IMG/VR virus record: IMGVR_UViG_3300044732_000643
Location: 6,726-70,725 of that record
Strand: one strand, 5' to 3'
DNA from: a virus
DNA length: 64,000 nt
Below the pieces are notes generated by a model. It had not been told where the DNA came from and did no database searches. It worked only from the letters and a program-made list of their open reading frames with translations. Below are positions 1-64,000 of this stretch, piece by piece (position 1 is the stretch's first letter; every line of letters begins with the position of its first letter). The position numbers and the translations under genes are program-made.

Positions 1-1065
1 TCTTCTCCTAGCAGTAGTAATAAAGCTACAGTAGAGGAGAAACAAGAAGTAGAAGAAACTATTGCTGAACTTGATGTACTCATTTCACAAGAAGAGGATG
101 CTGGAAATAAAGGAAGACCAAAGATTGATAAATCAGGTCTTGCTGAACTAGCATCTAAAATGATTGAAGAAGGAACTCTAGTAGGTTTTGATGATGATAA
201 GCCCTTAGAGGAATACACAACAAAAGATTTTAGAGAACTTTTTGAAGCTAACTTCCAAGAGCGTGAGAATCAAATTAGAGAAAACACTCCAAGAGAATTC
301 TTTGCTGCACTTCCAGAAGAACTTCAGTATGCTGCAAAGTATGTAGCGGATGGTGGCCAAGATCTTAAAGGTCTGTTCAGAACTTTAGCTCATGTTGAGG
401 AAATGCGTCAACTAGATCCAACTGATCAATATGATCAAGAAGAGATTGCAAGACAATATCTACATGCTACAAGATTTGGTACACCTGAAGAGATTGAATC
501 TGAGATAGAAGATTGGAGAGATCTTGATAGACTTGAGCAGAAAGCTAATCAACTTAAGCCAAAGCTAGATAAAATGCAAGATGAAATCATTGCAAGACAA
601 CTAGCTGAGCAAGAAGTAAAGAAAGAGCAACAAGAAAAAGCAGCAAAAGCTTACACAGATAATGTGTATAACACACTTTCTACAGGTGAGATTGGTGGAG
701 TAAAGCTTGATAAGAAATTGCAAAGCATGCTTTACTCAGGATTGGTTCAACCAAACTACCCATCTATCTCTGGAAAACCTACAAACCTGCTTGGACACTT
801 GCTTGAGAAGTATCAGTTTGTAGAACCAAGACATGATCTTATTGCAGAAGCACTTTGGTTATTGGCTTCTCCTGAAACTTACAAAGCTAAGATTCAAGAG
901 CAAGGTGGTAAAGCAGCTACTGAGAAAACAGTAAGAGCACTTAAAACAGAACAACAAAGAAAGATCAGCTCTTCTGTACAACATGAAGAAGAAGATAAAC
1001 CAAGAACAGGTACAAAAAGTTCAAAGACACTTTCAAGAAGTAACAATATATTTAGACGCTTTTAA
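1..1065 (+). CDS. Acidic helical protein upstream of the major capsid gene, probable capsid scaffolding protein (5' truncated)
   Basis: Frame is open from base 1 (SSPSSSNKATVEEKQEVEETIAELD...) into the 160..1065 ORF; E/D/Q/K-rich and coiled-coil-like with a basic C-terminal tail (SNNIFRRF); lies immediately before the MCP. Confidence 0.6.
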   Translation, partial: SSPSSSNKATVEEKQEVEETIAELDVLISQEEDAGNKGRPKIDKSGLAELASKMIEEGTLVGFDDDKPLEEYTTKDFRELFEANFQERENQIRENTPREFFAALPEELQYAAKYVADGGQDLKGLFRTLAHVEEMRQLDPTDQYDQEEIARQYLHATRFGTPEEIESEIEDWRDLDRLEQKANQLKPKLDKMQDEIIARQLAEQEVKKEQQEKAAKAYTDNVYNTLSTGEIGGVKLDKKLQSMLYSGLVQPNYPSISGKPTNLLGHLLEKYQFVEPRHDLIAEALWLLASPETYKAKIQEQGGKAATEKTVRALKTEQQRKISSSVQHEEEDKPRTGTKSSKTLSRSNNIFRRF

Positions 1066-1093
1066 CTAGTAACAATTAACAAACAAATACAAA

Positions 1094-2710
1094 ATGGCAA
1101 CTCCAGTTTTAAACAATGGTATATTCCTGCGTGACACGGCATACAATGCATCGTCCCACGTAGATTCATACCACCTCACAAACATGTTGAAAGACGCAGA
1201 ACCTATGGATCTGGGTCCAGTAGACCTTTGGGCAATGGCTCAAAAAGTAGAAATGCCCCTTTATCAAATGTCATCATTTGGAGGGAAGAATGTAATCATG
1301 GTAGACAATGCTCGTGGAGAGTACAAATGGCAGACTCCGGTCTCTATTGACCTACCTTACGTTGTTGAAGATATTGAGCCACTCAATGACTTCAAAGGCG
1401 TAGATGGTAACACATTCAAAATTAAACTTAACAGACGTGAGTTTGGTCATGGTGATATCCTTACCTATGACAAGTACAACGGTGTTGAGATGTACGTAAC
1501 ACAGGATGACATCCTTCCTATTGGAGACGGATTCATCTATACCGTACAGTTGGTAAACAATGACAACTACAAGTATCTTGACAACAAGTATCTTGCTAGC
1601 GGTACTAAGATCTTCCGTAAAGGTTCTGCAAGAGGTGAGTATGGTGAAAGATTCTCTGACATCATTACTAACGCTGGATTCCGTGAATTCTACAACTACG
1701 TAGGAGGAGCTGAAGCTCACGTTCACTACTCTATTTCTTCACGTGCAGACTTGATGATCAAAGGTGGTATGAATGCAGATGGTACAGTTCCTGTAACTGA
1801 GATCTGGAGAACATTCAACAAGAACATTGATCCAGCAATCACGTCTTTGGAAGACATGGTTAAAGTTATGGGTAAAGATTCTGTAAAGAAAGCTTTTGAT
1901 AACGGAGACCTTTCAAGAACATTCTTGACAAACATGGAAGCAGCTCACCTTTCTAAAGTTGCATCTGACATTGAGACTTACTTGATGTGGGGACAAGGAG
2001 GTAGAGTACGCCAAGATGGTCCGGATGATGTTAGATTGTCTGTGGGTCTTTGGAAACAGTTGGATAACTCTTTCAAGAGAATCTACAACAAGAATAACTT
2101 TAACCTTGATTTGTTCCGTGGAGAAATCTACAACTTCTTCAATGGTAAGGTTGAGTTCCAAGGTCCAGATCCTAAGCGTTCCCTAGTAGTTCAAACTGGT
2201 ATGGGTGGTATGCGTATGGTGAATGATGCTATCCGTAGAGAAGCAATTGCATCTGGTCTTTTGATTCAGGCTGCTGATATCGGTGCAATCACTGGTAAAG
2301 GAATGGACTTGAACTTTGGATTTGCTTACACTTCTTATGTTATTCCATTCTTGGCTAACGTTAAGTTTGTGTTGAACCCAGCATTTGACAACGTTCATAC
2401 AAATGATATTGAGAACCCAATCATTGATGGTTTCCCATTGTCATCTTATTCATTCATTATCTTTGATATCACTGATAATACAAATGATAACATCTACCTA
2501 TTGAAGTTGTCTTGGGATAACCAATTGAAGTGGTGGTATCAAAATGGTACAATGGACTACATGGGCCGTACACAAGGGTTCCAGTCTTCTGGCCAATTCA
2601 ATGGTTACCGCGTAATGATGTCTCAAACAATGCCAGCTATCTGGGTTAAGGATCCAACTAAAGTCCTTAAGATTGTTATGAGAAATCCAATTACTGGTGG
2701 ATCATTCTAA
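1094..2710 (+). CDS. Major capsid protein, crAss-like phage type
   Basis: 538 aa; codon usage suggests high expression (many C-ending codons AAC/TTC/TAC/ATC); A/C-rich leader; followed by a hairpin; motifs (GSARGEYGERFS, GLWKQL, VQTGMGGM) and position between scaffold and ring genes fit crAss-like MCPs. Confidence 0.8.
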   Translation: MATPVLNNGIFLRDTAYNASSHVDSYHLTNMLKDAEPMDLGPVDLWAMAQKVEMPLYQMSSFGGKNVIMVDNARGEYKWQTPVSIDLPYVVEDIEPLNDFKGVDGNTFKIKLNRREFGHGDILTYDKYNGVEMYVTQDDILPIGDGFIYTVQLVNNDNYKYLDNKYLASGTKIFRKGSARGEYGERFSDIITNAGFREFYNYVGGAEAHVHYSISSRADLMIKGGMNADGTVPVTEIWRTFNKNIDPAITSLEDMVKVMGKDSVKKAFDNGDLSRTFLTNMEAAHLSKVASDIETYLMWGQGGRVRQDGPDDVRLSVGLWKQLDNSFKRIYNKNNFNLDLFRGEIYNFFNGKVEFQGPDPKRSLVVQTGMGGMRMVNDAIRREAIASGLLIQAADIGAITGKGMDLNFGFAYTSYVIPFLANVKFVLNPAFDNVHTNDIENPIIDGFPLSSYSFIIFDITDNTNDNIYLLKLSWDNQLKWWYQNGTMDYMGRTQGFQSSGQFNGYRVMMSQTMPAIWVKDPTKVLKIVMRNPITGGSF

Positions 2711-2727
2711 TATATAATCAGAAACAC

Positions 2728-2762
2728 AGAGGAGGGTGTAAAAGCCCTCCTCTCCCTGTTTT
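2728..2762 (+). terminator. Stem-loop after MCP (probable intrinsic terminator or RNA-stabilising hairpin)
   Basis: AGAGGAGGG(2728-2736)-TGTAAAAG-CCCTCCTCT(2745-2753) perfect 9-bp stem, then CCCTGTTTT. Confidence 0.7.
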
Positions 2763-2765
2763 AAC

Positions 2766-2800
2766 AAACCAACAATTTAAACCAACAAACCAACAACAAA
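2766..2800 (+). repeat. AAACCAAC x3 in the 5' leader of the 2801 gene
   Basis: AAACCAAC at 2766, 2779 and 2787; another copy at 12198 before the 12209 ATG. Confidence 0.7.
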
Positions 2801-3820
2801 ATGGAAAATTCAACATTCACAATGGTAGAAACAAGAGATACCAAAACTTCAAATATCTCTGTTAAACCTTATTTTGACAATTCAGTATCTAACATGGGTC
2901 TAGAACAATATGGTCTATCCCTATTTGACGGTGTAACACACACTGAGCAATTAGCATGTTTAGAAAAAAATGGAGTAATTCAGTATATCACAGGACTAAA
3001 TGAATTTGCACCAGAGATTAAATTGATTAAAGATCCACAAGAAAGAGAAGCAAAGATTAAAGAGATTAGAGTAATGGTAGCTGACTTAGAAAGAGACTTG
3101 GCAGCTAACGTACTTGAGATTGATGACCCACAGTTCTGGACTAAAGTAAAATTACTAAGACCGGACAATGCAGAGTTCTGGAATAAGATTTACTTATCAT
3201 GCGGTAATGATCCCGTATTCTTGGATAATAAGGACCCATTTGATAGAATTAAACTTCAGGCTATTGAAGCTGGAGGTTTCTCTCTTGTATCAAGAAGCTA
3301 TGATGAAGCAAGATCAAGAGCTATTCCACCAAAGTTTTATTTAGATAAAGCTCAAGAAACTGCAGGAGCTAGAACTGAATACAAGAAGCTGCGTAACAAA
3401 GCACTTGCTGAACTTCAGAAATTATTTGATAAGAACAGCACTAAGCTATTCTACATTGCTAAGGCCGTAGATACAGCTAGTGTACAATATAAAAAGTATA
3501 CTCCAAATGATGTTATCTATGACAATATGGATAGACATATCAACGGTGAAGGCTCAGAAGGTAATAAGGAAAGATCTGCTAAAGGCTTCCTAGATGCTGC
3601 CGCTTTAGATATGGAAACATTAAAAATTAAAGCAATTGTCAAAGATTCAATATTTTTTAAGTATATTATTAATAAGCCGGATGGTTATATCTATCATACT
3701 CAGTCAGGAGCAATGTTAGGTAGAAATACATCTGATGTTATTGAGTACTTGAGAAACCCTTTAAATGAAGATGTTCTTAAGGATCTCAATATGAAGATTG
3801 AAAAACTTTGGAATTCTTAA
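2801..3820 (+). CDS. Conserved head-module protein downstream of MCP, function unknown
   Basis: 339-aa globular/helical ORF with its own A-rich leader; position matches the conserved gene after the MCP in crAss-like phages. Confidence 0.55.
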   Translation: MENSTFTMVETRDTKTSNISVKPYFDNSVSNMGLEQYGLSLFDGVTHTEQLACLEKNGVIQYITGLNEFAPEIKLIKDPQEREAKIKEIRVMVADLERDLAANVLEIDDPQFWTKVKLLRPDNAEFWNKIYLSCGNDPVFLDNKDPFDRIKLQAIEAGGFSLVSRSYDEARSRAIPPKFYLDKAQETAGARTEYKKLRNKALAELQKLFDKNSTKLFYIAKAVDTASVQYKKYTPNDVIYDNMDRHINGEGSEGNKERSAKGFLDAAALDMETLKIKAIVKDSIFFKYIINKPDGYIYHTQSGAMLGRNTSDVIEYLRNPLNEDVLKDLNMKIEKLWNS

Positions 3821-3847
3821 TTTATAAATAATTTAATAAATAGTACC

Positions 3848-4846
3848 ATGCCTAATAATCCAAGAAAAGAAGCCCGTGTTGCAAAACGTGAGGCCCGTCA
3901 AGATGAAAAAAGAACTGTCAATCAGAAAAAAAAATATGACAGTTTTGTTAAACAAGGAGATAAGGAAAAAATGAAACTTGAGAAAAAGTATTCACCTACT
4001 CAAATTAGACAAATCATAGATGAGACTCCTGCGGGAATGAGAACTCCTTGGATGAATAGTTATAAGGCACCTGCTACAATGAAAAAAGGAGGAGTTGCTA
4101 AATATCAAACGGGTGGTACTGCTAAAGCTGGTTTAGGTTCACCAAAAGCTAAAATTGCAGCTGCATCAAAAGCAATGAAGGGTATGAAGCCCGCTGCATC
4201 TAAAGTTGGTAAAACAGGTGCCGGTGCTGCTAAGTATAAAATGGGTGGTGCTAAGAAGTATCAAACCGGAGGAGGAACAGATCCGTATGCTTATAAAAAG
4301 AAAATGACTGATACTGCAAAGTATTGGGGTTCACAACCAAATGGTGAGTTTGATGACTTAGCCTATACTAGAGATAACCTCTCTGATATGGAAAACACAA
4401 ATGCGATGGACAGATCTTTTTATGACAGTTTAGGTCCTGTTGCACCAGGAAGAGCTAGAGCAGAATATGCACCTAGTTTTTCTCCAAGTAGAATAGCGTA
4501 TACTAAAAGTAAATTAGCAGATTTAGAAACACCAAAACAAAAAAGAGGAGGTGCTGCTAAAGCTACTTACAAAACAGGTGGTATGGTAAATCCTAATGCT
4601 AAAGTTTCTGCACTTAAGAAAGCTGGATCTAAAGGAGTTAAGTCTGGAGTTAATCCTAAAGCAACTGCTGCTAAGCGTGCAACGGGTAGAGTAGGTGGTA
4701 CATCTACGGCTCCTAAGAAGGCAATGCCAAAAGCTCAAATGGGCGGTAGTAAAACACCATACATGAAGCCAACACCAATTGATTCTACCCTTACTAAAAA
4801 GGATGTGAAAAAAGTATTTAAGACTATTAAGAAAAGAAAAAACTAA
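3848..4846 (+). CDS. Basic Lys/Ala/Gly-rich protein with repeated xxGG motifs (putative DNA-condensing core protein)
   Basis: 332 aa; MKKGG, KYQTGG x2, KYKMGG, KQKRGG, TYKTGG, KAQMGG; low-complexity and basic. Confidence 0.7.
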   Translation: MPNNPRKEARVAKREARQDEKRTVNQKKKYDSFVKQGDKEKMKLEKKYSPTQIRQIIDETPAGMRTPWMNSYKAPATMKKGGVAKYQTGGTAKAGLGSPKAKIAAASKAMKGMKPAASKVGKTGAGAAKYKMGGAKKYQTGGGTDPYAYKKKMTDTAKYWGSQPNGEFDDLAYTRDNLSDMENTNAMDRSFYDSLGPVAPGRARAEYAPSFSPSRIAYTKSKLADLETPKQKRGGAAKATYKTGGMVNPNAKVSALKKAGSKGVKSGVNPKATAAKRATGRVGGTSTAPKKAMPKAQMGGSKTPYMKPTPIDSTLTKKDVKKVFKTIKKRKN

Positions 4847-4851
4847 ATAAG

Positions 4852-5040
4852 ATGGAAAACTATACAACAGGGAAACTTAAGAACCCAAATGCAAGTGTAC
4901 AAGTACAAACAGTTCCGGGAAGCAAAGGGACCTTTGTTGGTCTTAATCCAGCAGCTACTGTTCAGACAGTTGCTAAAGGTAGAGTAGGAGGAACTAGTGT
5001 TGCTCCAAAAAATGCTGAGCCATCTAAAGAATTGAGATAA
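4852..5040 (+). CDS. Small protein, stand-alone paralogue of a module in the upstream ORF
   Basis: 62 aa; NPNA...GSKG...G[VL]NP.A.....GRVGGTS.APK.A matches the segment encoded at ~4585-4725. Confidence 0.7.
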   Translation: MENYTTGKLKNPNASVQVQTVPGSKGTFVGLNPAATVQTVAKGRVGGTSVAPKNAEPSKELR

Positions 5041-5192
5041 TGGCTAAGCAAATGCTTAAAAGAAAAGACGGTAGTTATTCCCAGAGAGGTCTCTGGGATA
5101 ACATCCGTGCTGCTAAAGGTTCTGGAAAGAAACCTACTCAAGCAATGATTAAGCAAGAGAAAAAGATTAGAGCTACTACTAAAAAGAAATAG
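5040..5192 (+). CDS. Small basic protein (50 aa, not in ORF track)
   Basis: ATG overlaps the upstream stop (TAATG); MAKQMLKRKDGSYSQRGLWDNIRAAKGSGKKPTQAMIKQEKKIRATTKKK*. Confidence 0.75.
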   Translation: MAKQMLKRKDGSYSQRGLWDNIRAAKGSGKKPTQAMIKQEKKIRATTKKK

Positions 5193-5194
5193 TC

Positions 5195-5347
5195 ATGGCA
5201 ACAGCTAAGAAGAAAGATAAGAACTGGATTCAGAAAGCAGTTAATCCTGCTCACAAAGGCTATTGTACTCCAATGACAAAACCGACTTGTACACCAAAGC
5301 GTAAAGCTTTGGCTAAGACATTTAAAGCAATGGCTAAAAAAAGATAA
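5195..5347 (+). CDS. Small basic protein (50 aa, not in ORF track)
   Basis: MATAKKKDKNWIQKAVNPAHKGYCTPMTKPTCTPKRKALAKTFKAMAKKR*; fills the gap between neighbours (2 nt and 1 nt spacing). Confidence 0.75.
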   Translation: MATAKKKDKNWIQKAVNPAHKGYCTPMTKPTCTPKRKALAKTFKAMAKKR

Positions 5348-5348
5348 G

Positions 5349-5855
5349 ATGAAAACACAAAAATTAAAAAAGGCGGGTCTTGGCACTATTGTTAAATCAC
5401 TTCGTGGTGCTGTAAAAGGAGCTAAGCAAGGATACAAAACAGCAAAGACACTAAGTAAGGCTAATCCTCAAGGATATAGTAATAGAGTATTTGATAATGA
5501 GTTTGCTAAAAACGTTTCTGAAAGTGTTAAGAAATCCAGTACGGTACAGAAGAAGGATGCTGTTAAAAATATCAAAAAAGGATATGGTGACAAGGGTCGG
5601 TATGAGAGACTGGACGATATGAAGAGAAGTGAGTTCTATAGAGATAGACGTAATGCTGGTAAATCAATGCCTGGTAGTAGTAGTGATGCTGCTAAAACTA
5701 AACTTAAAGCAATGGGTCTTGGTCTAGGTGTTCTTGGTACAGGTATGTTAGCTGAAGCTGCCTTTGGTTCAAAAAAGAAAAAGCCTACCACTAAAAAAAC
5801 CACTGCTAAAAAACCTACAGCTGTTAAAAAACCTACAGCTATTAAAAAGAAATAA
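5349..5855 (+). CDS. Basic protein with Gly-rich hydrophobic segment and KKPTA tail
   Basis: 168 aa; N-terminal LKKAGLGTIVK; AMGLGLGVLGTGMLAEAAF; histone-H1-like KKPT repeats. Confidence 0.7.
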   Translation: MKTQKLKKAGLGTIVKSLRGAVKGAKQGYKTAKTLSKANPQGYSNRVFDNEFAKNVSESVKKSSTVQKKDAVKNIKKGYGDKGRYERLDDMKRSEFYRDRRNAGKSMPGSSSDAAKTKLKAMGLGLGVLGTGMLAEAAFGSKKKKPTTKKTTAKKPTAVKKPTAIKKK

Positions 5856-5857
5856 TT

Positions 5858-6139
5858 ATGAAAGCGCAAAAGAAAACAAATCCTCTTACACATTTTAATA
5901 ATGTTAAAGAAGCTCAATTAAAGAAAGCTAGCAAAGGAGCTATTATAGGTAATATGAATTCACTACCTGAAGCGCAACGCGGAGGATGTAATTTTAGCCG
6001 TGCCCAGAAAAAGAATAAAAGAGCTAGAGCTTGGAGTAACTTTAAAGAAAAAGGAGCTGGTGTAGTAGGTGGTATTCTTGGAGCAGGAGCTGCGGGAGCA
6101 GGTGGTTACTTTGCTGTTAAAAAACTTAAGAAACAATAA
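5858..6139 (+). CDS. Small basic protein with C-terminal Gly/Ala-rich hydrophobic segment
   Basis: 93 aa; LKKASKGAII, EAQRGG, GAGVVGGILGAGAAGAGGYFAVKKLKKQ. Confidence 0.7.
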   Translation: MKAQKKTNPLTHFNNVKEAQLKKASKGAIIGNMNSLPEAQRGGCNFSRAQKKNKRARAWSNFKEKGAGVVGGILGAGAAGAGGYFAVKKLKKQ

Positions 6140-6141
6140 CA

Positions 6142-6702
6142 ATGCCTGTAGGTAAACTCAAAAGAAACAGAGAAGTTACCAAGTCAAGTGGCGGTAAACA
6201 CATTGAGATTAGTAAATATAATCCAATGACTGGGACTGGCGTTTTTAAAGAGAAGGATGTTGAGTACAAAACTAAGGGTAGTCCTAGAGTTAAGTATGTA
6301 GAGAAGCAAGTAGTAAAGAGAGATAATGATCTCAACTGGAAATCATCTAAGGAATCAAGAAAGTTGGTGATAGGTGGTAAGAAAGTAAAGTCTACTTCTG
6401 ACTTTCAAAAATACAAAACCGGAGGAAGCACCGCAGCTTGGACACGCAAAGAAGGTAAGAATCCTACAGGAGGTCTTAACGCTAAAGGTGTAGCAAGCTA
6501 TAGAGCAGCTAATCCTGGTAGTAAACTTAAGACAGCTGTAACTACTAAACCTTCAAAGATTAAACCTGGAAGCGCAGCAGCAGGTAGACGCAAGTCTTTC
6601 TGTAGTAGAATGTCAGGAATGAAGAAAAAACTAACAAGTGCAAAGACAGCAAATGATCCTAACTCAAGAATCAATAAGTCTTTGAGAAAGTGGAATTGTT
6701 AA
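6142..6702 (+). CDS. Basic protein with C-terminal DUF6321-like phage domain
   Basis: AWTRKEGKNPTGGLNAKG...RRKSFCSRMSGM...DPNSRINKSLRKWNC is a widespread aquatic-phage basic domain (recognised from memory); it begins right after KYKTGG. Confidence 0.7.
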   Translation: MPVGKLKRNREVTKSSGGKHIEISKYNPMTGTGVFKEKDVEYKTKGSPRVKYVEKQVVKRDNDLNWKSSKESRKLVIGGKKVKSTSDFQKYKTGGSTAAWTRKEGKNPTGGLNAKGVASYRAANPGSKLKTAVTTKPSKIKPGSAAAGRRKSFCSRMSGMKKKLTSAKTANDPNSRINKSLRKWNC

Positions 6703-6712
6703 AATATATATA

Positions 6713-7270
6713 ATGGGAGATTTTACAGCAGAAAGAAAAAGTAATGAGCAAATCATTTCTGAAAGAAAAACTGCACGCGGAAAAAAGATTTATAATAAGG
6801 TTTTTGAGGGAGGTAAAAAACCTGCTGCTAAAAAGACTACTAATAAACCTGCTGCTAAGAAACCGACTTATAGTCATAAGTATTGGGATGTCAAAAGATC
6901 AGAAGGTGAAACAGACTTGCATAATAGAACATACTTTGCTAATAAAAAAGGAGTTGTAAGAAGTACAAGCCACGGTTTAGTACATACTAGAAATGTTGGT
7001 GGAGATAGAGTTGTTTCCTTACCAAGTAAGTATACTTCTATTGATACTACTGGTTACTCAAAAGGTAAAAAAGAATTTACCATAAAGCAGAAAAAAACAG
7101 ATCCTTCAGATGGAGTAGGAGATAGAGGAAGAGGCATGAGAAGCTATACATCTTGGACTATACCTAGAAGCAAAGTTAAATCAACTTTGGCAACTATGAA
7201 AAAAGGTACAGGTATGAAACAAAAAGAAGCTGCTCAAAAAAAGAAAAAAACAACTAGTAAAAAGAAATAA
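6713..7270 (+). CDS. Basic hypothetical protein
   Basis: 185 aa, K/T-rich, KPAAKK repeats, poly-K C-terminus. Confidence 0.65.
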   Translation: MGDFTAERKSNEQIISERKTARGKKIYNKVFEGGKKPAAKKTTNKPAAKKPTYSHKYWDVKRSEGETDLHNRTYFANKKGVVRSTSHGLVHTRNVGGDRVVSLPSKYTSIDTTGYSKGKKEFTIKQKKTDPSDGVGDRGRGMRSYTSWTIPRSKVKSTLATMKKGTGMKQKEAAQKKKKTTSKKK

Positions 7271-7272
7271 TC

Positions 7273-7977
7273 ATGGCAAAGATGGCATGCGCTCAATGTG
7301 GTGGCGCAAAAAGAATGAAAGCTGGTGGTACCTCTACTGAAGATCCTGTTTCTAAAAAAACAATTAGACAGGGTATGAGAGCTGAAAGAAAAATGGACCG
7401 CCAGGATAAAAGGTGGGACAGAAAATATGAAAAACAAAAAGCTGAAGAACTTATGAAATCTAAAAGATTCAAAGAAGGTGGTATGACCGGAATTATTGGT
7501 ATGCCTAAATATGGTAATAATCCAAGAACACAAGAAGGACGCATGCTTAAGAAAGGCGGATCACTTCCTGCTAATACAACTGGTGTAAAAAAGACATATG
7601 CTAAAGGTGGAGTAACTGGATCATTTGCTCCTAACCGTGCGGTAATGGCATCATGTAAAAATGGTAGTGTAAGAGATGCTAGTGGTAGATGTGTTATGGA
7701 ACGTAAGATGGCACTTGGTGGTGTTGCTAAAAAACAAAATGGTGGTCCTAAAATGGTTAGTTGGATGAAAGATGGATTAAGTAAATCAACTGGTAAAAGA
7801 AGAATCATTGATAGTAAAGTACCAATGACAGGTCCTGATGCACCAATGGGAAAGACACCAATGGCGCGAAAAGGTGGTGCAACTAAAGCTACAAAGTTTG
7901 CTGCACTAGCTCCACCATATGACAAAGCTACAGCTGCTGATAGAATTGCAGGAGCTAAGAAGAACAAGAAAAAATAA
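7273..7977 (+). CDS. Basic K/G/M-rich protein with repeated xxGG motifs
   Basis: 234 aa; CAQCGG, MKAGG, FKEGG, LKKGG, YAKGG, MALGG, KQNGG, ARKGG. Confidence 0.7.
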   Translation: MAKMACAQCGGAKRMKAGGTSTEDPVSKKTIRQGMRAERKMDRQDKRWDRKYEKQKAEELMKSKRFKEGGMTGIIGMPKYGNNPRTQEGRMLKKGGSLPANTTGVKKTYAKGGVTGSFAPNRAVMASCKNGSVRDASGRCVMERKMALGGVAKKQNGGPKMVSWMKDGLSKSTGKRRIIDSKVPMTGPDAPMGKTPMARKGGATKATKFAALAPPYDKATAADRIAGAKKNKKK

Positions 7978-7984
7978 TTGAGTC

Positions 7985-8719
7985 ATGAAAAGTTCATTAC
8001 CTAAAGCCAACAAAGGAAAGATAGTAAAGACAGTTGCATCAACTGTTAAAGCTGCTACCGCTGCTAAGCCTGTAGTAAGAGGTGTTAAAGCTGCAACCAC
8101 AACTGCTAAAGTAGCAACTGCTGTTAAGAAAACTAGTCCTGCAAAAATGGCTACAACAGCTATTGCGAAAACTAAAAAAGCAACAACTGTAAAAAAAGCT
8201 CCTGCAGCCAAAGTAGCAAAACCTACGGAAATTCCAAAAGCTACAACCGCTCCTAAGACAACTACGGCTGCTAAACCTAAAACTACCGCACCTAAAGTCA
8301 CAGCACCTAAATCTACAACAGCAAAGCCAAAAACTTCTAAACGTGTAAATATTCCTAATTTTACAGATGATGAGTTCCGTTTAGCATTTGAAAGAATGGA
8401 ACGCACACGTTTAAAAGAAAAGTTAAAAGCTGAGGATGCTAAAGCTGCAGCTGGAAAACCTGCAACACCTAAGAAAAAAACTACTACGGCTAAACCTGCA
8501 TCTACAACAACTACTAAGAAAAAGACTACGGCTAAAAAGAAACCTGCAGAAAAGAAGTCAAAAGAAAAACCAATGACTAGAGAAGAGATCAAAGACAACG
8601 CTGCAAAGTGGAAAAAAAGACTTGGTCTTAGTGTAGGGATTGCCGGTGGTCTTGGACTTTGGGCAGCATCTAAAAGTAAAGCAAAGAAAAAAGAAGGATG
8701 GAATCCACCTTATAAATAA
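7985..8719 (+). CDS. Histone H1-like K/A/T/P-rich protein with C-terminal hydrophobic segment
   Basis: 244 aa; LPKANKGKIVK start, AKPKTT/APK repeats, LGLSVGIAGGLGLWAA followed by poly-K. Confidence 0.7.
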   Translation: MKSSLPKANKGKIVKTVASTVKAATAAKPVVRGVKAATTTAKVATAVKKTSPAKMATTAIAKTKKATTVKKAPAAKVAKPTEIPKATTAPKTTTAAKPKTTAPKVTAPKSTTAKPKTSKRVNIPNFTDDEFRLAFERMERTRLKEKLKAEDAKAAAGKPATPKKKTTTAKPASTTTTKKKTTAKKKPAEKKSKEKPMTREEIKDNAAKWKKRLGLSVGIAGGLGLWAASKSKAKKKEGWNPPYK

Positions 8720-8724
8720 TTGAG

Positions 8725-9423
8725 ATGCTAAATAGTGTATTAACCATAAAGATTAAACAACGTCTGAATAAGTTAGATTCTCAGGACTATGACAACATTG
8801 AATGTTGGCAGATAGTTGAGGCATTTAATAAAGCTCAGGTAGAGTGGTCCAGAAGACAGCTTCATGGTTTAAATATAGTTAAGGAAGGTGATGAAGAGTC
8901 AACAAGAAGAATTGATGACCTTCAAGCCTTGCTTATTACATCTGAATTAGGATCTACTGATGAACAGATTGCTTTCTCTATTGGTGTTCCAGAAGATTAT
9001 TTCCAATGGAAAAGAGTAGATGCTTATGCTTCAAACCCATGCTGTGCTGATAGACGTATGGTAGTTTACTTAGCAGAAGAAGCTAACTTAAGTCAGTTAC
9101 TTAGAGATGATGCTAAGAAGCCTAGCTTTGAATGGGCAGAGACTTTTGCTACTATTAAAAATAATAGAATCTATGTTTATACTAATGGTGAATTCAATGT
9201 ATCATCAATGGCACTGACTTATTACAGACAACCAAGAAAGATTCAAGTTGAGGGTTGTGTGGATCCGTACACGGGATTACAATCTGTTACAAATGTACAG
9301 TGTGAATTTAAAGATGATATAATTGAAGTATTAATTGATGAGGCAGCTAGTATACTTGCTGGAGATATAGAATCAGGAAACCAATTCTCCAGAGGTTCTG
9401 AGACTGCAGAACGTAACAACTAA
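8725..9423 (+). CDS. Neck/tail ring protein (crAss-like ring protein family)
   Basis: 232 aa; LNKLDSQ..., FNKAQ, RRIDDLQAL, YYRQP, EVLIDEAASIL pattern typical of crAss-like ring/adaptor proteins; synteny. Confidence 0.6.
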   Translation: MLNSVLTIKIKQRLNKLDSQDYDNIECWQIVEAFNKAQVEWSRRQLHGLNIVKEGDEESTRRIDDLQALLITSELGSTDEQIAFSIGVPEDYFQWKRVDAYASNPCCADRRMVVYLAEEANLSQLLRDDAKKPSFEWAETFATIKNNRIYVYTNGEFNVSSMALTYYRQPRKIQVEGCVDPYTGLQSVTNVQCEFKDDIIEVLIDEAASILAGDIESGNQFSRGSETAERNN

Positions 9424-9426
9424 AAA

Positions 9427-9876
9427 ATGGACAAACCTAGAATGTTAAAAAGAGACTCTGCTCCCACAGCAAGTTATTCAGCACCGGCAGGAGGATCAAT
9501 TGATTCTATGACAGCAGCATGTGTATCAGAGTTAATGAATGCTGCAACAAGCTTTCACAAACTACACCTTAAAGTAACTGGTACAGGATCATTTGCTGCA
9601 CACACAGCATTGAATGATTTATATGATGCATTACCTGGACATGCTGATGCTTTGGCTGAAGGATATCAAGGAGCTTCTGAGAAGTTACTTAGTTACACAG
9701 ATGCATCACCAAGATCACTTTCATCCGTAGAAGATGGTATCAGTTATCTAAGAGACATGTATGCAATGGTAACTACCTTACAAGGTAAGATGCCTTATTC
9801 AGAACTTGTAAATAGCTTAGATACTTTGAAAGACAGTATCAACACAGCTAAGTACAAACTTATTTTCTTAAAATAA
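9427..9876 (+). CDS. Dps/ferritin-like protein (DUF5856-type phage Dps)
   Basis: HKLHLKVTGTGSFAAHTALNDLYDALPGHADALAEGYQG matches the Dps H-x2-H...H-x6-Y...D-x3-E ferroxidase pattern in a four-helix bundle. Confidence 0.8.
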   Translation: MDKPRMLKRDSAPTASYSAPAGGSIDSMTAACVSELMNAATSFHKLHLKVTGTGSFAAHTALNDLYDALPGHADALAEGYQGASEKLLSYTDASPRSLSSVEDGISYLRDMYAMVTTLQGKMPYSELVNSLDTLKDSINTAKYKLIFLK

Positions 9877-9909
9877 TTTGGAAATCTAAAAGAGATTACC
9901 TATATTATA
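9877..9909 (+). promoter_or_regulatory. Putative promoter TTTG-N20-TATATTATA
   Basis: TTTG 9877-9880, 20-nt spacer, TATATTATA 9901-9909; Bacteroidota -33/-7 geometry; same arrangement at 14231 and 16948. Confidence 0.6.
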
Positions 9910-9941
9910 GTGTATATATTTATTAACTAAAAACAAAAACA

Positions 9942-11570
9942 ATGGCTTATTTTAATCACGCCTTTAACAAAACGTTCTTGGGAACAGGTGCCACAGCATC
10001 CGGTGTTGTGTTACCTGCAGGACTTGTTACTACCGATGAAGGTTATGTAACAACACAGTATTCAATTCCTACATATGGATTGAATCAATTGCATACATCA
10101 GCAATGCAAACTGAATCACCATATGAGACTGGTTATTTTGGAGCATTCTACGCTACAGGCGCTAATGCTAACAAATCTTGGACATCTACTGATAACTGTT
10201 GCAGCATTTTCTTTGCTGGTTCAGCTATCTATGCTAATGACAAGATTGGTCCATTTGCTGGAGGTTACCAAGAGACTAACAAGTCTAAAATGGTTAACCC
10301 TAGGTATGTATCAAGATTCTACCGTGCAGATGCTTGTGAACCGTCTAATAATGTTATTCACATTGGTAACACACCATATACTGATGACCGTGTACTTTCA
10401 TTAGAAATTACTAATGATGGTGCAGGTCTAGTTGATGGAGTTTATACCGACATTCCATTAGTGTTAACGGCACCAGGATTTGGTTCAGGTGTTATTGTTA
10501 CAATTACTGTATCTGGCAACCAAGTAACATTTGTTCAAGTTACAAATGGTGGAACAGGATATACAAACGGAGCATCATTAACTACATCAGTTACTGAGCC
10601 AATCCCTGAACTTACTGGAGATGATTTTGGTATTCAACCTATATTCAAGTTAACTTCTGGAATTAGTGCAAACTGTTGCAAAGAGTTCTTGTGTGGTGAA
10701 ACTTACACTTTACGTGTAGACATCAAAGGTTCTCCAGCACTACGTTTGTTAAATCACAATGCTTATATCCTTGCTGATTTCTACACAGGATGTTGTCCTG
10801 TAGGATCTATCGCTCCAACACCAGTAGATTCTACATTGGTTATGATTGGATGGGCTGAAAGAATTGTTAACTACCCTGTAGTTTCTCCATTCCTTCTTCC
10901 TATTGTAATTGACCAAGATGGAGATGCATGGTACAAGCCAGGAACATTAGATATATTTGGACAACCGGTAGGAAACACTTGGGATAAGTATATATCTCCA
11001 GGATACCAAGATGGCGACTGTGCAGGTTTGATCCTTAACGGAGCTTATGTTGATACTAAGTTTGGTGATTGTACTTTCCAAGTGTCTGATTTCTATGAAA
11101 AAGAGCCTGTACGTTTGTACGCTTCTGAAGTAGATTTGAATGGTGATCCTTGTACATTTGATGGAATCTGTGTTATTACAGAATGTGAGCCAAGACAAGC
11201 AAATGGATTTGGTGAGACAGTTCTACGTGACTTGATTCTTTCTGAGAAATACCGTCAGAACTTCTTCTCTAGTGACTTCCGTATCAGAGAGATCACTCAA
11301 GGAAACCAGATTGTAAATGTTATTGACCGTAATGCATTGTATACTAAGTACTACTTGTTACACAATGTTCCACGTTTCAACAACCCATCTGGAACATTTG
11401 ATAATGATCAGTACTTGCTTGAGTTCATTACTCTTACAGACATTGTATCATTTGAAGATGACATTATTAATTGGTTAGATACATGTGGTACTCTTTGTGA
11501 GTTTGAAGTATACGACTGCCCACGCGCATGTGAGCCAATTGTACCAGTTGTACCAGGCGGCTTGTTGTAA
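9942..11570 (+). CDS. Abundant virion structural protein (auxiliary capsid or tail protein), Cys-rich
   Basis: 542 aa; own promoter-like site, A-rich leader and downstream terminator; MCP-like codon usage; ends in HNVPRFNNPSGTFDNDQYLLE. Confidence 0.6.
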   Translation: MAYFNHAFNKTFLGTGATASGVVLPAGLVTTDEGYVTTQYSIPTYGLNQLHTSAMQTESPYETGYFGAFYATGANANKSWTSTDNCCSIFFAGSAIYANDKIGPFAGGYQETNKSKMVNPRYVSRFYRADACEPSNNVIHIGNTPYTDDRVLSLEITNDGAGLVDGVYTDIPLVLTAPGFGSGVIVTITVSGNQVTFVQVTNGGTGYTNGASLTTSVTEPIPELTGDDFGIQPIFKLTSGISANCCKEFLCGETYTLRVDIKGSPALRLLNHNAYILADFYTGCCPVGSIAPTPVDSTLVMIGWAERIVNYPVVSPFLLPIVIDQDGDAWYKPGTLDIFGQPVGNTWDKYISPGYQDGDCAGLILNGAYVDTKFGDCTFQVSDFYEKEPVRLYASEVDLNGDPCTFDGICVITECEPRQANGFGETVLRDLILSEKYRQNFFSSDFRIREITQGNQIVNVIDRNALYTKYYLLHNVPRFNNPSGTFDNDQYLLEFITLTDIVSFEDDIINWLDTCGTLCEFEVYDCPRACEPIVPVVPGGLL

Positions 11571-11595
11571 ATTAATTTTATCATAAACTAGAATC

Positions 11596-11636
11596 GGGAG
11601 AGTGAGAGTTCCAAACTCTTCTCTCCCTTTCTTTTT
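11596..11636 (+). terminator. Intrinsic terminator
   Basis: GGGAGAGtGAGAGTT-CCA-AACTCTTCTCTCCC stem followed by TTTCTTTTT. Confidence 0.85.
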
Positions 11637-11647
11637 ATATCATACCC

Positions 11648-12190
11648 ATGGCAAATCATGTATTAAGTTTAGAGGTACCTACGGTAATGAATAACTGTAT
11701 CTTATCAATTAATGATACAAGTGTTTACGCTACTCTAGTTCCTGTTGTCTGCGCTACACTAAATGTAACAGTTCCAGGTTTTGCTTATTCTAATCAGATT
11801 GATGTAACTCCTGGATTTAACCAGATTCTTACAGCATGTGATTTAGGATTACAATCTACAGGATGTGGAACAACCTATGTACCATTAGCAGATGGTATTT
11901 ATATCATTAAGTACAGTGTGTCTCCAAATGATGTAGTGTATGTAGAGTACAATCATTTGAGAATTACACAAGCTCTTATTAGATACAACAAAGCATTATG
12001 TGCTCTGGATCTAGCAGCATGTGAGCCACCGGCTAAAGTTCAGGAGAAACTAGAAAGACTGAGAATGATCAAAATGTATTTGGACGCTGCTAAAGCTAAA
12101 GTAGAATTTTGTCATGAGCCACAAAAAGGCATGAGCTTATATAACTATGCAATCAAACTTTTGAATAAATTTGATTGTAAAAATTGTTAA
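11648..12190 (+). CDS. Structural protein (Ig-like N-terminal part plus helical C-terminus; possible tail hub)
   Basis: 180 aa; LADGIYIIKYSVSP beta-sandwich motif; Cys-rich; synteny. Confidence 0.5.
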   Translation: MANHVLSLEVPTVMNNCILSINDTSVYATLVPVVCATLNVTVPGFAYSNQIDVTPGFNQILTACDLGLQSTGCGTTYVPLADGIYIIKYSVSPNDVVYVEYNHLRITQALIRYNKALCALDLAACEPPAKVQEKLERLRMIKMYLDAAKAKVEFCHEPQKGMSLYNYAIKLLNKFDCKNC

Positions 12191-12208
12191 TCATCAAAAA
12201 CCAACAAA

Positions 12209-12412
12209 ATGTCAAAATGTTCAAACTGTGGAGCAACCTTAAGTTGTGGATGTCAGAAGAGAAAAGCATCTAATGGAACTTCAGCATGTGCTAATTGTAT
12301 TGGAAAAATTGAAGCCGGTGCAATACAAAAAACTATTAAGCCTTTGGCTAAGCCATTGATCAATGCTCCTCAGCATAGCGCATGGGGACCAAATAGATAT
12401 AAGAAAACCTAA
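12209..12412 (+). CDS. Small Cys-rich (Zn-binding-like) protein
   Basis: 67 aa; CSNC...CGC...CANC; AAACCAACAAA leader. Confidence 0.65.
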   Translation: MSKCSNCGATLSCGCQKRKASNGTSACANCIGKIEAGAIQKTIKPLAKPLINAPQHSAWGPNRYKKT

Positions 12413-12417
12413 GTAAA

Positions 12418-14244
12418 ATGTCATACGCATATTACCCAGTCATACCATGTGGACAACAATCAGCCATTGCTTTTATAAGTAATGATGCTCCTAGTTATCC
12501 TGGTTTCTTTATAAGATTCCTATCAGGAGTTCCTGCTGAGTTTCTGGGAGTATGTTTTCACGTTGATCCAGGAGCAGTAGGTACTGAGAATGTAGCTATT
12601 GATTGGACTCCAGTCACTGGGGCACAATATGAAACATTCACAACATGTGAAGCTTGTGGTATAGCACCACCTCCACCTCCTCCAGATTATGTTACATATC
12701 AGTTTGATGCTTGTTGTGGGGGAACCCCGTTGATCTATAGTATTGATTCTAATACTATTGTTGATGGTGATGTATACTTATATACAGGTCCTTCTGTAGG
12801 TCCATTAGTTCCAGGTTGTTATACACTTACACGTTTAGGAAGCACGGTAGCATTTCCTTTTGTAGATCCATTTGATCTTGCAGAAATAAATAGTTGTGCT
12901 GATCCTATATGTCAATCTTATTGTAGCCCTTGTCAGTGTTATGCTTTTACTTCTAAAGCACCAGGAGGTTCAGTAGATGCTCTAGATTGTAATGGTGATC
13001 TTGTTACAATCATAGTAGCTCCTAACAGTACTTCTGATAAATATTGCTTATCTAAAATAATAAGTCTCAGCGGTGTAGTTCCTATATCATACGGCCTATG
13101 TGCTTTTATTAATGGGGAACATACGTGTGCAGATTGTTATACGCTATTAGATTGTGAAGGTATACTTGATCCAATAACTTCAACTAATCCTGCATTAGCA
13201 CAGTATGCAGGTACAGGGCAGAGTATTCAAATAGAAGGTTCGGATACATGCTGGAATGTTATATTTGATGATAAGGAATTCTGTGATTGTGCTGTAAATA
13301 CAACTGTACAGTTTGTGTATCAATCATGTTTAGAATGTAATTATCCACAAGCTTACAAAGTTACTGAGTGTAATACAGGTGCTGTAATTTATACAACATC
13401 TGATTTATCAACTTATGTAAACACAGGCGCTACTCTTAGTTTAGATTGTGGAGGTTGTTGGTTTATAGAAGAGATAGAAGGTATTCCTCCATCTGATCAA
13501 CCTGTAACTGTAATTGATAGTTATACTGATTGTGTAAAATGTAATACAACTTACTATACACTCATTAAGTGTGGTGATAGTTCAGATAGAATTTATACAA
13601 TAACTGATTTATCTACTCTTGTTGGTCAAGTTATTACTCTGCAGTTTTGTCCAGGTGAATGCTGGCAAGTAATAGAAGGAGGAGAAGAAGGTGGTATAGT
13701 ATTACCTGAGAATTCTTATGATACTTGTTCTGAATGTATGTTGGCTAATAATACATGTCAATGTCAAACAGTAACAAACAATGTAGGAGCAGGACTTAGG
13801 TTTAATTATTATGACTGTAGTGGTGTACTACGTATTACTCCATCATTAGCTTTAGGGGCAACTACAGCTAAGACATGTATGTTAGCGTTTACTAATGCTG
13901 ACCCAGCTGATGTTACTAATTATGGTGACTGTACACTTAATGTATGTCCACCAGAACCGTCACCTATTCTATACAGAGCTGTAACACCGGGTTATGGAAC
14001 TGCAGTATGTAGTACGGAATACTATGAGACAGTAGTATGTGCATTCTCTGAATGGATGTATAAAGATGTATTAGAACAAAGATATGGAATTGCAAACTGT
14101 TGCCCAGATGAACTCATGAGATGGGAAATCAAGCATGAGATGTTAATGCTTGATATACTAGTTAATCCAAACTATGTATGCCAAGGAGTAAGTGGATGTG
14201 GTTGTAATGAAACGCATACTCCACCACGTCCTTGCAATTCTTGA
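12418..14244 (+). CDS. Cys-rich repetitive virion protein (fibre/decoration-like)
   Basis: 608 aa; about five Y-x4-C...C[WFY]...CxxC modules and two CQC...DC.G...C...YG.C modules. Confidence 0.7.
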   Translation: MSYAYYPVIPCGQQSAIAFISNDAPSYPGFFIRFLSGVPAEFLGVCFHVDPGAVGTENVAIDWTPVTGAQYETFTTCEACGIAPPPPPPDYVTYQFDACCGGTPLIYSIDSNTIVDGDVYLYTGPSVGPLVPGCYTLTRLGSTVAFPFVDPFDLAEINSCADPICQSYCSPCQCYAFTSKAPGGSVDALDCNGDLVTIIVAPNSTSDKYCLSKIISLSGVVPISYGLCAFINGEHTCADCYTLLDCEGILDPITSTNPALAQYAGTGQSIQIEGSDTCWNVIFDDKEFCDCAVNTTVQFVYQSCLECNYPQAYKVTECNTGAVIYTTSDLSTYVNTGATLSLDCGGCWFIEEIEGIPPSDQPVTVIDSYTDCVKCNTTYYTLIKCGDSSDRIYTITDLSTLVGQVITLQFCPGECWQVIEGGEEGGIVLPENSYDTCSECMLANNTCQCQTVTNNVGAGLRFNYYDCSGVLRITPSLALGATTAKTCMLAFTNADPADVTNYGDCTLNVCPPEPSPILYRAVTPGYGTAVCSTEYYETVVCAFSEWMYKDVLEQRYGIANCCPDELMRWEIKHEMLMLDILVNPNYVCQGVSGCGCNETHTPPRPCNS

Positions 14245-14263
14245 GAATAATTTGTATATTATA
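14231..14263 (+). promoter_or_regulatory. Putative promoter CTTG-N20-TATATTATA
   Basis: CTTG 14231-14234, 20-nt spacer, TATATTATA 14255-14263, 14 nt before ATG 14278. Confidence 0.6.
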
Positions 14264-14277
14264 AATATATGTAAAGT

Positions 14278-15942
14278 ATGAGACCGTTAAATTTAGATAA
14301 CTCACCATGTACACCAACCGCAAGTAATTGCGTGATTTGGTCTGGGCCCAATATTCCTTGTATCAAACTATGTACTGGTGATACAATTTCTGACGTAGTA
14401 TTTAAGTTGGCTACAGAGTTGTGTACTCTTCTTGATCAGACTAATGTTACTACTTATGATCTTGCATGCTTTAACTTAGCAGCCTGTCCTCCAACTACAT
14501 TTGATCAGTTGATTCAATTGTTGATTGACAAGATTTGTGCACTAGAAAATATTGATCTTACAACTACGACTACAACAACCAGTACAACTTCCCCAGGCAA
14601 AAGCACAACCTCAAGCGCACTGGTATCTGATTACTTGCTTACGGCTGCACCTTGTCTGGGTGGTGGTACTATTGGATTGGTAGACTATGTGAATTTGATT
14701 GCTACAAGACTTTGTGAAATTGTAACAGAGATTACTGTAATTAATGCTGCAATTAACTCATTAGACATTAGAGTTATTGCTCTTGAGTCAGCACCAGTAC
14801 CAGTATTTGTATTACCAACGTTTACACTTCAATGTGCAATTAGTACTTTGCCAGCATTGTCTGTTCAAGCAATTGATACTGTATTGGAAGCATTCATTAA
14901 TGATGAGTGGTGTCCATACAAAGCAACGTTTGGAACTTATAGCAATTTGTCTACAGCAGTAACCAGTCAATGTGTTTCTGCTCTTGATGATGCATTAGCT
15001 GCTCAATATAGTTCTCCGGGAACTACAATGCTTGGACAGTATCCAGCTTACATTGGAACACCCACTACAGTAGCGGATGCAATAAACAATATTTGGATTG
15101 CTCTATGTGATGCACGTAATGCAGGAAAAGCAGATACTACAGTAACAGCTGGAGATAATGTAACTGTTACACCTACAGTAACAGTAGTAGGTGCTAATCA
15201 AACAACAGACTATTTAATTGATGGAAAAGATACTGTAGTTGCGGCAGGAGATAACATTACTATTACGCCAGCTGGACCAGTTGCAGGAGTCACTACTTAT
15301 ACAGTAGATGGATTAAGTACAGTAGTAACTGGAGCTGATGATATTGTAGTAACACCAACAGGACCGGTAGCGGGAGTTACAACTTATGCAATCTCAAGAC
15401 CTAAACAAAACTTTTTTGATCAAGTAGTAGGGTGGGCTGATGTACAATTTGATCCAGGACCAGCAACTTACCATTTTCCATTAGGTTATTCAGGTTTAAC
15501 TTATACAAATGCTACTGGAGCAACTAAGACGTTTGCAGTTCATGTGAATTATGATACAAGTTTAACAGGTCCTGGTACAACATTGAATAACAACATTAAC
15601 TTGATTAACTGGTTAGACGGTGCTATCATTAAAACTGTTGTCGGTGTTGATACTGTACAGTATGAAAGCTTTGCCGGAAGATTGGATATCAGTGGTTCAT
15701 TATTTAACGGAATCTTAGCAACAGATATTGTAAACTTGACTAGTACAGAAACTGTAGTAACTACACCTGGCAATTATCCTGTTGAGTTTAGATTTTTGAA
15801 TGGTGAGATACAAAGAAACATTGCTTTCTTCTCTATGGTAACTTTGAATAATGGAGAATCAGTTAGTCTTAAGTTTAAGGCAAAGGATGCGCTGACACCT
15901 GCACTCCTTGGTAGAGCTCAGATTCTTGTAACAGAATTATAA
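14278..15942 (+). CDS. Fibre-like structural protein
   Basis: 554 aa; N-terminal CVIWSGPNIPC motif, Thr-rich linker, coiled coil (INAAINSLDIRVIALES), three TV[TV]..D[ND][VI]..TP...TT.Y repeats, beta-rich C-terminal head. Confidence 0.65.
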   Translation: MRPLNLDNSPCTPTASNCVIWSGPNIPCIKLCTGDTISDVVFKLATELCTLLDQTNVTTYDLACFNLAACPPTTFDQLIQLLIDKICALENIDLTTTTTTTSTTSPGKSTTSSALVSDYLLTAAPCLGGGTIGLVDYVNLIATRLCEIVTEITVINAAINSLDIRVIALESAPVPVFVLPTFTLQCAISTLPALSVQAIDTVLEAFINDEWCPYKATFGTYSNLSTAVTSQCVSALDDALAAQYSSPGTTMLGQYPAYIGTPTTVADAINNIWIALCDARNAGKADTTVTAGDNVTVTPTVTVVGANQTTDYLIDGKDTVVAAGDNITITPAGPVAGVTTYTVDGLSTVVTGADDIVVTPTGPVAGVTTYAISRPKQNFFDQVVGWADVQFDPGPATYHFPLGYSGLTYTNATGATKTFAVHVNYDTSLTGPGTTLNNNINLINWLDGAIIKTVVGVDTVQYESFAGRLDISGSLFNGILATDIVNLTSTETVVTTPGNYPVEFRFLNGEIQRNIAFFSMVTLNNGESVSLKFKAKDALTPALLGRAQILVTEL

Positions 15943-15952
15943 TATTTAAAAG

Positions 15953-16864
15953 ATGGCAACTAATTGCACAAACTGCGGATGCAGTAATATTAATTGTGGA
16001 TGTAAAGATTCATTTCTAACTACACCACCACCTTGTCCAACTCCTGAAGGTTGTCCAGATAGACAACCCTGTTCAGAAATATTTGATGCACAGTGTGTAG
16101 TTTATACTGGACCTGATTTACAGTGTGGATTAGATGATGTTGTACTAACTAACACTCCACTTAATCTTGCTTTAGAAGATATCATTGGTTACTTCTGTGA
16201 AAACACAACGGTAAGTCAAAATCTAATTTGTGGATCAGATACAGTTGTAACAGCAGGTACTCCTATTGTTCAAGCTATAAGTGACGTAGTAGAATATTTT
16301 TGTGAAAACCTTGGTGGAGGCACGGTAATAGTTGATGGAGGTAATGGTGTTAATGTTACATCAAATACTGTTGGTGATATAACAACGTATACAATAGAGA
16401 CACTGGGTGCTTTTTTAGCACAAAGTTTTCCAGAACCGCTACCTAACCAAGTTCCCGCGGCAGGCTTAAATCTGTATAGCGGTGTTACTCAAAACATGGC
16501 TGAGCAATATGATGATGACAATGCATATAGTCAAGTTACTGGTCTTTGGACATGTCCTGCAGATGGAAGATATAACTTAAGCTTTTATGTACATCTATCA
16601 AATGAAACTATTTCAGTTGTAACAGGTTTTGCAAGTGGAATGGTTGTAGCAGGTATAGTTAACGAAGGTACTGTAGGTTACTATGCAATAAACACAATGG
16701 CAGTAAATCAAATTGTTAGGCATATTGATATTACAGGACAAGCACTTGGGATAGAGTTAACTGCTGGAACACAACTAAAATTTAATATACTCAACTTAAC
16801 AAATGTTAACTATTCATTCTGGGCAGGTGATGTAGCTAGATGGGGAGTTCAAAGAGTTGGATAA
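15953..16864 (+). CDS. Fibre-like protein with C-terminal C1q/BclA-like domain
   Basis: 303 aa; Cys-rich N-terminus, CVVYTGPDLQC (paralogous to 14278 N-terminus), YDDDNAYSQVTGLWTCPADGRYNLSF gC1q-like signature. Confidence 0.65.
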   Translation: MATNCTNCGCSNINCGCKDSFLTTPPPCPTPEGCPDRQPCSEIFDAQCVVYTGPDLQCGLDDVVLTNTPLNLALEDIIGYFCENTTVSQNLICGSDTVVTAGTPIVQAISDVVEYFCENLGGGTVIVDGGNGVNVTSNTVGDITTYTIETLGAFLAQSFPEPLPNQVPAAGLNLYSGVTQNMAEQYDDDNAYSQVTGLWTCPADGRYNLSFYVHLSNETISVVTGFASGMVVAGIVNEGTVGYYAINTMAVNQIVRHIDITGQALGIELTAGTQLKFNILNLTNVNYSFWAGDVARWGVQRVG

Positions 16865-16904
16865 GATATGTCGCGGTTAGTTGGTTTCTGTGACTGACAA
16901 GTGG

Positions 16905-16934
16905 GAACCCCGGGCAAATGAGCCTGGGGTTTTC
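16905..16934 (+). terminator. Intrinsic terminator
   Basis: GAACCCCGGGC-AAATGA-GCCTGGGGTTT stem followed by T-rich sequence. Confidence 0.8.
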
Positions 16935-16947
16935 TATATTTAGTATA

Positions 16948-16980
16948 TTTGCTTAACTTGATTATTTTTCGTATATTAAA
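16948..16980 (+). promoter_or_regulatory. Putative promoter TTTG-N20-TATATTAAA
   Basis: TTTG 16948-16951, 20-nt spacer, TATATTAAA 16972-16980, directly after the terminator and before ATG 16990. Confidence 0.6.
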
Positions 16981-16989
16981 TAGTATAGA

Positions 16990-17574
16990 ATGGCTAGAGA
17001 ATTTAGAGTACCAGATGTCAAAGCTCCAAGGTTTAGACAAGATGCAGTGAATGTAATAGACAAAGAGTTCTTTGCAAGGTTTAAGGAGAAACATCCAAAA
17101 CACAAAAACATCAGTGAAGCTCAGATAAGAGAATTAATTAAAAGCTTCAATGAAACACTTTGGGAAACTGTAATTGAAACAAGAGATGGTGTACAGTTAC
17201 CAGAGGGACTAGGTATGATATTTATTGCTACCTGTCAAAGTAGTGGCGGTAGAAATATAGACTATGCTAAGTCTAGAAAGTATGGTATAGCTGTTAGCAA
17301 TAACAATTGGGAAACAGATGGTAAGCTAGCTAAGATATTTTATACAAGTTATGCAAGTAAGTACAAGTTTGCCTTCAGAGAATGTTGGAGCTTTACTGCA
17401 TGCAGGAATTTTAAAAGAGCTGTAGCTAAAGCGTATCCTGAGAACTGGAACATGTATGTTCAGGTTGATGCAACAAAGAAACTCAGGAAACTATACACAG
17501 CTATTACTTTAAAAAACATGAACATAAAAGAGCAAAATGCTCAGTTGAATACATATAATGAATTTGATCTATGA
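16990..17574 (+). CDS. IHF/HU-like DNA-binding protein
   Basis: ISEAQIRELIKSFNETLWETVIETRDGVQLPEGLGMIFI resembles the HU/IHF helix-helix-GFG-strand pattern; crAss-like phages carry an IHF-like gene beside tail ring genes. Confidence 0.6.
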   Translation: MAREFRVPDVKAPRFRQDAVNVIDKEFFARFKEKHPKHKNISEAQIRELIKSFNETLWETVIETRDGVQLPEGLGMIFIATCQSSGGRNIDYAKSRKYGIAVSNNNWETDGKLAKIFYTSYASKYKFAFRECWSFTACRNFKRAVAKAYPENWNMYVQVDATKKLRKLYTAITLKNMNIKEQNAQLNTYNEFDL

Positions 17575-18242
17575 CAACTGTTGGAGAAGCAATAACAAGA
17601 GTCAGAGCCGCACTTAAAGCTGTAAAGGAGGATGCCTTCCTAACTGATAGGAATATCTACTTTGCTATAAGTAAATACGGAAAGACTCTTCTTAAGAGAG
17701 AAGACAACCAATACAGATTGATGAAGATCAGTTCATTGTTTTCTGTATTACCCTATGTAGAGCTTATAGATGTTGATAAAGTAGAAGCAGGTTGTACTGG
17801 GGTTTATTCTGGATGTTATTTCAAAAGAAGTAAAGAAAAGTTGCCCACTTTGTTTGATGGAGCTATGGGTCCTGTTATACGCTTGGTAAGTTCTATAGAT
17901 GGAACTACACAGTTGTTCAAGACAGAGAGACCTACCTTTGCATCTATGGCAAAGACCACAACATTCAAATATAATAAGAGACCGTACTTCTGGTACTTAG
18001 ATGGGTACTTGTATGTACCTAATGTAGATTGGGATGCTGTAAGAATAGAAGCTATCTTTGAAGGAAACACTTCTGATTTTCTTTGCCCTTCACCACAGTC
18101 TTGCGATCTTAAACAAACTTTACCATTGCCATTTCCTGACTATATTTTTTCAGAGATTGAGCAGTATGTAATTAAAGAATTTACAATTACCATGGGAATA
18201 CCAGTTGATGGTTCTGATGATAATCAAAACATACTTAGATAA
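17571..18242 (+). CDS. Tail ring/tubular protein
   Basis: 223 aa; ATGA overlap; YFWYLDGYLYVPN and AIFE motifs of crAss-like ring proteins; synteny. Confidence 0.6.
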   Translation: MTTVGEAITRVRAALKAVKEDAFLTDRNIYFAISKYGKTLLKREDNQYRLMKISSLFSVLPYVELIDVDKVEAGCTGVYSGCYFKRSKEKLPTLFDGAMGPVIRLVSSIDGTTQLFKTERPTFASMAKTTTFKYNKRPYFWYLDGYLYVPNVDWDAVRIEAIFEGNTSDFLCPSPQSCDLKQTLPLPFPDYIFSEIEQYVIKEFTITMGIPVDGSDDNQNILR

Positions 18243-19282
18243 TGGACTTTAACTACACATTCAAATACAGAACATTTGATGAGTTACTCAATGATGTTCT
18301 TGTAGACTTTCAGGTATTCTCATTGGAGAACATGATTGATCCGCAAACCCTTATTAAAGTTGCTAGAAGACTTAACTATGATTTGGGCTTAAGAATCAAT
18401 CAAACCAAAGAAGTGATATTAGATGTAGAACATGGTAAAGTAAAACTACCAGATGACTTCTATACATTTAATTATGCATTAGTGTGTGGAGAATATTCAG
18501 TTGCTGTAGGCAATGATATGGGCGGAACTAACATTCAAGAGGTTCCTTACAGAGAGGTTCCTGCAAATCCTGATGTTTGTGCAGCACCTACAGTAAACTG
18601 TTCTACTTGTAATGCTAATCCCTGTAATCATACAGCGGCTTGTTCTGGTGCCGTAAGACCACCAGACAATTATCTTCCGGGAGAGTATGACCCTAATAGT
18701 CCTTTTGGTAATACATGTATAAGACCACGCGTGTTTATGAACTGTAAAGGTGACCAGTATGAGTTAATCCAAGTTGTAAAGCCTGGAGTAACTCGTACAT
18801 TTAGGGTGCTTATCCCTTTAAGAATGAAGCCTAGTCAGAATATAGATTGTCAGTGTCCTAATCTTTACTGGAATGCTCCAAATGAAGGTTGGCTTAAAAA
18901 TGGTTTTCTATTCACTACATTTCAAACAGGGAAAGTATATCTAAACTTTCAAGGCCAGATGGAAGATGATGATGGTAACTTAATGGTTCCAGATCATGAT
19001 CTTCTTAATGATTACTATGAGTATGCTTTGAAACAAAGAATACTAGAGAACCTCTTCATGAATGGTGAAGATGTGTCACAAAGAATTCAGCTTATAGAGC
19101 CTAGAGTAAGGGCAGCAAGAAATCAAGCGCTTACTTTAGTGAATACTCCAAACTTTGAAGAAATGAAAAGGCTGTGGTGGGCTAACCGTAAAGCACAATA
19201 TGGTAAGTACTATGACATGTTTAAGAGTCATCCTATTGACCCAGCTTATTTTAGATATTATACAGGATCAAGAGTAATATGA
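18242..19282 (+). CDS. Tail ring/tubular protein with Cys-rich insertion
   Basis: 346 aa; TAATG coupling; GKVKLPDDF, TFQTGKVYLNF, DDDGNLMVPD motifs; directly precedes the muzzle gene. Confidence 0.6.
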   Translation: MDFNYTFKYRTFDELLNDVLVDFQVFSLENMIDPQTLIKVARRLNYDLGLRINQTKEVILDVEHGKVKLPDDFYTFNYALVCGEYSVAVGNDMGGTNIQEVPYREVPANPDVCAAPTVNCSTCNANPCNHTAACSGAVRPPDNYLPGEYDPNSPFGNTCIRPRVFMNCKGDQYELIQVVKPGVTRTFRVLIPLRMKPSQNIDCQCPNLYWNAPNEGWLKNGFLFTTFQTGKVYLNFQGQMEDDDGNLMVPDHDLLNDYYEYALKQRILENLFMNGEDVSQRIQLIEPRVRAARNQALTLVNTPNFEEMKRLWWANRKAQYGKYYDMFKSHPIDPAYFRYYTGSRVI

Positions 19283-19283
19283 T

Positions 19284-22200
19284 ATGGCTAAAGAATCACA
19301 AGGTATTGATCAGAATCAATTAAACACTTTTGTTAAAGGTCTCAATAAAGATCTTGATCCGTCATTTGTAGCAGAAGGTATGTGGACGCATGCGCGTAAC
19401 GCTACTAACAACACAAGAGAAGGTGATGCCGGCAGTTTATCTAATGAACCCGGAAATGTTTATTGTACAGAAGCAGGTGCTACATTAACAGGAATTAAGT
19501 ACATCATAGGTACTATACATTTATTTAGTGATAAGTGGATTCTATTTACTGTAGTTTATCAGAGTGAAGCCTCTAACCTTATAACGGGATGTGAGATTGG
19601 TTTACTTGAAGAATCAAGTTGTAATTATAGAATAATTGTACAAGACACTTGTTTAGCATTTAGCAAATGGAACTTGATTACGGGAGCAGCAAGAAAAGTA
19701 AATGATTGTTCTTGGCAAGTGTATTGGGCGGATGGAAAAAATCCAGACCGCTATATGAATATTGGTGACCCACAAACTTGGCCAACTAATGACTATCAAT
19801 GGGTAGGTAATAATCAATACTCTAATGGACCAAGCACAATTCAATGGCCTGGTGTTGCATGGAAACAACTATGCCATACAGATAATGGTTGTCAACAAAC
19901 AGAACCTGATGTATGGCCTATAGGCTGCCCAGGACTTTATGATTGTATTACATGTGTAGATACTTCTGCATTAGACTGTGATGAGCTTAGACTATCACGT
20001 CTAATGCAGACACCTTGTATACAAGTATCCCCAGGAAAAGCTGGAGGTAATTTAAGAAATGGTTCTTACATGGCTTTAATAGCCTATGCTATTCAAGGAA
20101 CTAAAGTAACAGACTTCTTCTCACCCAGCAACGTACAGCCAATTTGGTATAACAATGAAACTACAGGTGCCCTAGAGATTGACATACAAGCAGATCAAGT
20201 ACACTTTGATGAGTTCATACTAATCATAGTAGCTACAGTGAATCAAGCTGCTGTTGCAAAACAGGTAGGTATATATTCTACTAGTACTACAAAGATCTAT
20301 TTAGATCAAATCAAAGAAGATATTCCAGCATACCCGCTTGAGCAGTTACCTATACAAACACCGGTATATGAAACATCAGATCAAATCCTTGAAGTAAACA
20401 ATTACTTATTAAAAGTAGGACCTACTACAAAGTTTGATTTTAACTACCAGCCGTTAGCTAACCTGATTAAAACTAATTGGGTATCTGTAGAATATCCCTC
20501 TGACTATTATACTAAAGGAGGATACAAGCCAAGTTACTTACGCGATGAGGTATATGCATTCTTTATTAGATGGGTCTATAACACCGGAGATAAATCTGCA
20601 GCATATCATATTCCAGGTAGAGCGCCAAAAAAAGATTATATTGTTCCATGTACTGGACAAGAAGTGGCTGAGACAGATCTTGCCACAGGACCAAATACTT
20701 TGTTTGATCCTGAAAGAATCTTTGAAGTATATAACACAGCTTCAATAACATCACAACCTCCAGCATTTGGACCAGGAGCTGAGTTTTTACCAGACGGTGG
20801 TCAAGTTGTTGCAAGAGGTCAAATGGGTTATTGGGAATCTACTGAAAGATATCCTGACAAACAACCTAATATCTGGAACTCAACTGTACATTGCTGGACA
20901 AATGAAACTAATATAGACTATGATCTATGTGGTAAACCAATCAGACATCACAAGTTTCCAGATACAGGTGTAGGTAATGCTGGACAAGCGGCAGCACTTT
21001 CTCACTTTAGAAAGAATACATCAAACGGGGATACCTACATCAGAATCATGGGTGTAGAGTTTAATGGTATCATTTGCCCAAAAGATAATAATGGTCAAGA
21101 CATCCCCAATATTGTAGGGTATGAAATCTTAAGAGGTTCAAGAGAAGGTAACAAAAGTATAGTAGCTAAGGGAATGTTGAATAACATGCGCCCTTATAAC
21201 ATTAATGGACAGGATACAAACAACTCAAGTAGAAGAAGAGGTCTTTATCCTAACCATCCATTTAATACAATCAAACCTCCAAATCCACAGAATAGCCAGG
21301 AATATGGAGTACTTAATCCGGGTAACCAGATTAATGATCCTTACATAAGAGTAGTGGATGATGAAGGTGAACGCGTGAATGTGAAACTGAATGATATGCC
21401 TAAAAACATCATGACGTTTCATTCACCAGATACTAACTTTAAGAATCCTTATATATCTACTCCAGAGTTAAAGATATACGGTAATATCAGAGGCACTGCT
21501 ACACAGAGTTTTGTACAACCTGAGAAACATCCACAGAATAAACTTATAAGTAACTATGCTGCTTATCTATCATTTATGGGTGGTGCTGTGGAAGCTCTCA
21601 TATCTTTACTTGGTCAAAGACATACAACAAATTCTGGACCTGGATACACAAGAAAGTTTGGACCAGACTATGAACAAGAAGAAATTGGAGGAGGTAGTGG
21701 TGACATGAGCTTTAACTTCTTTGGTGCCTGGAGTCCTATATTTGGTTCACAAACTGGATCTGGTAGTGGTGACTGGTCAGACTTAGAAGGTAATGCTGGA
21801 GTTACTGAAGAAGATGAATACACAGAGAATGGTACAGATGATAATACTGATGACTTTGTAGGGACAGAAGGTGATCCTACTGCAAACCCACCTACTCCAG
21901 CATCAGGGCCATTAGCAGTTTATAATGAGGCTTGGTCTAATTACTGGAATGATGGAGGCTCATGGGATGAAGCATTTGATCCTGATGGTACATCCTTGTC
22001 AGATATCTACGATAACTTTAATGATGAGGGCGGTTTTTTCCGTGGAGGTTACTATACGCCACCAAGTCAAACTTCAGATGTATCAAAGTTTCAGTACTTC
22101 AAAGGTTCACCTTTACAAACAGCTTTATCTCTAGTAGGTGTATTAAATCCTTTGTTGTATTATTTCTCTGAAGGGGCTAGTATTACATTAGATATTATCT

Positions 22201-24926
22201 ATGCACTACTTCCATTTAGACAATATGCTCTGCAACTACAGGCGCATGGGTTCTATGATACTTTTGTAGCCCAAGCTTGTAACTCAGATTTCCGTTTTAA
22301 AATAGAAGATTCATTTTACTTAAAGGATTCAATTCAGGATGCAAAACCGTATTTTGACGGGGAACAGAAGTATTATAGAATCAACAACCTTAAAAGACAA
22401 ACAACTTTTGTAATACGTACAGTAGATGGTGATGACAATGATACGGGCCCTGATTATATTACTGACTCAACTTCTGTGTCAGGTTATGCAGATACATCTT
22501 TAGTAACTATAGGAACTGCAATTAATAATCAATTGGCTCCTGCACCATCCTTACCGGCAGGTGGAAACCTATTTGATGACAAACATAATAATGAAAGTTT
22601 TAATACAAATATAGCAAGTCACTATGCAGGATTAAAGTATAGAATTCAAAACCAGTATGGTCAACTAGATTCAATTAAGTTAATCCCAATTACACCTTGT
22701 GAACAAGATATTCCAGATGTAGATATTACTGTAACTAGTACTTTCTGTACAGGATACAATTACTATAATGAACCTTTCCAATACCAGCTTAAATTAAAAG
22801 TACTGCCTCCTACTATATCTTTGTTCAATGGTGATACTTATATCAATAGATACACAGAAAAGAACACAATGTTCTTCTTCTATGATTGGTTGTATGGCCA
22901 GCCAGATGGTGTAGAGTTTAATTATTTAAACCGTCAGATGCTTCCTGAACCTAGATTCTGGATGAACTCTGCACGGTATGAAGTAAGTACTTTGTTTACA
23001 GATCCTACTACATGGCTTACTAACGTCAATGGTATTATGCCGGGTACTGGAGTCTTACCAAGAGGCTTCTATAATTTAGATCATGCTCCACCAGCAACAA
23101 CAGCATGGTTGGCAGGTTTACTTCCACCACAGGGATACAATTATTCTAATGACAACTCTGGAGATACACCAGGTATATGCGGAGTAAAAGAATCTTACTT
23201 CTATTTAGCTACTTCATCTGTCAGAGACTTCTTTGTTGAGAGTGATGTAATAGTAGACTTTAGAATAGCAGGGGATGAACAGTGGCAGAAGTTTTACAAT
23301 CCATATGAGTTTACGGATCTAAAGACTTTATTTAACATGAACCCTGATATTATTCAGAGAGGTAACTACTATAGATATGATTACTCATTGAGTATATCAA
23401 AACTATTTACTCAGTACTTCTCACAGGGTAACTTACAGTCAAGGTATTACAACCCAGCAGTAGCTAAGCTTTGCTACACCTATTATCCAAATAGAATCTT
23501 GTATTCTTTACCACAGAATGAGGAGGCTTCAATAGATACATGGTCATTATTCCTTACTAATAACTATAAGGATTTCACCGATAATATATCAGGAGTAAAG
23601 AACTTTGCAAAGACGGGTGTCTTCATAACATTTAAGAACTCTAGCCCATTAGTATTCCAGGGTAATGATCAACTTGAAACAATGTCTGGTACTAAAGTAA
23701 CTTTGGGAGACGGTGTAGTGTTTGCACAAACACCACAGGCTATTGTAATAGCGGATAAACCATATGAGTATGGTTCATCACAAAGTAGCAGAAGTGTAAT
23801 ATCCACACCAGCCGGTTTATTCTATATGTCACAAAACCAAGGTAAGGTCTTTACTTATGCTGATGGATTGAATGAGATATCACAGAATGGTCTTAAGTGG
23901 TGGTTTACTATTTTCATGCCTTACAAGCTTACAGAAGACTTTCCAGACTATCCGCATCTAAACAATCCGGTAGCCGGAATAGGATGTCAATCAATCTATG
24001 ACAGTCAAAACTCTATTGTCTATTTCTGTAAGAAAGATTACAGACTTAAAGAGCAGTTTAGAGGTCAGATAACATATGATGAACTGTTTAATACATTTAG
24101 AATAGGTAAGGTTCCAATTCAAGTGGGTCACCCTGATTTCTTTGATGATGCATCTTGGACAGTAAGTTATGATCCAAAGTCTCAGTTCTTTATTTCATTC
24201 CATGACTGGCACCCGGATTTACTTATACCAACAAAGACAAACTTTTTAAGTACGCAGAAGGGAACCTTGTGGACACATAATCAATCATGTACATCATACT
24301 GTACATACTATGGGGAGGACAAACCTTTTGAAATAGAGTTTCCTATTATTACAGGACAGACTGTAGTTACTAAGAGAAGTATAGAATATATTTTAGAATG
24401 CTATAAACGTTCTGACTATAACTGTGTTGACCAGTTTCAGGTACTTGACTTTAACTTTGACGGAGCCGTAGTATTTAATGCAGAACAAGTTTCAGGATAT
24501 CTTAATCTTAATATCTTCCCTAAGAACAATGTGACACTAAGTCTGCAGTATCCACAGGTTAATCTTAACTCTATAGATATCTTATTCTCTAAAGAAGAGA
24601 ACAAGTATAGATTTAATCAGTTCTGGGACATTACAAGAGACCGTGGTGAATTCCCTACAGGATCTAACTATCCTCCAACAGGACCAGTTATTCCAGGTAC
24701 TACTGTTTTACAAGGACCCTACACTGAAGAGTTCCTATGGTTAACAGAACCTAACGGATATATCAAGTCATTAAATCCGGCAAATCTGGATTACTTAAAG
24801 CCTGAACTACAAAGAAAAAAGTTCAGACATTATATTAATTTCTTAAATTTATCCAGATCTGTCTCAGGTAATACGAACATGGTACTCAAGATAGTAAACA
24901 GTAAGAACATAATATCACCAAGATAA
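19284..24926 (+). CDS. Muzzle / tail stabilisation protein (P22 gp10-like position in crAss-like phages)
   Basis: 1880 aa; N-terminal NTFVKGLNKDLDP...ARNA, YLRDEVYAFFI, IRHHKFP, GDTYI, WTVSY...ISFHDWHP motifs typical of crAss-like tail stabilisation proteins. Confidence 0.75.
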   Translation: MAKESQGIDQNQLNTFVKGLNKDLDPSFVAEGMWTHARNATNNTREGDAGSLSNEPGNVYCTEAGATLTGIKYIIGTIHLFSDKWILFTVVYQSEASNLITGCEIGLLEESSCNYRIIVQDTCLAFSKWNLITGAARKVNDCSWQVYWADGKNPDRYMNIGDPQTWPTNDYQWVGNNQYSNGPSTIQWPGVAWKQLCHTDNGCQQTEPDVWPIGCPGLYDCITCVDTSALDCDELRLSRLMQTPCIQVSPGKAGGNLRNGSYMALIAYAIQGTKVTDFFSPSNVQPIWYNNETTGALEIDIQADQVHFDEFILIIVATVNQAAVAKQVGIYSTSTTKIYLDQIKEDIPAYPLEQLPIQTPVYETSDQILEVNNYLLKVGPTTKFDFNYQPLANLIKTNWVSVEYPSDYYTKGGYKPSYLRDEVYAFFIRWVYNTGDKSAAYHIPGRAPKKDYIVPCTGQEVAETDLATGPNTLFDPERIFEVYNTASITSQPPAFGPGAEFLPDGGQVVARGQMGYWESTERYPDKQPNIWNSTVHCWTNETNIDYDLCGKPIRHHKFPDTGVGNAGQAAALSHFRKNTSNGDTYIRIMGVEFNGIICPKDNNGQDIPNIVGYEILRGSREGNKSIVAKGMLNNMRPYNINGQDTNNSSRRRGLYPNHPFNTIKPPNPQNSQEYGVLNPGNQINDPYIRVVDDEGERVNVKLNDMPKNIMTFHSPDTNFKNPYISTPELKIYGNIRGTATQSFVQPEKHPQNKLISNYAAYLSFMGGAVEALISLLGQRHTTNSGPGYTRKFGPDYEQEEIGGGSGDMSFNFFGAWSPIFGSQTGSGSGDWSDLEGNAGVTEEDEYTENGTDDNTDDFVGTEGDPTANPPTPASGPLAVYNEAWSNYWNDGGSWDEAFDPDGTSLSDIYDNFNDEGGFFRGGYYTPPSQTSDVSKFQYFKGSPLQTALSLVGVLNPLLYYFSEGASITLDIIYALLPFRQYALQLQAHGFYDTFVAQACNSDFRFKIEDSFYLKDSIQDAKPYFDGEQKYYRINNLKRQTTFVIRTVDGDDNDTGPDYITDSTSVSGYADTSLVTIGTAINNQLAPAPSLPAGGNLFDDKHNNESFNTNIASHYAGLKYRIQNQYGQLDSIKLIPITPCEQDIPDVDITVTSTFCTGYNYYNEPFQYQLKLKVLPPTISLFNGDTYINRYTEKNTMFFFYDWLYGQPDGVEFNYLNRQMLPEPRFWMNSARYEVSTLFTDPTTWLTNVNGIMPGTGVLPRGFYNLDHAPPATTAWLAGLLPPQGYNYSNDNSGDTPGICGVKESYFYLATSSVRDFFVESDVIVDFRIAGDEQWQKFYNPYEFTDLKTLFNMNPDIIQRGNYYRYDYSLSISKLFTQYFSQGNLQSRYYNPAVAKLCYTYYPNRILYSLPQNEEASIDTWSLFLTNNYKDFTDNISGVKNFAKTGVFITFKNSSPLVFQGNDQLETMSGTKVTLGDGVVFAQTPQAIVIADKPYEYGSSQSSRSVISTPAGLFYMSQNQGKVFTYADGLNEISQNGLKWWFTIFMPYKLTEDFPDYPHLNNPVAGIGCQSIYDSQNSIVYFCKKDYRLKEQFRGQITYDELFNTFRIGKVPIQVGHPDFFDDASWTVSYDPKSQFFISFHDWHPDLLIPTKTNFLSTQKGTLWTHNQSCTSYCTYYGEDKPFEIEFPIITGQTVVTKRSIEYILECYKRSDYNCVDQFQVLDFNFDGAVVFNAEQVSGYLNLNIFPKNNVTLSLQYPQVNLNSIDILFSKEENKYRFNQFWDITRDRGEFPTGSNYPPTGPVIPGTTVLQGPYTEEFLWLTEPNGYIKSLNPANLDYLKPELQRKKFRHYINFLNLSRSVSGNTNMVLKIVNSKNIISPR

Positions 24927-27844
24927 TGTATAATAAGCGCTCCTTATCTAAAGATACTAAAGCTTCTAAAGCTCCTAAGAGTATATCTAAACCAAAAGAT
25001 ATTATACTAGACCCTATGGGTCAATGGAAATACCCTGGACAGAACACGAGAATCCCGGGGAATGATATTACTATGCAGGGAGTAAACTATCCTGTACTGG
25101 GTGTAGGTTCTAATGGTCAACAGCAAATGATGTACCCTGGCCAAGACTATAAGTTTCAAGGTGCAGAATATGTAGATGAATATCCGCAGATGAAAAAAGG
25201 AGGTGGCTTAAAATCTAAGAAGTATTCAAGAGACTTAGAAGCTACTAACTATCTGTTTCATGAGTCACCTTTATTTAAGAAACCTAAGTCTAAGAAGAAA
25301 AAGATCTATCATCCAAAGGCTAAACATTATCAAGAAGGCGGAACACCGTATAACTACAACCCATATGTTTCTAATGAACCAGAAGTAGAGGAAACACCAA
25401 GAGAATTTAATCCAATAAGAACTGAAAATGATCCGGAAGACTATCAGCAGTTCTTAGATTATTCTAATACAGCTCCTGAAAATAGAAGACCGGGTGAAAA
25501 CTATACTTACGGTAACTCTAATGATTATGACCATTATGGTATGTGGGATGCATTGGGTAAACCACAGAACTTTAATCAAGCATTAGAAACAAACCCATGG
25601 TGGCAACCTGATGAGTATGACCAAATGTACCACGGCTTTAGTGTTAATCCTAACACAGGAGTATTTCTTAAGTCAGGTAAACCTGGAATGAAACCCGGGG
25701 ATACTACATGGATGGAAGTAAAAGACCATTACCTTAGTGATAGATCTAACTCAAGCAACCTTACATTTAATCCTGACATCAATAGATTCCAGTACACACC
25801 TAATGAGAACTATATAGAAACAGAACTTACACCAGAAGAAATACAGCAGTATAAAGATGGTGGGTACATAGTAGAAGAGTTGAATGACTATAAAGCAGGT
25901 GGTGCTTTACTTACTAAGAAAGTAACATGTAAAAAGTGTGGTTGGAAATGGGATGCTGCAGATGGTGGTGATGATGTTACTACATGTCATAAGTGTGGTG
26001 GTCAAGGATTAATACATGCTCAGAGAGGAATAACTGTTAGCTCTCTTAATGATCCAAGACTATTGGCTTATAATGATAGCTTACAAATATTCAATGCTTC
26101 AAATAAAGGTTTGAACACTATTGCTAGAGGTGCTTATCCTGAAGATGTTTATGGTAATTTTATACACACTTTTAAAAGAGATAATTCTACATCAGATGAT
26201 GATTATATTGGTCCAAGATCAAGAATAAGAATGGAACCAAGTGGCTATGCAGGAGGAGATTATGCTTTCCCAATGTTTGATAAACCTAAAGTTAAAGTAA
26301 CTTATCAAGAACCTATACCAGAATTAAAAGTTAGACCACTTGACTCTGGAATTCCTGCATCAGCTAACGAGATTACTCCATTGAACTTAGGTATGCCAGT
26401 AAATAAGCCTACAACAATTGAGGCAGAAGACATAAGTAGTAAAATACCTATCTACAAGGAAGTAGTAGACTATGGATATTATTCTGATGGAACACCTTAT
26501 ATAAAAGGACGTAAACAAGTAATTGTAGGTTATGAAAATGTAGGTGGTAAGAATTACAAACGTGTACCTCTTGATCAAAAATCAATGAGAGGTTATAAAA
26601 AAGGTGGGCTTGTTAAAGCTCAGAATGGTAAATCATTTGGTGTGACTCAAGGTAACTATGGTAATACTTACTATGTCCATCCTGATAGACCTAATAGTAT
26701 ATATGTTAAAGAGGATGGTAAGTGGCTTATTAAAAATAGCAGCACAGGTTTTTATTTTGAACCAATTAAAGATCCAAAAGGAGAAAGAACAAAGAACTTA
26801 AACAAAAATGCAGTTAAGGCAACTCCCTTTCAAGTTGCTAGATTGGATAATTTAAGCCCTTATGAAAATCAAAGACAAAGTCAACATGTAGCAAATGTTG
26901 CAGGTGGTATGGATCCTAAGAAGTCTGAAAAACAACTTAGGAGTTCTATGGAAAAAGCAACATTTGACTACTGGTTTGAAACAGATGATTCTCAAATGCA
27001 AGGTAATGATGTTGCTAACGCAAAACAACTTTATGATAAAGGACTAAGTTTTCATGAAGGTTGGATGAATTCTCCAATGTATAAAAAAATGTTAGCTAAT
27101 TCTATAAGCAAAGATGAATCTAAAATAGGTGAACAAAGAATAAAGAATTTTAATACAATTCCAAATCTACTTTTTGAAAAACAACCTGAAGATGAACCCC
27201 GTACTGGGGGTTTCTCAATGAGCAATAATGGACAAATTGTTATTCTTCCATATGGAGCGGGTGTAGCAGATTTATCGGGTCATGAACTAAGTCATTCAAT
27301 TGATAGACCTGATTACACTACAAGTGTAAATAGATTAATTCCTCAAGCTGATATAAATTATATTCAAAATGCTACACCAACTCTTAATAACACTCCTAGG
27401 TGGAAAGATTATTCTCCTGATTGGCAACAACTAATTCTCAAGGATTCAGGATATCTACAAAAAGAACAGGATTGGATAGACTATGTATCAGAGCCAACTG
27501 AGGTCAGGGCCCGTCTTAATGCCATCAGAGCTACGGCAAAAGAGTCAGGTACATATGATCCCTTTACGCAAGAAGTAACTCCTGAGATATATGAGATGTT
27601 ACAAAATATGAATTATGGTACTGAAGAAAAGGAAGGTTTCCATCCTTTAAACCAGTTAAAAGATATATACTCGGATGAGCAAATTATGGAAATGTTAAAT
27701 ACCATTTCTAAGAATGATAACTCTTCTGGTGACCAATTAAACATGGCTAAACTAGGAGGTATGACTATGGGCCAGGAAGTAGACTTAACTCCAGAGCAAG
27801 AAGCTTACTTAAGAAAACTAGGATACAAACTTGAAAGAATATAA
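24926..27844 (+). CDS. Modular virion cargo protein with Zn ribbon and C-terminal zincin (HELSH)
   Basis: 972 aa; cassettes separated by MKKGG, HYQEGG, YKAGG, HAQRG, YKKGG, KAQNG, MAKLGG; CKKC...CHKC; HELSH at 27281-27295 followed by PTEVRAR. Confidence 0.7.
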   Translation: MYNKRSLSKDTKASKAPKSISKPKDIILDPMGQWKYPGQNTRIPGNDITMQGVNYPVLGVGSNGQQQMMYPGQDYKFQGAEYVDEYPQMKKGGGLKSKKYSRDLEATNYLFHESPLFKKPKSKKKKIYHPKAKHYQEGGTPYNYNPYVSNEPEVEETPREFNPIRTENDPEDYQQFLDYSNTAPENRRPGENYTYGNSNDYDHYGMWDALGKPQNFNQALETNPWWQPDEYDQMYHGFSVNPNTGVFLKSGKPGMKPGDTTWMEVKDHYLSDRSNSSNLTFNPDINRFQYTPNENYIETELTPEEIQQYKDGGYIVEELNDYKAGGALLTKKVTCKKCGWKWDAADGGDDVTTCHKCGGQGLIHAQRGITVSSLNDPRLLAYNDSLQIFNASNKGLNTIARGAYPEDVYGNFIHTFKRDNSTSDDDYIGPRSRIRMEPSGYAGGDYAFPMFDKPKVKVTYQEPIPELKVRPLDSGIPASANEITPLNLGMPVNKPTTIEAEDISSKIPIYKEVVDYGYYSDGTPYIKGRKQVIVGYENVGGKNYKRVPLDQKSMRGYKKGGLVKAQNGKSFGVTQGNYGNTYYVHPDRPNSIYVKEDGKWLIKNSSTGFYFEPIKDPKGERTKNLNKNAVKATPFQVARLDNLSPYENQRQSQHVANVAGGMDPKKSEKQLRSSMEKATFDYWFETDDSQMQGNDVANAKQLYDKGLSFHEGWMNSPMYKKMLANSISKDESKIGEQRIKNFNTIPNLLFEKQPEDEPRTGGFSMSNNGQIVILPYGAGVADLSGHELSHSIDRPDYTTSVNRLIPQADINYIQNATPTLNNTPRWKDYSPDWQQLILKDSGYLQKEQDWIDYVSEPTEVRARLNAIRATAKESGTYDPFTQEVTPEIYEMLQNMNYGTEEKEGFHPLNQLKDIYSDEQIMEMLNTISKNDNSSGDQLNMAKLGGMTMGQEVDLTPEQEAYLRKLGYKLERI

Positions 27845-27846
27845 CA

Positions 27847-30800
27847 ATGGCAAAGTTCAAGATAACAGGCTTACCTAAAGCGCAATATGGTAAGAACAAG
27901 ATTACATTAGAAGCATCTCCTTTTAGTCTTAATGCAAACCAAGCACAGTTAGCTAGTAGTGTTTATGGTGAATATGATCCTGAGTTTTTAATTGGGGCAA
28001 GTAGGCCTATTGGAGGTTCAAGAGATCCACGGATTGCAAACAGTCTTTCTCTTACAGCAGGTTTACCATTAAATGGAACTGCATTACCTAGTATAAATGC
28101 TGGATATAAATTTAGATATAGACCAAGTTCAATGGGTGCGGGAGCTTTTGCTCCTACTACACAATTAGATGTGGGTGCCGGTTGGGACCCAACACAAGGT
28201 TTAAACTTTCAAGCAAAAGCAAATCCAAGATGGGAGTTTGCTAATAGAAGTGCAGATGCTTACCTAAAGCATAACTGGCCTGTAGGAGCATGGCGCGGAT
28301 ATGCTGGTCCATCAGGTGGAATTAACTTAAGACAAAATTCTTTTGTTACAGGACCAGCTGCTTATGAAACTAGTGAGAAAACTGCAGGTAATCTAAATTT
28401 ATTCTATGGAGCTGAGGCAGGTATTGAAGGTAGACCTTTTAAAAAAACACCGCTAAGAGTCGGGCTTGATGCAAGTTTATTAATGAACATGGCTAAGAAA
28501 CAAGCTGAACAATCATTTAATCCAGATACTGATTTTAATAAGTCTGCTACTGGCTTTACACCAATGATTAAAGCTAAAGTAGTATATCCACTTGGTACTA
28601 AATTTCCTAAGAAAAAAGAAGAGTCAGAAGAAAAAATTAGATTAGATGCTATTAAAGCTAATGATAAAAACTATGTAGTTGACGCACCTGTTATAACTGG
28701 CCCTGGAGTAGACTGGGACTATAAAGAAAAACAACAACAATCTGGAACACCTAGAGGTTATTTACCAGGATATGAACCTGAGACAGGAAATAAGCTATCT
28801 GAAGAAGAAGTAATGCGTAGATATAACTATGGTCCAACCCTTGAATATGGTGGGACTTCTGATGGTATCTATCTTGATTTAGATGATGATGAGATAGAAC
28901 AATACAAGCAAGGTGGGTATATAGTAGAGGAACTTCCAAAAGCTCAGTTTGGTAAGAACAAAAGAAAGAAAGATCCAAACCAACCTATAGAGACAGCTAC
29001 TTCTATTATGTCAGGTACAGAACCTGTAACTCCAAATGTGGTTCAGCCTGGAACAGATGCCTTTGATCTTAACGTAGGTACAGTAAATCATGATCCTCTT
29101 CTTACAGCTGCATGGAATAGAGCTGCAGCTTATGATAATGTCATGAATAAAGCTAATGAGCTAAGAGTTCAGAATGAAAAGTTGAGTGAAGATATTTGGC
29201 AAAAGACATTGGCAGAAAGACAAGCAAACTTTGACAAAGCTGGTAAGCATGATAAGATAGAACCATTACAAACTATTCCAATTTATCAATTTGAAGAAAG
29301 ACAAAAAAAAGATCCTAACTATGTAAAGAGCTTAAAAGAACAAGGATATCTTATTACTACAGATAAAGAAAATGGAAAGGTAAACCTTTACCCAAAAACT
29401 GAGATTGAAACTAGGATTGTAAAGAATGGTCTTAGAACAAATGAGATAGTAAATAAACTTGGTATAGGTGACAAAAATTTAATTGATACAGAGTTTGCTG
29501 ATGTTATTAAAGGTGCTGATGAACAACATGCGTATCAGACTAAACAAACTCTGCAAGATCTTATGCTTGATAAAGGTTGGAGTAAAGAAAAAGCTATTGA
29601 CTATTTAGTAAACACTAAAAAGCTTGGTACCAAAGAAGGCTTAGAAAAAATCTATAACACAGACTTTAAAGACATAGATAAGAATGTAAGAAGCTATTAT
29701 GCTTATGGTGAAGATTACATACCATCATACTTAGACAAAGATGGTAATATGGTCAATGATACAAGTCTAATTGGTAAATGGAAAGACAATGATATCATTA
29801 CTCTTGCTAGAGATAGACGTTTTATTGATAGTTATGGTGCCAACATTACTTCTGTATCTCCAAATGATAATGGTAGCTTAGAGTATGGAGCACAAGTTCT
29901 TCAGAAACTAAGAAGTGGTAAATGGGGATGGAATCCTAAGACTAACAGTCTTGTTAAACTTGGAGCAGATGATGCTTACAAAGATTTAGCAATAGATCCT
30001 ACAGAGGAAGATGTTAATGAGATTAGCAGAATTGGCGATTACAGAAAATTAACTAATCAGCAATTCAATGATAAATACTATGCACCACAAAGTAAAATAG
30101 AAAAAGACTGGCAGAAAGGAAAAGTGCCGGTACAAATTAGTGCTAATGAAAATTACATGGCCACCGAGCTTGGCCAAGATGAAAATGGTAATACCGTAGA
30201 CTATGAATTTGGCATTGAAGTACCCGCAGGGACTGATCCAAATACTGGAGAGGTAATTACTAAAAGAGTATCTGCAAGTGAATTAGCTGGAAAGACAGTT
30301 TACATGACAGAAGAAGAAGCTGATAAATATAGAAGAGCAAGAGTTAAGTCTAACATGGGTGCTGTTTCTAGAAATCCTTTGTGGTATGCACCAGCAATGA
30401 TTGGTGCTCAGCCGTTTGCAGGAGGTGTACTTGGTGCTACACTAAATTATGCTCCTATATCATCAATGCCATGGTTAACTGCAGGAAATGCGTTAACAGC
30501 AGAAATGGCCTACACTGCACTTAAACCTCAAGGTGACTTTCATCAAGCATATAAAGACTTTAAAAAAGGTGATGTTTGGGAAGGTATAGGAAATAGTTTA
30601 TGGGGAGCACTAGGAGTAGCACCTTTAGGCAAAACTGCTTTTAAAACTTTTAGAGCATTAAATGATTTAAAAAAACCTGGTGGTATGGGTCTAATACCAA
30701 CAAGATCAAACTTACAGTACTCAATTTCAGGTCAACGTGGTGCTGCTGGTAAAACTGGATTAGATCAAGCACATGTAGAAGACGTAAGAAAAAAGACTAT

Positions 30801-31671
30801 TGCTAGATTGCAGTCGGAGGACTATTTAAAAAAGAGAATGGCCAATACTGGAGAAACAGCTGAACAAGTTAAAGCTGATGTGAAAAAAATAATTTCTGAA
30901 GCTGAAAATACAAAGTATAATTTGAATGCATCCCTTAGTCCAAATATTATGGGAGAACAGAGACCAAAAGGATTACAAAACTTATGGAGATATCCTACAG
31001 TAGATATATCAAAAACTGCAGAGAATCCCATAACTACTTTGATTCATGAAAATAATCACTTGTATTCTCCTGCTGGTTATACAAGTAATATGGCACCTTT
31101 AATTAAAGGTTGGCGTAATCCAAATATTGCCTCAGTTCCTTTTGGTAAAAATAGAGGTGTATATACTAATTATCCTAAACTGGGTGTAACCGATGATATT
31201 GGTGAGTATGAAGCAAGAGAGTGGGAACAACAAGTTAGACACCTAAATGCAAGAGATCAACTTATTTCAGCAAACAACTTAGCAGAAGATGCTAAAGTAA
31301 CACCAGAAATGGTAGAAAAGTTTGGACAGGATTGGTTTAAGCGTATAAAGACTGAAGGACATGTGGCTGATGACTATGATATTATTTGGGAATCTGAACT
31401 AAAGAATGTAAGGGAAACTCTTGCTAAAGAAAAAGGTTTTGCAAATACTACAGAACTTGAGAAAAATTTAACGCAAACAGAAAGATCTGCATTTTTAAAA
31501 GAGGTTAGAAAAAGATGGTCAGAAAAAGTTGCTGGTGTATTAAACAGTGCGTGGATGGGTGTACCAGCTGTAATAGGTGTCGGTGCATTAAGTGCAGGAG
31601 CTACAGATGCTGAGTTCAAAAAAGGTGGTTTCCCAAAGAACATAGGTAAACTTAAAAAGTTTACTAGATAA
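27847..31671 (+). CDS. Modular virion cargo protein with beta-barrel-like N-terminus, hydrophobic helices and zincin (HENNH)
   Basis: 1274 aa; LPKAQYGKNK and LPKAQFGKNK; HENNH at 31045-31059; C-terminal AWMGVPAVIGVGAL then EFKKGG. Confidence 0.7.
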   Translation: MAKFKITGLPKAQYGKNKITLEASPFSLNANQAQLASSVYGEYDPEFLIGASRPIGGSRDPRIANSLSLTAGLPLNGTALPSINAGYKFRYRPSSMGAGAFAPTTQLDVGAGWDPTQGLNFQAKANPRWEFANRSADAYLKHNWPVGAWRGYAGPSGGINLRQNSFVTGPAAYETSEKTAGNLNLFYGAEAGIEGRPFKKTPLRVGLDASLLMNMAKKQAEQSFNPDTDFNKSATGFTPMIKAKVVYPLGTKFPKKKEESEEKIRLDAIKANDKNYVVDAPVITGPGVDWDYKEKQQQSGTPRGYLPGYEPETGNKLSEEEVMRRYNYGPTLEYGGTSDGIYLDLDDDEIEQYKQGGYIVEELPKAQFGKNKRKKDPNQPIETATSIMSGTEPVTPNVVQPGTDAFDLNVGTVNHDPLLTAAWNRAAAYDNVMNKANELRVQNEKLSEDIWQKTLAERQANFDKAGKHDKIEPLQTIPIYQFEERQKKDPNYVKSLKEQGYLITTDKENGKVNLYPKTEIETRIVKNGLRTNEIVNKLGIGDKNLIDTEFADVIKGADEQHAYQTKQTLQDLMLDKGWSKEKAIDYLVNTKKLGTKEGLEKIYNTDFKDIDKNVRSYYAYGEDYIPSYLDKDGNMVNDTSLIGKWKDNDIITLARDRRFIDSYGANITSVSPNDNGSLEYGAQVLQKLRSGKWGWNPKTNSLVKLGADDAYKDLAIDPTEEDVNEISRIGDYRKLTNQQFNDKYYAPQSKIEKDWQKGKVPVQISANENYMATELGQDENGNTVDYEFGIEVPAGTDPNTGEVITKRVSASELAGKTVYMTEEEADKYRRARVKSNMGAVSRNPLWYAPAMIGAQPFAGGVLGATLNYAPISSMPWLTAGNALTAEMAYTALKPQGDFHQAYKDFKKGDVWEGIGNSLWGALGVAPLGKTAFKTFRALNDLKKPGGMGLIPTRSNLQYSISGQRGAAGKTGLDQAHVEDVRKKTIARLQSEDYLKKRMANTGETAEQVKADVKKIISEAENTKYNLNASLSPNIMGEQRPKGLQNLWRYPTVDISKTAENPITTLIHENNHLYSPAGYTSNMAPLIKGWRNPNIASVPFGKNRGVYTNYPKLGVTDDIGEYEAREWEQQVRHLNARDQLISANNLAEDAKVTPEMVEKFGQDWFKRIKTEGHVADDYDIIWESELKNVRETLAKEKGFANTTELEKNLTQTERSAFLKEVRKRWSEKVAGVLNSAWMGVPAVIGVGALSAGATDAEFKKGGFPKNIGKLKKFTR

Positions 31672-31692
31672 ATTTAAAATAAGTATATTTAG
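31660..31692 (+). promoter_or_regulatory. Putative promoter TTTA-N20-TATATTTAG (degenerate -33)
   Basis: TATATTTAG 31684-31692 in the AT-rich gap before ATG 31709; TTTA 20 nt upstream. Confidence 0.45.
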
Positions 31693-31708
31693 TATATAGC
31701 ATGCTATT

Positions 31709-34700
31709 ATGAAAAGAAGAGTAAGAGTTTACAAAGCAGAAGACGGACAAGGTCAATACCATAACCAAATGTCTCAGTTCTTAAAGAAAGCCCAGATGGG
31801 TATGGAACAACAACAAGCTCAACAGCCAGACATGCAACAAGTTGTAATGCAAGTTGCAGGATTAATCATGCCCCCACCAGAAGGTCAAGGGCAAGATCCT
31901 CAGCAGATATACCAATCTCTTGTTCAGTCTTATGGTGAGGAAGCGGCAGCACAGATTATTAATGCTGCTGTAAGCATGGCTCAACCTGAAGAAGCTGTAC
32001 CTACAGATGAAGAATTAGCACAATCACTACCTCCGGTAGATGATTTGACAATGCAGGAGCAGTTGATTCAAGAAGAAGAAGAACGTCAACAGCAGTTAAG
32101 AGATGATGAGTATGTTATAGAAGATGAAGAGTTCATGAATGATCTTCTGTATGGTGATGATACACAAACAGAAGAAGAACAACCTGAAGCTAAATATGGT
32201 GGTGCTCAACATAGAAGTTTTGTAAAGAAAGCTTTAAAGCTTGCTAAGAAACAAATGGGTGATGCCGGAAATGGTCAAGGTAAGAACACTGCTGATATAT
32301 ATGACGGTGCGCTTAAGAGATCTGAGGACTTTACAACTAACCTTAAGAATGAAGCTACCTTATCTTTATTAGAGCAGCAGTTTAAGAACATGTCTCAAGC
32401 ATCACCAACAATGCAAGGACAACAACCTTTTGCATATGGGGGATCACAGTTTGGTGGTATGACTGGTTATGACTTAAATAAGTTTATCAATGGTGGTTAT
32501 GACCCTTCTATACCTGAGTTAACTAAAGCACAGTATGGCTATCAGTTTAATAAATTATTAGAAGACCTTAATACAGATAAGAGGGGTGTTACTAGTTTTA
32601 GCCGAGGTGCTGATATGGCACAAAAGGCAGAAGATACAGAGAATCCAGACAACAAAGAATTGTATGAGCATCTGAAAGCATTAGGTGTCAATGTAGGTGA
32701 ATACCGTGAAGGTATGAACTACAAAGAAGTAGCTGATAAAATAAAAGGTGGAAAAGGTAGTGGTAATAATACAAACTATAACTATCAACCCTACTCTACT
32801 AATAATGTATGGGATGCCTTGATTCCTAACAATGCAATCTTTGGTAAGAAGTATACTATGTCAGGTCCTATGAATTATTTAGGAAATGCATTTAAGGGAT
32901 CTTTTGACCCAAGTAAAATGTCAGGCTTTGATGTAGAAAAAGAAAGATTAGGTTTTGGTCACAAGCGTTATACGTTTACTCCTAAACTTAATGGTGCTTC
33001 AGGTACTGGGGCAGGTGTAGGTGCAGGTAAAGTTGGGAGTCCAGGTAGTGCAGTAGATGCATTAGGTAGACCAGTTACTTCTCAGAAACAACTTGAGATG
33101 TCATATTTAAATCCAGCATACTTACGTCAGTCAGGCAAGGAGTTAAAAGATCTTAATCTTAATCCTTATAGCAAACAAGAAATGAGAAATGCTAGACAGG
33201 ACTTAAGACAGTACGATAGAGCTGGCAGAAAAACGGATAGAAAAAATGATTGGGCTCAAGATAAATTTGGAAATAATAGTCAAAAACAAAAGGGTGACTT
33301 TTGGCCTAAAGTAGCAGGATTCTTTTCTTCAGCACAAAAAAGAGCTGAATATGGTTTACAAACATACCAAGGTAACGTAAATGGATCTTCTGTAAATAAT
33401 CAAGAACCACCTATTGAATTTAAACCAAAGACTGCAAAAGAAGTTTGGGATAAATATGAACCAGAATTAAGAGAACAATGGGGTAGCAAAGTTGGTCAAG
33501 AGGATCAACTTGAACAAGGTGATCCACGTTTTCAAGTAGATGAAGAAAAGTACTTTAATGGTACTAACTTTTTGAATGCAGCTAATCCAATGTTAAAAGG
33601 ACTTACTGCTGGACTTGAAAGAAAGAATCTAAAGAATTTCTATGGATACCAGAACCAGACTTCTGATGATTTGAATATGGCACAAGCCCAGAGAAAGCAT
33701 GGTAACTACAATCCTAACTCTGGTTTATTTCAAGAAGACTTAGAGGGACAGAACTGGCAAAGTAAATACGGTGGTGTACCTCACATGAAGATGGGAGGAC
33801 CAAAAGGTAAAACAGGACAACAGGTAGATTACTCTTTGGGTATTTTCCCAACAGCTATGGGTGGATCAGATATCAATCAATACATTGGCAGAAAGAAACC
33901 TGAGATAGCAGATACACTTAAACCTGTACCAAGAGATGAAGCTAATCTAGAAGCTGAAAAAGGTGAAACGGCATATGGAGATCTTAATGGAGATGGCTTT
34001 CCAGAACACTATGAGATTGGTGGCAAGCGTCATTATGAAGGTGGTACTCCACTTAATCTTCCAGATGATACGTTTATCTTTAGTGATACTAAATCTATGA
34101 GAATTAGTGATCCTAAGATTCTTAAGATGTTCAATAAAAAACCTAAGAAGGGTGGTTATACTCCGGCTGAGTTAGCTAAGCAGTATGACATTAATGAATA
34201 CCGCAAGATTCTTGAAGATCCAGATTCAGATGTAGTAAGTAGAAAGACTGCAGAACAAATGATTAAGAACTTCAACATTAAACTTGGAGCTCTAGCATTA
34301 GCACAAGAATCTAAAAAAGGATTCCCGCAAGGTATCCCTGTAGCAGCTAAACCATATATGGAAGCTATGGGTATCAAAGAAGAAGATATCATACCTAAAG
34401 AAGAAGAGACTCAGCAGATGGCTCAACAAGTTATGGGTCAGCAAGGAATGCCACCACAAGGAATGGCACAACCAGGTATGATGCCAGAACAACAAATGGC
34501 TATGGCTTCTCAAGAAGGTATGATGGCTAGCCCAGAAGAAATGGGAATGAGTCCTGAAGGAATGATGAGATATGGTGGTATGCGTAGATTGAGAAGAGCT
34601 CAAGAAGGTGTTAATACTTATGACCCATATAATAGACCACAAGAAGAACTTGATGCAGCTAATCAAGCATTCTATGAAAGAACAAAAGATATTGATGCTT

Positions 34701-37297
34701 CTAAGTATTTTAATAACAATTCAAATCCAGATCTTAGAGACTATAGTAATGATATGAATCATGCTGTTAAACATGGCTACGCTAATGAGCCTTGGTTTAA
34801 TATGGGATTGAGTGAAAACCAATTGCTTAATTTTTATAAACAAAGTGATGGTAGAATAGCATTACCTGTAACTAGTAATAGTAATTCACCAGCTTGGGTA
34901 AGAGGATTAAGAAGAGAGGGCGGTTTGGCTAAAGCACAGGAAGGTGGTGTTGATCAAATGCAACAAGTAATGCAACAGGTAGAACAAGCTCTTCAACAAG
35001 GAGCTCAACCTGAAGAAGTAGCTGCACAGTTAATTCAAAGTCAAATACAGCCAGAAGCTGTAATGCAAATCTTCATGCAGTTAGGTGTACCTCAAGAAGA
35101 AGCTGCCGGTATAGTGCAATCAGTAATGCAACAAATGCAAGGTGCTCAACAACAAGGAATGAGTAAACAAATGCCAATGGCTCAGAATGGAATAATACAA
35201 AGATCTGATCCAGCTATGGAGGAGTACATTAAAACAATGAATAAGTACTATAACAGAAAAGGTGAAGACAATGAATTCCTTCCTTCTGGAGCTGGTCCAA
35301 TGACTGAAGAGCAGATGTATAACTGGAATGATATACAAGATGTTCTTCAACCTGGTAGTATTCCTCAAAAAAGTCAGTATACTCCTGAAGAAAAACTGCA
35401 ACGTATGCAAAAATCAACAGAAAATTGTCCATGTATGAAAGATGCTATTGTACAAGGAAGACTTCAGAAAGTTTGTACACCATGTGAACAAATGCCAATG
35501 GCTGCCTATGGTATGCAGATGGGAGGCTATGATATGCCTTTTAGCTACAGCCATCCTTATCAGATGGCTTATGGGGGATTTCTTGACAGATACCAAACCA
35601 AAGGTGAAGTAAAACAAAGAATCTATACTGAAGATCAATTACCAGAAGATGCCCGTATAGTAGAGAAATTTACCAGAGGTAAAAAACCGGGAGACTTTGA
35701 ATTACAAGAAGACGGTACTTATAGAAAGGTAACTAAGTATGATCTTAAACCCTCTGCTTCTAGTGCAACTAAACAGCAAACTGCAGCAGATTTTGCATCA
35801 CAGTCTGAAGAGAATAAGAAACTACTAGAACAAGCTAATGCAATTATTGCAAGAGAAATTGATAATGGGACAATTGAAGGTGACCCAGCTGGTGGTCCAA
35901 TTAAACTACTAGGTAATCTTAGCTTACCATTCAATGAAAGAATTATCTTAAGTAAAGCACTTAACTCTAACAAAGATTTTGGTACTGATAAATACAAGGT
36001 AACTAAGCAAAGTGCAACAATAGGTTACTCTAAAAAAGATGCGTCAGGAAAACTAACAGGTACCGGGTCATTTGTAGCAGGGTTTACTCCAGAAGACTAT
36101 GAGAAGCGTTACCTATATGAGCAATTGAAAGGTATGGGTGCAGATGATGAAAGAGCATTTGCTGAAATAGAAAAGATATATAATGACCCAACTCAAAAAG
36201 CTAGTGTAAGAAGAGAGTATTTAAACTTCTTAGGTGTTGCAGCACCAGCAGATGATGCTGAATTACTAGATGCTAATTTCTATAAGACACGTTACAAAGA
36301 TGTGACAACTGCTATGGAGAGGTTAGATGAAGGTACATTCAGAACTCCTGAAGCAGGTGGTAATGACTTGATATCAGGGTTTGATCACTTTGATGCAATG
36401 GGCTTTGAATATAATCCAGAGTATGAAGCTGAACAACAAGAACAGGAAGAGGAAACTACTGACACTGAAACAGAAGAAGATGTAAATGTACCTGTTCCTC
36501 AGTATGCTCCATGGTGGTTACAAGATACTATCAAGACAGCAGGAGCATTTGGTGATCTTATGGGTGTTAAGAAGTATTATCCTTGGGCACCTAAGTATAA
36601 TCCTATGATGCCGGAGCCTACATTCTTAGATCCAACAAGAGCTATAGCTGCACAATCAGAGCAAGCTAGAATTCTTGGGGATACTATGGCTAAGCTATCT
36701 CCTAACTCTTCACTAGCTGCTTCTAGATTAAGTGGTCTTCAAGGAGAGTTAGCTAAAGGAGCTTCTGATACAGCTAATCAATATGACAAAGCTAACGTAG
36801 AGATAGCTAACCAATTTGCACCAATGCAAGCTGATGTAGCTAATAAAGCTCAAGAGTATAACCTTGGTCAGACTAAAGGTCTATATGATGCTAATACAAT
36901 TATGAATCAACAGTATGACAATAGTAAGCGTGCTCTAAGAGGTAACCTTCTTAACCAGTACACTAACGCTATTACTAACCGTTGGAAGACTGATGCTCTC
37001 AATCAATTGTATCCACAGTACGCTGTTGATCCATCAATTGGGGGTAGACTTAATTTCAAAAAAGGTAAAGAACAAGATCCTACAGTTGCTAAGAAATATG
37101 GTGATTACTATGATGAAGCTTTTAAAGCTACGGGTGATGCAGATGCTGCTGCTAAGTATGCATTACTAGCATGGAAACAATCTCAAGGTATGTCTGCTAA
37201 TGATCCGTCAGAAGCAATAATGTCTCATTATGATAATATGGCACGTGGTGGAATATTTGTAATGGGTCCAAGTTTAATGCCCCCACTGATCATGTAA
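31709..37297 (+). CDS. Virion cargo protein 1-like (ejection protein), Q/M-rich
   Basis: 1862 aa; ANLEAEKGE...IGGKRHYEGGTPL...FIFSD resembles the conserved compact domain of crAss-like cargo protein 1; many xxGG tags; Q/M-rich helical repeats. Confidence 0.6.
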   Translation: MKRRVRVYKAEDGQGQYHNQMSQFLKKAQMGMEQQQAQQPDMQQVVMQVAGLIMPPPEGQGQDPQQIYQSLVQSYGEEAAAQIINAAVSMAQPEEAVPTDEELAQSLPPVDDLTMQEQLIQEEEERQQQLRDDEYVIEDEEFMNDLLYGDDTQTEEEQPEAKYGGAQHRSFVKKALKLAKKQMGDAGNGQGKNTADIYDGALKRSEDFTTNLKNEATLSLLEQQFKNMSQASPTMQGQQPFAYGGSQFGGMTGYDLNKFINGGYDPSIPELTKAQYGYQFNKLLEDLNTDKRGVTSFSRGADMAQKAEDTENPDNKELYEHLKALGVNVGEYREGMNYKEVADKIKGGKGSGNNTNYNYQPYSTNNVWDALIPNNAIFGKKYTMSGPMNYLGNAFKGSFDPSKMSGFDVEKERLGFGHKRYTFTPKLNGASGTGAGVGAGKVGSPGSAVDALGRPVTSQKQLEMSYLNPAYLRQSGKELKDLNLNPYSKQEMRNARQDLRQYDRAGRKTDRKNDWAQDKFGNNSQKQKGDFWPKVAGFFSSAQKRAEYGLQTYQGNVNGSSVNNQEPPIEFKPKTAKEVWDKYEPELREQWGSKVGQEDQLEQGDPRFQVDEEKYFNGTNFLNAANPMLKGLTAGLERKNLKNFYGYQNQTSDDLNMAQAQRKHGNYNPNSGLFQEDLEGQNWQSKYGGVPHMKMGGPKGKTGQQVDYSLGIFPTAMGGSDINQYIGRKKPEIADTLKPVPRDEANLEAEKGETAYGDLNGDGFPEHYEIGGKRHYEGGTPLNLPDDTFIFSDTKSMRISDPKILKMFNKKPKKGGYTPAELAKQYDINEYRKILEDPDSDVVSRKTAEQMIKNFNIKLGALALAQESKKGFPQGIPVAAKPYMEAMGIKEEDIIPKEEETQQMAQQVMGQQGMPPQGMAQPGMMPEQQMAMASQEGMMASPEEMGMSPEGMMRYGGMRRLRRAQEGVNTYDPYNRPQEELDAANQAFYERTKDIDASKYFNNNSNPDLRDYSNDMNHAVKHGYANEPWFNMGLSENQLLNFYKQSDGRIALPVTSNSNSPAWVRGLRREGGLAKAQEGGVDQMQQVMQQVEQALQQGAQPEEVAAQLIQSQIQPEAVMQIFMQLGVPQEEAAGIVQSVMQQMQGAQQQGMSKQMPMAQNGIIQRSDPAMEEYIKTMNKYYNRKGEDNEFLPSGAGPMTEEQMYNWNDIQDVLQPGSIPQKSQYTPEEKLQRMQKSTENCPCMKDAIVQGRLQKVCTPCEQMPMAAYGMQMGGYDMPFSYSHPYQMAYGGFLDRYQTKGEVKQRIYTEDQLPEDARIVEKFTRGKKPGDFELQEDGTYRKVTKYDLKPSASSATKQQTAADFASQSEENKKLLEQANAIIAREIDNGTIEGDPAGGPIKLLGNLSLPFNERIILSKALNSNKDFGTDKYKVTKQSATIGYSKKDASGKLTGTGSFVAGFTPEDYEKRYLYEQLKGMGADDERAFAEIEKIYNDPTQKASVRREYLNFLGVAAPADDAELLDANFYKTRYKDVTTAMERLDEGTFRTPEAGGNDLISGFDHFDAMGFEYNPEYEAEQQEQEEETTDTETEEDVNVPVPQYAPWWLQDTIKTAGAFGDLMGVKKYYPWAPKYNPMMPEPTFLDPTRAIAAQSEQARILGDTMAKLSPNSSLAASRLSGLQGELAKGASDTANQYDKANVEIANQFAPMQADVANKAQEYNLGQTKGLYDANTIMNQQYDNSKRALRGNLLNQYTNAITNRWKTDALNQLYPQYAVDPSIGGRLNFKKGKEQDPTVAKKYGDYYDEAFKATGDADAAAKYALLAWKQSQGMSANDPSEAIMSHYDNMARGGIFVMGPSLMPPLIM

Positions 37298-37360
37298 ACT
37301 TCTTAGGTTTATTAAACTTATAAAATTTTGATATTTTTACAATACAAAGAATACTAAAGC

Positions 37361-40300
37361 ATGGCAACGTATTTACAAGGCGTCACAGATTATATACCAG
37401 AGTTTCAACCCTTTCAACCGGACTTGAACTTTTATGGTAATGTTCTCCAGACAAAGCAAACTCAGTATGATTCTAACTGGAAAGCAATAAACAATATTTA
37501 TGGTCAGTATTTCTATGCTGACTTGACCCGTGAGAATAACATTGAAAAGAAAGATGAGTTATTGAAACAGATAGACTTTAATTTAAAAAGAGTATCTGGA
37601 TTAGACTTGTCACTTGACCAAAATGTACAACAAGCTACGCAAGTATTCAAGCCTTTCTACACTGATGATCTTCTTATGAAAGACATGGCGTGGACCAAGA
37701 ATTACGTTACAGATAGACAACGGGGACTTGCTCTTAAAAATTCTAAAAATAAAGAAGACCAGGGAATGTACTGGGATACTGGTATCCGGTATATGGATTA
37801 CATGAGAGAAGACTTTAAGAAAGTATCTGATGAAGAATCTTTAACTTTTGGTAATGCGACTTATACACCTTATGTAAACTCAATGAAAGAGTTTCAGAAG
37901 CTTGCAAAAGATTACGGTGATATAACTACGGAACATATGTCTGATGACGGTAGATACTTAATCAGAGAAAAGAATGGTCAGGTTCTAGTGGCACCACTTA
38001 CTTCTTTGTTTGAAGCCAGTGTAGCAAATGATCCAAGAATGGCTGATGTATATAGAGTACAAGCTATTGTAAATAGAAAGGACTATGTTGCCTCTACAAG
38101 AGATAGTGAGTTTAAAGGTGATGAAGGTGCTGCTGAAAGAGCATATCTTAATCAACAGAATAAAACTATTCAAGAGTATGTCCGTAGAAAAAAAGATCAG
38201 GCAACTGAAAAAGTAACTGTTACTAGCAATAACATAGCGGATGGTAAAATAGCTACTCAAACAGGTAATGATAATCCAATGACCTTTGATTATCTAGCTC
38301 AGTTACAGAAAGCACAAGGCATTTATCAAGCTGTTGAAAGCAGAGCTGATGATATAGAAACACAAGTTTCTAATGGCTCATCTACAATGACTACTTCAGG
38401 ATATACACCTGATGACCAATTAGATATTGAGTCTCTCAGATCTAAGGTAGATGTAGGAACAGCGGCTATATTAATGGATCAAGATATTATAGAATCAGCT
38501 AATCTCTTTGCCTACATGGGTCATGAAACAAAGATGACTGCAGATCAATTTGCTTTAGAGAGTGTAAGACAAGCTAATAGACAATCACTACAGAAAAAGC
38601 AACAAGAGATTGACTATAATAAGATGGCCATTGAAGAAGGTCTAAAGACTCAGTACTACCTTTTTGATAATGAAACTGGAACAATTATAAAAAATCCTAA
38701 GTATCAACAAACAAGTGTTAAACGTGGTGCGGGTGCATCCGGTGGTACTACAGATCCTACTTCAGCTCCTGAAGAAAATGCAAGAGTTGAAGAAGAACAA
38801 GCAATGGATTATGGTTCATCTTGGTTAAATACAGTAGCTCAAATCTTAAGTGATAGTGAATCTACAAGTAAAATAACAAAAGAGAGAATGGCTAATATCC
38901 TTACTCCGTTCTCATGGGATACAGATGCTTCATTTAAAAATGTACATATTGATCCTGAAACTAAACAAGTTGTTTCTGACAGGACGTCTACTGAGCCTTG
39001 GTTTAATGCCATGGTTGATTATAACAAACGTAAGTTAGGTGTATTAGGAAGCTCATTGGAGATATCAAAGAGAAAAACAACAGAAGCTGCTTTAAAGTTA
39101 TGGAAAGAAAATCCTGCAGCATATGTAGCTAGTTTAGATTCAAAGTCTTTGAAAGCTGTTAAAGCTAAAGCTGATGCATTTCTTTTGGAAAGACATGCCC
39201 TTGGTGACCAGAATGCAACAAATCTTTTAGTGAGTCCAGAAAACGTAAATATGGATATTTTGATTATGGGTAAAGAAAGTGATGAACTTATAGAATCCCA
39301 TAATAAAAACATACTCACACAAGCTATGAGCGGTAGTTTACCGTTTACTGATAAAAATAGTAAGAGTTTAATTAACCTATACTACAATAATGGTAATCCC
39401 TTGAGTGAAAATCTATTTAAGACTTTTGCTAGAAACATTGTTCAGGGTCCTGAACGTGAGATATGGGTTGAGGCAAGAGATTATTCTGTTAGAGGTTTTG
39501 GTGATATGTTTGAATCTAGAGATTCAGAACAGAAAGGAACTTTCTCTAACAACCAAAAGTATAATATCAATACAATGTTTCAAGCTGGAGCTTTAACTCC
39601 TACTAACATTGATGTCTTTATGAAGAGAGACTTAATGCATAACATGCCTAAAGAACAGTATGTAGCATTAAGAAAAGAAATCTTAGCCACACAAGAAGAA
39701 GCTAAACGTATTAATAAAAAACGTGAGTCTGGGGAAAAGCTATCATCTGAAGAACGGTATGGAGCTGGTACAAAAAAAGATATAAACTCTGTAATTAAAA
39801 GCTTTACCTATAATCAAAACAACTGGGATGATGTATTAACTCAGACTTATCAAACCATATCAAGTTCTTTATCAAAAGACATTGTTTCAACAAAGATGTT
39901 ATCTAAGAGTAATCTTATTGACTTTGGTTCAGAAGGTAGTAAGTATTCATTAGCTGCAACTGACTATTCAGGTCAAGAAGTAAATACAGATGTCATAGGT
40001 ACTTTTGGTTACAATGCATTTCAACAAATGATGAACCAGGATCTAGGTAAATCTAACTGGCTTTACAATCAAGAGATGTTTAGAGTTTCTTGGGATGGTA
40101 CTACAAGATCTGGATTTGAACCTGAATCAGATAGTGATGATGGAGAAAATCCAAAATTTAGAGCACAGGTTACTGACATGATATTAAGAGGTTTACAATC
40201 TCAAATTGGAAAAGGAAAGGGGACTGACTTTGGGTTGTATCAAGCTCAGATTGCCAATGAACACAGGGGAACTGGTGCAATGATTGTTTACCCTACATAT

Positions 40301-40771
40301 GAGACTCTTAAAGCAATGGATCTTATTGGAACTGACAAAGCACCAAAGATGATATCAGAGTCTCAAGCTAGAAGAATTGTGACTAACGGTTTAGCAATTG
40401 CAGGACCAAGAACAGCATGGAAGAATGATTTGTTTATGGATAACAAAACAAGTCCGGCTGAAGGTGTACTTAATGCACTTGGAAAGATTGAATATGAAGA
40501 TCCAATGGGTGGTGGTGGATACATAGTTAAAAAAACTAAAGGAGGTCCTGCCGACTACAGTATTACATTTAGTACAGTTACTTATGATGATTATACTGGT
40601 GAAAAGTATGTTGAGGAAAAGACAATGGACTATAGACAGTTTGGTAAAAACCTTGATGAGGCTTTGGTAAAAATGCGTTTTATGTTGAGTCAAAGATCTC
40701 AGACTAATATGAATGACTGGAGGATGAATCCAACTATCAGGAATAAGAACCAATCTATGTTTAATAGGTAA
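37361..40771 (+). CDS. Virion cargo/ejection protein
   Basis: 1136 aa, helical, no Cys seen; between cargo 1 and the giant proteins. Confidence 0.6.
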   Translation: MATYLQGVTDYIPEFQPFQPDLNFYGNVLQTKQTQYDSNWKAINNIYGQYFYADLTRENNIEKKDELLKQIDFNLKRVSGLDLSLDQNVQQATQVFKPFYTDDLLMKDMAWTKNYVTDRQRGLALKNSKNKEDQGMYWDTGIRYMDYMREDFKKVSDEESLTFGNATYTPYVNSMKEFQKLAKDYGDITTEHMSDDGRYLIREKNGQVLVAPLTSLFEASVANDPRMADVYRVQAIVNRKDYVASTRDSEFKGDEGAAERAYLNQQNKTIQEYVRRKKDQATEKVTVTSNNIADGKIATQTGNDNPMTFDYLAQLQKAQGIYQAVESRADDIETQVSNGSSTMTTSGYTPDDQLDIESLRSKVDVGTAAILMDQDIIESANLFAYMGHETKMTADQFALESVRQANRQSLQKKQQEIDYNKMAIEEGLKTQYYLFDNETGTIIKNPKYQQTSVKRGAGASGGTTDPTSAPEENARVEEEQAMDYGSSWLNTVAQILSDSESTSKITKERMANILTPFSWDTDASFKNVHIDPETKQVVSDRTSTEPWFNAMVDYNKRKLGVLGSSLEISKRKTTEAALKLWKENPAAYVASLDSKSLKAVKAKADAFLLERHALGDQNATNLLVSPENVNMDILIMGKESDELIESHNKNILTQAMSGSLPFTDKNSKSLINLYYNNGNPLSENLFKTFARNIVQGPEREIWVEARDYSVRGFGDMFESRDSEQKGTFSNNQKYNINTMFQAGALTPTNIDVFMKRDLMHNMPKEQYVALRKEILATQEEAKRINKKRESGEKLSSEERYGAGTKKDINSVIKSFTYNQNNWDDVLTQTYQTISSSLSKDIVSTKMLSKSNLIDFGSEGSKYSLAATDYSGQEVNTDVIGTFGYNAFQQMMNQDLGKSNWLYNQEMFRVSWDGTTRSGFEPESDSDDGENPKFRAQVTDMILRGLQSQIGKGKGTDFGLYQAQIANEHRGTGAMIVYPTYETLKAMDLIGTDKAPKMISESQARRIVTNGLAIAGPRTAWKNDLFMDNKTSPAEGVLNALGKIEYEDPMGGGGYIVKKTKGGPADYSITFSTVTYDDYTGEKYVEEKTMDYRQFGKNLDEALVKMRFMLSQRSQTNMNDWRMNPTIRNKNQSMFNR

Positions 40772-40783
40772 TACAAAACTATA

Positions 40784-43700
40784 ATGGCTGAAAATCAAAC
40801 ACCAGAACCAGAAGATATTTCTGGAGGTGCTCAAATGATTAATCAAGGTAGCACTGATATTGATAATTTCTTACCATTTGGAGGTAAAAATCCTATGGGT
40901 AATGTTACACCTGTATACAAATCTTCTCCTTTAAGACAGGCATATCCAGAAGTAAAGAGTCTTGATAACTCAACTTATCCTATTAAAGATAATATAACAG
41001 GATTAGCACCTTATACTAACAAACCTAATCAAACAGGTTTAATGTCAGCAAAAGAGAAAGCTAATGCTGACTTTGCAAGTATTAATAAAAGTTTACAGTC
41101 TTTTGAAGATAACAACGCATATGCTAAAATTCAAGCATATGATTCTTCTGCGGCAGGAGCACATAGAGCTAGATATAAAGCCTATGGTCAAGAGACGTTT
41201 GATAGAATTGGATTTAACCCTGAGATAAATAATGAAGCACTGTTTAATGCTGGAACAACAGGACTTGATGACACAGCAAGATGGTTGACATCAGCTGCAT
41301 GGCCGTTGTTCTCTAGAGGTTTTATTGCTAACCCTAAAAGTTATGGAGGTATATTTACCGGGGACTTTGGACAAGACATTGAAGAAGCTAAAGCATATGA
41401 AGAATACAATGCTATAGGATACTCAAGTAAAGGTGGTATAGGTTCTTTCATCACAAATACACTTAACAGCTTTTCATATACAGCCGGTATTATTTTAGAA
41501 GCAATTACTGAAGAAGCTATTATTGGTGGGGTGATTGGTGCCGCAGGTGGACCACAAGGAGCAGCTGGAGGTTCATTTGTAGGAGGTGCAATAGGAGCTA
41601 TTAAAGGACTTGCTGCTGTACCAAAAGCTTTATTTCAAATGGGTAGACAAGGGGCTACTCTTGCGGCTAATCTTAGAAGATTAGATGAGATGAGTGAAGC
41701 CAGAAGATTATATAATGAAGCTTCTAAAACAGTAGGTAACTTCTTTAACCCGTTTGATAATACTACCAATGCTGTATCAGCAGCTTTAAACAATGCAAAC
41801 AACATAACAAGACTAGCTAGAGCTACAAATACATTTGGTGGATTCTACAATGATGTGAAGAACATCAACATGGCGCTTTCTGAAGGAAGACTGGAAGGTG
41901 GGTTTGTAGAAAATAACACATACAAAGAAATGTATGATGCTCACTATGCTAAGTTTGGAGTAGCACCTGATGATCAAAAGCAAAGAGAGTTTAGGGATGT
42001 AGCTAGAAAAGCTGGTTCAGATGCTACTCTATATAACACTATGTTGATTAACTACTCTAACAAGTTGGTTATTCCTAATGTAATGAGAGGTGGTGTGTTC
42101 CGTGGATTGGCTGGTTATACAGATGATATTGCTGACTTTGGTACTCACAGTATTCTACTTAACCCTAAGAAAGGTTTTGAATTAGTTAAAAACAGTTTTG
42201 TCAATTCTCTCAAGGCTTTAAAAAGCCCAGGAACCTATGGCAAGTTTGCAATGAGCTATTTCAAAAGAAACGTTACAGAGGGTGTTCAGGAAAATGCACA
42301 AGATGTTATATCGGAGTATCTACAGAAGTCTTATATAGCTGCCTATAATGACCCTTCTAAAGCTAACTTTGATTACTCTAAGGCTATTCTTAAAACTGCA
42401 ATAGGTAAACAGTTTAGTGCTCAAGGTTTTGAAACTTTTGCTTCTGGTTTTGTAATGGGTTCTCTAGCAGGACCTTTGAATGCTCTACCTAAATACATGC
42501 AGATTGGATACAATAAATACTACAAATATGCCGGTGAGTATGATAAGTATGTAGAGGGTAGAGGTCAGTCAGGAAAAGAACTTGTTGATACTCTTAATAC
42601 TATTTACAAAGACCCTAAAGAGTTTTTTAAACATAGATACTTTAACTATGGTACTCAATCATTAGCGGCTAAGGTAGCTGATGATAAGACTAGTACTTCT
42701 GCTGAATATATGGATCAGAGAGATGCTGCTTTTATTACTCAAATGCAGACAGTCTTGAGTACAGGAACAATGAAATATTTTGTAGATCAAATTAAGAGCT
42801 ACCAACAGATGGCTCCGAAAGATGTAGAAGATGCACTTGGTCTTGCAGATGGAGAAGGTGTAAAAGCTATTCAACGTGTAGATACTATTGTAGGTAGAGC
42901 CAAGAGAATGGAGAGACGCTACAATTATATTAATAAAAAACTAGGAAAGAACCCTATAGATCTTAATCTATTTGACAAAGACTCTGATGACTATAACAAA
43001 GCTGCCTTATTACATAGTGCTTGGGAAGTGGGTGTTAATGCTCAATTATTCATGGGAGAGTCATTTGACAGAAACCTAGAAAGAATTGCAGCTATCACAG
43101 ATACTTTTGGACAGATTAGTCAGTTCTCCAATATACCTACTTCTGCAATCATGCCATTGCTTGACAAGCAACGTTTAGCAAATGAGTTTGAGTTGCTTCA
43201 GAGTGAAATTAAAGTACTTGAGGGTAGCGGAGATAAAGCATCTAAAGAACTAAACCAGAAGAAGCAACAACTTGAAGACCTTACTAATTTCCAAAAAGCC
43301 CTTAGCGCTGTACAGATTACTGTAATTGAAAAGCAAGGAATTCAAATGCGTAAGCAAGAGCTAATGGATAGTGGTCTACCTGAAGACCAAGCTCGGGTTG
43401 AGTCAGTAAAAAGATTTGAAGAAGAGTTTGATGTACTTGCAACTGATTTGATTAATGACCTAAAAGAAGTAACTACACAGTACTTACTTAATCTATCTGG
43501 TTCCAATGTAGAGTTTACAAAACTCATGAATAAACTTCAGGAAGAAGGAGAGATAGATGGTATTGACTATGCAATAACTCAGTTGATTGACTTGCATAAG
43601 TTAGATCATGAGAATCAAGCATTGGTAAAATACATCAATGTACTTCAAGATCCTGTAGAATTTGCTATACATGTCAACAGAAATCTTTCCTGGATGACTG

Positions 43701-46700
43701 AGATGTATAACAATAAGACTGAGTATTTCAAAGACATGGTGAATAACACCATAGAGCAGAAAGAATACAATGACCTATTACAAGCATTAGCGGATAAAGG
43801 CATCTATGTAGACCTTAATGAGTTTGCAGACTGGATAGAAGACAAAACAAACCTTCCCACTCAGTTTGAAGATGTTGTAAATAAGAGAGTAGTCAAACAA
43901 GGAAGTGTGATGTATCAGCAGTATGCTGAGTTATTCTTGAAGCTAGCAGATATCCAATCTAGAAAACCTGCCGGAAACAAAGCTACTGTAGATGAACAAC
44001 TCAAAGAAGAGTTAGATAAAGCTGAAGAAGAGAAAGCTGGTAAACTAGCTAAAGCTAAGGTTGACTATGATGATAAGCTTAAAGCAGCTATTGGTTATAC
44101 AGAAGCAGAATATGCGGCCCTTAAAAAGGATGAAGCTACACCTGAAGTATCACCTGAATTACAAGAAAGACTTGATACTCTTACTAACTTAAAGGAACGC
44201 TTAGATGACAATGCTGTAAAAACAGATGAAGACATAGACAATCTGTTAGAAACTATAGCAACAGAACTTAAAGATCTTGAGCTATTAGAAGTATACAACA
44301 TAAACGTACTAGCTCTTTCCAAAGACAGAGCTGGAAAGAAAAAAGCCAAAGAATACAATAAAGAAACTCCACAAGAATTCTTTGATGAGAAGACTAAGTC
44401 TGGTGATGTACAAGAAAAGAACAATTTCTATACTGCATACTATGGACGTTATGTAGCAAGCACTCTATTAGCTAAAGAAATCAAAGCTATTCAGGATGAG
44501 ATTGGTGAAACTACACCAGAAGGAGATACTACAGAAGATATAGTAATTAAAGAACAACCAGTTTATATAGAGTATCAAGAGATTGTAGCTAAGATCAATG
44601 CAGACTATGAAAAGATCTTTGCAGAAATTCTTGAGAAGTACAAAGAGAAAGGTGCTAAAGCTACCTCTGTAACTGATGCTAGAACTGGTCAACCAGCTAA
44701 GCCTGCTATTACAGTAGACACACCATGGGACAGTCTTCCTAAAGAACTACAAGATGAACTGCAACCTTTGTTTGATACCTATGCTAAAAAGAGAAAGTAT
44801 GCTGGTGAAGATGCAGCTACTAAAGCAAAAATCAGAGAGAATTGGTTAAAGACTCCTGAAGCTCAAGCTGTAGTAAAAGAATATGCTAATTCTCAAATAG
44901 GTGCTGAAGAAGAAGTAGAGTTTATTCTTGAAGAGGCTCCTACTCTTAGAATGAACAAGCGTACACCAGAAGAACTTTCTGAGTCCACATTTGAACAACT
45001 TCAAATAGATGTAGATGCTCTTCAAATACTTGTAAATAAGAAAACAAGGACTGACCCTAAAACAAACAAAGAGGTAACACTTACAAAAAAAGAAGTAGCT
45101 TTTGCAATTGAAGACCTTAAAAACCTCAGAGGTTACTTAGCCTTTAGAAGATCCATTACTCCTATTAAACCAGAAGCTGAAAGAGTTGCTCAGGTTCTTA
45201 AGAGAAATGTACTTGACCGTCAGGGTGAAGTCACTGTTTATAGAGACAGTGCAGGTAATACAATAGGTAGAAGATTAGAAGGTATTGACTATGAAGATGG
45301 TGAATATGCTGCAAGAGTAACTCAAGAGCTTTATGAAGTTCTTAAAGAGATTAATCCTGACTATGAAGAGTATCTTTATAATGGAATGAAGCCTATAGTA
45401 AATAAACAAACTGGTAGAATTCAATCTAGTCCAATTGATAGTTTGCTTACTGAACTGGATTTATATATTAAAGATGGTGATGAAAAAACTCTAGAGCAAA
45501 AAGTTACTAAGCTTACGGACTTACTGCAGAACTACTATAAGCAAAAAACAATTGACAGATTTGGTAGTGAGAAGAAGTTGCAAATGCTTAGAGAAGTATT
45601 TATTCCTGTACAAAAAGGTAAGAAAAAAGCCACTGGTAAAGAGTTTACAACCGCCAATATCAAAGCTGCTATAAATGAATTAGCTAATATAGGTAGTGCA
45701 ATAGCAGGAACAACAGTAGATAAACTTGGACGTGATTTTTTCATGGGTGAGAAAATTACTAAACCTGCTAACATGTCTCCTGAAGCATTCAAGTCTTTAT
45801 TAGATATCTTAAACCGCTTTGCTAATCAGATACGTGATAACAACATGGTTGTCATTTCTGAGAACATGCTTGTCTTTGATAAAGACTATGTGACTAAAGA
45901 TGGTAAAAAACGTGGTATTGTAGGTGAGATGGACTTACTTGGATTCAAGGTTGATGGTAAGTTTATTATCATTGACATGAAGACGGGTACTACAAATCGT
46001 TGGAAAAACTTTAATCCTAAAGCAGATACTGAGGTAGACTTACTTGCTAAAGGAACTGACAGTAAAGGCATCTCTATCAGCAAAGATATTATTGACTGGA
46101 AGAAAACAGGATTTGATAGCTTTGAGGATGCTGATGAAAGAATGGATGGAATAGAGGGTATTACTATTAAAGAAACTTACGGAGCTTCAAAAAGAGGTGT
46201 GGTTACTGGATTGGTTACAATTGATGGTCCTAATGAATCAAGAGATGTTGAAGTTGTTTTCAATACTGATAAGTATACAGCTAAAGGTTCTCAAGATAGA
46301 TATAGTAAGAGACCAGACTATAGTATTCAACAGACCTTCTATAGGAATGCCTTTAACAATATGTCAGGAGAGATGCCTGAAGGTATCTTCCTACTACCAT
46401 TTGAAGTAGTACTAGATGGAGAGGATGGTTATATCAAGTCACTTAAGCTACCACCAATTGCTGATAAAGAAACAATGCTTATTGAACTTGAGCCAGTAGA
46501 AGAAGTAAACAACTATCTACCACTTAAGACTATGGCACCTGCTGAAGGTGGTGAAGGTACAGCTAAAACAAAGAAAAGTAAAAAGAAAAAGACAACTACT
46601 GATGCTGCAGTAGACATAGAAGCTAGAAGGGCTGAAGGAACAAATGCTAGAGGTACCACTTATAAAGGAGAAACTACTGAAAAAGATGAATTAAAAGTTA

Positions 46701-48736
46701 CTAAATATTCTGAGTTTTCTCCTGATGGAAAAAGAATTACTAAAGGAGGTAGGATAATGACACCTGCTGAATTTATAGAAGAATATGCTATAACTGACCA
46801 AGATCATTTAGAAAATCTTGAAGGAGCCACAGAAATAAGAGTATATGAAGTAAAAGTTGGTAAAAATGGAAAATCAGGAATAGACATAAAAGTCAGTTAT
46901 CCAGATTTGGACCTAGAAATAACTGTTGGGGGACAAGAACTAGCCGCTTTAGGGGAGACTGAAGAGGAAGAACAAGAGCCTACTGATATTGTAGAGTACA
47001 AACCTAAGTCAGCATTGCTCAAAGACAATGTAGGTAAGCAAGTACTCTTTAATGGTATACTTGGTTCACTAGTTACTTTCCCGCATCAAGGTGGTGACTT
47101 TGCTGTTGAAACAGAAAATAGTGTATACCCTATCAATGCTAATAGTGATCAGACTCTTAATGATGGAGGTGTATCAACTGTTAGAGTTAAGGGTAGTGAT
47201 GTCTTTGGTGACCCAGTAGTAGCTGGTCAGATCTATGAAATTGAGTTTGTCAATGAAGGTAAAACAGAAGCCCTAATAAACGGTGTCCCTTATAGAATTT
47301 CTAGAAACACTAAGGGTGGAGTTAAGTCTTTAACTTATAGAGTTAATGATAAAGCTCTTTCTGATATTTCTAAACAAATTAATGATCTTGAAAAAGACCT
47401 TGCTAAGTTAGAAAAACAAGCAGACAAGCTTGCAAAAACAGATCCTGAAAACATTCAAATGACTCCATTGATAACCAAAGCAATGGGTCTTAGAAATAAG
47501 ATTGAGCTTCTTAATGGTAGAAGAGATGATCTGCAGGATACTAACAAAGATGTAAACACAAGAGATAAGAATCTTATTCAAGCTTTACAAAGTATGTCAA
47601 GTACATTTGACAATTCTAAAGGTAAAGATGAGGAAGATGCTGATCTTGAAAAGATGAAACTACTAGAAGGTGAAGTACTACAAGCTATGAATGATATCCT
47701 TGATGAAGGATATCCTGAGAAGTTTGACATGCTTATCTCTGACCCATCATCTTTGAAGAGAGAAGACACAGATAGATTCACAGCTTATGTTCAAAAGGCT
47801 AAAGAAGCATTTGAAACATTGAAAATACAATATGCAGCAGAATCAAAACTTACAACACCAATAGAAAAGGGTGTTGCTCAATTGGGAATTGTGTTAAATT
47901 ATATTAAGAACCTAGAATACACTCAGAATGGAAAAGTCAAGAAGCAACAGCCAGCAGAAACCAAAGAGCTCCAAAGAGAGTTACAAGAAAATGAAGATGA
48001 ATCTATTATTCAGGACGCTATCAGAAGACAACCAGGGGAAGTTCCTGGAGCAAAAGCTGCACCAGGAAGAAAAGCCAAAGATGTAGATGATCTTAAGAAA
48101 GCTGTAACACGTGGACTAACAGGTAAGACTACTCAAGAGTTAAATGACATACTAGATGAAGAGAATGAAGGCATCAGTATTGTAGACATAGAAGAAGCAT
48201 TTGAGAATGCTACAGCTGAAACAATTGATGAGATCTATGCAGATTTCTTAACTCAAATTCAAGATGGACTAATATCAATAGGAGATCCTAATATACTTAC
48301 TGAACTACGTGATAAACGTAAGCTTGAATTAGGGGCCAAAATTGAGAAAAATACTATTGAAGTGGGTACTTATCTTATAGGTAAAAGAGGTAAATTTACA
48401 GAGATAGTAGAGGTAACTAACATCAATGAAGGAGAGTACACTATAGTACCTCTAGGTTCAGAAGAGGAAAAGGTAGTCTCATTGAAAACTTTACAAAAGA
48501 ACTACAAAATGTACAGTGAAAACATGGATGAAGAGCAAGGAGATGTTGATATTACTGATGAAACTGAAGAGTCAGCACAAGAGACGCCAGAAACAATTGC
48601 TGATGTACTTAATGATGAGACTGTGATAAATAATGCCATTGGGGAAACTAGTAAAATGACTAGAGAAGAACGTAGAGCTCAGATGGCAGAGGAAAATAAA
48701 AAATGTAAATTAAAAGGTTCTCAAGATGGCTTGTAA
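40784..48736 (+). CDS. Giant ejected virion protein with Gly-rich membrane-like segments and a PD-(D/E)xK nuclease domain
   Basis: 2650 aa; AIIGGVIGAAGG...GAIKGLAAV; EGVQENAQ; AGTTVD...GEMDLL...IIDMKTG...YSIQQTFY (45690-46420). Confidence 0.75.
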   Translation: MAENQTPEPEDISGGAQMINQGSTDIDNFLPFGGKNPMGNVTPVYKSSPLRQAYPEVKSLDNSTYPIKDNITGLAPYTNKPNQTGLMSAKEKANADFASINKSLQSFEDNNAYAKIQAYDSSAAGAHRARYKAYGQETFDRIGFNPEINNEALFNAGTTGLDDTARWLTSAAWPLFSRGFIANPKSYGGIFTGDFGQDIEEAKAYEEYNAIGYSSKGGIGSFITNTLNSFSYTAGIILEAITEEAIIGGVIGAAGGPQGAAGGSFVGGAIGAIKGLAAVPKALFQMGRQGATLAANLRRLDEMSEARRLYNEASKTVGNFFNPFDNTTNAVSAALNNANNITRLARATNTFGGFYNDVKNINMALSEGRLEGGFVENNTYKEMYDAHYAKFGVAPDDQKQREFRDVARKAGSDATLYNTMLINYSNKLVIPNVMRGGVFRGLAGYTDDIADFGTHSILLNPKKGFELVKNSFVNSLKALKSPGTYGKFAMSYFKRNVTEGVQENAQDVISEYLQKSYIAAYNDPSKANFDYSKAILKTAIGKQFSAQGFETFASGFVMGSLAGPLNALPKYMQIGYNKYYKYAGEYDKYVEGRGQSGKELVDTLNTIYKDPKEFFKHRYFNYGTQSLAAKVADDKTSTSAEYMDQRDAAFITQMQTVLSTGTMKYFVDQIKSYQQMAPKDVEDALGLADGEGVKAIQRVDTIVGRAKRMERRYNYINKKLGKNPIDLNLFDKDSDDYNKAALLHSAWEVGVNAQLFMGESFDRNLERIAAITDTFGQISQFSNIPTSAIMPLLDKQRLANEFELLQSEIKVLEGSGDKASKELNQKKQQLEDLTNFQKALSAVQITVIEKQGIQMRKQELMDSGLPEDQARVESVKRFEEEFDVLATDLINDLKEVTTQYLLNLSGSNVEFTKLMNKLQEEGEIDGIDYAITQLIDLHKLDHENQALVKYINVLQDPVEFAIHVNRNLSWMTEMYNNKTEYFKDMVNNTIEQKEYNDLLQALADKGIYVDLNEFADWIEDKTNLPTQFEDVVNKRVVKQGSVMYQQYAELFLKLADIQSRKPAGNKATVDEQLKEELDKAEEEKAGKLAKAKVDYDDKLKAAIGYTEAEYAALKKDEATPEVSPELQERLDTLTNLKERLDDNAVKTDEDIDNLLETIATELKDLELLEVYNINVLALSKDRAGKKKAKEYNKETPQEFFDEKTKSGDVQEKNNFYTAYYGRYVASTLLAKEIKAIQDEIGETTPEGDTTEDIVIKEQPVYIEYQEIVAKINADYEKIFAEILEKYKEKGAKATSVTDARTGQPAKPAITVDTPWDSLPKELQDELQPLFDTYAKKRKYAGEDAATKAKIRENWLKTPEAQAVVKEYANSQIGAEEEVEFILEEAPTLRMNKRTPEELSESTFEQLQIDVDALQILVNKKTRTDPKTNKEVTLTKKEVAFAIEDLKNLRGYLAFRRSITPIKPEAERVAQVLKRNVLDRQGEVTVYRDSAGNTIGRRLEGIDYEDGEYAARVTQELYEVLKEINPDYEEYLYNGMKPIVNKQTGRIQSSPIDSLLTELDLYIKDGDEKTLEQKVTKLTDLLQNYYKQKTIDRFGSEKKLQMLREVFIPVQKGKKKATGKEFTTANIKAAINELANIGSAIAGTTVDKLGRDFFMGEKITKPANMSPEAFKSLLDILNRFANQIRDNNMVVISENMLVFDKDYVTKDGKKRGIVGEMDLLGFKVDGKFIIIDMKTGTTNRWKNFNPKADTEVDLLAKGTDSKGISISKDIIDWKKTGFDSFEDADERMDGIEGITIKETYGASKRGVVTGLVTIDGPNESRDVEVVFNTDKYTAKGSQDRYSKRPDYSIQQTFYRNAFNNMSGEMPEGIFLLPFEVVLDGEDGYIKSLKLPPIADKETMLIELEPVEEVNNYLPLKTMAPAEGGEGTAKTKKSKKKKTTTDAAVDIEARRAEGTNARGTTYKGETTEKDELKVTKYSEFSPDGKRITKGGRIMTPAEFIEEYAITDQDHLENLEGATEIRVYEVKVGKNGKSGIDIKVSYPDLDLEITVGGQELAALGETEEEEQEPTDIVEYKPKSALLKDNVGKQVLFNGILGSLVTFPHQGGDFAVETENSVYPINANSDQTLNDGGVSTVRVKGSDVFGDPVVAGQIYEIEFVNEGKTEALINGVPYRISRNTKGGVKSLTYRVNDKALSDISKQINDLEKDLAKLEKQADKLAKTDPENIQMTPLITKAMGLRNKIELLNGRRDDLQDTNKDVNTRDKNLIQALQSMSSTFDNSKGKDEEDADLEKMKLLEGEVLQAMNDILDEGYPEKFDMLISDPSSLKREDTDRFTAYVQKAKEAFETLKIQYAAESKLTTPIEKGVAQLGIVLNYIKNLEYTQNGKVKKQQPAETKELQRELQENEDESIIQDAIRRQPGEVPGAKAAPGRKAKDVDDLKKAVTRGLTGKTTQELNDILDEENEGISIVDIEEAFENATAETIDEIYADFLTQIQDGLISIGDPNILTELRDKRKLELGAKIEKNTIEVGTYLIGKRGKFTEIVEVTNINEGEYTIVPLGSEEEKVVSLKTLQKNYKMYSENMDEEQGDVDITDETEESAQETPETIADVLNDETVINNAIGETSKMTREERRAQMAEENKKCKLKGSQDGL

Positions 48737-51700
48737 AATAACTGAAAAGCAGGTACTCAATATATATACTGATATCTATGAGGAATTAAAAGTAGGAATG
48801 GACAACCCGTCTGTCCCTGCTTTTGACATATCATCATACATGAAAGATCTTTATGATGATATGGTAGACACTTCTGACCCAGATTCAGTACAGAAAACAA
48901 TACTTACTATACAAGCTGTTCCTGATATCTATCTACAGGTAGCTTTAAGAGAGGATGTTAAAAGTTATATTCTTAAGACTCGTAAATTAAAGGAGTCCCA
49001 TATGGATATCATGCAGATGTCTAAGGATTTTGAAGATACCAATACAGTATCCAAATTTCTTACAACAGCTAAGGTATCTAAGAAATATGTAGAGGCTGCC
49101 ATCAAGGTTTCCAATATGGCTAAAGGTCGTATGAAGGTTATTAATGACATTGCCATGATCATTAATGAAGTATTGATGTGGAGTGCCGCAACTGGTAGAA
49201 GAAAACCTATATCTGCATGGACACTTACTGGTCAAGAGTTTATTCCTATCAATCCAGAAGGTGCTACAGATGAAGAGAGAAATGCTATAATTGATGAGTC
49301 TCAAGTGATGGCTTATAAAGTTATCCGTGAGATTGTTGCTGCTGTACAAAGCGGTACATCAAAAGGTGATGAAGTACTTTACCGTGGTATTCCTATAATG
49401 ATTCAAGCTATTCCAAGTGAGGATATTGACATCCAATACTTTGATGACTCTACTCAAAAGAACTATGCTGAGAATAAGATTATTAATGGTGTTCCCTTTA
49501 GAAGATTACATGCTGAGGGTGTTAATGCTGTAATGTCTGATACTGAAGGTAATATACTTTACTTTGATGAAGAGGGTAATATTACTGACCAAGAGTCAGG
49601 AGGAAGACCAGTACTTCAAGGATTTAGAAAAGTTACTGTAGATAAGAAAACAGGAAAGCTTCTGTTAACTAACAAAGATAATTATGCCACAGTACTTGTG
49701 TCTCCTAAAGAGATTGCTGACAGGGCCAAAGCAGACGCTGAAGCTAAAGGTATTGAATTTACTCAATCTCAGTATGACTATATAGTAAAAAGGCAAGAAG
49801 AAAGAATAGAAAAGGAAGTGAATGATCTCTATCTTCTTAGAGAAAAAACTCTAAGCCGTACAGGTGAACCTATACTACTACCTATTACAGGAGGAACCTT
49901 TGGTATTGTTGAGGCTAAATTTATAGATATGTCAGAGACTTCAATTAAGTCAGAAGACATAGGTGAAATGCATACAGATAATATCAAGGGTGAAGGTGCG
50001 GGTTTGACTTACATTACTTTAAAGAATGGGAATCCTTCTGACCGTGTATATCTGCAAAGAGCAAACATGCCTGAAGATCTTATTGATAAGATTGTGAATG
50101 TACTTTTTACAGATGCCAAGCTTAAAGGAGGTAAGACATTAAGTGCAAAACAAAGAAGAGACTTTGCTAAGATATTCTTAGGACCAAATCCTACATTAGG
50201 AGCGGGATATAAGGTCACTCCAGTCTATATAAATCTTCCTATAATTGATGGTATAGAAACTTTAGAGATTAGTATAAACGGTATGTATCTAGATCTTGAA
50301 GAAGAAGGTTCAGATGAAATACTAAGAGAAGCTCTTAAGGAACAGATTAAAGGAACAAGAGATACATTCAGTGCACCTTTAAATTACTCTTCAGACTATG
50401 TAAATAAAGATTTCATAGACTATGAGATTAATGGAGATAAGATAACAACAAAAGAAGTTGACTACTTTACTTTTATTAAACCCTTTATTAAAATTCTATA
50501 CACTCAAGAGTCTGCTCCATATATACAAGCCCGCAATGCTTATTTGAGTTATGCTATTCCAACTGATGTTCTTTCTGATATAGAGATAGAAGAGAAGGAA
50601 GAAGAAGCACCGGCAGTGAAAGGTAAGATTACAAAGACTGCTGAAAAGGATACAACAGAAGAGGAAGATGTAACGGAAAACATTGGAAAGATTACTTTCT
50701 CAGAGCACAAGACTGCAGGATATGCTCCAGTAAAGCAAGCTGTAATTGCTATGGCAGACTTAGTGCTAGCATTCAATCCTGCAAATGTTACAGGTGGTTC
50801 TAATACAGTTACACAGAATGCAGTAGATAGCACTGGTAAACCATACTTTCCTCAAACCTTTAGTAAACGTGGTGGGAAGCTTGAATTAACACCAGCTGCT
50901 ATTAATAATCTAGTAATTCAAATTAATGCATCCCCAGGCGGAGTGCTTACTATTACAGGTGGAGATATTACTGCACTAAAAGGTTATACTCAAGATGTAC
51001 TAGATAATTTTATGTACAATACTCTTAAAGCTGTTGTAGAATCTAGTAATCTTAAATTAGAAATTACAAATGTTATTACCACAGGTCAGACAGGTATTGA
51101 AGAAGCTGCTACAAAAGCTGCTGCTAGATTAGGTCTTGAGACTAAAGTAGTAGCACCAAAAGATTGGTGGACTAAAGAAATGTCTAAGCCTGTAAATAAG
51201 TTTGCTAAAGGTAAAAAGGCTGCCCCAGATAGACGTTCAAAGGAAACTAAGTTCAAGGCTAGATTTAAGACTAAAGCAACTCCATCAAAAACTGCAGCTA
51301 AAACGGTTGCTAAAACAAAAGAAGTTCTTTCAGAGGAAGACAGAAAAATATTAAGTGAGAGTGCTATTAATTTCAGTGGCTTTAATAGATCAATGAGTGT
51401 AGCATCTTTCTTTGATAAATACTTTGTTACTGAAGCGGATAAAAAGAGAGCTGACAACTGGTGGAGTAATTCCCCTTTGTCTACAGCAAAAGATAAAGAG
51501 GGTAACCTGCTTATTCCTGTTACTGTAATTACTGAGATACTAAACTCTGATGCATTTGCAACATGGTCACGTGCAGGTATTACATTAAATCAAGCTGATG
51601 GTGGTACATCTGTTGACCTTTATCACGAAGCATGGCATGCATTCTCTCAGTTGTACTTGAGTATAGATGAGAAGACGGCACTATATGAAGCAATGAGAAA

Positions 51701-54700
51701 GTCTCCTAAGTGGGCTAATGCAGAATTCATAGATATAGAAGAAGCAATAGCGGAAGACTTCAGAGACTTCATGCTTGGTAAGACTAAGCCTAAAGGTATC
51801 ATTGGAAGAATCTTTGATAGAATTGCAAGAGCCATAAGATTACTATTTGGTAAGCTTACAAAGAGAGACCTCACTAGACCAAGAGACATAGCTGAAGTAA
51901 AAGGATACTTTGATGCATTGTACAAAGGTGACATCAACCATCTTACTCCGGCTATAGAAAATGTAATGCCTGAGTTCAATGTACTCAACAGATCTAAAGC
52001 TATTGAAGTTATAAAATCTGAAAGTAAAAACTACAGTCCATTTACCATTGATGACTCTAAGAGAGCCGTAGATGCAATGGATAGTATCATGGCGGATGTT
52101 TTCTTAGACTATAACGCGTATTTTAAAACAACAGCTGGTGTTTCAAGAATTTTGAATGATGGTTTAAATAGAGAAAAAACTTATGCAAAAATACTTGAAA
52201 GGCTAATACTTAAAAGAGACATAGCTCAAAGAGAACTCAAAGAACTAGCTTCTGAGAATAGACAAAGTGATACTCCAGATCTAGATACTCAAGCTGTACT
52301 TTCTGATAATGTCTTGCTCTTAAGCAAAATGGTAGACAATTTTGGAGACATAGATATTTCTCTAAAAGGTAAAGAAAAGAAAGGTCTTGTTGCTTACCAT
52401 ATTAATAACACAAGATTTAATGTATTAAAAGATACCTATGTAGAAGTAGATGAAGATGAAGCTGCTATAGATTCTGTAGGTCAGATTATCCCATCTACAG
52501 AAGGTAATACTAAATCATCTAAAGAACTAGCTTCAGAAGATACCCTAATGCTTATCTCAAGTATCTTCAAAGTAGACAAAAATAAAGACGGTACCTTTAC
52601 TAGAGTACAGGATAAACTAGGTTTTGATATCCTTGAGTCTAAAGATATCATGTGGAATAAGCTAGCAAGAACACTTGCCGGTTCACTCACTGATGAGGAA
52701 ATCTATGTTAAGCTGATGGAATATTCAAAAAACTATCCAGAGTTTAACCAACTGATGGAGATGTTACATAATCCTCTATCAAGCGAATCCTATAAAAGTA
52801 CAGCTGAGTTCAATACTACAACAAGATTTTGGCAAGATTTTAAAAAGCCAAGAATCCCATATGTACAATTGAACATTACTAAAAGACAAGTAGCTTCATT
52901 AGAGGAAGGTATCCCTGATAAAACAGAGTTCTCATCTAGTATAGTAAATGCAAACTTTGATGTTTATGCTGTATTCAAAGTATGGTCTGCTAACTTCCAA
53001 CTAGCTGACCCTTCTCCTAATAATTTTATCACCAAGGATAAGTTATCAAACATATTAGACATTGATTTGATTATTTCTGAATTTAGTAAAGGTGATAAAT
53101 TTGATTTTAAAAGATCATTTGAGTTTCTTGAAGCTCTTGGAATTACCTTAGATAGAACAAGTGCTGAGATCAGCGCTATGATGGAAAAGTCTGGTTTTGC
53201 AAAAGTGTATGGAGTAGATTATATCTTCAGCTTGCTCAAGATGATCAACAAAGCTGCTAAGTCAGATGATCTTAAAAAAGTAGCAGCTGCTAAAGAGTTC
53301 AGCCGTAATCCTATTAAGTACTTGATGGATGGTTTACCTGAAGACTTAAGAGAGAGTGCTGAGAATGCAGAGGATGTAAGAACAAGACTAAGAGAATTAG
53401 CTGAGATAAACATTAAGTTCTCTGATAACTATGCTAACTTTAGTGTACTTAGTCCTGAGAGAAACCGTGTTTGGGAACACTTCTTAGACAGTACACTTAC
53501 CCGTACAATGGGTGCCCTAAACAAGGCAAAAAGCTTTAAGTATCTGATTGATGAAGATGAGCAAGAGTTTGATGTAGATGGTGACTTCAGACACATGCGT
53601 TGGTTGAGAGATTCAAACAATCCACATATCAAGCATAGTGTTAATATGAACTCTATCTTCTATATGGATCCAATGAATAGCAAGTTTGGAGAGAGAAGAA
53701 GAGTAAGTGATGAAGGATTTAATGAGCTAGAAGTAATCAACGTAGCGGGTACTCAGGTATTAGAAGAAGGTAGCTTAACTCCAGAAGATGGTGTATCTAC
53801 AAGTTCTGCTGATGCAACTACTAAGTTCCTACAAGAAATGAATACTATGTTGTTACGTGGTGTTCAGGAGTTCATGCGTCACGCATCTAAGTCTATGGCT
53901 CAAGGTATCAGAGCTAGAAAAGTAGACACTGCTAACTTTGATAATCCAGGAAAAGAAACAGACTATCTTTATGTAGACATTGCTGATTTCCGTCCTGCCC
54001 GTAGAGGTGAGGGTGAACTAGAAGCATTTGATATTATCAAAGGTTATGTAGCTGGTGAGCTTGAAAGAATCCAGAGATTTAAAGCTAATCTCAAAGATGA
54101 TAGTATCACAGATACAGAATTGCAGATGAAGAACTGGGCTGGTTACAATAGAAAAGTCAGAAAGAAAGACGGGACTATTGTAATGGCAGGTGAAGTATTT
54201 ACAGCATTTGATGATGTTCTTACTGAAGACACTAAAGAAATGCTTTATGATATAGATGGAGATTTACTTGAGGCTTTAGATGAAAATGATGATCTGTATC
54301 AAGCTTTAAAAAATGATGTAGATAACTATTTTGACAAGCAAACTAAAATCAATCTAGATGTTTTAAGTAAAGCTAGATATGTTGATCCAGCTTTGACTGA
54401 GGTTGCTACACAAGAAGGTTTGACAAGAAAGCAAGTTGATGAAATCTTAATTAAAGCCTATACATACAACTCTTGGATTCATAACTATGAGTCAGTGATT
54501 CTTACTTACGGAGACTTAGCTCAGTATAACCATGAGAAAGAAGAGTTCCATAAGCGTAATGCAGGTATGACAGCTCCAGGAAGAGGTTTTAGAGCTGACC
54601 AAAGAGCAAGAGACTATATCAACAGCTCACTCTTCCCTAGACTTTATGCTCAGAAGAAAGGGTATAACATTAGAAACTATGATGGTAGAATACACACAGC

Positions 54701-57700
54701 TATCATTAAAGAGAAAACGCTTAACTCAATCATGTATGATGAGTACAAAGAAACTCTTTATCAAGATATCTTAACCCGTCTTAAGGATAACAAGACTATT
54801 AAGAACAAAAAAGACTATGCTAAGAAGCTTTCAGAAACTGAAGCTAAGGCATACTTAGGCATGGAAGAAGGTGATGGTCAGGGACATGTTACTCTAGAGT
54901 CTTACCGCATGCTTAAGACTTTGGAGGGTAACTGGACTGATGAACAAGAAGAGCTATATAAAAGAATTGTAAACGGTGATAAGCTATCAGTAGAAGATAT
55001 CATTGAATACTTCCCACCTTATAAGTTACAGTACTTTGGAAACATAGACACAAAAGGTTTGTCTGTTACATCATTCCATAAGTTCTCATTAGCCCCACTT
55101 ATTCCTTCTGTAACAGGATCAGCAAAACTATCTGCGCTACATGACAAGATGATGAAGGACAATGTAGACTATGTAGTCTTTCAGTCAGGTTCTAAAGTAG
55201 GACACATTGCACCAGACGGAAAGGGTGATACTATCTTTGATGAAAATGGTGATCTAATTAAAGACTCTAAGTTTACAGTAAATAAAGTATTCTCTGAGTT
55301 CTTGAAGAATCAGACAGAACTTAACAGTACATATAAAGAGAAGTCTATCTTCTCTACTCAGTTACGTAAGTTGATCCTTGAGGGTCTTTATGAGAGAGGT
55401 GTAATACAGTCTACTGATGAGACTCAGATTACTAGTGATAAAGTAAAGCGCTACATTGATAATGTCTTTGAGTACACTAATATTCTTAAAGTAGAATTAC
55501 TAGAGAAGATTGGTTATGATGAGAAGACCGTAGATGGTAAACTTGTCTATACACCTAGAGATAAAAAGAGCACAGAAAAACTAGCTGAACTTATTCGCCA
55601 GGAACTTGAGAGAGATGACACATTGGGTGACCACTTGATTGAAGGCTTTATAGATGTAACTGAAGATGGTTCATTGAGAAATGACTTATCACTACACCCT
55701 GAAGCACCGAAGATTGAGAAGTTGTTACTATCTGTAATCAACAAGAAAATCATCAAGCAGAAAGTAAAAGGTGAGCCATTGGTTCAGGTATCTGCTGCTA
55801 TGTATGAAGGAGTGTTTGGAAGTCCTATTGCTGATCTTACTAATGCTACAGAAGCACAGAAGAAAAAATACAAAGGGTCTAACTTCCTGCCAACATACCA
55901 TAGAAAAATTATTGACCTTGATGCATTATACAAAAATGCAAGTAAGGAAAGTCTAAAGGCAGCTTTAAAAACTAAAGAAAGGATACAAGAGGAACAGTCA
56001 GCTTATTGGACTCCTACCCATCAACAAGCTCTTAGAGATGAGATACAGTATCTAAAAGATGTCATTGCAGGTAGAAAACCAAAAGTTACTACAACAACAG
56101 ACGGTACTACAGCAGCTATGAAAGTTATGGTTGCCTTACAAGGTGACTTTAACTATCTGTTGAACCTAGAGCATAATGATGGAGAAGAGATTGGTACTAT
56201 TGACCGTCTCAATGAAATGATTAAAGAAGACTCTTGGTTAGATAAAGGTACTAACAGACAAGCAGTAACTATGGCTGCTGTGAGAATTCCAGTACAGGGT
56301 CTTAACTCTATGGAATTTATGGAGGTGTATCACTTCCTTCCACCAGAAGCCGGGAATATTATTATACCACCATCTGAGATTGTTGCTAAATCAGGAGCTG
56401 ACTTTGATATTGATAAGTTGACTACGTTTATGCCCAACATATCTGAGGACGGTACTGTAAAAGGTAGACTACTTAAAAAAGGTAAAACTAAAGAAGAGAG
56501 CATTCAGATTCTAAAAGATGCCGTAGCTGAAGCTAGAAAGAATAAAGAGTCTCACACTGAGATTATCAAAGCTCAGAAAGCTGCATTAGAGAATGAACTC
56601 ATAGAAGACATCAAAAACATTCTTGAGCTTCCACAGAACTACCCTTCATTGATTAGACCAAACGGTACTTATATTCTAAAGCCAATTGCAGATGAGCTTG
56701 CTCAATATGTGATGGAGTATGACCCTTATAAGAACATGTCTTCTGATTCACCAAACTACAAAAACGTAGATGAGAATGGGGTAAAGACAGTTAAAAAGGT
56801 CATTAGTCCTACGCGTGTTCTAGAATCTGGATACAACATATACAAGCATGAGTCTAATGAGATTGGTAAGAAAACCCTTGGTCTTGGAGCTATAGAAAAC
56901 ACATTTAATGTAATCATGAATTCATTAGATGCTAAGATGCCGGCTACATACCTGCAGGGTAAAAGTAAGACACCAAGAAAGATGGAGTTACTCCTTAGAC
57001 ACCACACTACAATTAATAAAGATGGTGATGAAGTAATATCAATAGCTAGTAGATATGATGTAGATAATGTACACAAAGTAGCTGACTTGTTCTCCCAGTC
57101 TATCAATGGATGGGTGGATGTTGAGAAAGATGCATGGATCTTCTTTATCCAAGGAAACTATGAGCTTGCTTCAACAACGCTATACCTAATTAAAGCTGGG
57201 GTACCTGTAAAAGAAGCTATCTTCTTTGTTTCACAACCACTAGTTAGAGAGTATGTAAAAGAACAAAGACAAGGTAATAGTACATTTGCTGAACCACTTG
57301 GTAAAAAATCTGATTCAAAAAGCAATGTAAAGAAGGATGCTGCTTACCGTGTAATGAAAAAAGCATTTGATACTCCTATAACTAGTGATAAATACTATGC
57401 TCAGAGACGTGCTCTTTCAGATAAATACTTTGGAGAAAAAGATAGAAACTTCAATGAGGCAGAAATGTTAGAGCTTATTAAAAATTCTCAAGTGCGTCAG
57501 GGTAAGATTGAAGCTGAATTTTTTGACAAAAACGGAAGAATGCCGTTAGAAGCTGAACTAGAAAAACTAGTAAAAAAGGCTCAGACAGCTGCCAATAAAA
57601 TAAAGTATAGTGGATTATCTCAACTTATGTTCTTGCACTTCCTAGAGATAGAACAACAGATTGAAGGTCTTACAAAATTAAAGATAAACTCAAACCCTGA

Positions 57701-59633
57701 TACAAAAACTGATTCAACGGGTGCTGATGTAGAATTAACTGAGTCTGCAAGAAAAGATCTTGAAGATGATACTAAGATTGACCAAGATTTAAGAACAGCC
57801 TTAAGGTATGACTCGGTAACTAGTGCAATGTATAATAATGATCTTATACTAGCTTTGCTGCAACCTTTGATGCCATTAAGATATCACCCTAATTTATCTG
57901 AATGGATTGTTACAAATCTTAAAATGTTCAAAAGCAATGTAGACAATACTTTTGGGTCAGGGAAAATTGCACAAATGATTGGAACCTTTAGAAATGATCT
58001 AGTGAGTATGCTTCTTCAGAATGCATTGAGAAAGTTTAATCTAGGTCCAGCTTACAAAGGTTACAACACAAGCACAAAAATTCCTGTAAATCTAGTAGAC
58101 AACTTGAAGTTTGGTGCTTATGTAAAGAAAAATGATCAAGGTCAGGACACTCTTTACATTGATGAGATGCAGTTGCGTCAAGACTTTGAGTATGGTTTAT
58201 GGAAAGAAGGTTCTGAGTTTGAGGGTTCATATGAAGATAGAGGCTTATACGCACTAGATTCATCATACTTTAAGTCTAATGGAACTACTAACATAGCAGA
58301 GTATTATGCTTTTGTAGCTGAGAGAGAATACCTGAGATCTATTTACTCTACAGAAGAGATTAGTAAGACTGCTGAATTTAACAGTGAGCTAAGAGGAATA
58401 AAGATTACTAAACCTGAGTTAGATAAAGTTGCTCAAGCAAGATATGCTTATGAGAAGATACTAGCTATGAAGGCCCTGGATAACACTTACAATCCTCATA
58501 AGATGTTTAAAGATCCAGAGAATGCATATGCTGTTAAATTCAAAGAGTTAATGCAAAGAGATGAAGAGGTGTACGGAGGAAAACTTAAAAAAGAATATCC
58601 GGTACTTAGCAGACTAATGCTAGATACTAACTCTACAGAAAGTGTATTTAACTTGTATCTGAATGAGAAGGACTTTACCAACTCTTTGTCTAATCTTTAT
58701 AATAAGAACTTTGCTGACCTTGCTAATCCAGGAGTAGTTAAAGTAGCTGATCCAGAAGAAAACAAATTAATAAGTGATTTCTTCTCAAGAATGCCATTGA
58801 TGTCTTTGATGCAAACTGGACTTAACAAAACTAAGATGAACTTCAATAATGTAGTTCCTTTAGAATTGTATACTGACCTCATGAGAGATCAAGGTGACAT
58901 GTTCATGGATATTCTTGATGATGAAGAAAAAGTTGATACTTTACTAAATAGATTTTTTAATCTGTTTATTAATCAAAACAACATGCTTAATTCAGAGAAG
59001 AGCAGATTTAAAGAGCTTTTCTTTGTAAATGATCTTGAGAATATCCCACGTCCAAAAGAAGCAAGGAAGAAAAAGGAGCCAAGAAGCAACTATATAAAAG
59101 CTACCAATACACCTAATCTTTATATTTATTTAGATTCAGAAGAAGAATATAAGGAGATGGTTGCTAAACATCCAGATATTGTTTTTGTAGCTAACTCACC
59201 AAGAGCTTTGATGACAGATAAAACAAAGATCTTTGAAGGTCAATCAAGACTGAGTAAGATTGATGAGTCAATGACTATACTTTTCCCTACTTCTAATTTA
59301 GCATTAAATGATAACTTTACAGGAGTAAAATCTAAGGCGTTTTTTGCAGTAAAAGGATTGTTTGAGGATGCTATAGAGGAGATACAACATGACTTGTCTA
59401 GAGGTGTTAAGATAGCATTCCCTAAGACTGGATTTGGTGATGTACGCTTGATGCCTAAAGAATTATTTGTATATTTAAGTAAAAGACTCTATGAGGAGTT
59501 TGGATATGTGAATCCGGGTTCTACCATGTATGCAGAAGTTGTAGAGATGATAGCGGAAGAACAAGGTATCAGTGATGCTGAAATAGAGTTTAATTTTGAT
59601 GAGGAGAATAATCCCTTTAAATGTAAGATATAA
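48726..59633 (+). CDS. Virion-packaged single-chain double-psi-barrel RNA polymerase (phi14:2 gp66-like) fused to SLOG-like and zincin domains
   Basis: 3635 aa; VRIP...SGADFDIDKL (DFDID at 56400-56414), DGQG, HKFSLAPL, SGSKVG, STQLRKLI; HEAWH at 51624-51638 with downstream EEAIAEDF; TGQTGIEEAA. Confidence 0.85.
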   Translation: MACKITEKQVLNIYTDIYEELKVGMDNPSVPAFDISSYMKDLYDDMVDTSDPDSVQKTILTIQAVPDIYLQVALREDVKSYILKTRKLKESHMDIMQMSKDFEDTNTVSKFLTTAKVSKKYVEAAIKVSNMAKGRMKVINDIAMIINEVLMWSAATGRRKPISAWTLTGQEFIPINPEGATDEERNAIIDESQVMAYKVIREIVAAVQSGTSKGDEVLYRGIPIMIQAIPSEDIDIQYFDDSTQKNYAENKIINGVPFRRLHAEGVNAVMSDTEGNILYFDEEGNITDQESGGRPVLQGFRKVTVDKKTGKLLLTNKDNYATVLVSPKEIADRAKADAEAKGIEFTQSQYDYIVKRQEERIEKEVNDLYLLREKTLSRTGEPILLPITGGTFGIVEAKFIDMSETSIKSEDIGEMHTDNIKGEGAGLTYITLKNGNPSDRVYLQRANMPEDLIDKIVNVLFTDAKLKGGKTLSAKQRRDFAKIFLGPNPTLGAGYKVTPVYINLPIIDGIETLEISINGMYLDLEEEGSDEILREALKEQIKGTRDTFSAPLNYSSDYVNKDFIDYEINGDKITTKEVDYFTFIKPFIKILYTQESAPYIQARNAYLSYAIPTDVLSDIEIEEKEEEAPAVKGKITKTAEKDTTEEEDVTENIGKITFSEHKTAGYAPVKQAVIAMADLVLAFNPANVTGGSNTVTQNAVDSTGKPYFPQTFSKRGGKLELTPAAINNLVIQINASPGGVLTITGGDITALKGYTQDVLDNFMYNTLKAVVESSNLKLEITNVITTGQTGIEEAATKAAARLGLETKVVAPKDWWTKEMSKPVNKFAKGKKAAPDRRSKETKFKARFKTKATPSKTAAKTVAKTKEVLSEEDRKILSESAINFSGFNRSMSVASFFDKYFVTEADKKRADNWWSNSPLSTAKDKEGNLLIPVTVITEILNSDAFATWSRAGITLNQADGGTSVDLYHEAWHAFSQLYLSIDEKTALYEAMRKSPKWANAEFIDIEEAIAEDFRDFMLGKTKPKGIIGRIFDRIARAIRLLFGKLTKRDLTRPRDIAEVKGYFDALYKGDINHLTPAIENVMPEFNVLNRSKAIEVIKSESKNYSPFTIDDSKRAVDAMDSIMADVFLDYNAYFKTTAGVSRILNDGLNREKTYAKILERLILKRDIAQRELKELASENRQSDTPDLDTQAVLSDNVLLLSKMVDNFGDIDISLKGKEKKGLVAYHINNTRFNVLKDTYVEVDEDEAAIDSVGQIIPSTEGNTKSSKELASEDTLMLISSIFKVDKNKDGTFTRVQDKLGFDILESKDIMWNKLARTLAGSLTDEEIYVKLMEYSKNYPEFNQLMEMLHNPLSSESYKSTAEFNTTTRFWQDFKKPRIPYVQLNITKRQVASLEEGIPDKTEFSSSIVNANFDVYAVFKVWSANFQLADPSPNNFITKDKLSNILDIDLIISEFSKGDKFDFKRSFEFLEALGITLDRTSAEISAMMEKSGFAKVYGVDYIFSLLKMINKAAKSDDLKKVAAAKEFSRNPIKYLMDGLPEDLRESAENAEDVRTRLRELAEINIKFSDNYANFSVLSPERNRVWEHFLDSTLTRTMGALNKAKSFKYLIDEDEQEFDVDGDFRHMRWLRDSNNPHIKHSVNMNSIFYMDPMNSKFGERRRVSDEGFNELEVINVAGTQVLEEGSLTPEDGVSTSSADATTKFLQEMNTMLLRGVQEFMRHASKSMAQGIRARKVDTANFDNPGKETDYLYVDIADFRPARRGEGELEAFDIIKGYVAGELERIQRFKANLKDDSITDTELQMKNWAGYNRKVRKKDGTIVMAGEVFTAFDDVLTEDTKEMLYDIDGDLLEALDENDDLYQALKNDVDNYFDKQTKINLDVLSKARYVDPALTEVATQEGLTRKQVDEILIKAYTYNSWIHNYESVILTYGDLAQYNHEKEEFHKRNAGMTAPGRGFRADQRARDYINSSLFPRLYAQKKGYNIRNYDGRIHTAIIKEKTLNSIMYDEYKETLYQDILTRLKDNKTIKNKKDYAKKLSETEAKAYLGMEEGDGQGHVTLESYRMLKTLEGNWTDEQEELYKRIVNGDKLSVEDIIEYFPPYKLQYFGNIDTKGLSVTSFHKFSLAPLIPSVTGSAKLSALHDKMMKDNVDYVVFQSGSKVGHIAPDGKGDTIFDENGDLIKDSKFTVNKVFSEFLKNQTELNSTYKEKSIFSTQLRKLILEGLYERGVIQSTDETQITSDKVKRYIDNVFEYTNILKVELLEKIGYDEKTVDGKLVYTPRDKKSTEKLAELIRQELERDDTLGDHLIEGFIDVTEDGSLRNDLSLHPEAPKIEKLLLSVINKKIIKQKVKGEPLVQVSAAMYEGVFGSPIADLTNATEAQKKKYKGSNFLPTYHRKIIDLDALYKNASKESLKAALKTKERIQEEQSAYWTPTHQQALRDEIQYLKDVIAGRKPKVTTTTDGTTAAMKVMVALQGDFNYLLNLEHNDGEEIGTIDRLNEMIKEDSWLDKGTNRQAVTMAAVRIPVQGLNSMEFMEVYHFLPPEAGNIIIPPSEIVAKSGADFDIDKLTTFMPNISEDGTVKGRLLKKGKTKEESIQILKDAVAEARKNKESHTEIIKAQKAALENELIEDIKNILELPQNYPSLIRPNGTYILKPIADELAQYVMEYDPYKNMSSDSPNYKNVDENGVKTVKKVISPTRVLESGYNIYKHESNEIGKKTLGLGAIENTFNVIMNSLDAKMPATYLQGKSKTPRKMELLLRHHTTINKDGDEVISIASRYDVDNVHKVADLFSQSINGWVDVEKDAWIFFIQGNYELASTTLYLIKAGVPVKEAIFFVSQPLVREYVKEQRQGNSTFAEPLGKKSDSKSNVKKDAAYRVMKKAFDTPITSDKYYAQRRALSDKYFGEKDRNFNEAEMLELIKNSQVRQGKIEAEFFDKNGRMPLEAELEKLVKKAQTAANKIKYSGLSQLMFLHFLEIEQQIEGLTKLKINSNPDTKTDSTGADVELTESARKDLEDDTKIDQDLRTALRYDSVTSAMYNNDLILALLQPLMPLRYHPNLSEWIVTNLKMFKSNVDNTFGSGKIAQMIGTFRNDLVSMLLQNALRKFNLGPAYKGYNTSTKIPVNLVDNLKFGAYVKKNDQGQDTLYIDEMQLRQDFEYGLWKEGSEFEGSYEDRGLYALDSSYFKSNGTTNIAEYYAFVAEREYLRSIYSTEEISKTAEFNSELRGIKITKPELDKVAQARYAYEKILAMKALDNTYNPHKMFKDPENAYAVKFKELMQRDEEVYGGKLKKEYPVLSRLMLDTNSTESVFNLYLNEKDFTNSLSNLYNKNFADLANPGVVKVADPEENKLISDFFSRMPLMSLMQTGLNKTKMNFNNVVPLELYTDLMRDQGDMFMDILDDEEKVDTLLNRFFNLFINQNNMLNSEKSRFKELFFVNDLENIPRPKEARKKKEPRSNYIKATNTPNLYIYLDSEEEYKEMVAKHPDIVFVANSPRALMTDKTKIFEGQSRLSKIDESMTILFPTSNLALNDNFTGVKSKAFFAVKGLFEDAIEEIQHDLSRGVKIAFPKTGFGDVRLMPKELFVYLSKRLYEEFGYVNPGSTMYAEVVEMIAEEQGISDAEIEFNFDEENNPFKCKI
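59447..59478 (+). promoter_or_regulatory. Possible internal promoter CTTG-N19-TATATTTAA
   Basis: Same motif family, inside the RNAP gene ~155 nt upstream of ATG 59633; could be a codon coincidence (FVYL). Confidence 0.3.
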
Positions 59634-62600
59634 TGGAGTGTAGTAGTAAGATGAACAGCCTTGATATGCTTAAGGCTGAAAACATCATTAGTGACGTAAG
59701 AGTAATTCAAGACTTCCAAAGATTTGATGATGCTAATCTTAGACTAACTGAGTTTGCCAAAAGAACTTATGGTCTAGCACCTACACCAGGTGAACTACTA
59801 TACAGTGTATCTGACAAAAAAGTAAACGGGAATGTTATATATAGAGCTGAACCTAATGAACTGCTCTTCTCAGTATTAGACGGGTTAATTGATGAGCAGG
59901 AGACTAAGTTGCTCATGCAAAAGAGAGAAGCTTCTAATGAAGATGACATAGCTTCTTTTATGAGAGAGGAGCCTAAAGAAGGTGTAAAAGAACTCTTTGA
60001 TAATAATCCAGAACTAGTTACCATAGGTACACAAGAACAATACACTGCTTATCTAAATAGTATCTTTCCTGAAAGCACTGTAAAAGATATTGTTTATCAT
60101 GATGCTTACAATGGGGATATAGTATCTGAAGGATTTCTTAAAGAAAGAATTAATCAAGGTGATGGTTTATTTCTTGGAGATGGGTTTTACTTTTATTTTA
60201 GAAAAAATGTTAGTATAGTAGAACTTAGAGAAGAGTTTCTTGAAGATAAAAATAACATATTAACTGATCCAGATTATTCTAATTGGGAAGAACGTAATTT
60301 TACTGAAGAGCAATGGGAAGAAGCATGGAAAGACTTTAAAAGAAAGTCCCAAGGATATTCTATGTCAAGAAAGTATAGTATACCTGTTATAGTAAACGTA
60401 AAAAAAACATTTAAAAAATACGGAGAGACTTATAATGACATAGTAAAGAAGCTTAAGGAAAAAGATCCAAAATTTATGCCTTCAAGTTATTATAGTGTAG
60501 TTGCAGAAATGTTGGGTGTTGATAGTGATACTTTAAACAGAAACACTAATAGAAAGTATATAGATATTGCAAACAATTTCCCTGTTATTACAAAATCCAT
60601 TTCTGATCTTTTAAATGAAAAATTTGGATATGATAGTGTCAACAATCAACTTGGTAATATTAAAGAGTTATTAGTATTTGAACCTGAGCAAATCCACATA
60701 CTAGGTTCAGAACAAGATATTGAGGGCTTTAGAAGGTTTGTTAATGACCCTACTGGACTTAATGTATTTGAGAATATAGATTTGAGTCAGACTGAATATT
60801 ACGGTGAGAACAATGAGAGCGTGCCAGTTATGGTGGACGGTATCAGAGTTGGGGACATTTCATATGGTCTTAGCGGTAATTATGCTGTAATCAACTTTGC
60901 AAATATACCTGATGAATATAAGAAAAGCGGGGTACTGAAGAACGCTGTGATTGAGCTAGGAGAAACGCTTAAAGCGGATGGCTTAACATTGGTATCTGAT
61001 GCTTTAGATCCACTTACCAACATGGTATGGGCGGAACTTATTATGGATAACCAGGCTCACATCAATGAAGACCTAGTATATGCATATGGTGAAGGTCCCA
61101 TGAATATGGGTGTCAAGAGTGACATGGACATAGAAAGATCAGCTGTACTAGGTACTATCTTTGCTCAGAAATTATCTGAGTCTATGAAGACTCCTTACCA
61201 ACAAATCACCCGGGAGGAAGCTTCTAGGATTCTAAAAAATTCTCCTATCAAATATAATGGTGAGCCAGCATTCTATTATGCCGGTACAGTGTACTTTATA
61301 GAAGGAGGTCTTACATTAGATACAGCACTACATGAATTTTCCCATCCCCTCATAGCTGCAATTAGAAGAGATAACTCTAGGCTATTTGATAACTTGTATG
61401 ACCAACTTATGGGTACAGATGAAGGTCAGATGCTTAAAGAGAAAATGGCTAGACTCTATCCTGAACTACCAGAGGGAAGCGTTCTGTATAAAGAAGAGAT
61501 GCTAGTACATGCATTAAGTAAGAGAGCAACCAACCAAATAAGACAAGAGATTGAAACAGACGGCTTCTCTAGATTTATTAGAAACTTACTGTACGCAATC
61601 AAGCAGGCCCTTAAAGGTATCTTTGGTAGAGTAGATGTTGCTGACATAAATGCTAATACTACACTAGATCAATTAGCACAAAAGGTATTAACCCAAAGCT
61701 TTGAGATTGCTAGTAAGATGACTGATGAGGAGGTAGCCCAGTTTGCCAGAGCAGAGAAAGCCCGTATCAACAAGTTAGATAATACTAGTAAGGACCTTGC
61801 TAAAAATATTAGTGCTGATGCTATGATAGCAATAATCAATGACTTCTTCTTTAGAAATAAAGAGGTGTTAGATGTTGCTAAAAGAGTAAGTAAAAAGAGT
61901 CCTCAGTACAAGGTCTTGGAAAAAGCCATGTTTGAGAATGAAGGTCAGCGTTTGATTAAAGATGTTCAGGCCAGTGTTAGAAAGTTCCAGACCGTACAGA
62001 TATCTGCAAAAAGAAGTAGAGCTCAGATAGTTGATGATACTGTAGATGCAGAAATCAGAAGATTACAGGAGCTCACTTTACAGGCAACAACTGTTGTCTA
62101 TAGCTTCTCAGTTATTAACAATGTTATGGATAACATCTATGACAGTTTGAATGATCTTATTAGAAGTGGTGAGTATACTTCCCGTCAAGGTGAAAAACTC
62201 TTGGCTGTCTTTAATAGTACAGTTACTGCCTATGGTGAGTTGATTAAAGATACAGATGACTTGCTTGTACGTGACTTTGCAATGAAGACAGACAATCCGT
62301 TTGCTCAGATGTTAAGTCAGACAAATACAACTATTCAGAGATCTAAAAATCTAATCACTAAGATTAAGTTTGAGAGAGCTACAGAATTCTACAAAGAGTA
62401 TACTCAGTATATGAATGACTTTGTAAATAAAGAGCTTAAACAGAATCTTGACCAGCTTAGCGCGCGCCTATCAGAAGCTGAGATAGATGACCTCTATGAG
62501 AGAATTGTAAGTAATACAATCACAGATGAGGAAATAAATGCACTTAAAGATAAGAATCTTAGTGCACAAGGAGTTGGTGCTTTTATTGATCACTTTAGAA

Positions 62601-64000
62601 AATACAGAATCACTGAAGAAAGAATCCGGGGATTACTATCTGGTACGGAAGCAGATGCTTCTTGGTTCAATAGAATGCTTGAGGCTTACACATCTAGTAA
62701 TGATCCTATAGTAGGTGCCTTTGCAATATTTGTAAATGACATTGAGACCAATGCCATGCAAGAAGTGATGGATTCATCTGAAGTATTTAGACAAAAGCTT
62801 GAGCCATTACTTAAAGCTGTGGGTTACAATCCTAATAAGACGCGGCAGATACTTGAGCTTACTACATTTGAAGATGAGGTATTCCATGTAAACTCAAAAG
62901 GTGAAGGTGAAAGAGTAAAGGTTTACACACTGCAGAATGAGCACAAGGGTTACCGTGCTGATAGAGCAGAGCTAGCACATAAGTTTGAAGAAGCCAAAGA
63001 AACTGGTGACAGAGATAAGATTAAAGATAGCGCAGCAGAACTTAGAAAGCTCTCAATTGATTATCTATATGATATGTTCTTACCTGAAGTATACAAAGCT
63101 GATGAAGTCTTTGATACTCCTATAGGTAGATTAGCATGGATAGATAGACAAACTGCACTAGATAACTTTGCCGCAGAGACGGACAAGTACTCAAATGAGA
63201 TGGAAAGATTTGAGAGTTACTCTACAGCACAAGCTGCTTGGAAAGGATATCAACAACTCTTTGAGCTTAACTATATAGATGGTACACCTAAGTTTGATGA
63301 CCCTGCTACAGGAAGATATGACTTAAGTAAGGCTATGCTTCTCCGTGAATACCGTGATAAGAACAGAAAGTACTATGAGTTTGTAGAGGTACCGGGTTCT
63401 TTAGAAAGAGCATACAATGAATTTGCAAATCTACTTGATGCAGAAGGTGTAAAGAGAGATGGCCCTGAATGGAAAAAACGCATGAGTGAGTGGGATAAAC
63501 AAAACATCATGCTTGTTTATGCTCAGGAATACTATGATGCTAAAGTAAAAGACATTGAAAGACTTAAGGTACTTCAAGCTAAACAAAACGTAGCTGCTAA
63601 AGAGACTTTTAATCTTAGTGAAGCCTATGGGGATATCTTTGAATTGATATATGCATTTAAGGATGAAAAGAACCAACCGGTGCCGTCTGAACTTGGAGTT
63701 GACAGATTAAAGATGGTCAAAGAGCTTCAACAAAAGATCAATGATTTTAAAAACAGTTACAACTCTAAGTTAGGTTTAACTAGAGAACAGTTAGATGAGC
63801 TTGAAGCATACCGTGAAAAGGTTGAGACTAATGAAAAACTGAGCCCGGCAGAAACAAAGAGATTTGTAAAGCTCAGTGATATGCAATCAGGAGGACTTAC
63901 TGCTACTGAACATGCAGAGATGACAGGTATCTTTAATAGACTATCTGAGTTATCATCTAAGGTACCTACAGAATATTACATGGATGCACTTAACCACTAT
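59633..64000 (+). CDS. Giant polyvalent virion protein (3' truncated): ART-PolyVal-like, GNAT-like and zincin domains
   Basis: Not in ORF track because no stop is reached; ATG overlaps the RNAP stop (TAATG); MECSSK...; DIVYH...GDGFYF...ELLVFEPEQIHILG (60086-60710); IPDEYKKSG...LVSD...VW (60900-61035); HEFSH 61331-61345; still open at 64000 (VPTEYYMDALNHY). Confidence 0.85.
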   Translation, partial: MECSSKMNSLDMLKAENIISDVRVIQDFQRFDDANLRLTEFAKRTYGLAPTPGELLYSVSDKKVNGNVIYRAEPNELLFSVLDGLIDEQETKLLMQKREASNEDDIASFMREEPKEGVKELFDNNPELVTIGTQEQYTAYLNSIFPESTVKDIVYHDAYNGDIVSEGFLKERINQGDGLFLGDGFYFYFRKNVSIVELREEFLEDKNNILTDPDYSNWEERNFTEEQWEEAWKDFKRKSQGYSMSRKYSIPVIVNVKKTFKKYGETYNDIVKKLKEKDPKFMPSSYYSVVAEMLGVDSDTLNRNTNRKYIDIANNFPVITKSISDLLNEKFGYDSVNNQLGNIKELLVFEPEQIHILGSEQDIEGFRRFVNDPTGLNVFENIDLSQTEYYGENNESVPVMVDGIRVGDISYGLSGNYAVINFANIPDEYKKSGVLKNAVIELGETLKADGLTLVSDALDPLTNMVWAELIMDNQAHINEDLVYAYGEGPMNMGVKSDMDIERSAVLGTIFAQKLSESMKTPYQQITREEASRILKNSPIKYNGEPAFYYAGTVYFIEGGLTLDTALHEFSHPLIAAIRRDNSRLFDNLYDQLMGTDEGQMLKEKMARLYPELPEGSVLYKEEMLVHALSKRATNQIRQEIETDGFSRFIRNLLYAIKQALKGIFGRVDVADINANTTLDQLAQKVLTQSFEIASKMTDEEVAQFARAEKARINKLDNTSKDLAKNISADAMIAIINDFFFRNKEVLDVAKRVSKKSPQYKVLEKAMFENEGQRLIKDVQASVRKFQTVQISAKRSRAQIVDDTVDAEIRRLQELTLQATTVVYSFSVINNVMDNIYDSLNDLIRSGEYTSRQGEKLLAVFNSTVTAYGELIKDTDDLLVRDFAMKTDNPFAQMLSQTNTTIQRSKNLITKIKFERATEFYKEYTQYMNDFVNKELKQNLDQLSARLSEAEIDDLYERIVSNTITDEEINALKDKNLSAQGVGAFIDHFRKYRITEERIRGLLSGTEADASWFNRMLEAYTSSNDPIVGAFAIFVNDIETNAMQEVMDSSEVFRQKLEPLLKAVGYNPNKTRQILELTTFEDEVFHVNSKGEGERVKVYTLQNEHKGYRADRAELAHKFEEAKETGDRDKIKDSAAELRKLSIDYLYDMFLPEVYKADEVFDTPIGRLAWIDRQTALDNFAAETDKYSNEMERFESYSTAQAAWKGYQQLFELNYIDGTPKFDDPATGRYDLSKAMLLREYRDKNRKYYEFVEVPGSLERAYNEFANLLDAEGVKRDGPEWKKRMSEWDKQNIMLVYAQEYYDAKVKDIERLKVLQAKQNVAAKETFNLSEAYGDIFELIYAFKDEKNQPVPSELGVDRLKMVKELQQKINDFKNSYNSKLGLTREQLDELEAYREKVETNEKLSPAETKRFVKLSDMQSGGLTATEHAEMTGIFNRLSELSSKVPTEYYMDALNHY

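Follow-up and report, generated by a model that had tools for sequence, protein, structure and literature searches.

A recurrent Gly-Gly motif punctuates lysine-rich and cargo-position proteins of a crAss-like phage and may serve as a processing site

Background

A 64,000-nucleotide stretch of DNA from an uncultured crAss-like phage (IMGVR_UViG_3300044732_000643:6726-70725; hereafter the window) raises the question of why one short peptide motif ending in Gly-Gly recurs in two separate gene blocks, an island of lysine-rich head-module proteins beginning at position 3848 and three cargo-position genes (c1 to c3) ending at position 37297. A sequence-only reading had taken the motif for either a maturation cleavage site or a capsid-targeting signal. 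Coordinates below refer to the window, and all listed features lie on its + strand.

Results

The motif was scored with a strict pattern, [AYFM][QKRA].GG (Ala/Tyr/Phe/Met, Gln/Lys/Arg/Ala, any residue, Gly-Gly), and each ORF was compared with the mean of 2,000 composition-preserving shuffles of its own protein. The pattern was written after the instances listed in the sequence-only reading had been seen (all 15 from the basic island and all 21 from the cargo genes are present in the translations of their genes), so that sequence unused for the definition provides the fairer test. Within the window, 31 strict motifs were found in the 5,712 aa of the basic island and c1–c3 versus one in the 15,265 aa encoded by the remaining 18 ORFs, namely the genes for scaffold, capsid, tail and muzzle, c4 and three giant ORFs (Fisher P = 7e-17), which bears out the claim that the motif is not evident in the capsid, ring, fibre or muzzle proteins between the two blocks. 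ORFs 3848-4846 and 7273-7977, c1 and c3 each carried 6–8 copies, compared with 0.2–0.9 per protein in shuffles. Among 80 related loci, the 39 whose sequence extends 7 kb or more beyond the capsid gene qualified for comparison; their basic ORFs contained 315 motifs versus 25.5 expected (~12-fold over composition shuffles), and all 39 exceeded three times the expected count. No strict motif occurred in 94 non-structural ORFs (~60 kb) of one complete relative. A look-alike outside both blocks, KAQYGK in ORF 18242-19282, was not accepted as the same motif because several relatives have Ser, Ala or Tyr in place of its Gly.

One explanation would be that the motif is a by-product of Lys/Gly-rich composition, or a DNA-binding repeat recurring by chance in the cargo genes. 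The basic proteins do contain 16–23% Lys and about 10% Gly, and weak low-complexity DNA repeats overlap some motif copies. The shuffles, the empty non-structural ORFs and the excess in related loci nevertheless make this account very improbable, as do copies in acidic contexts (EEIQQYKDGGYIVEEL) in proteins of ordinary Lys content and the fact that diverged homologues carry the motif in matching alignment columns. The enrichment over composition that the sequence-only reading had presupposed was therefore seen both in the window and in related phages, and the Gly-Gly signal is real, not a composition artefact. No published description of it was found in the literature, and it is apparently undescribed in print.

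The consensus reads roughly hydrophobic-Pro-x-[Met/Tyr/Ala/Phe]-[Lys/Gln]-x-Gly-Gly-[small or aromatic]-[Val/Thr/Ile/Leu]. Counted from the first Gly, the constrained positions are Met/Tyr at -3, i.e. two residues before Gly-Gly, where both are enriched (Met 7.6-fold), Lys/Gln at -2, Pro at -5 and Val/Thr at +3. Constraint on the residues following Gly-Gly nearly equals that on those preceding it, and directly after Gly-Gly the residues Pro, Lys, Gly, Leu and Arg are depleted to 0.2–0.3 of background. Since motif codons vary synonymously, with Gly usage as in the background, and there are no long DNA repeats, selection on the motif acts at the protein level. Motif density in motif-bearing ORFs was highest over the 25 N-terminal residues (15.3 per 1000 aa), lower over the 25 C-terminal residues (11.5) and lowest in the interior (5.6); none of 564 motifs fell exactly at a C-terminal end and no ORF started right after a site. 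The nearest orthologue kept the Gly-Gly of the motif in 14/17 cases versus 13/23 for other Gly-Gly pairs, a modest difference.

In the basic island, a lysine-rich protein of 332 aa (3848..4846; 17.5% K) carries 6 strict motifs versus 0.32 in shuffles and had no Pfam, PHROG or phage tblastn match, while a small basic protein of 93 aa (5858..6139) has one motif, EAQRGG. The basic protein at 6142..6702 contains a DUF6321 domain (PF19846, E=1.9e-19 in Pfam; residues 105–184) with KYKTGG at residues 90–95, agreeing with the earlier remark that the motif sits right before this domain. The domain matches 524 phage records, mostly from residue 97/98 onward; among the matches listed, most cyanophage and pelagiphage alignments begin at residues 97–98, and the motif is absent from the three cyanophage homologues examined. 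A further basic protein (7273..7977; 234 aa; 6 strict motifs versus 0.32 in shuffles) is predicted to be disordered, its Atlas model having a pLDDT of 0.49, a pTM of 0.18 and only viral hypothetical proteins as neighbours. The very basic protein at 7985..8719 (23% K) bears an N-terminal LPKANKGK, a variant of the start tag described below. Motif copies in the basic proteins are sometimes just 3 residues apart.

The first ORF past the muzzle homologue, c1 (24926..27844), begins at the stop codon of ORF 19284-24926, which matches crAss001 gp44 (E=1e-6 and E=0.006). It is a cassette mosaic with 7 strict motifs versus 0.23 in shuffles, and a motif is found no more than 10 aa from 25 of its 52 distinct BLAST segment ends, compared with 7.5 for random sites (P<0.0002). 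The proposed placement of the motif at cassette boundaries thus holds for c1; it is weaker for c3 (10/48 versus 4.2, P=0.036) and was not shown for c2 (1/10). An internal junction tag of c1 (25823..25903; ELTPEEIQQYKDGGYIVEEL followed by NDYKAGG; residues 300–326) is the end of a separate ORF in one relative (L083), and residues 554–946 start a separate ORF in another (L082). The module at 26993..27760, which ends in MAKLGG, has a conserved HE..H..D signature whose H, E, H and D residues do not vary among the aligned sequences (8/8); in its homologues the conserved domain ends in ..GG and is followed by unrelated sequence in each, which marks a module joint at the motif. The AF2 model of this module reached a pTM of 0.72, with the motif in a stretch of pLDDT<50 (the one motif site modelled). 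Its weak top Foldseek matches were nearly all zinc peptidases, none of them at E<=0.001, and it had no Pfam match. The C-terminal end tag of c1 follows (27761..27841; …EVDLTPEQEAYLRKLGYKLERI).

Enrichment in c2 (27847-31671) was not significant when taken alone (2 strict motifs versus 0.42 in shuffles; 4 versus 0.93 with GK allowed), and the gene has both an N-terminal start tag (27847..27894; MAKFKITGLPKAQYGK) and an internal junction tag (28876..28956; DLDDDEIEQYKQGGYIVEE followed by LPKAQFGK). The 1862-aa c3 (31709..37297) carries 8 strict motifs versus 0.90 in shuffles; MARGG is located 15 residues from its C-terminus, and its N-terminal start tag spans 31709..31804 (MKRRVRVYKA… KKAQMGM). 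Both tags are lost at a fusion joint in c3 (33761..33799; SKYGG-VPHMKMGG), and in the 9 aligned relatives the module after it (c3 residue ~698 onward) has an ORF of its own, which opens with a start tag. Pfam domains were not matched in c1–c3, and c1, c2, c3 and ORF 3848 had no tblastn match among 50,697 phage records, i.e. no cultured relative with these proteins.

The basic proteins and c1–c3 are built of swappable modules whose joints and ends carry the Gly-Gly peptide. Such a peptide could be a passive joint, in which Gly-Gly and the preceding hydrophobic residue form a flexible, recombination-tolerant linker read by no partner, so that each module could fold, unfold and pass through the tail on its own. 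Its location in low-confidence or disordered stretches and at mosaic boundaries would suit this, as would the rampant cassette shuffling beside a capsid protein that is 91–97% identical among relatives. A hinge, however, needs no conserved Met/Tyr, Lys/Gln, Pro or Val/Thr at fixed positions and would have no role in proteins disordered throughout, and the Gly-Gly preceding the end tag of c1 is invariant in 7/7 aligned sequences of only 29–61% identity. We consider a purely passive linker improbable.

The motif also brackets a conserved tag of ~25 residues that ends one cargo ORF, the next ORF opening with 'M..KVRI..LPKAQxGG'. Nearly all cargo ORF borders listed for 15 related loci pair an acidic end tag (…GGYIVEEL, …GYKLERI) with a basic start tag (M..KVRIKK LPKAQxG) on the following ORF, and where ORFs are fused the 'KVRI' segment is dropped and LPKAQxGG is kept (11/11). 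Of 263 tags, 131 have a hydrophobic-x-x-GG in the 18 aa upstream, compared with 8.7% of random windows; 140 of 192 internal tags have one downstream, compared with 19.6% (11/11 in the window's own family). The conserved tag is present in 869 protein clusters. Tag-bearing proteins resemble 'polyvalent proteins' because some carry lysin, SET or VanY domains: 4/5 relatives scanned have Amidase_2, SET, VanY or Phage_lysozyme, and a sub-threshold ART-PolyVal match was also seen.

The strict syntax of end and start tags at ORF borders would suit an uncut recognition peptide, with motif and tags forming a docking or loading handle that binds a repeated procapsid site (scaffold, capsid inner face or portal) or links successive cargo proteins head to tail for ordered loading and exit. 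Loss of 'KVRI' in fused ORFs and of both tags at the c3 joint fits tags that stand in for a covalent link, the constraint on both sides of Gly-Gly fits a bound epitope no worse than a cut site, and the many motif copies in each basic protein would allow multivalent binding. The lack of a protease match in the genomes searched also favours this view. Short segments of the crAss001 cargo protein C1 are described as bound to tail barrel and portal (PMC10172136). Against docking, c4 and the three giant ORFs, which occupy the place of the crAss001 packaged RNA-polymerase proteins, have 0, 0, 0 and 1 strict motifs; the motif is therefore not a general loading tag, and a universal packaging tag is doubtful. 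A junction tag modelled alone by AF2 gave one helix at pLDDT 56 and no predicted fold, and docking leaves the untagged motif arrays filling the basic proteins unexplained. We hold the handle to be possible.

Discussion

We tentatively favour an endoproteolytic processing site over the uncut docking peptide, while granting that it may well be wrong. What the two options of the sequence-only reading share, a selected protein-level signal in two gene blocks and at module joints, stands; as to the choice between cleavage and capsid targeting, the evidence fits both. The motif-punctuated proteins are most likely carried inside the phage particle, judging by synteny with crAss001. If processed, c1–c3 would be polyproteins of exchangeable modules cut at Gly-Gly, and cleavage would turn the lysine-rich proteins into short basic peptides. 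The end tag and start tag at ORF borders would then serve as detachable handles: they would carry the pieces into the particle jointly and afterwards be removed by cleavage at the Gly-Gly sites on the inner side of each tag. The logic would be that of the T4 capsid-targeting sequence, in a different code.

Several observations point to processing: the restriction of the motif to the basic island and c1–c3 and its absence from the non-structural ORFs, selection at the protein level, and homology segments that end at the motif with unrelated sequence beyond ..GG. Gene fusion and fission at the motif (L083, L082 and the 9 relatives of c3) would be cheap if the products are cut anyway. The motif also brackets tags on both sides, is denser near ORF ends in a manner resembling propeptides, lies in a low-confidence linker at the modelled c1 site and is followed by a depletion of Pro, Lys, Gly, Leu and Arg. 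Precedent comes from the T4 and SPN3US prohead-protease codes, from the zincin proposal for polyvalent proteins and from an enrichment of HExxH described below. Against processing, no nameable protease was detected in the genomes searched, no ORF ends in Gly-Gly or begins right after a site, motifs 3 residues apart would give very small products, and the conservation of motif Gly-Gly in the nearest orthologue only modestly exceeds that of other Gly-Gly.

Adenovirus protease and ASFV pS273R process core proteins at Gly-Gly, the adenovirus consensus being (M/I/L)XGG. As there, Gly-Gly sites lie in basic, putatively DNA-associated core proteins and in possible polyproteins of a large dsDNA virus. 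The analogy drawn earlier, and with it a candidate CE-clan protease, failed on two points tested: Peptidase_C5 (PF00770) and Peptidase_C48 (PF02902) were each detected in 0/5 genomes, and the hydrophobic residue stands two before Gly-Gly rather than one. The viruses also belong to a different realm. A double-glycine leader system likewise lacks its C39 peptidase (PF03412; 0/5 genomes at E<=1), and the HK97-type S78 prohead protease (PF04586) was found in 0/5. The Pfam scan of the complete relative covered 65 of its 94 non-structural ORFs (those of at least 100 aa) and revealed no head protease; the scanned window ORFs matched no protease family either, and no gene lies between portal and scaffold or capsid. 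ClpS and DUF2201_N were each present in 2/5 genomes.

HExxH domains were the other protease candidates put forward. Tag-bearing proteins show a 32-fold excess of HExxH (54 observed versus 1.7 expected in 150 proteins), but HExxH is not universal: the c1 module occurs in 1/5 near-complete genomes, there only partially, and 2/6 complete cargo blocks have no HExxH. A possible zincin site, HEAWH (51624..51638), lies in a conserved giant protein (3635-aa ORF); the region, which has no Pfam match, is conserved in 5/5 genomes but its HExxH is intact in only 3/5. A more specific and unlikely version of the processing reading is that Gly-Gly would be the cut-site code of zincin-like (HExxH) modules inside packaged polyvalent proteins, so that a capsid-borne metalloprotease would mature or, post-injection, unpack polyprotein cargo and basic DNA-coating peptides, with the end/start tag pair as a removable coupling that loads pieces in gene order. 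If true, polyvalent proteins would gain their first defined processing code and the crAss-like group its first case of proteolytic maturation.

The cleavage motifs of T4 gp21 and SPN3US gp245 type are [L/I]xE and AxE, and we know of no counterpart of the end and start tags at ORF borders in prohead-protease systems (T4 gp21 / phiKZ gp175 type). In such systems (T4 gp21, phiKZ-like SPN3US gp245), a short motif is described as confined to internal head proteins (PMC9026906, PMC5694885, PMC10052503). The present motif is similar in its occurrence in probable internal or ejected head proteins, often after a short N-terminal leader and between domains, with small basic carriers; it differs in ending in Gly-Gly rather than Glu, and no S77/S78-type or other head protease was detected. 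Polyvalent proteins are described as large, encoded beside virion genes and composed of many unrelated, rapidly shuffled domains, with zincin domains proposed to process them into units (Iyer et al. 2017, PMC5512222). The mosaic c1–c3 near virion genes, the enzyme domains of tag-bearing relatives and the frequent HExxH agree with this description; unlike in polyvalent proteins, the same motif here also fills small basic proteins, and c1–c3 match no Pfam domain. The available text of that paper has 0 uses of 'glycine', 'linker' or 'crAss' and presents no joint motif or tags.

In crAss001, cargo proteins C1 (gp45) and C2 (gp46) share with c1–c3 a gene position directly after the muzzle gene, although c3 and gp45 have no detectable homology (BLASTP E=1.8; hhalign probability 0.27%) and the capsid gene of crAss001 is not followed by a basic island. 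In the available text of the crAss001 virion paper, cleav-, proteol- and protease have 0 occurrences, and C1 is modelled as one chain (Bayfield et al. 2023, PMC10172136), which counts against processing. The 15 crAss001 structural ORFs contain only 3 strict motifs, all in gp45, a weak excess (3 versus 0.77, P=0.04), and in gp45 [Tyr/Phe]-Gly-Gly sites adjoin the ends of the two segments resolved in the virion.

Layout of the structural gene region

The viral contig is 70.7 kb long; the window takes up 64 kb of it, and genes for the large terminase, the portal and a scaffold-like protein are located upstream of the window. Within the window, a crAss-type major capsid protein (1094–2710; PHROG major head protein, 23.8% identity to crAss-like phage capsid protein) is followed by a conserved ORF of 339 aa and then by the basic island (3848–8719), a 4.9-kb stretch of ten ORFs, the majority with 16–23% lysine. 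Head and tail genes separate the island from a muzzle homologue of 1880 aa, which matches crAss001 gp44 (E = 1e-6), and past it lie the large ORFs c1 (24926–27844), c2 (27847–31671) and c3 (31709–37297), with c4 and three giant ORFs (2650, 3635 and > 1455 aa) beyond c3. The head-tail module also contains a gene for a Dps/ferritin-like protein (9427–9876; phrog_858, E = 2.4e-19); in crAss001 the protein annotated as DpsA is gp7, at another genome location.

A large cargo of proteins is ascribed to crAss-like phages. The cargo proteins inside the crAss001 virion are encoded by genes past gp44 (PMC10172136), and c1–c3 are labelled 'cargo' here because their gene order matches that of crAss001, not on grounds of homology. 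Comparison of the conserved c3 module with the portal-bound domain of crAss001 gp45 gave no support for homology, no relatives of solved structure were found for ORF 2801–3820 or the scaffold-like ORF, and the neighbours returned by an Atlas search with the model of basic ORF 7273–7977 were all viral hypothetical proteins. crAss001 gp45 (L115, 41987–44515) carries [Tyr/Phe]-Gly-Gly at residues 209–210, 427–428 and 562–563, adjoining ends of two virion-resolved segments (214–245 and 425–552); as this protein has 20 Gly-Gly in 842 aa, the proximity may be due to chance.

Enrichment and consensus of the Gly-Gly motif

All motif instances listed in the sequence-only reading were present in the translations. 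In the comparison with composition-shuffled controls that it proposed, the strict motif, [AYFM][QKRA].GG, was in excess in ORF 3848 (6 observed vs 0.32 by per-protein shuffles), ORF 7273 (6 vs 0.32), c1 (7 vs 0.23) and c3 (8 vs 0.90), while c2 (2 vs 0.42) was not significant alone. The proposed confinement to two gene blocks was likewise confirmed, with 31 motifs in 5,712 aa vs 1 in the 15,265 aa of the remaining window (P = 7e-17).

Because the pattern was drawn up after that list of instances, it was tested on further sequence, including 80 contigs of relatives that were retained from 594 confirmed matches (capsid protein 91–97% identical). Of these 80 loci, 39 continue for 7 kb or more beyond the capsid gene; their basic ORFs contained 315 motifs vs 25.5 expected, and the motif exceeded three times expectation in every one of them (39/39). 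The non-structural ~60 kb of a relative with a complete genome (119,985 bp, carrying terminal repeats) had no motif in its 94 ORFs. Set beside these counts, a by-product of lysine-rich composition, or a role in DNA binding, appears a most improbable explanation of the motif.

The island is hypervariable, with 3 to 11 basic ORFs of very different sizes per locus (L001–L080), beside a near-constant capsid protein. It was not found in the distant cultured relatives Leptolyngbya phage Lbo-JY46 and Cellulophaga phage phi4:1, which had 3 and 1 motif copies, respectively, per about 9,900 aa each; with the island missing and motifs few, virion proteomics of these phages is unusable for the motif. KAQYGK in a conserved tail-module protein (18242–19282, residues 316–322) is a chance resemblance, since several relatives have Ser, Ala or Tyr in place of its Gly.

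The signal resides in the protein, not in the DNA, and its consensus is an extended one. The codons of the motif vary synonymously and the Gly codons track background (GGT in 19 and 16 of 31). With GGT commonest at both Gly positions, as in the background, and neighbouring codons variable, an origin at the DNA level (slippery site, Shine-Dalgarno-like GGAGG or recombination repeat) was rejected; the DNA repeats present were weak low-complexity ones only. In relatives, 368 basic proteins with 715 distinct Gly-Gly sites showed a preference for Lys at −4, for either Met (7.6-fold) or Tyr at −3 and for Lys or Gln at −2, with Gly-Gly followed by Ser/Ala/Thr, Val/Thr and Lys. Residues depleted directly past Gly-Gly were Pro, Lys, Gly, Leu and Arg. 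At motif sites only, taken from basic and cargo proteins, position −6 also tended to be hydrophobic and −5 to be Pro ('LPKAQxGG'), and charged residues were excluded at +3. Nearest orthologues, at an overall identity of 66%, kept the motif Gly-Gly in 14/17 cases vs 13/23 for other Gly-Gly, a modest difference.

Module joints and tags at ORF borders

c1–c3 are mosaics, to which relatives align piecewise and in differing order. The suggestion that the motif marks cassette boundaries was upheld for c1, where 25/52 distinct segment ends lay within 10 aa of a motif (7.5 expected, P < 0.0002), and more weakly for c3 (10/48, 4.2 expected, P = 0.036), and was not shown for c2 (1/10). Swapping of cassettes at the motif was seen when c1 residues 690–945 were aligned with seven homologues: the module ends in Gly-Gly, after which each homologue continues with unrelated sequence. 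The AF2 model of this module had a pTM of 0.72, with MAKLGG in a stretch of pLDDT below 50. Judging by other phage loci, ORF borders shift at the motif: L083 has a separate ORF that ends with the counterpart of c1 residues 300–326, L082 has one that starts with the counterpart of residues 554–946, and c3 from residue ~698 is an ORF of its own in 9/9 aligned relatives.

At the ORF borders the syntax is strict, an end tag of ~25 residues (…GG..G.EVDLTPEQ…L+..GY.FE.I or …ELTPEEI..Y..GGYIVEEL) on one ORF being followed on the next by a start tag, M..[KR][VI][RK]I.. and then LPKAQxG[GK] or YKAxGG. Inside ORFs the 'KVRI' part is gone and the tag abuts LPKAQxG[GK] or xDYKxGG directly (11/11). The Gly-Gly preceding the end tag is invariant in 7/7 sequences at 29–61% identity. 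Per 1000 aa, motif-bearing ORFs carried 15.3 motifs within their first 25 residues and 11.5 within their last 25, compared with 5.6 between these ends, and none of these ORFs terminated in Gly-Gly. The tag can be read as a putative strand-helix-strand unit, a reading taken from the sequence pattern, since AF2 returned a low-confidence model of the internal junction (pLDDT 56, pTM 0.27) with a single helix. Complex prediction for the c1 end tag and c2 start tag, run without controls, scored 0.16 vs a mark of 0.32, which weighs on neither side of the question whether they pair.

Three facts have to be explained: the motif occurs alone, in arrays, in disordered basic proteins, at module joints, and on the inner side of both tags. 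A passive joint, as its position between modules might suggest, is unlikely. We tentatively read it, short of holding this probable, as a processing (cleavage) site. Cleavage at Gly-Gly would account for the arrays, the module joints and the inner-side position at both tags, and would explain why fusion and fission are tolerated at the motif. Precedents exist in T4 and phiKZ-like phages (PMC9026906, PMC5694885 and PMC10052503) and in the zincin processing proposed for polyvalent proteins (PMC5512222). An uncut docking or loading peptide, recognised rather than cleaved, is possible but more doubtful; it accounts for the tag syntax no less well than processing does and requires no missing enzyme, but it suits the arrays less and gives no reason why c4 and the giant ORFs lack the motif.

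With a short, conserved and easily mutated peptide at every joint, the choice, order and release of cargo become testable. If the sites are bound, they would form a modular code by which foreign domains dock and are loaded into a capsid, and which could serve to package chosen proteins. If they are cut, this lineage would possess a maturation protease that has gone unrecognised, along with a polyprotein strategy unreported for crAss-like phages in the literature searched: searches of the open-access literature found no relevant account of the motif strings, or of cargo proteolysis, a polyprotein or a maturation/prohead protease in crAss-like phages, and the crAss001 atlas does not mention proteolysis. 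Cut or bound, the motif offers a rule for dividing very large 'hypothetical' phage proteins into functional modules.

Search for a processing enzyme

No universal protease candidate emerged among those examined. The CE-clan protease envisaged from the sequence was not detected (Peptidase_C48 0/5 and C5 0/5 genomes), nor were Peptidase_S78 (0/5) and C39 (0/5), each family search covering five genomes, four or five of them at least 90% complete. Protease families had no matches in the window ORFs scanned. A Pfam scan of the complete relative (65/94 non-structural ORFs, those of at least 100 aa) found no head protease; it did identify ClpS, a MoxR/VWA pair with DUF2201_N, PhageMetallopep and an M15 peptidase. 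ClpS and DUF2201_N were each rejected as universal candidates, being present in only 2/5 genomes.

The HExxH domains, also put forward earlier, did not qualify as a universal protease. The c1 module, which retains HE..H..D in 8/8 sequences and gave weak Foldseek matches, nearly all to zinc peptidases and none at E ≤ 0.001, recurs in 1/5 genomes and is partial there; the region of ORF 59633 is likewise confined to 1/5. The region in the 3635-aa ORF is conserved in 5/5 genomes, with the site intact in 3/5 and the second His changed to Glu in two. In tag-bearing proteins HExxH occurred 54 times vs 1.7 expected (a 32-fold enrichment, in 48/150), and it was missing from 2/6 complete cargo blocks.

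The complete relative (L111–L113, G005) encodes a ClpS homologue together with the MoxR/VWA/DUF2201_N set. Aromatic N-terminal residues are ClpS-type N-degrons (N-degron pathway). Aromatics are enriched directly past Gly-Gly in the cargo proteins (Tyr 3.1-fold) and, if the sites are cut, would make such N-degrons.

Breadth of the junction tag and shared cassettes

Against 1.84 billion cluster representatives, a profile of the junction tag, the internal form, matched 869 proteins at E ≤ 0.001, of which 432 reached E ≤ 1e-10, frequently 2–6 times per protein of 400–3300 aa. The best 150 of the 869 contained 703 strict motifs vs 50.2 expected, which is not independent evidence because the selecting profile contains Gly-Gly columns. 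In these 150, a C-terminal tag was present in 71, and hydrophobic-x-x-GG lay within 18 aa upstream of 131/263 tags (vs 8.7% of random windows) and downstream of 140/192 internal tags (vs 19.6%). Amidase_2, SET, VanY, Phage_lysozyme or PG_binding_1 were found in four of five tag-bearing proteins scanned, and a sub-threshold ART-PolyVal match in one of the five. Tag-bearing proteins thus resemble the 'polyvalent proteins' of Iyer et al. 2017 (PMC5512222), whose text proposes zincin-mediated processing and makes no mention of glycine, linkers or crAss phages.

A 50-aa ORF at 5040–5192 (…DGSYSQRGLWDNIRA…) recurs in the relative L087 (12221–12973), past the Gly-Gly joint of the HExxH module, so that very small ORFs of the island and modules of the cargo genes seem to draw on a common pool of cassettes. 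The DUF6321 domain (6142–6702), in three inspected homologues of which the Gly-Gly motif was not present, has 524 matching phage records, for the most part T4-like cyanophages and pelagiphages, where it too forms the end of lysine-rich proteins, of which one bears a structural annotation. Past a Gly-Gly joint at 25925–26020 (c1 residues ~334–365) lies a zinc-ribbon cassette CxxC…CxxC (KKVTCKKCGWKW…CHKCGG), which recurs in many tag-bearing proteins and, as a portion of small ORFs, in unrelated larger phage contigs (L101–L104).

Follow-up and report, generated by a model that had tools for sequence, protein, structure and literature searches.

Cysteines confined to the facing ends of giant cargo proteins in a crass-like phage, and a possible head-to-tail disulfide chain

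Among the phages of the human gut, crassviruses are the most abundant. They pack and then inject some 700 kDa of protein, an RNA polymerase included. The 2023 structure of crAss001 could not resolve the cargo proteins, according to the excerpted text of that paper (PMC10172136), and a 2026 paper on N4 calls for structures of these cargo proteins. Here we analyse a 64,000-nucleotide stretch of a viral record (IMG/VR IMGVR_UViG_3300044732_000643, positions 6,726 to 70,725; hereafter, the window) with three consecutive giant genes, here called A, B, and C, whose products have cysteines only a few residues from the ends that face one another. What are these cysteines for? An earlier note on this DNA proposed that the C-end cysteine of each protein pairs with the N-end cysteine of the next, giving a disulfide-linked chain that could be threaded out in gene order during ejection and released by the reducing cytoplasm.

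The cargo genes of the window and their cysteines

Gene A (40784..48736, + strand) encodes a 2650-aa giant, the first link of the proposed chain, which lacks an N-end cysteine and whose sole cysteine is residue 2641, the tenth counted from the C-end (codon TGT, 48704..48706, +). Gene B (48726..59633, +) encodes the middle link, a 3635-aa virion-type RNA polymerase with cysteines only at residue 3 (TGT, 48732..48734, +, overlapping the gene A stop TAA at 48734-48736) and residue 3633, the third from its C-end (TGT, 59622..59624, +). Gene C, the last link, runs off the end of the record, which is also the end of the window; its 5′ part (59633..64000, +) is open and gives 1455 aa, in which the only cysteine is residue 3 (TGT, 59639..59641, +). 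The ATG of each gene is the first start codon past an in-frame upstream stop, and the public gene call for B begins 92 residues late. The ORFs and their coordinates, the cysteine positions, the 11-nt A-B overlap, and the TAATG where B meets C were all as the earlier note had described them, and the contexts KKCKLKGSQDGL, MACKI, FKCKI, and MECSS were all found in the translations.

A full count, which the note had proposed as a check, found no internal cysteine in any residue of A, B, or C that could be read: together they hold four cysteines in 7740 residues, every one at a facing end. Taking as baseline the cysteine frequency in the window's large ORFs (0.76%), about 59 would be expected, and the probability of four or fewer is 1.5e-20; four cysteines placed uniformly would all fall inside the four 10-residue facing-end zones with a probability of 7e-10. 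The terminal-cysteine observation is thus confirmed and lies far beyond chance. Directly upstream of A is an 1136-aa protein (MATYLQGV..., 37361..40771, +) with no cysteine and no Pfam family; the same cysteine-free protein lies upstream of A in related loci, and it is probably another of the cargo proteins, one that would not be part of the chain.

The genomic context is crass-like. All large ORFs of the window are on the + strand, and head and tail genes lie upstream of the cargo block on that strand, including a major head protein (phrog_11589, 1094-2710, E 7e-31) and virion structural PHROGs in 9942-24926. B matches phi14:2 gp66 by tblastn (E 1e-9) and by blastp (residues 2035-2356 against 943-1242, E 2e-14), and the N-end domain of C matches that of phi14:2 gp65 (1-91 against 1-100, E 1e-8). 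A shows weak blastp similarity to crAss001 gp47 (1641-1734 against 1714-1803, E 5e-11); phi14:2 gp67 gave no blastp match to A. B carries DFDID at residues 2559-2563 (56400..56414, +), the catalytic motif of crAss-type RNA polymerases, the DFDxD form of which is named in the abstract of a preprint (bioRxiv 10.1101/2020.03.07.982082). It also carries a zincin-like HExxH motif, HEAWH, at residues 967-971 (51624..51638, +), which is homologous to the YHEAFH of the crAss001 A protein (gp47, residue 2157); C has HEFSH at residues 567-571 (61331-61345, +). In alignment A1, the residues C3, C3633, H967, E968, A969, and H971 of B are invariant. Comparison of A, B, C, and the giants upstream with PHROGs and Pfam profiles gave almost nothing: B matched phrog_10774 (function unknown), A gave a sub-threshold SPT16 match, and LysM appeared only in gene C of a single related locus (L015). 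Megablast of 47000-61000 against phage records found no match. We conclude that A, B, and C are crAss-type cargo proteins, which, by homology, would be packed in the capsid and injected.

Terminal cysteines in relatives, fusions, and splits

If the terminal cysteines matter, they should persist in relatives. The 120 database homologues of B (38-100% identity) contain 240 cysteines in 424,248 residues, with an N-end cysteine in 117, a C-end cysteine in all 120, and only three internal cysteines; the three proteins without an N-end cysteine look like 5′-truncated gene calls. A search with alignment A1 recovered 79 related IMG/VR loci in 55 clusters; a search with the C-end 500 aa of B as a single sequence recovered no relative. 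Among these loci, with B assigned by motif and four loci cut at the 5′ side (L021, L029, L065, L077), the facing ends nearly always carry a cysteine: the C-end of A in 63/63 loci (42/42 clusters), the N-end of B in 67/68 (46/47), the C-end of B in 72/72 (51/51), and the N-end of C in 70/71 (49/50). The outer ends do not, with an N-end cysteine in A at 1/55 loci (0/36 clusters) and a C-end cysteine in C at 0/69 (0/48). Internal cysteines number 27 in 558,015 residues.

The position of the terminal cysteine varies from -1 to -10 at C-ends and from 3 to 7 at N-ends, and its surroundings change as well (PFKC, NNPLKC, SKLC, MACAL, MVCQV, and others). The similar lysine-rich contexts that had been pointed out (KCKL, ACKI, KCKI) are thus real in the window and local to its lineage. 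The phages phi14:2 (-1 facing 3, then -2 facing 3), crAss001 (-3 facing 5, then -9 facing 5, plus one internal cysteine in gp50), and DAC15 follow the same rule. In crAss001, cr128_1, and DAC15, the rule holds although gene A lies on the other strand; it is therefore not a gene-junction artefact, and the translational coupling and gene order mentioned in the earlier note, although present in the window, are not essential. As judged from these translations, the facing-end rule appears to be kept across the phage order Crassvirales.

In some relatives the module has been joined or cut. A and B are fused in cr1_1 gp076 and cr108_1 gp054/gp053, and probably in FpV4 gp32; B and C are fused in CrAssphage LMMB and crAss002 gp33. 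In these fusions the proteins are joined in the order that a chain predicts, and only the outer facing cysteines are kept. As annotated, crAss002 gp33 has its first cysteine at residue 35, and it fits the rule only if its start is Met33. Conversely, a GIY-YIG endonuclease gene interrupts gene C in locus L025 and the two new ends carry cysteines at -2 and 3, whereas in its unsplit relative (L032) C has Cys3 only; an intron was sought at the L025 split and none was found. Relative to the YHEA(F/W)H domain, crAss001 and the window do not share the site of the A|B break, and each of the two breaks has its cysteine pair. Extra genes between B and C encode proteins with just two cysteines, one being residue 3 and the other the last residue or the one before it, in 6/6 cases (L025, L046, L073, L078, L079, L080); the inserted protein of about 250 aa in L046, L073, and L078-L080 has no blastp match outside its own clade and no Pfam family.

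Two further breaks lack a cysteine pair. The one in cr108_1, at the DxDxD motif, is not a true protein break, as a group I intron lies there (80 bits, E 1.4e-20). At L022, gene A falls into two parts of 1613 and 789 aa that meet without a cysteine. The gene is intact in the sister loci L031 and L037, which makes a sequence error the probable cause; a genuine split here would be a counter-example. Overall, the proposal that the C-end cysteine of one protein faces the N-end cysteine of the next is strongly supported by this comparison, including the fusions, the split, and the inserts.

Possible roles of the terminal thiols

We consider head-to-tail disulfides joining A, B, and C inside the virion to be the best reading of these patterns, and on balance a probable one. 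In this scheme, the three proteins would be kept free of cysteine save for one thiol a few residues from each facing end, and exclusion of internal cysteines would prevent wrong or branched links. The thiols would oxidise in the released virion to form two intermolecular disulfides, one between the C-end of A and the N-end of B and the other between the C-end of B and the N-end of C, stringing more than 8000 residues covalently into a single, nearly linear thread. Such a thread would be a post-translational substitute for the fused polyprotein of other crassviruses, and the reducing cytoplasm would separate the proteins after delivery. The first member lacks an N-end cysteine, the last lacks a C-end cysteine (0/69), and inserted members have both (6/6). 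For crassviruses, we infer, from sequence comparison and by analogy, the bonds themselves and, with them, the time of their formation, the single-file threading, the order of exit, and the reductive release. A complex prediction with the last 200 residues of B and the first 200 of C (alignments A1 and A2), run without controls, scored 0.31, with the mark at 0.32, and is taken as evidence on neither side.

The broader form of this idea is more tentative, and we hold it to be possible rather than probable: a redox-cleavable pseudo-polyprotein across Crassvirales in which two to three disulfides would join three to four giants into a thread of more than 8000 residues that exits in single file and in fixed order and is cut by the cytoplasm, with joints shifting freely between a peptide bond (fusion) and a disulfide (split).

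Several facts count against a chain. Capsids assemble in the reducing cytoplasm and many crassviruses live in the anoxic gut. Gut lineages tolerate internal cysteines, up to seven in the LMMB B+C fusion. For crAss001, reduced and untreated virions were both analysed, and the excerpted text reports no cargo disulfide (PMC10172136). The same paper, which does not use the word 'cysteine', also offers facts in favour of a chain: crAss001 virions contain gp47, gp49, and gp50 by mass spectrometry and have disulfides in the tail and portal vertex.

Lone terminal cysteines also occur in smaller upstream proteins, namely an 861-aa protein of LMMB (at -2), crAss002 gp30 (at -8), and FpV4 gp30 (at residue 5). 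They have no obvious partner, which counts against the chain, and they raise the possibility that partners exist beyond A, B, and C. The terminal thiols might then serve another use, such as attachment to the portal, the capsid interior, or a lone-cysteine cargo protein, a redox or packaging signal, or some other thiol modification; further crAss001 virion proteins are indeed disulfide-bonded, according to the same excerpts (PMC10172136). However, such uses give no account of the outer ends, where the first member has an N-end cysteine in 1/55 loci and the last a C-end cysteine in 0/69, nor of the paired gain and loss of cysteines at breaks, and we regard them as unlikely.

Facing thiols could also be bridged by a metal ion (zinc, iron, or copper) to make a clasp in place of a disulfide. 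One cysteine per end could be a metal ligand, and CxxC-type four-cysteine clusters in two other giant proteins of the block (24926-27844 and 31709-37297) indicate that metal sites occur in the module, but two thiols alone make a poor site, no conserved histidine or aspartate lies beside them, and the bond in cyanophage A4, in the available part of that report, is a disulfide (PMC12002296); we find a clasp quite improbable. A single tetrahedral site built from four cysteines was considered separately and rejected, as the number of cysteines is two (fusions), four, or six (with an extra member), depending on lineage.

The thiols might instead pair differently: B, and likewise the inserted small protein, could close on itself through its two end cysteines, leaving A and C to bond, or homodimers could form between like ends (A-A, C-C, B-B). 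The numbers of N-end and C-end cysteines balance under self-closure too. Against this, the A+B fusions lose exactly the A C-end and B N-end cysteines, and the cysteines that appear in the L025 split are at the two new ends; this loss and gain make sense only when the two ends at a break are each other's partners. Moreover, a narrow channel could not admit a closed loop of 3600 residues in single file, and the A4 bond is described as heterotypic, from C-end to N-end (PMC12002296, in part). Other pairings therefore merit very little weight.

Finally, the notion that the TGT codons are a nucleotide by-product of overlapping, coupled junctions (such as TGTAA), to which the overlap of B Cys3 with the A stop and the dominance of TGT at all four sites lend some colour, is refuted by crAss001, cr128_1, and DAC15, where A has no junction with B, and fits neither the retention of the cysteine as junction geometry ranges from -10 to +29 nt, nor its variable position, nor the TGC found at 3/4 sites. 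Cysteine codons are nearly always TGT (69/69 at the B N-end, in a tally taking the longest ORF as B), and with a baseline of 108 TGT to 21 TGC in the window's tail genes, their synonymous variation adds little.

If the disulfide chain is correct, a conserved covalent end-to-end link would offer a concrete model of stoichiometry (1:1:1), packing, exit order, and activation. The pattern would also serve as a practical annotation rule: true protein ends in the module carry a cysteine, which exposes wrong starts and introns, as with the public gene call for B in the window, crAss002 gp33, and the cr108_1 intron.

Comparison with known systems

The closest counterparts of the window's genes are phi14:2 gp67-gp66-gp65 and crAss001 gp47-gp50-gp49, a homologous module with a DFDxD RNA polymerase, zincin-type HExxH neighbours, and the same terminal-cysteine pattern; the phi14:2 cargo proteins were found in virions by mass spectrometry, according to database record notes. 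The proteins of the window are much larger: A has 2650 aa (1797 in phi14:2), B 3635 (2180), and C more than 1455 (1421). The A|B break of the window also has another position with respect to the zincin domain than that of the cultured crassvirus crAss001. Other crass-like phages have fused RNA-polymerase polyproteins, as bioRxiv 10.1101/2020.03.07.982082 notes, with the same domains in the same order (A+B in cr1_1; B+C in LMMB and crAss002), but a peptide bond makes the link there, where the window would have a reversible disulfide. The words 'cysteine' and 'disulfide' do not occur in that preprint, and in the literature on Crassvirales we found nothing on end-to-end cargo disulfides or a terminal-cysteine rule.

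The Schitoviridae likewise inject a giant virion RNA polymerase with companions that are nearly cysteine-free. In the available text on their ejection proteins (N4 gp50; DEV gp71, gp72, and gp73), cysteine is put at 0.00075% against 0.865% in proteomes, and its near-absence is explained by passage through the oxidising periplasm (PMC11445570). There, however, no terminal cysteine is conserved at all (PMC11445570, same excerpts), whereas the crass proteins have exactly one per facing end; in the window internal cysteines are absent and four terminal ones are conserved, which differs from the near-total absence, ends included, of the Schitoviridae type.

The nearest mechanistic parallel is cyanopodophage A4 (Anabaena phage A-4L, Saffermanviridae), in which cryo-EM revealed a disulfide between gp27 Cys1715 and gp26 Cys5 (PNAS 2025, PMC12002296, consulted as excerpts). 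The earlier note had taken its mechanism to be undescribed; this C-end to N-end bond between ejection proteins shows that the principle has been seen. From what is excerpted of the report, the bond is presented as stabilising and no conserved rule is stated (PMC12002296). The sole cysteine of A-4L ORF27 is residue 1715 of 1717, and that of ORF26, the product of the next gene, is residue 5. As in the window, a sole C-end cysteine faces the sole N-end cysteine of its partner, and in A4 the two are bonded inside the capsid (PMC12002296, in part). Unlike the crass module, with its three or four members, A4 has two such proteins, and an RNA polymerase is not among them; they sit on the portal as an ordered pentameric ring, whereas the crass cargo is unresolved in the crAss001 maps, according to the excerpts of both papers (PMC12002296, PMC10172136). 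A-4L ORF26-29 gave no blastp match at E 0.01 to the crass A/B/C set, the proteins of the window included. Our claim is therefore that the crass module works like A4 gp27-gp26, not that it is a member of that system.

Cysteines of the last three giant proteins

The window forms the last 64 kb of a linear virus record of 70,725 bases, estimated to be 59% complete, and the two end together. All of its large open reading frames lie on the + strand. Virion structural genes come after a major head protein gene (1094-2710, +; phrog_11589, E 7e-31), and a block of giant + strand genes occupies the window from 24926 through to its end. The block closes with the genes of three putative cargo proteins, A (40784-48736, +; 2650 aa), B (48726-59633, +; 3635 aa) and C (59633 onward, +; 1455 aa read). 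B is remotely homologous to gp66, the virion RNA polymerase of Cellulophaga phage phi14:2 (tblastn E 1e-9; blastp E 2e-14), and contains the motifs HEAWH (residues 967-971) and DFDID (residues 2559-2563); C contains HEFSH (residues 567-571), and a LysM domain is present in the full-length C of one relative.

It had been noted from the sequence that A, B and C have cysteine only at their termini, and counting matched this exactly: residue 2641 is the single Cys of A, residues 3 and 3633 are the two of B, and residue 3 is the only Cys in the part of C that was read. Both junctions described at the same time are present as well, A overlapping B by 11 nt and B meeting C at TAATG. The four Cys codons (48704, 48732, 59622 and 59639, +) are all TGT, a codon so dominant for Cys that codon variation adds little. 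At the overall Cys frequency of the window (0.76%), about 59 Cys would be expected in the 7740 residues of the three proteins; the probability of four or fewer is 1.5e-20, and that of all four falling inside the four 10-residue zones at facing ends is 7e-10. In the public gene call for B (P0001, 3543 aa, 100% identical), Met93 is taken as the start, which leaves out the first 92 codons (48726-49001, +) and with them Cys3; comparison with relatives indicates that the longer B, beginning MAC, is the conserved form.

Other genes of the window differ in their cysteine content. The tail and fibre genes (9942-24926) are, opposite to the cargo block, very Cys-rich, with 129 Cys in 4233 aa, 47 of them in a 608-aa open reading frame (12418-14244). 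This richness fits a disulfide-stabilised tail like that of crAss001, a phage whose tail and portal vertex are reported to contain disulfides (PMC10172136). Two other giant proteins have exactly four Cys each, tightly clustered at residues 335, 338, 354 and 357 (24926-27844) and 1240, 1242, 1256 and 1259 (31709-37297). In these otherwise Cys-free proteins the clusters look like zinc-ribbon-type sites; a Pfam search assigned neither protein to a family.

Conservation among relatives

A database search with B returned 362 proteins at E <=0.001. Among the 120 listed (38-100% identity), there are 240 Cys in 424,248 residues: Cys is at residue 3 in 117 of the 120 and within the final four residues in all 120, and only P0056, P0093 and P0102 have an internal Cys, one apiece (3 in total). 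The three listed homologues that lack Cys3 resemble truncated gene calls; these are P0001, the window's own protein as called from Met93, P0052 (beginning MTTTALYR) and P0078 (beginning VVPFAEHF). In a 23-sequence alignment, C3 and C3633 are invariant. Some homologues (P0036, P0044, P0043) have extra domains, named by the source as kinase (PF06414, PF13671) or tyrosine phosphatase; the giant polymerase seems to be a carrier for variable injected enzymes.

With that alignment as query, we retrieved 79 related IMG/VR loci (29-49% identity, 55 clusters), each with at most 10 kb of sequence on either side, scanned + strand open reading frames of at least 400 aa, and recognised B from its polymerase motifs. 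Cys occurs in the last 10 residues of A in 63/63 loci (42/42 clusters) and in its first 10 in 1/55 (0/36 clusters); in the first 7 residues of B in 67/68 (46/47) and its last 10 in 72/72 (51/51); and in the first 7 residues of C in 70/71 (49/50) and its last 10 in 0/69 (0/48). Thus the first protein has Cys at its C-end only, the middle one at both ends and the last at its N-end only. Of 558,015 residues, 27 are internal Cys. The exceptions are L023, where the upstream start of A is doubtful; L078, where B has a broken 5' end (a 51-aa frame beginning MVNC, then one of 4107 aa); and L007, where C is broken (a 128-aa frame beginning MAC, then one of 1942 aa without Cys). In L022, A is split (1613 and 789 aa) at a break without Cys; because sister loci are unsplit, this is probably an error. 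At L074:7386-26531, a 6381-aa protein has two Cys only, at residue 5 and the last residue; after B it contains a second polymerase-like copy that has diverged, with residues 5261-5960 matching residues 1870-2647 of a relative's B at 25% identity.

Insertions, splits and fusions

B and C are separated by an additional gene in L046, L073, L078, L079 and L080 (242-261 aa) and in L025 (396 aa). Each of the six encoded proteins (6/6) has two Cys and no more, one being residue 3 and the other the last or second-last residue. The L025 protein corresponds to residues 1-380 of C in L032, where C is unsplit (61% identity), and the 2232-aa protein that follows aligns to the same C from residue 366 on. 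In the split between these pieces sits a free-standing GIY-YIG/NUMOD3 homing endonuclease gene (L025:21952-22545; Pfam 31.3 bits), and Rfam found no intron there. The unsplit C has Cys3 only; the new ends in L025 bear Cys at -2 (counting from the C-end) and 3. The downstream piece has also gained an N-terminal P-loop domain (GSGKST).

The Cys pair that this split gained is absent from fusions. The 4551-aa gp076 of cr1_1 is A then B; it retains Cys -4, and Cys is missing both from its N-end and from the region of the join. The partner protein, gp077, has Cys5. B and then C are fused in CrAssphage LMMB (4070 aa) and in crAss002 gp33 (4245 aa, which conforms only with a start at Met33): both fusions have the N-end Cys and lack the C-end Cys, and the A proteins of both phages have Cys -2. 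FpV4 gp32 (4287 aa), probably another fusion of A and B, has its sole Cys at -2, and FpV4 gp33 has Cys3. A YHEA(F/W)H domain lies at residue 2157 of 2341 in crAss001 gp47, an A protein, versus residue 967 of the window's B, and between the A and B parts of the fused cr1_1 protein; each of the two separate arrangements, crAss001 and the window, has a Cys pair at its own A-B break. No Cys pair is found in cr108_1 where gp054 and gp053 are parted within the catalytic DxDxD motif by a group I intron (L082:17790-18108; RF00028, 80 bits, E 1.4e-20), a polymerase that the record annotates as two separate hypothetical proteins.

The pattern extends to genes that are not adjacent. In crAss001, cr128_1 and DAC15, A is encoded on the opposite strand; crAss001 has Cys at -3 in gp47, at 5 and -9 in gp50 (plus one internal) and at 5 in gp49, and cr128_1 and DAC15 obey the same rule. 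phi14:2 is the cleanest case, with Cys at -1 in gp67, 3 and -2 in gp66 and 3 in gp65, and no others. Internal Cys are more numerous in gut lineages (up to 7). Read with table 11, the annotated giant genes of cr4_1 (L083 7400-26288) contain 38 and 18 in-frame stops, which indicates that a stop codon is read as an amino acid; Cys counts there are therefore provisional.

A putative disulfide chain and its precedent

The earlier note proposed that the C-end Cys of each protein pairs with the N-end Cys of the next. This is supported in part, by the pairwise gain and loss of Cys at breaks and by a precedent: in the pre-ejectosome of cyanopodophage A4, a disulfide is reported between gp27 Cys1715 and gp26 Cys5 (PMC12002296). 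The bonds themselves, their timing, the exit order and release by reduction are what we infer. A metal bridge between the terminal thiols, other pairings of these Cys, or other thiol uses of them are less consistent with the data, each being a poorer fit both to the pairwise changes and to the A4 structure. A nucleotide-level artefact is ruled out by non-adjacent genes, variable junction spacing and occasional TGC codons.

The reading that these sequences support best is a chain A-B-C joined head to tail by disulfides and, in some lineages, longer by one link. The chain would form in the virion, where its disulfides would reversibly take the place that peptide bonds have in the fused forms. 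The position of each Cys, 1-10 residues from the chain end, fits a thread required to stay almost linear, and the absence of other Cys fits a requirement that wrong links be avoided. In LMMB (861 aa, L088:3576-6161), crAss002 (gp30, L089:4393-6066) and FpV4 (gp30, L090:4054-5850), smaller proteins encoded upstream each have a single Cys, at -2, -8 and residue 5, respectively, and no obvious partner; they may be further links or may themselves be partners outside the chain. Thioredoxin-like proteins are encoded in the replication module of gut crassviruses (cr108_1 gp046, L082; cr128_1 gp059, L085) and may bear on thiol-disulfide handling; the window's record does not include that module.

The crAss001 cargo was identified by mass spectrometry as gp45, gp46, gp47, gp49 and gp50, and virions were analysed both reduced and untreated (PMC10172136). 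The word 'cysteine' is absent from that structure paper, and both 'cysteine' and 'disulfide' from the phi14:2 polymerase preprint (10.1101/2020.03.07.982082). Full-text searches of the open-access literature returned no description of terminal cysteines or cargo disulfides in Crassvirales. Suppression of Cys is documented for the ejection proteins of Schitoviridae, with a periplasm explanation cited (DEV paper, PMC11445570). The A4 proteins share no similarity with the crass set by blastp. Their layout of Cys is the same: in the A-4L record, the sole Cys of ORF27 (1717 aa) is residue 1715 and that of ORF26 (1114 aa) is residue 5. The terminal-cysteine feature is order-wide and new in its form; its kind has a known example in one cyanophage structure.
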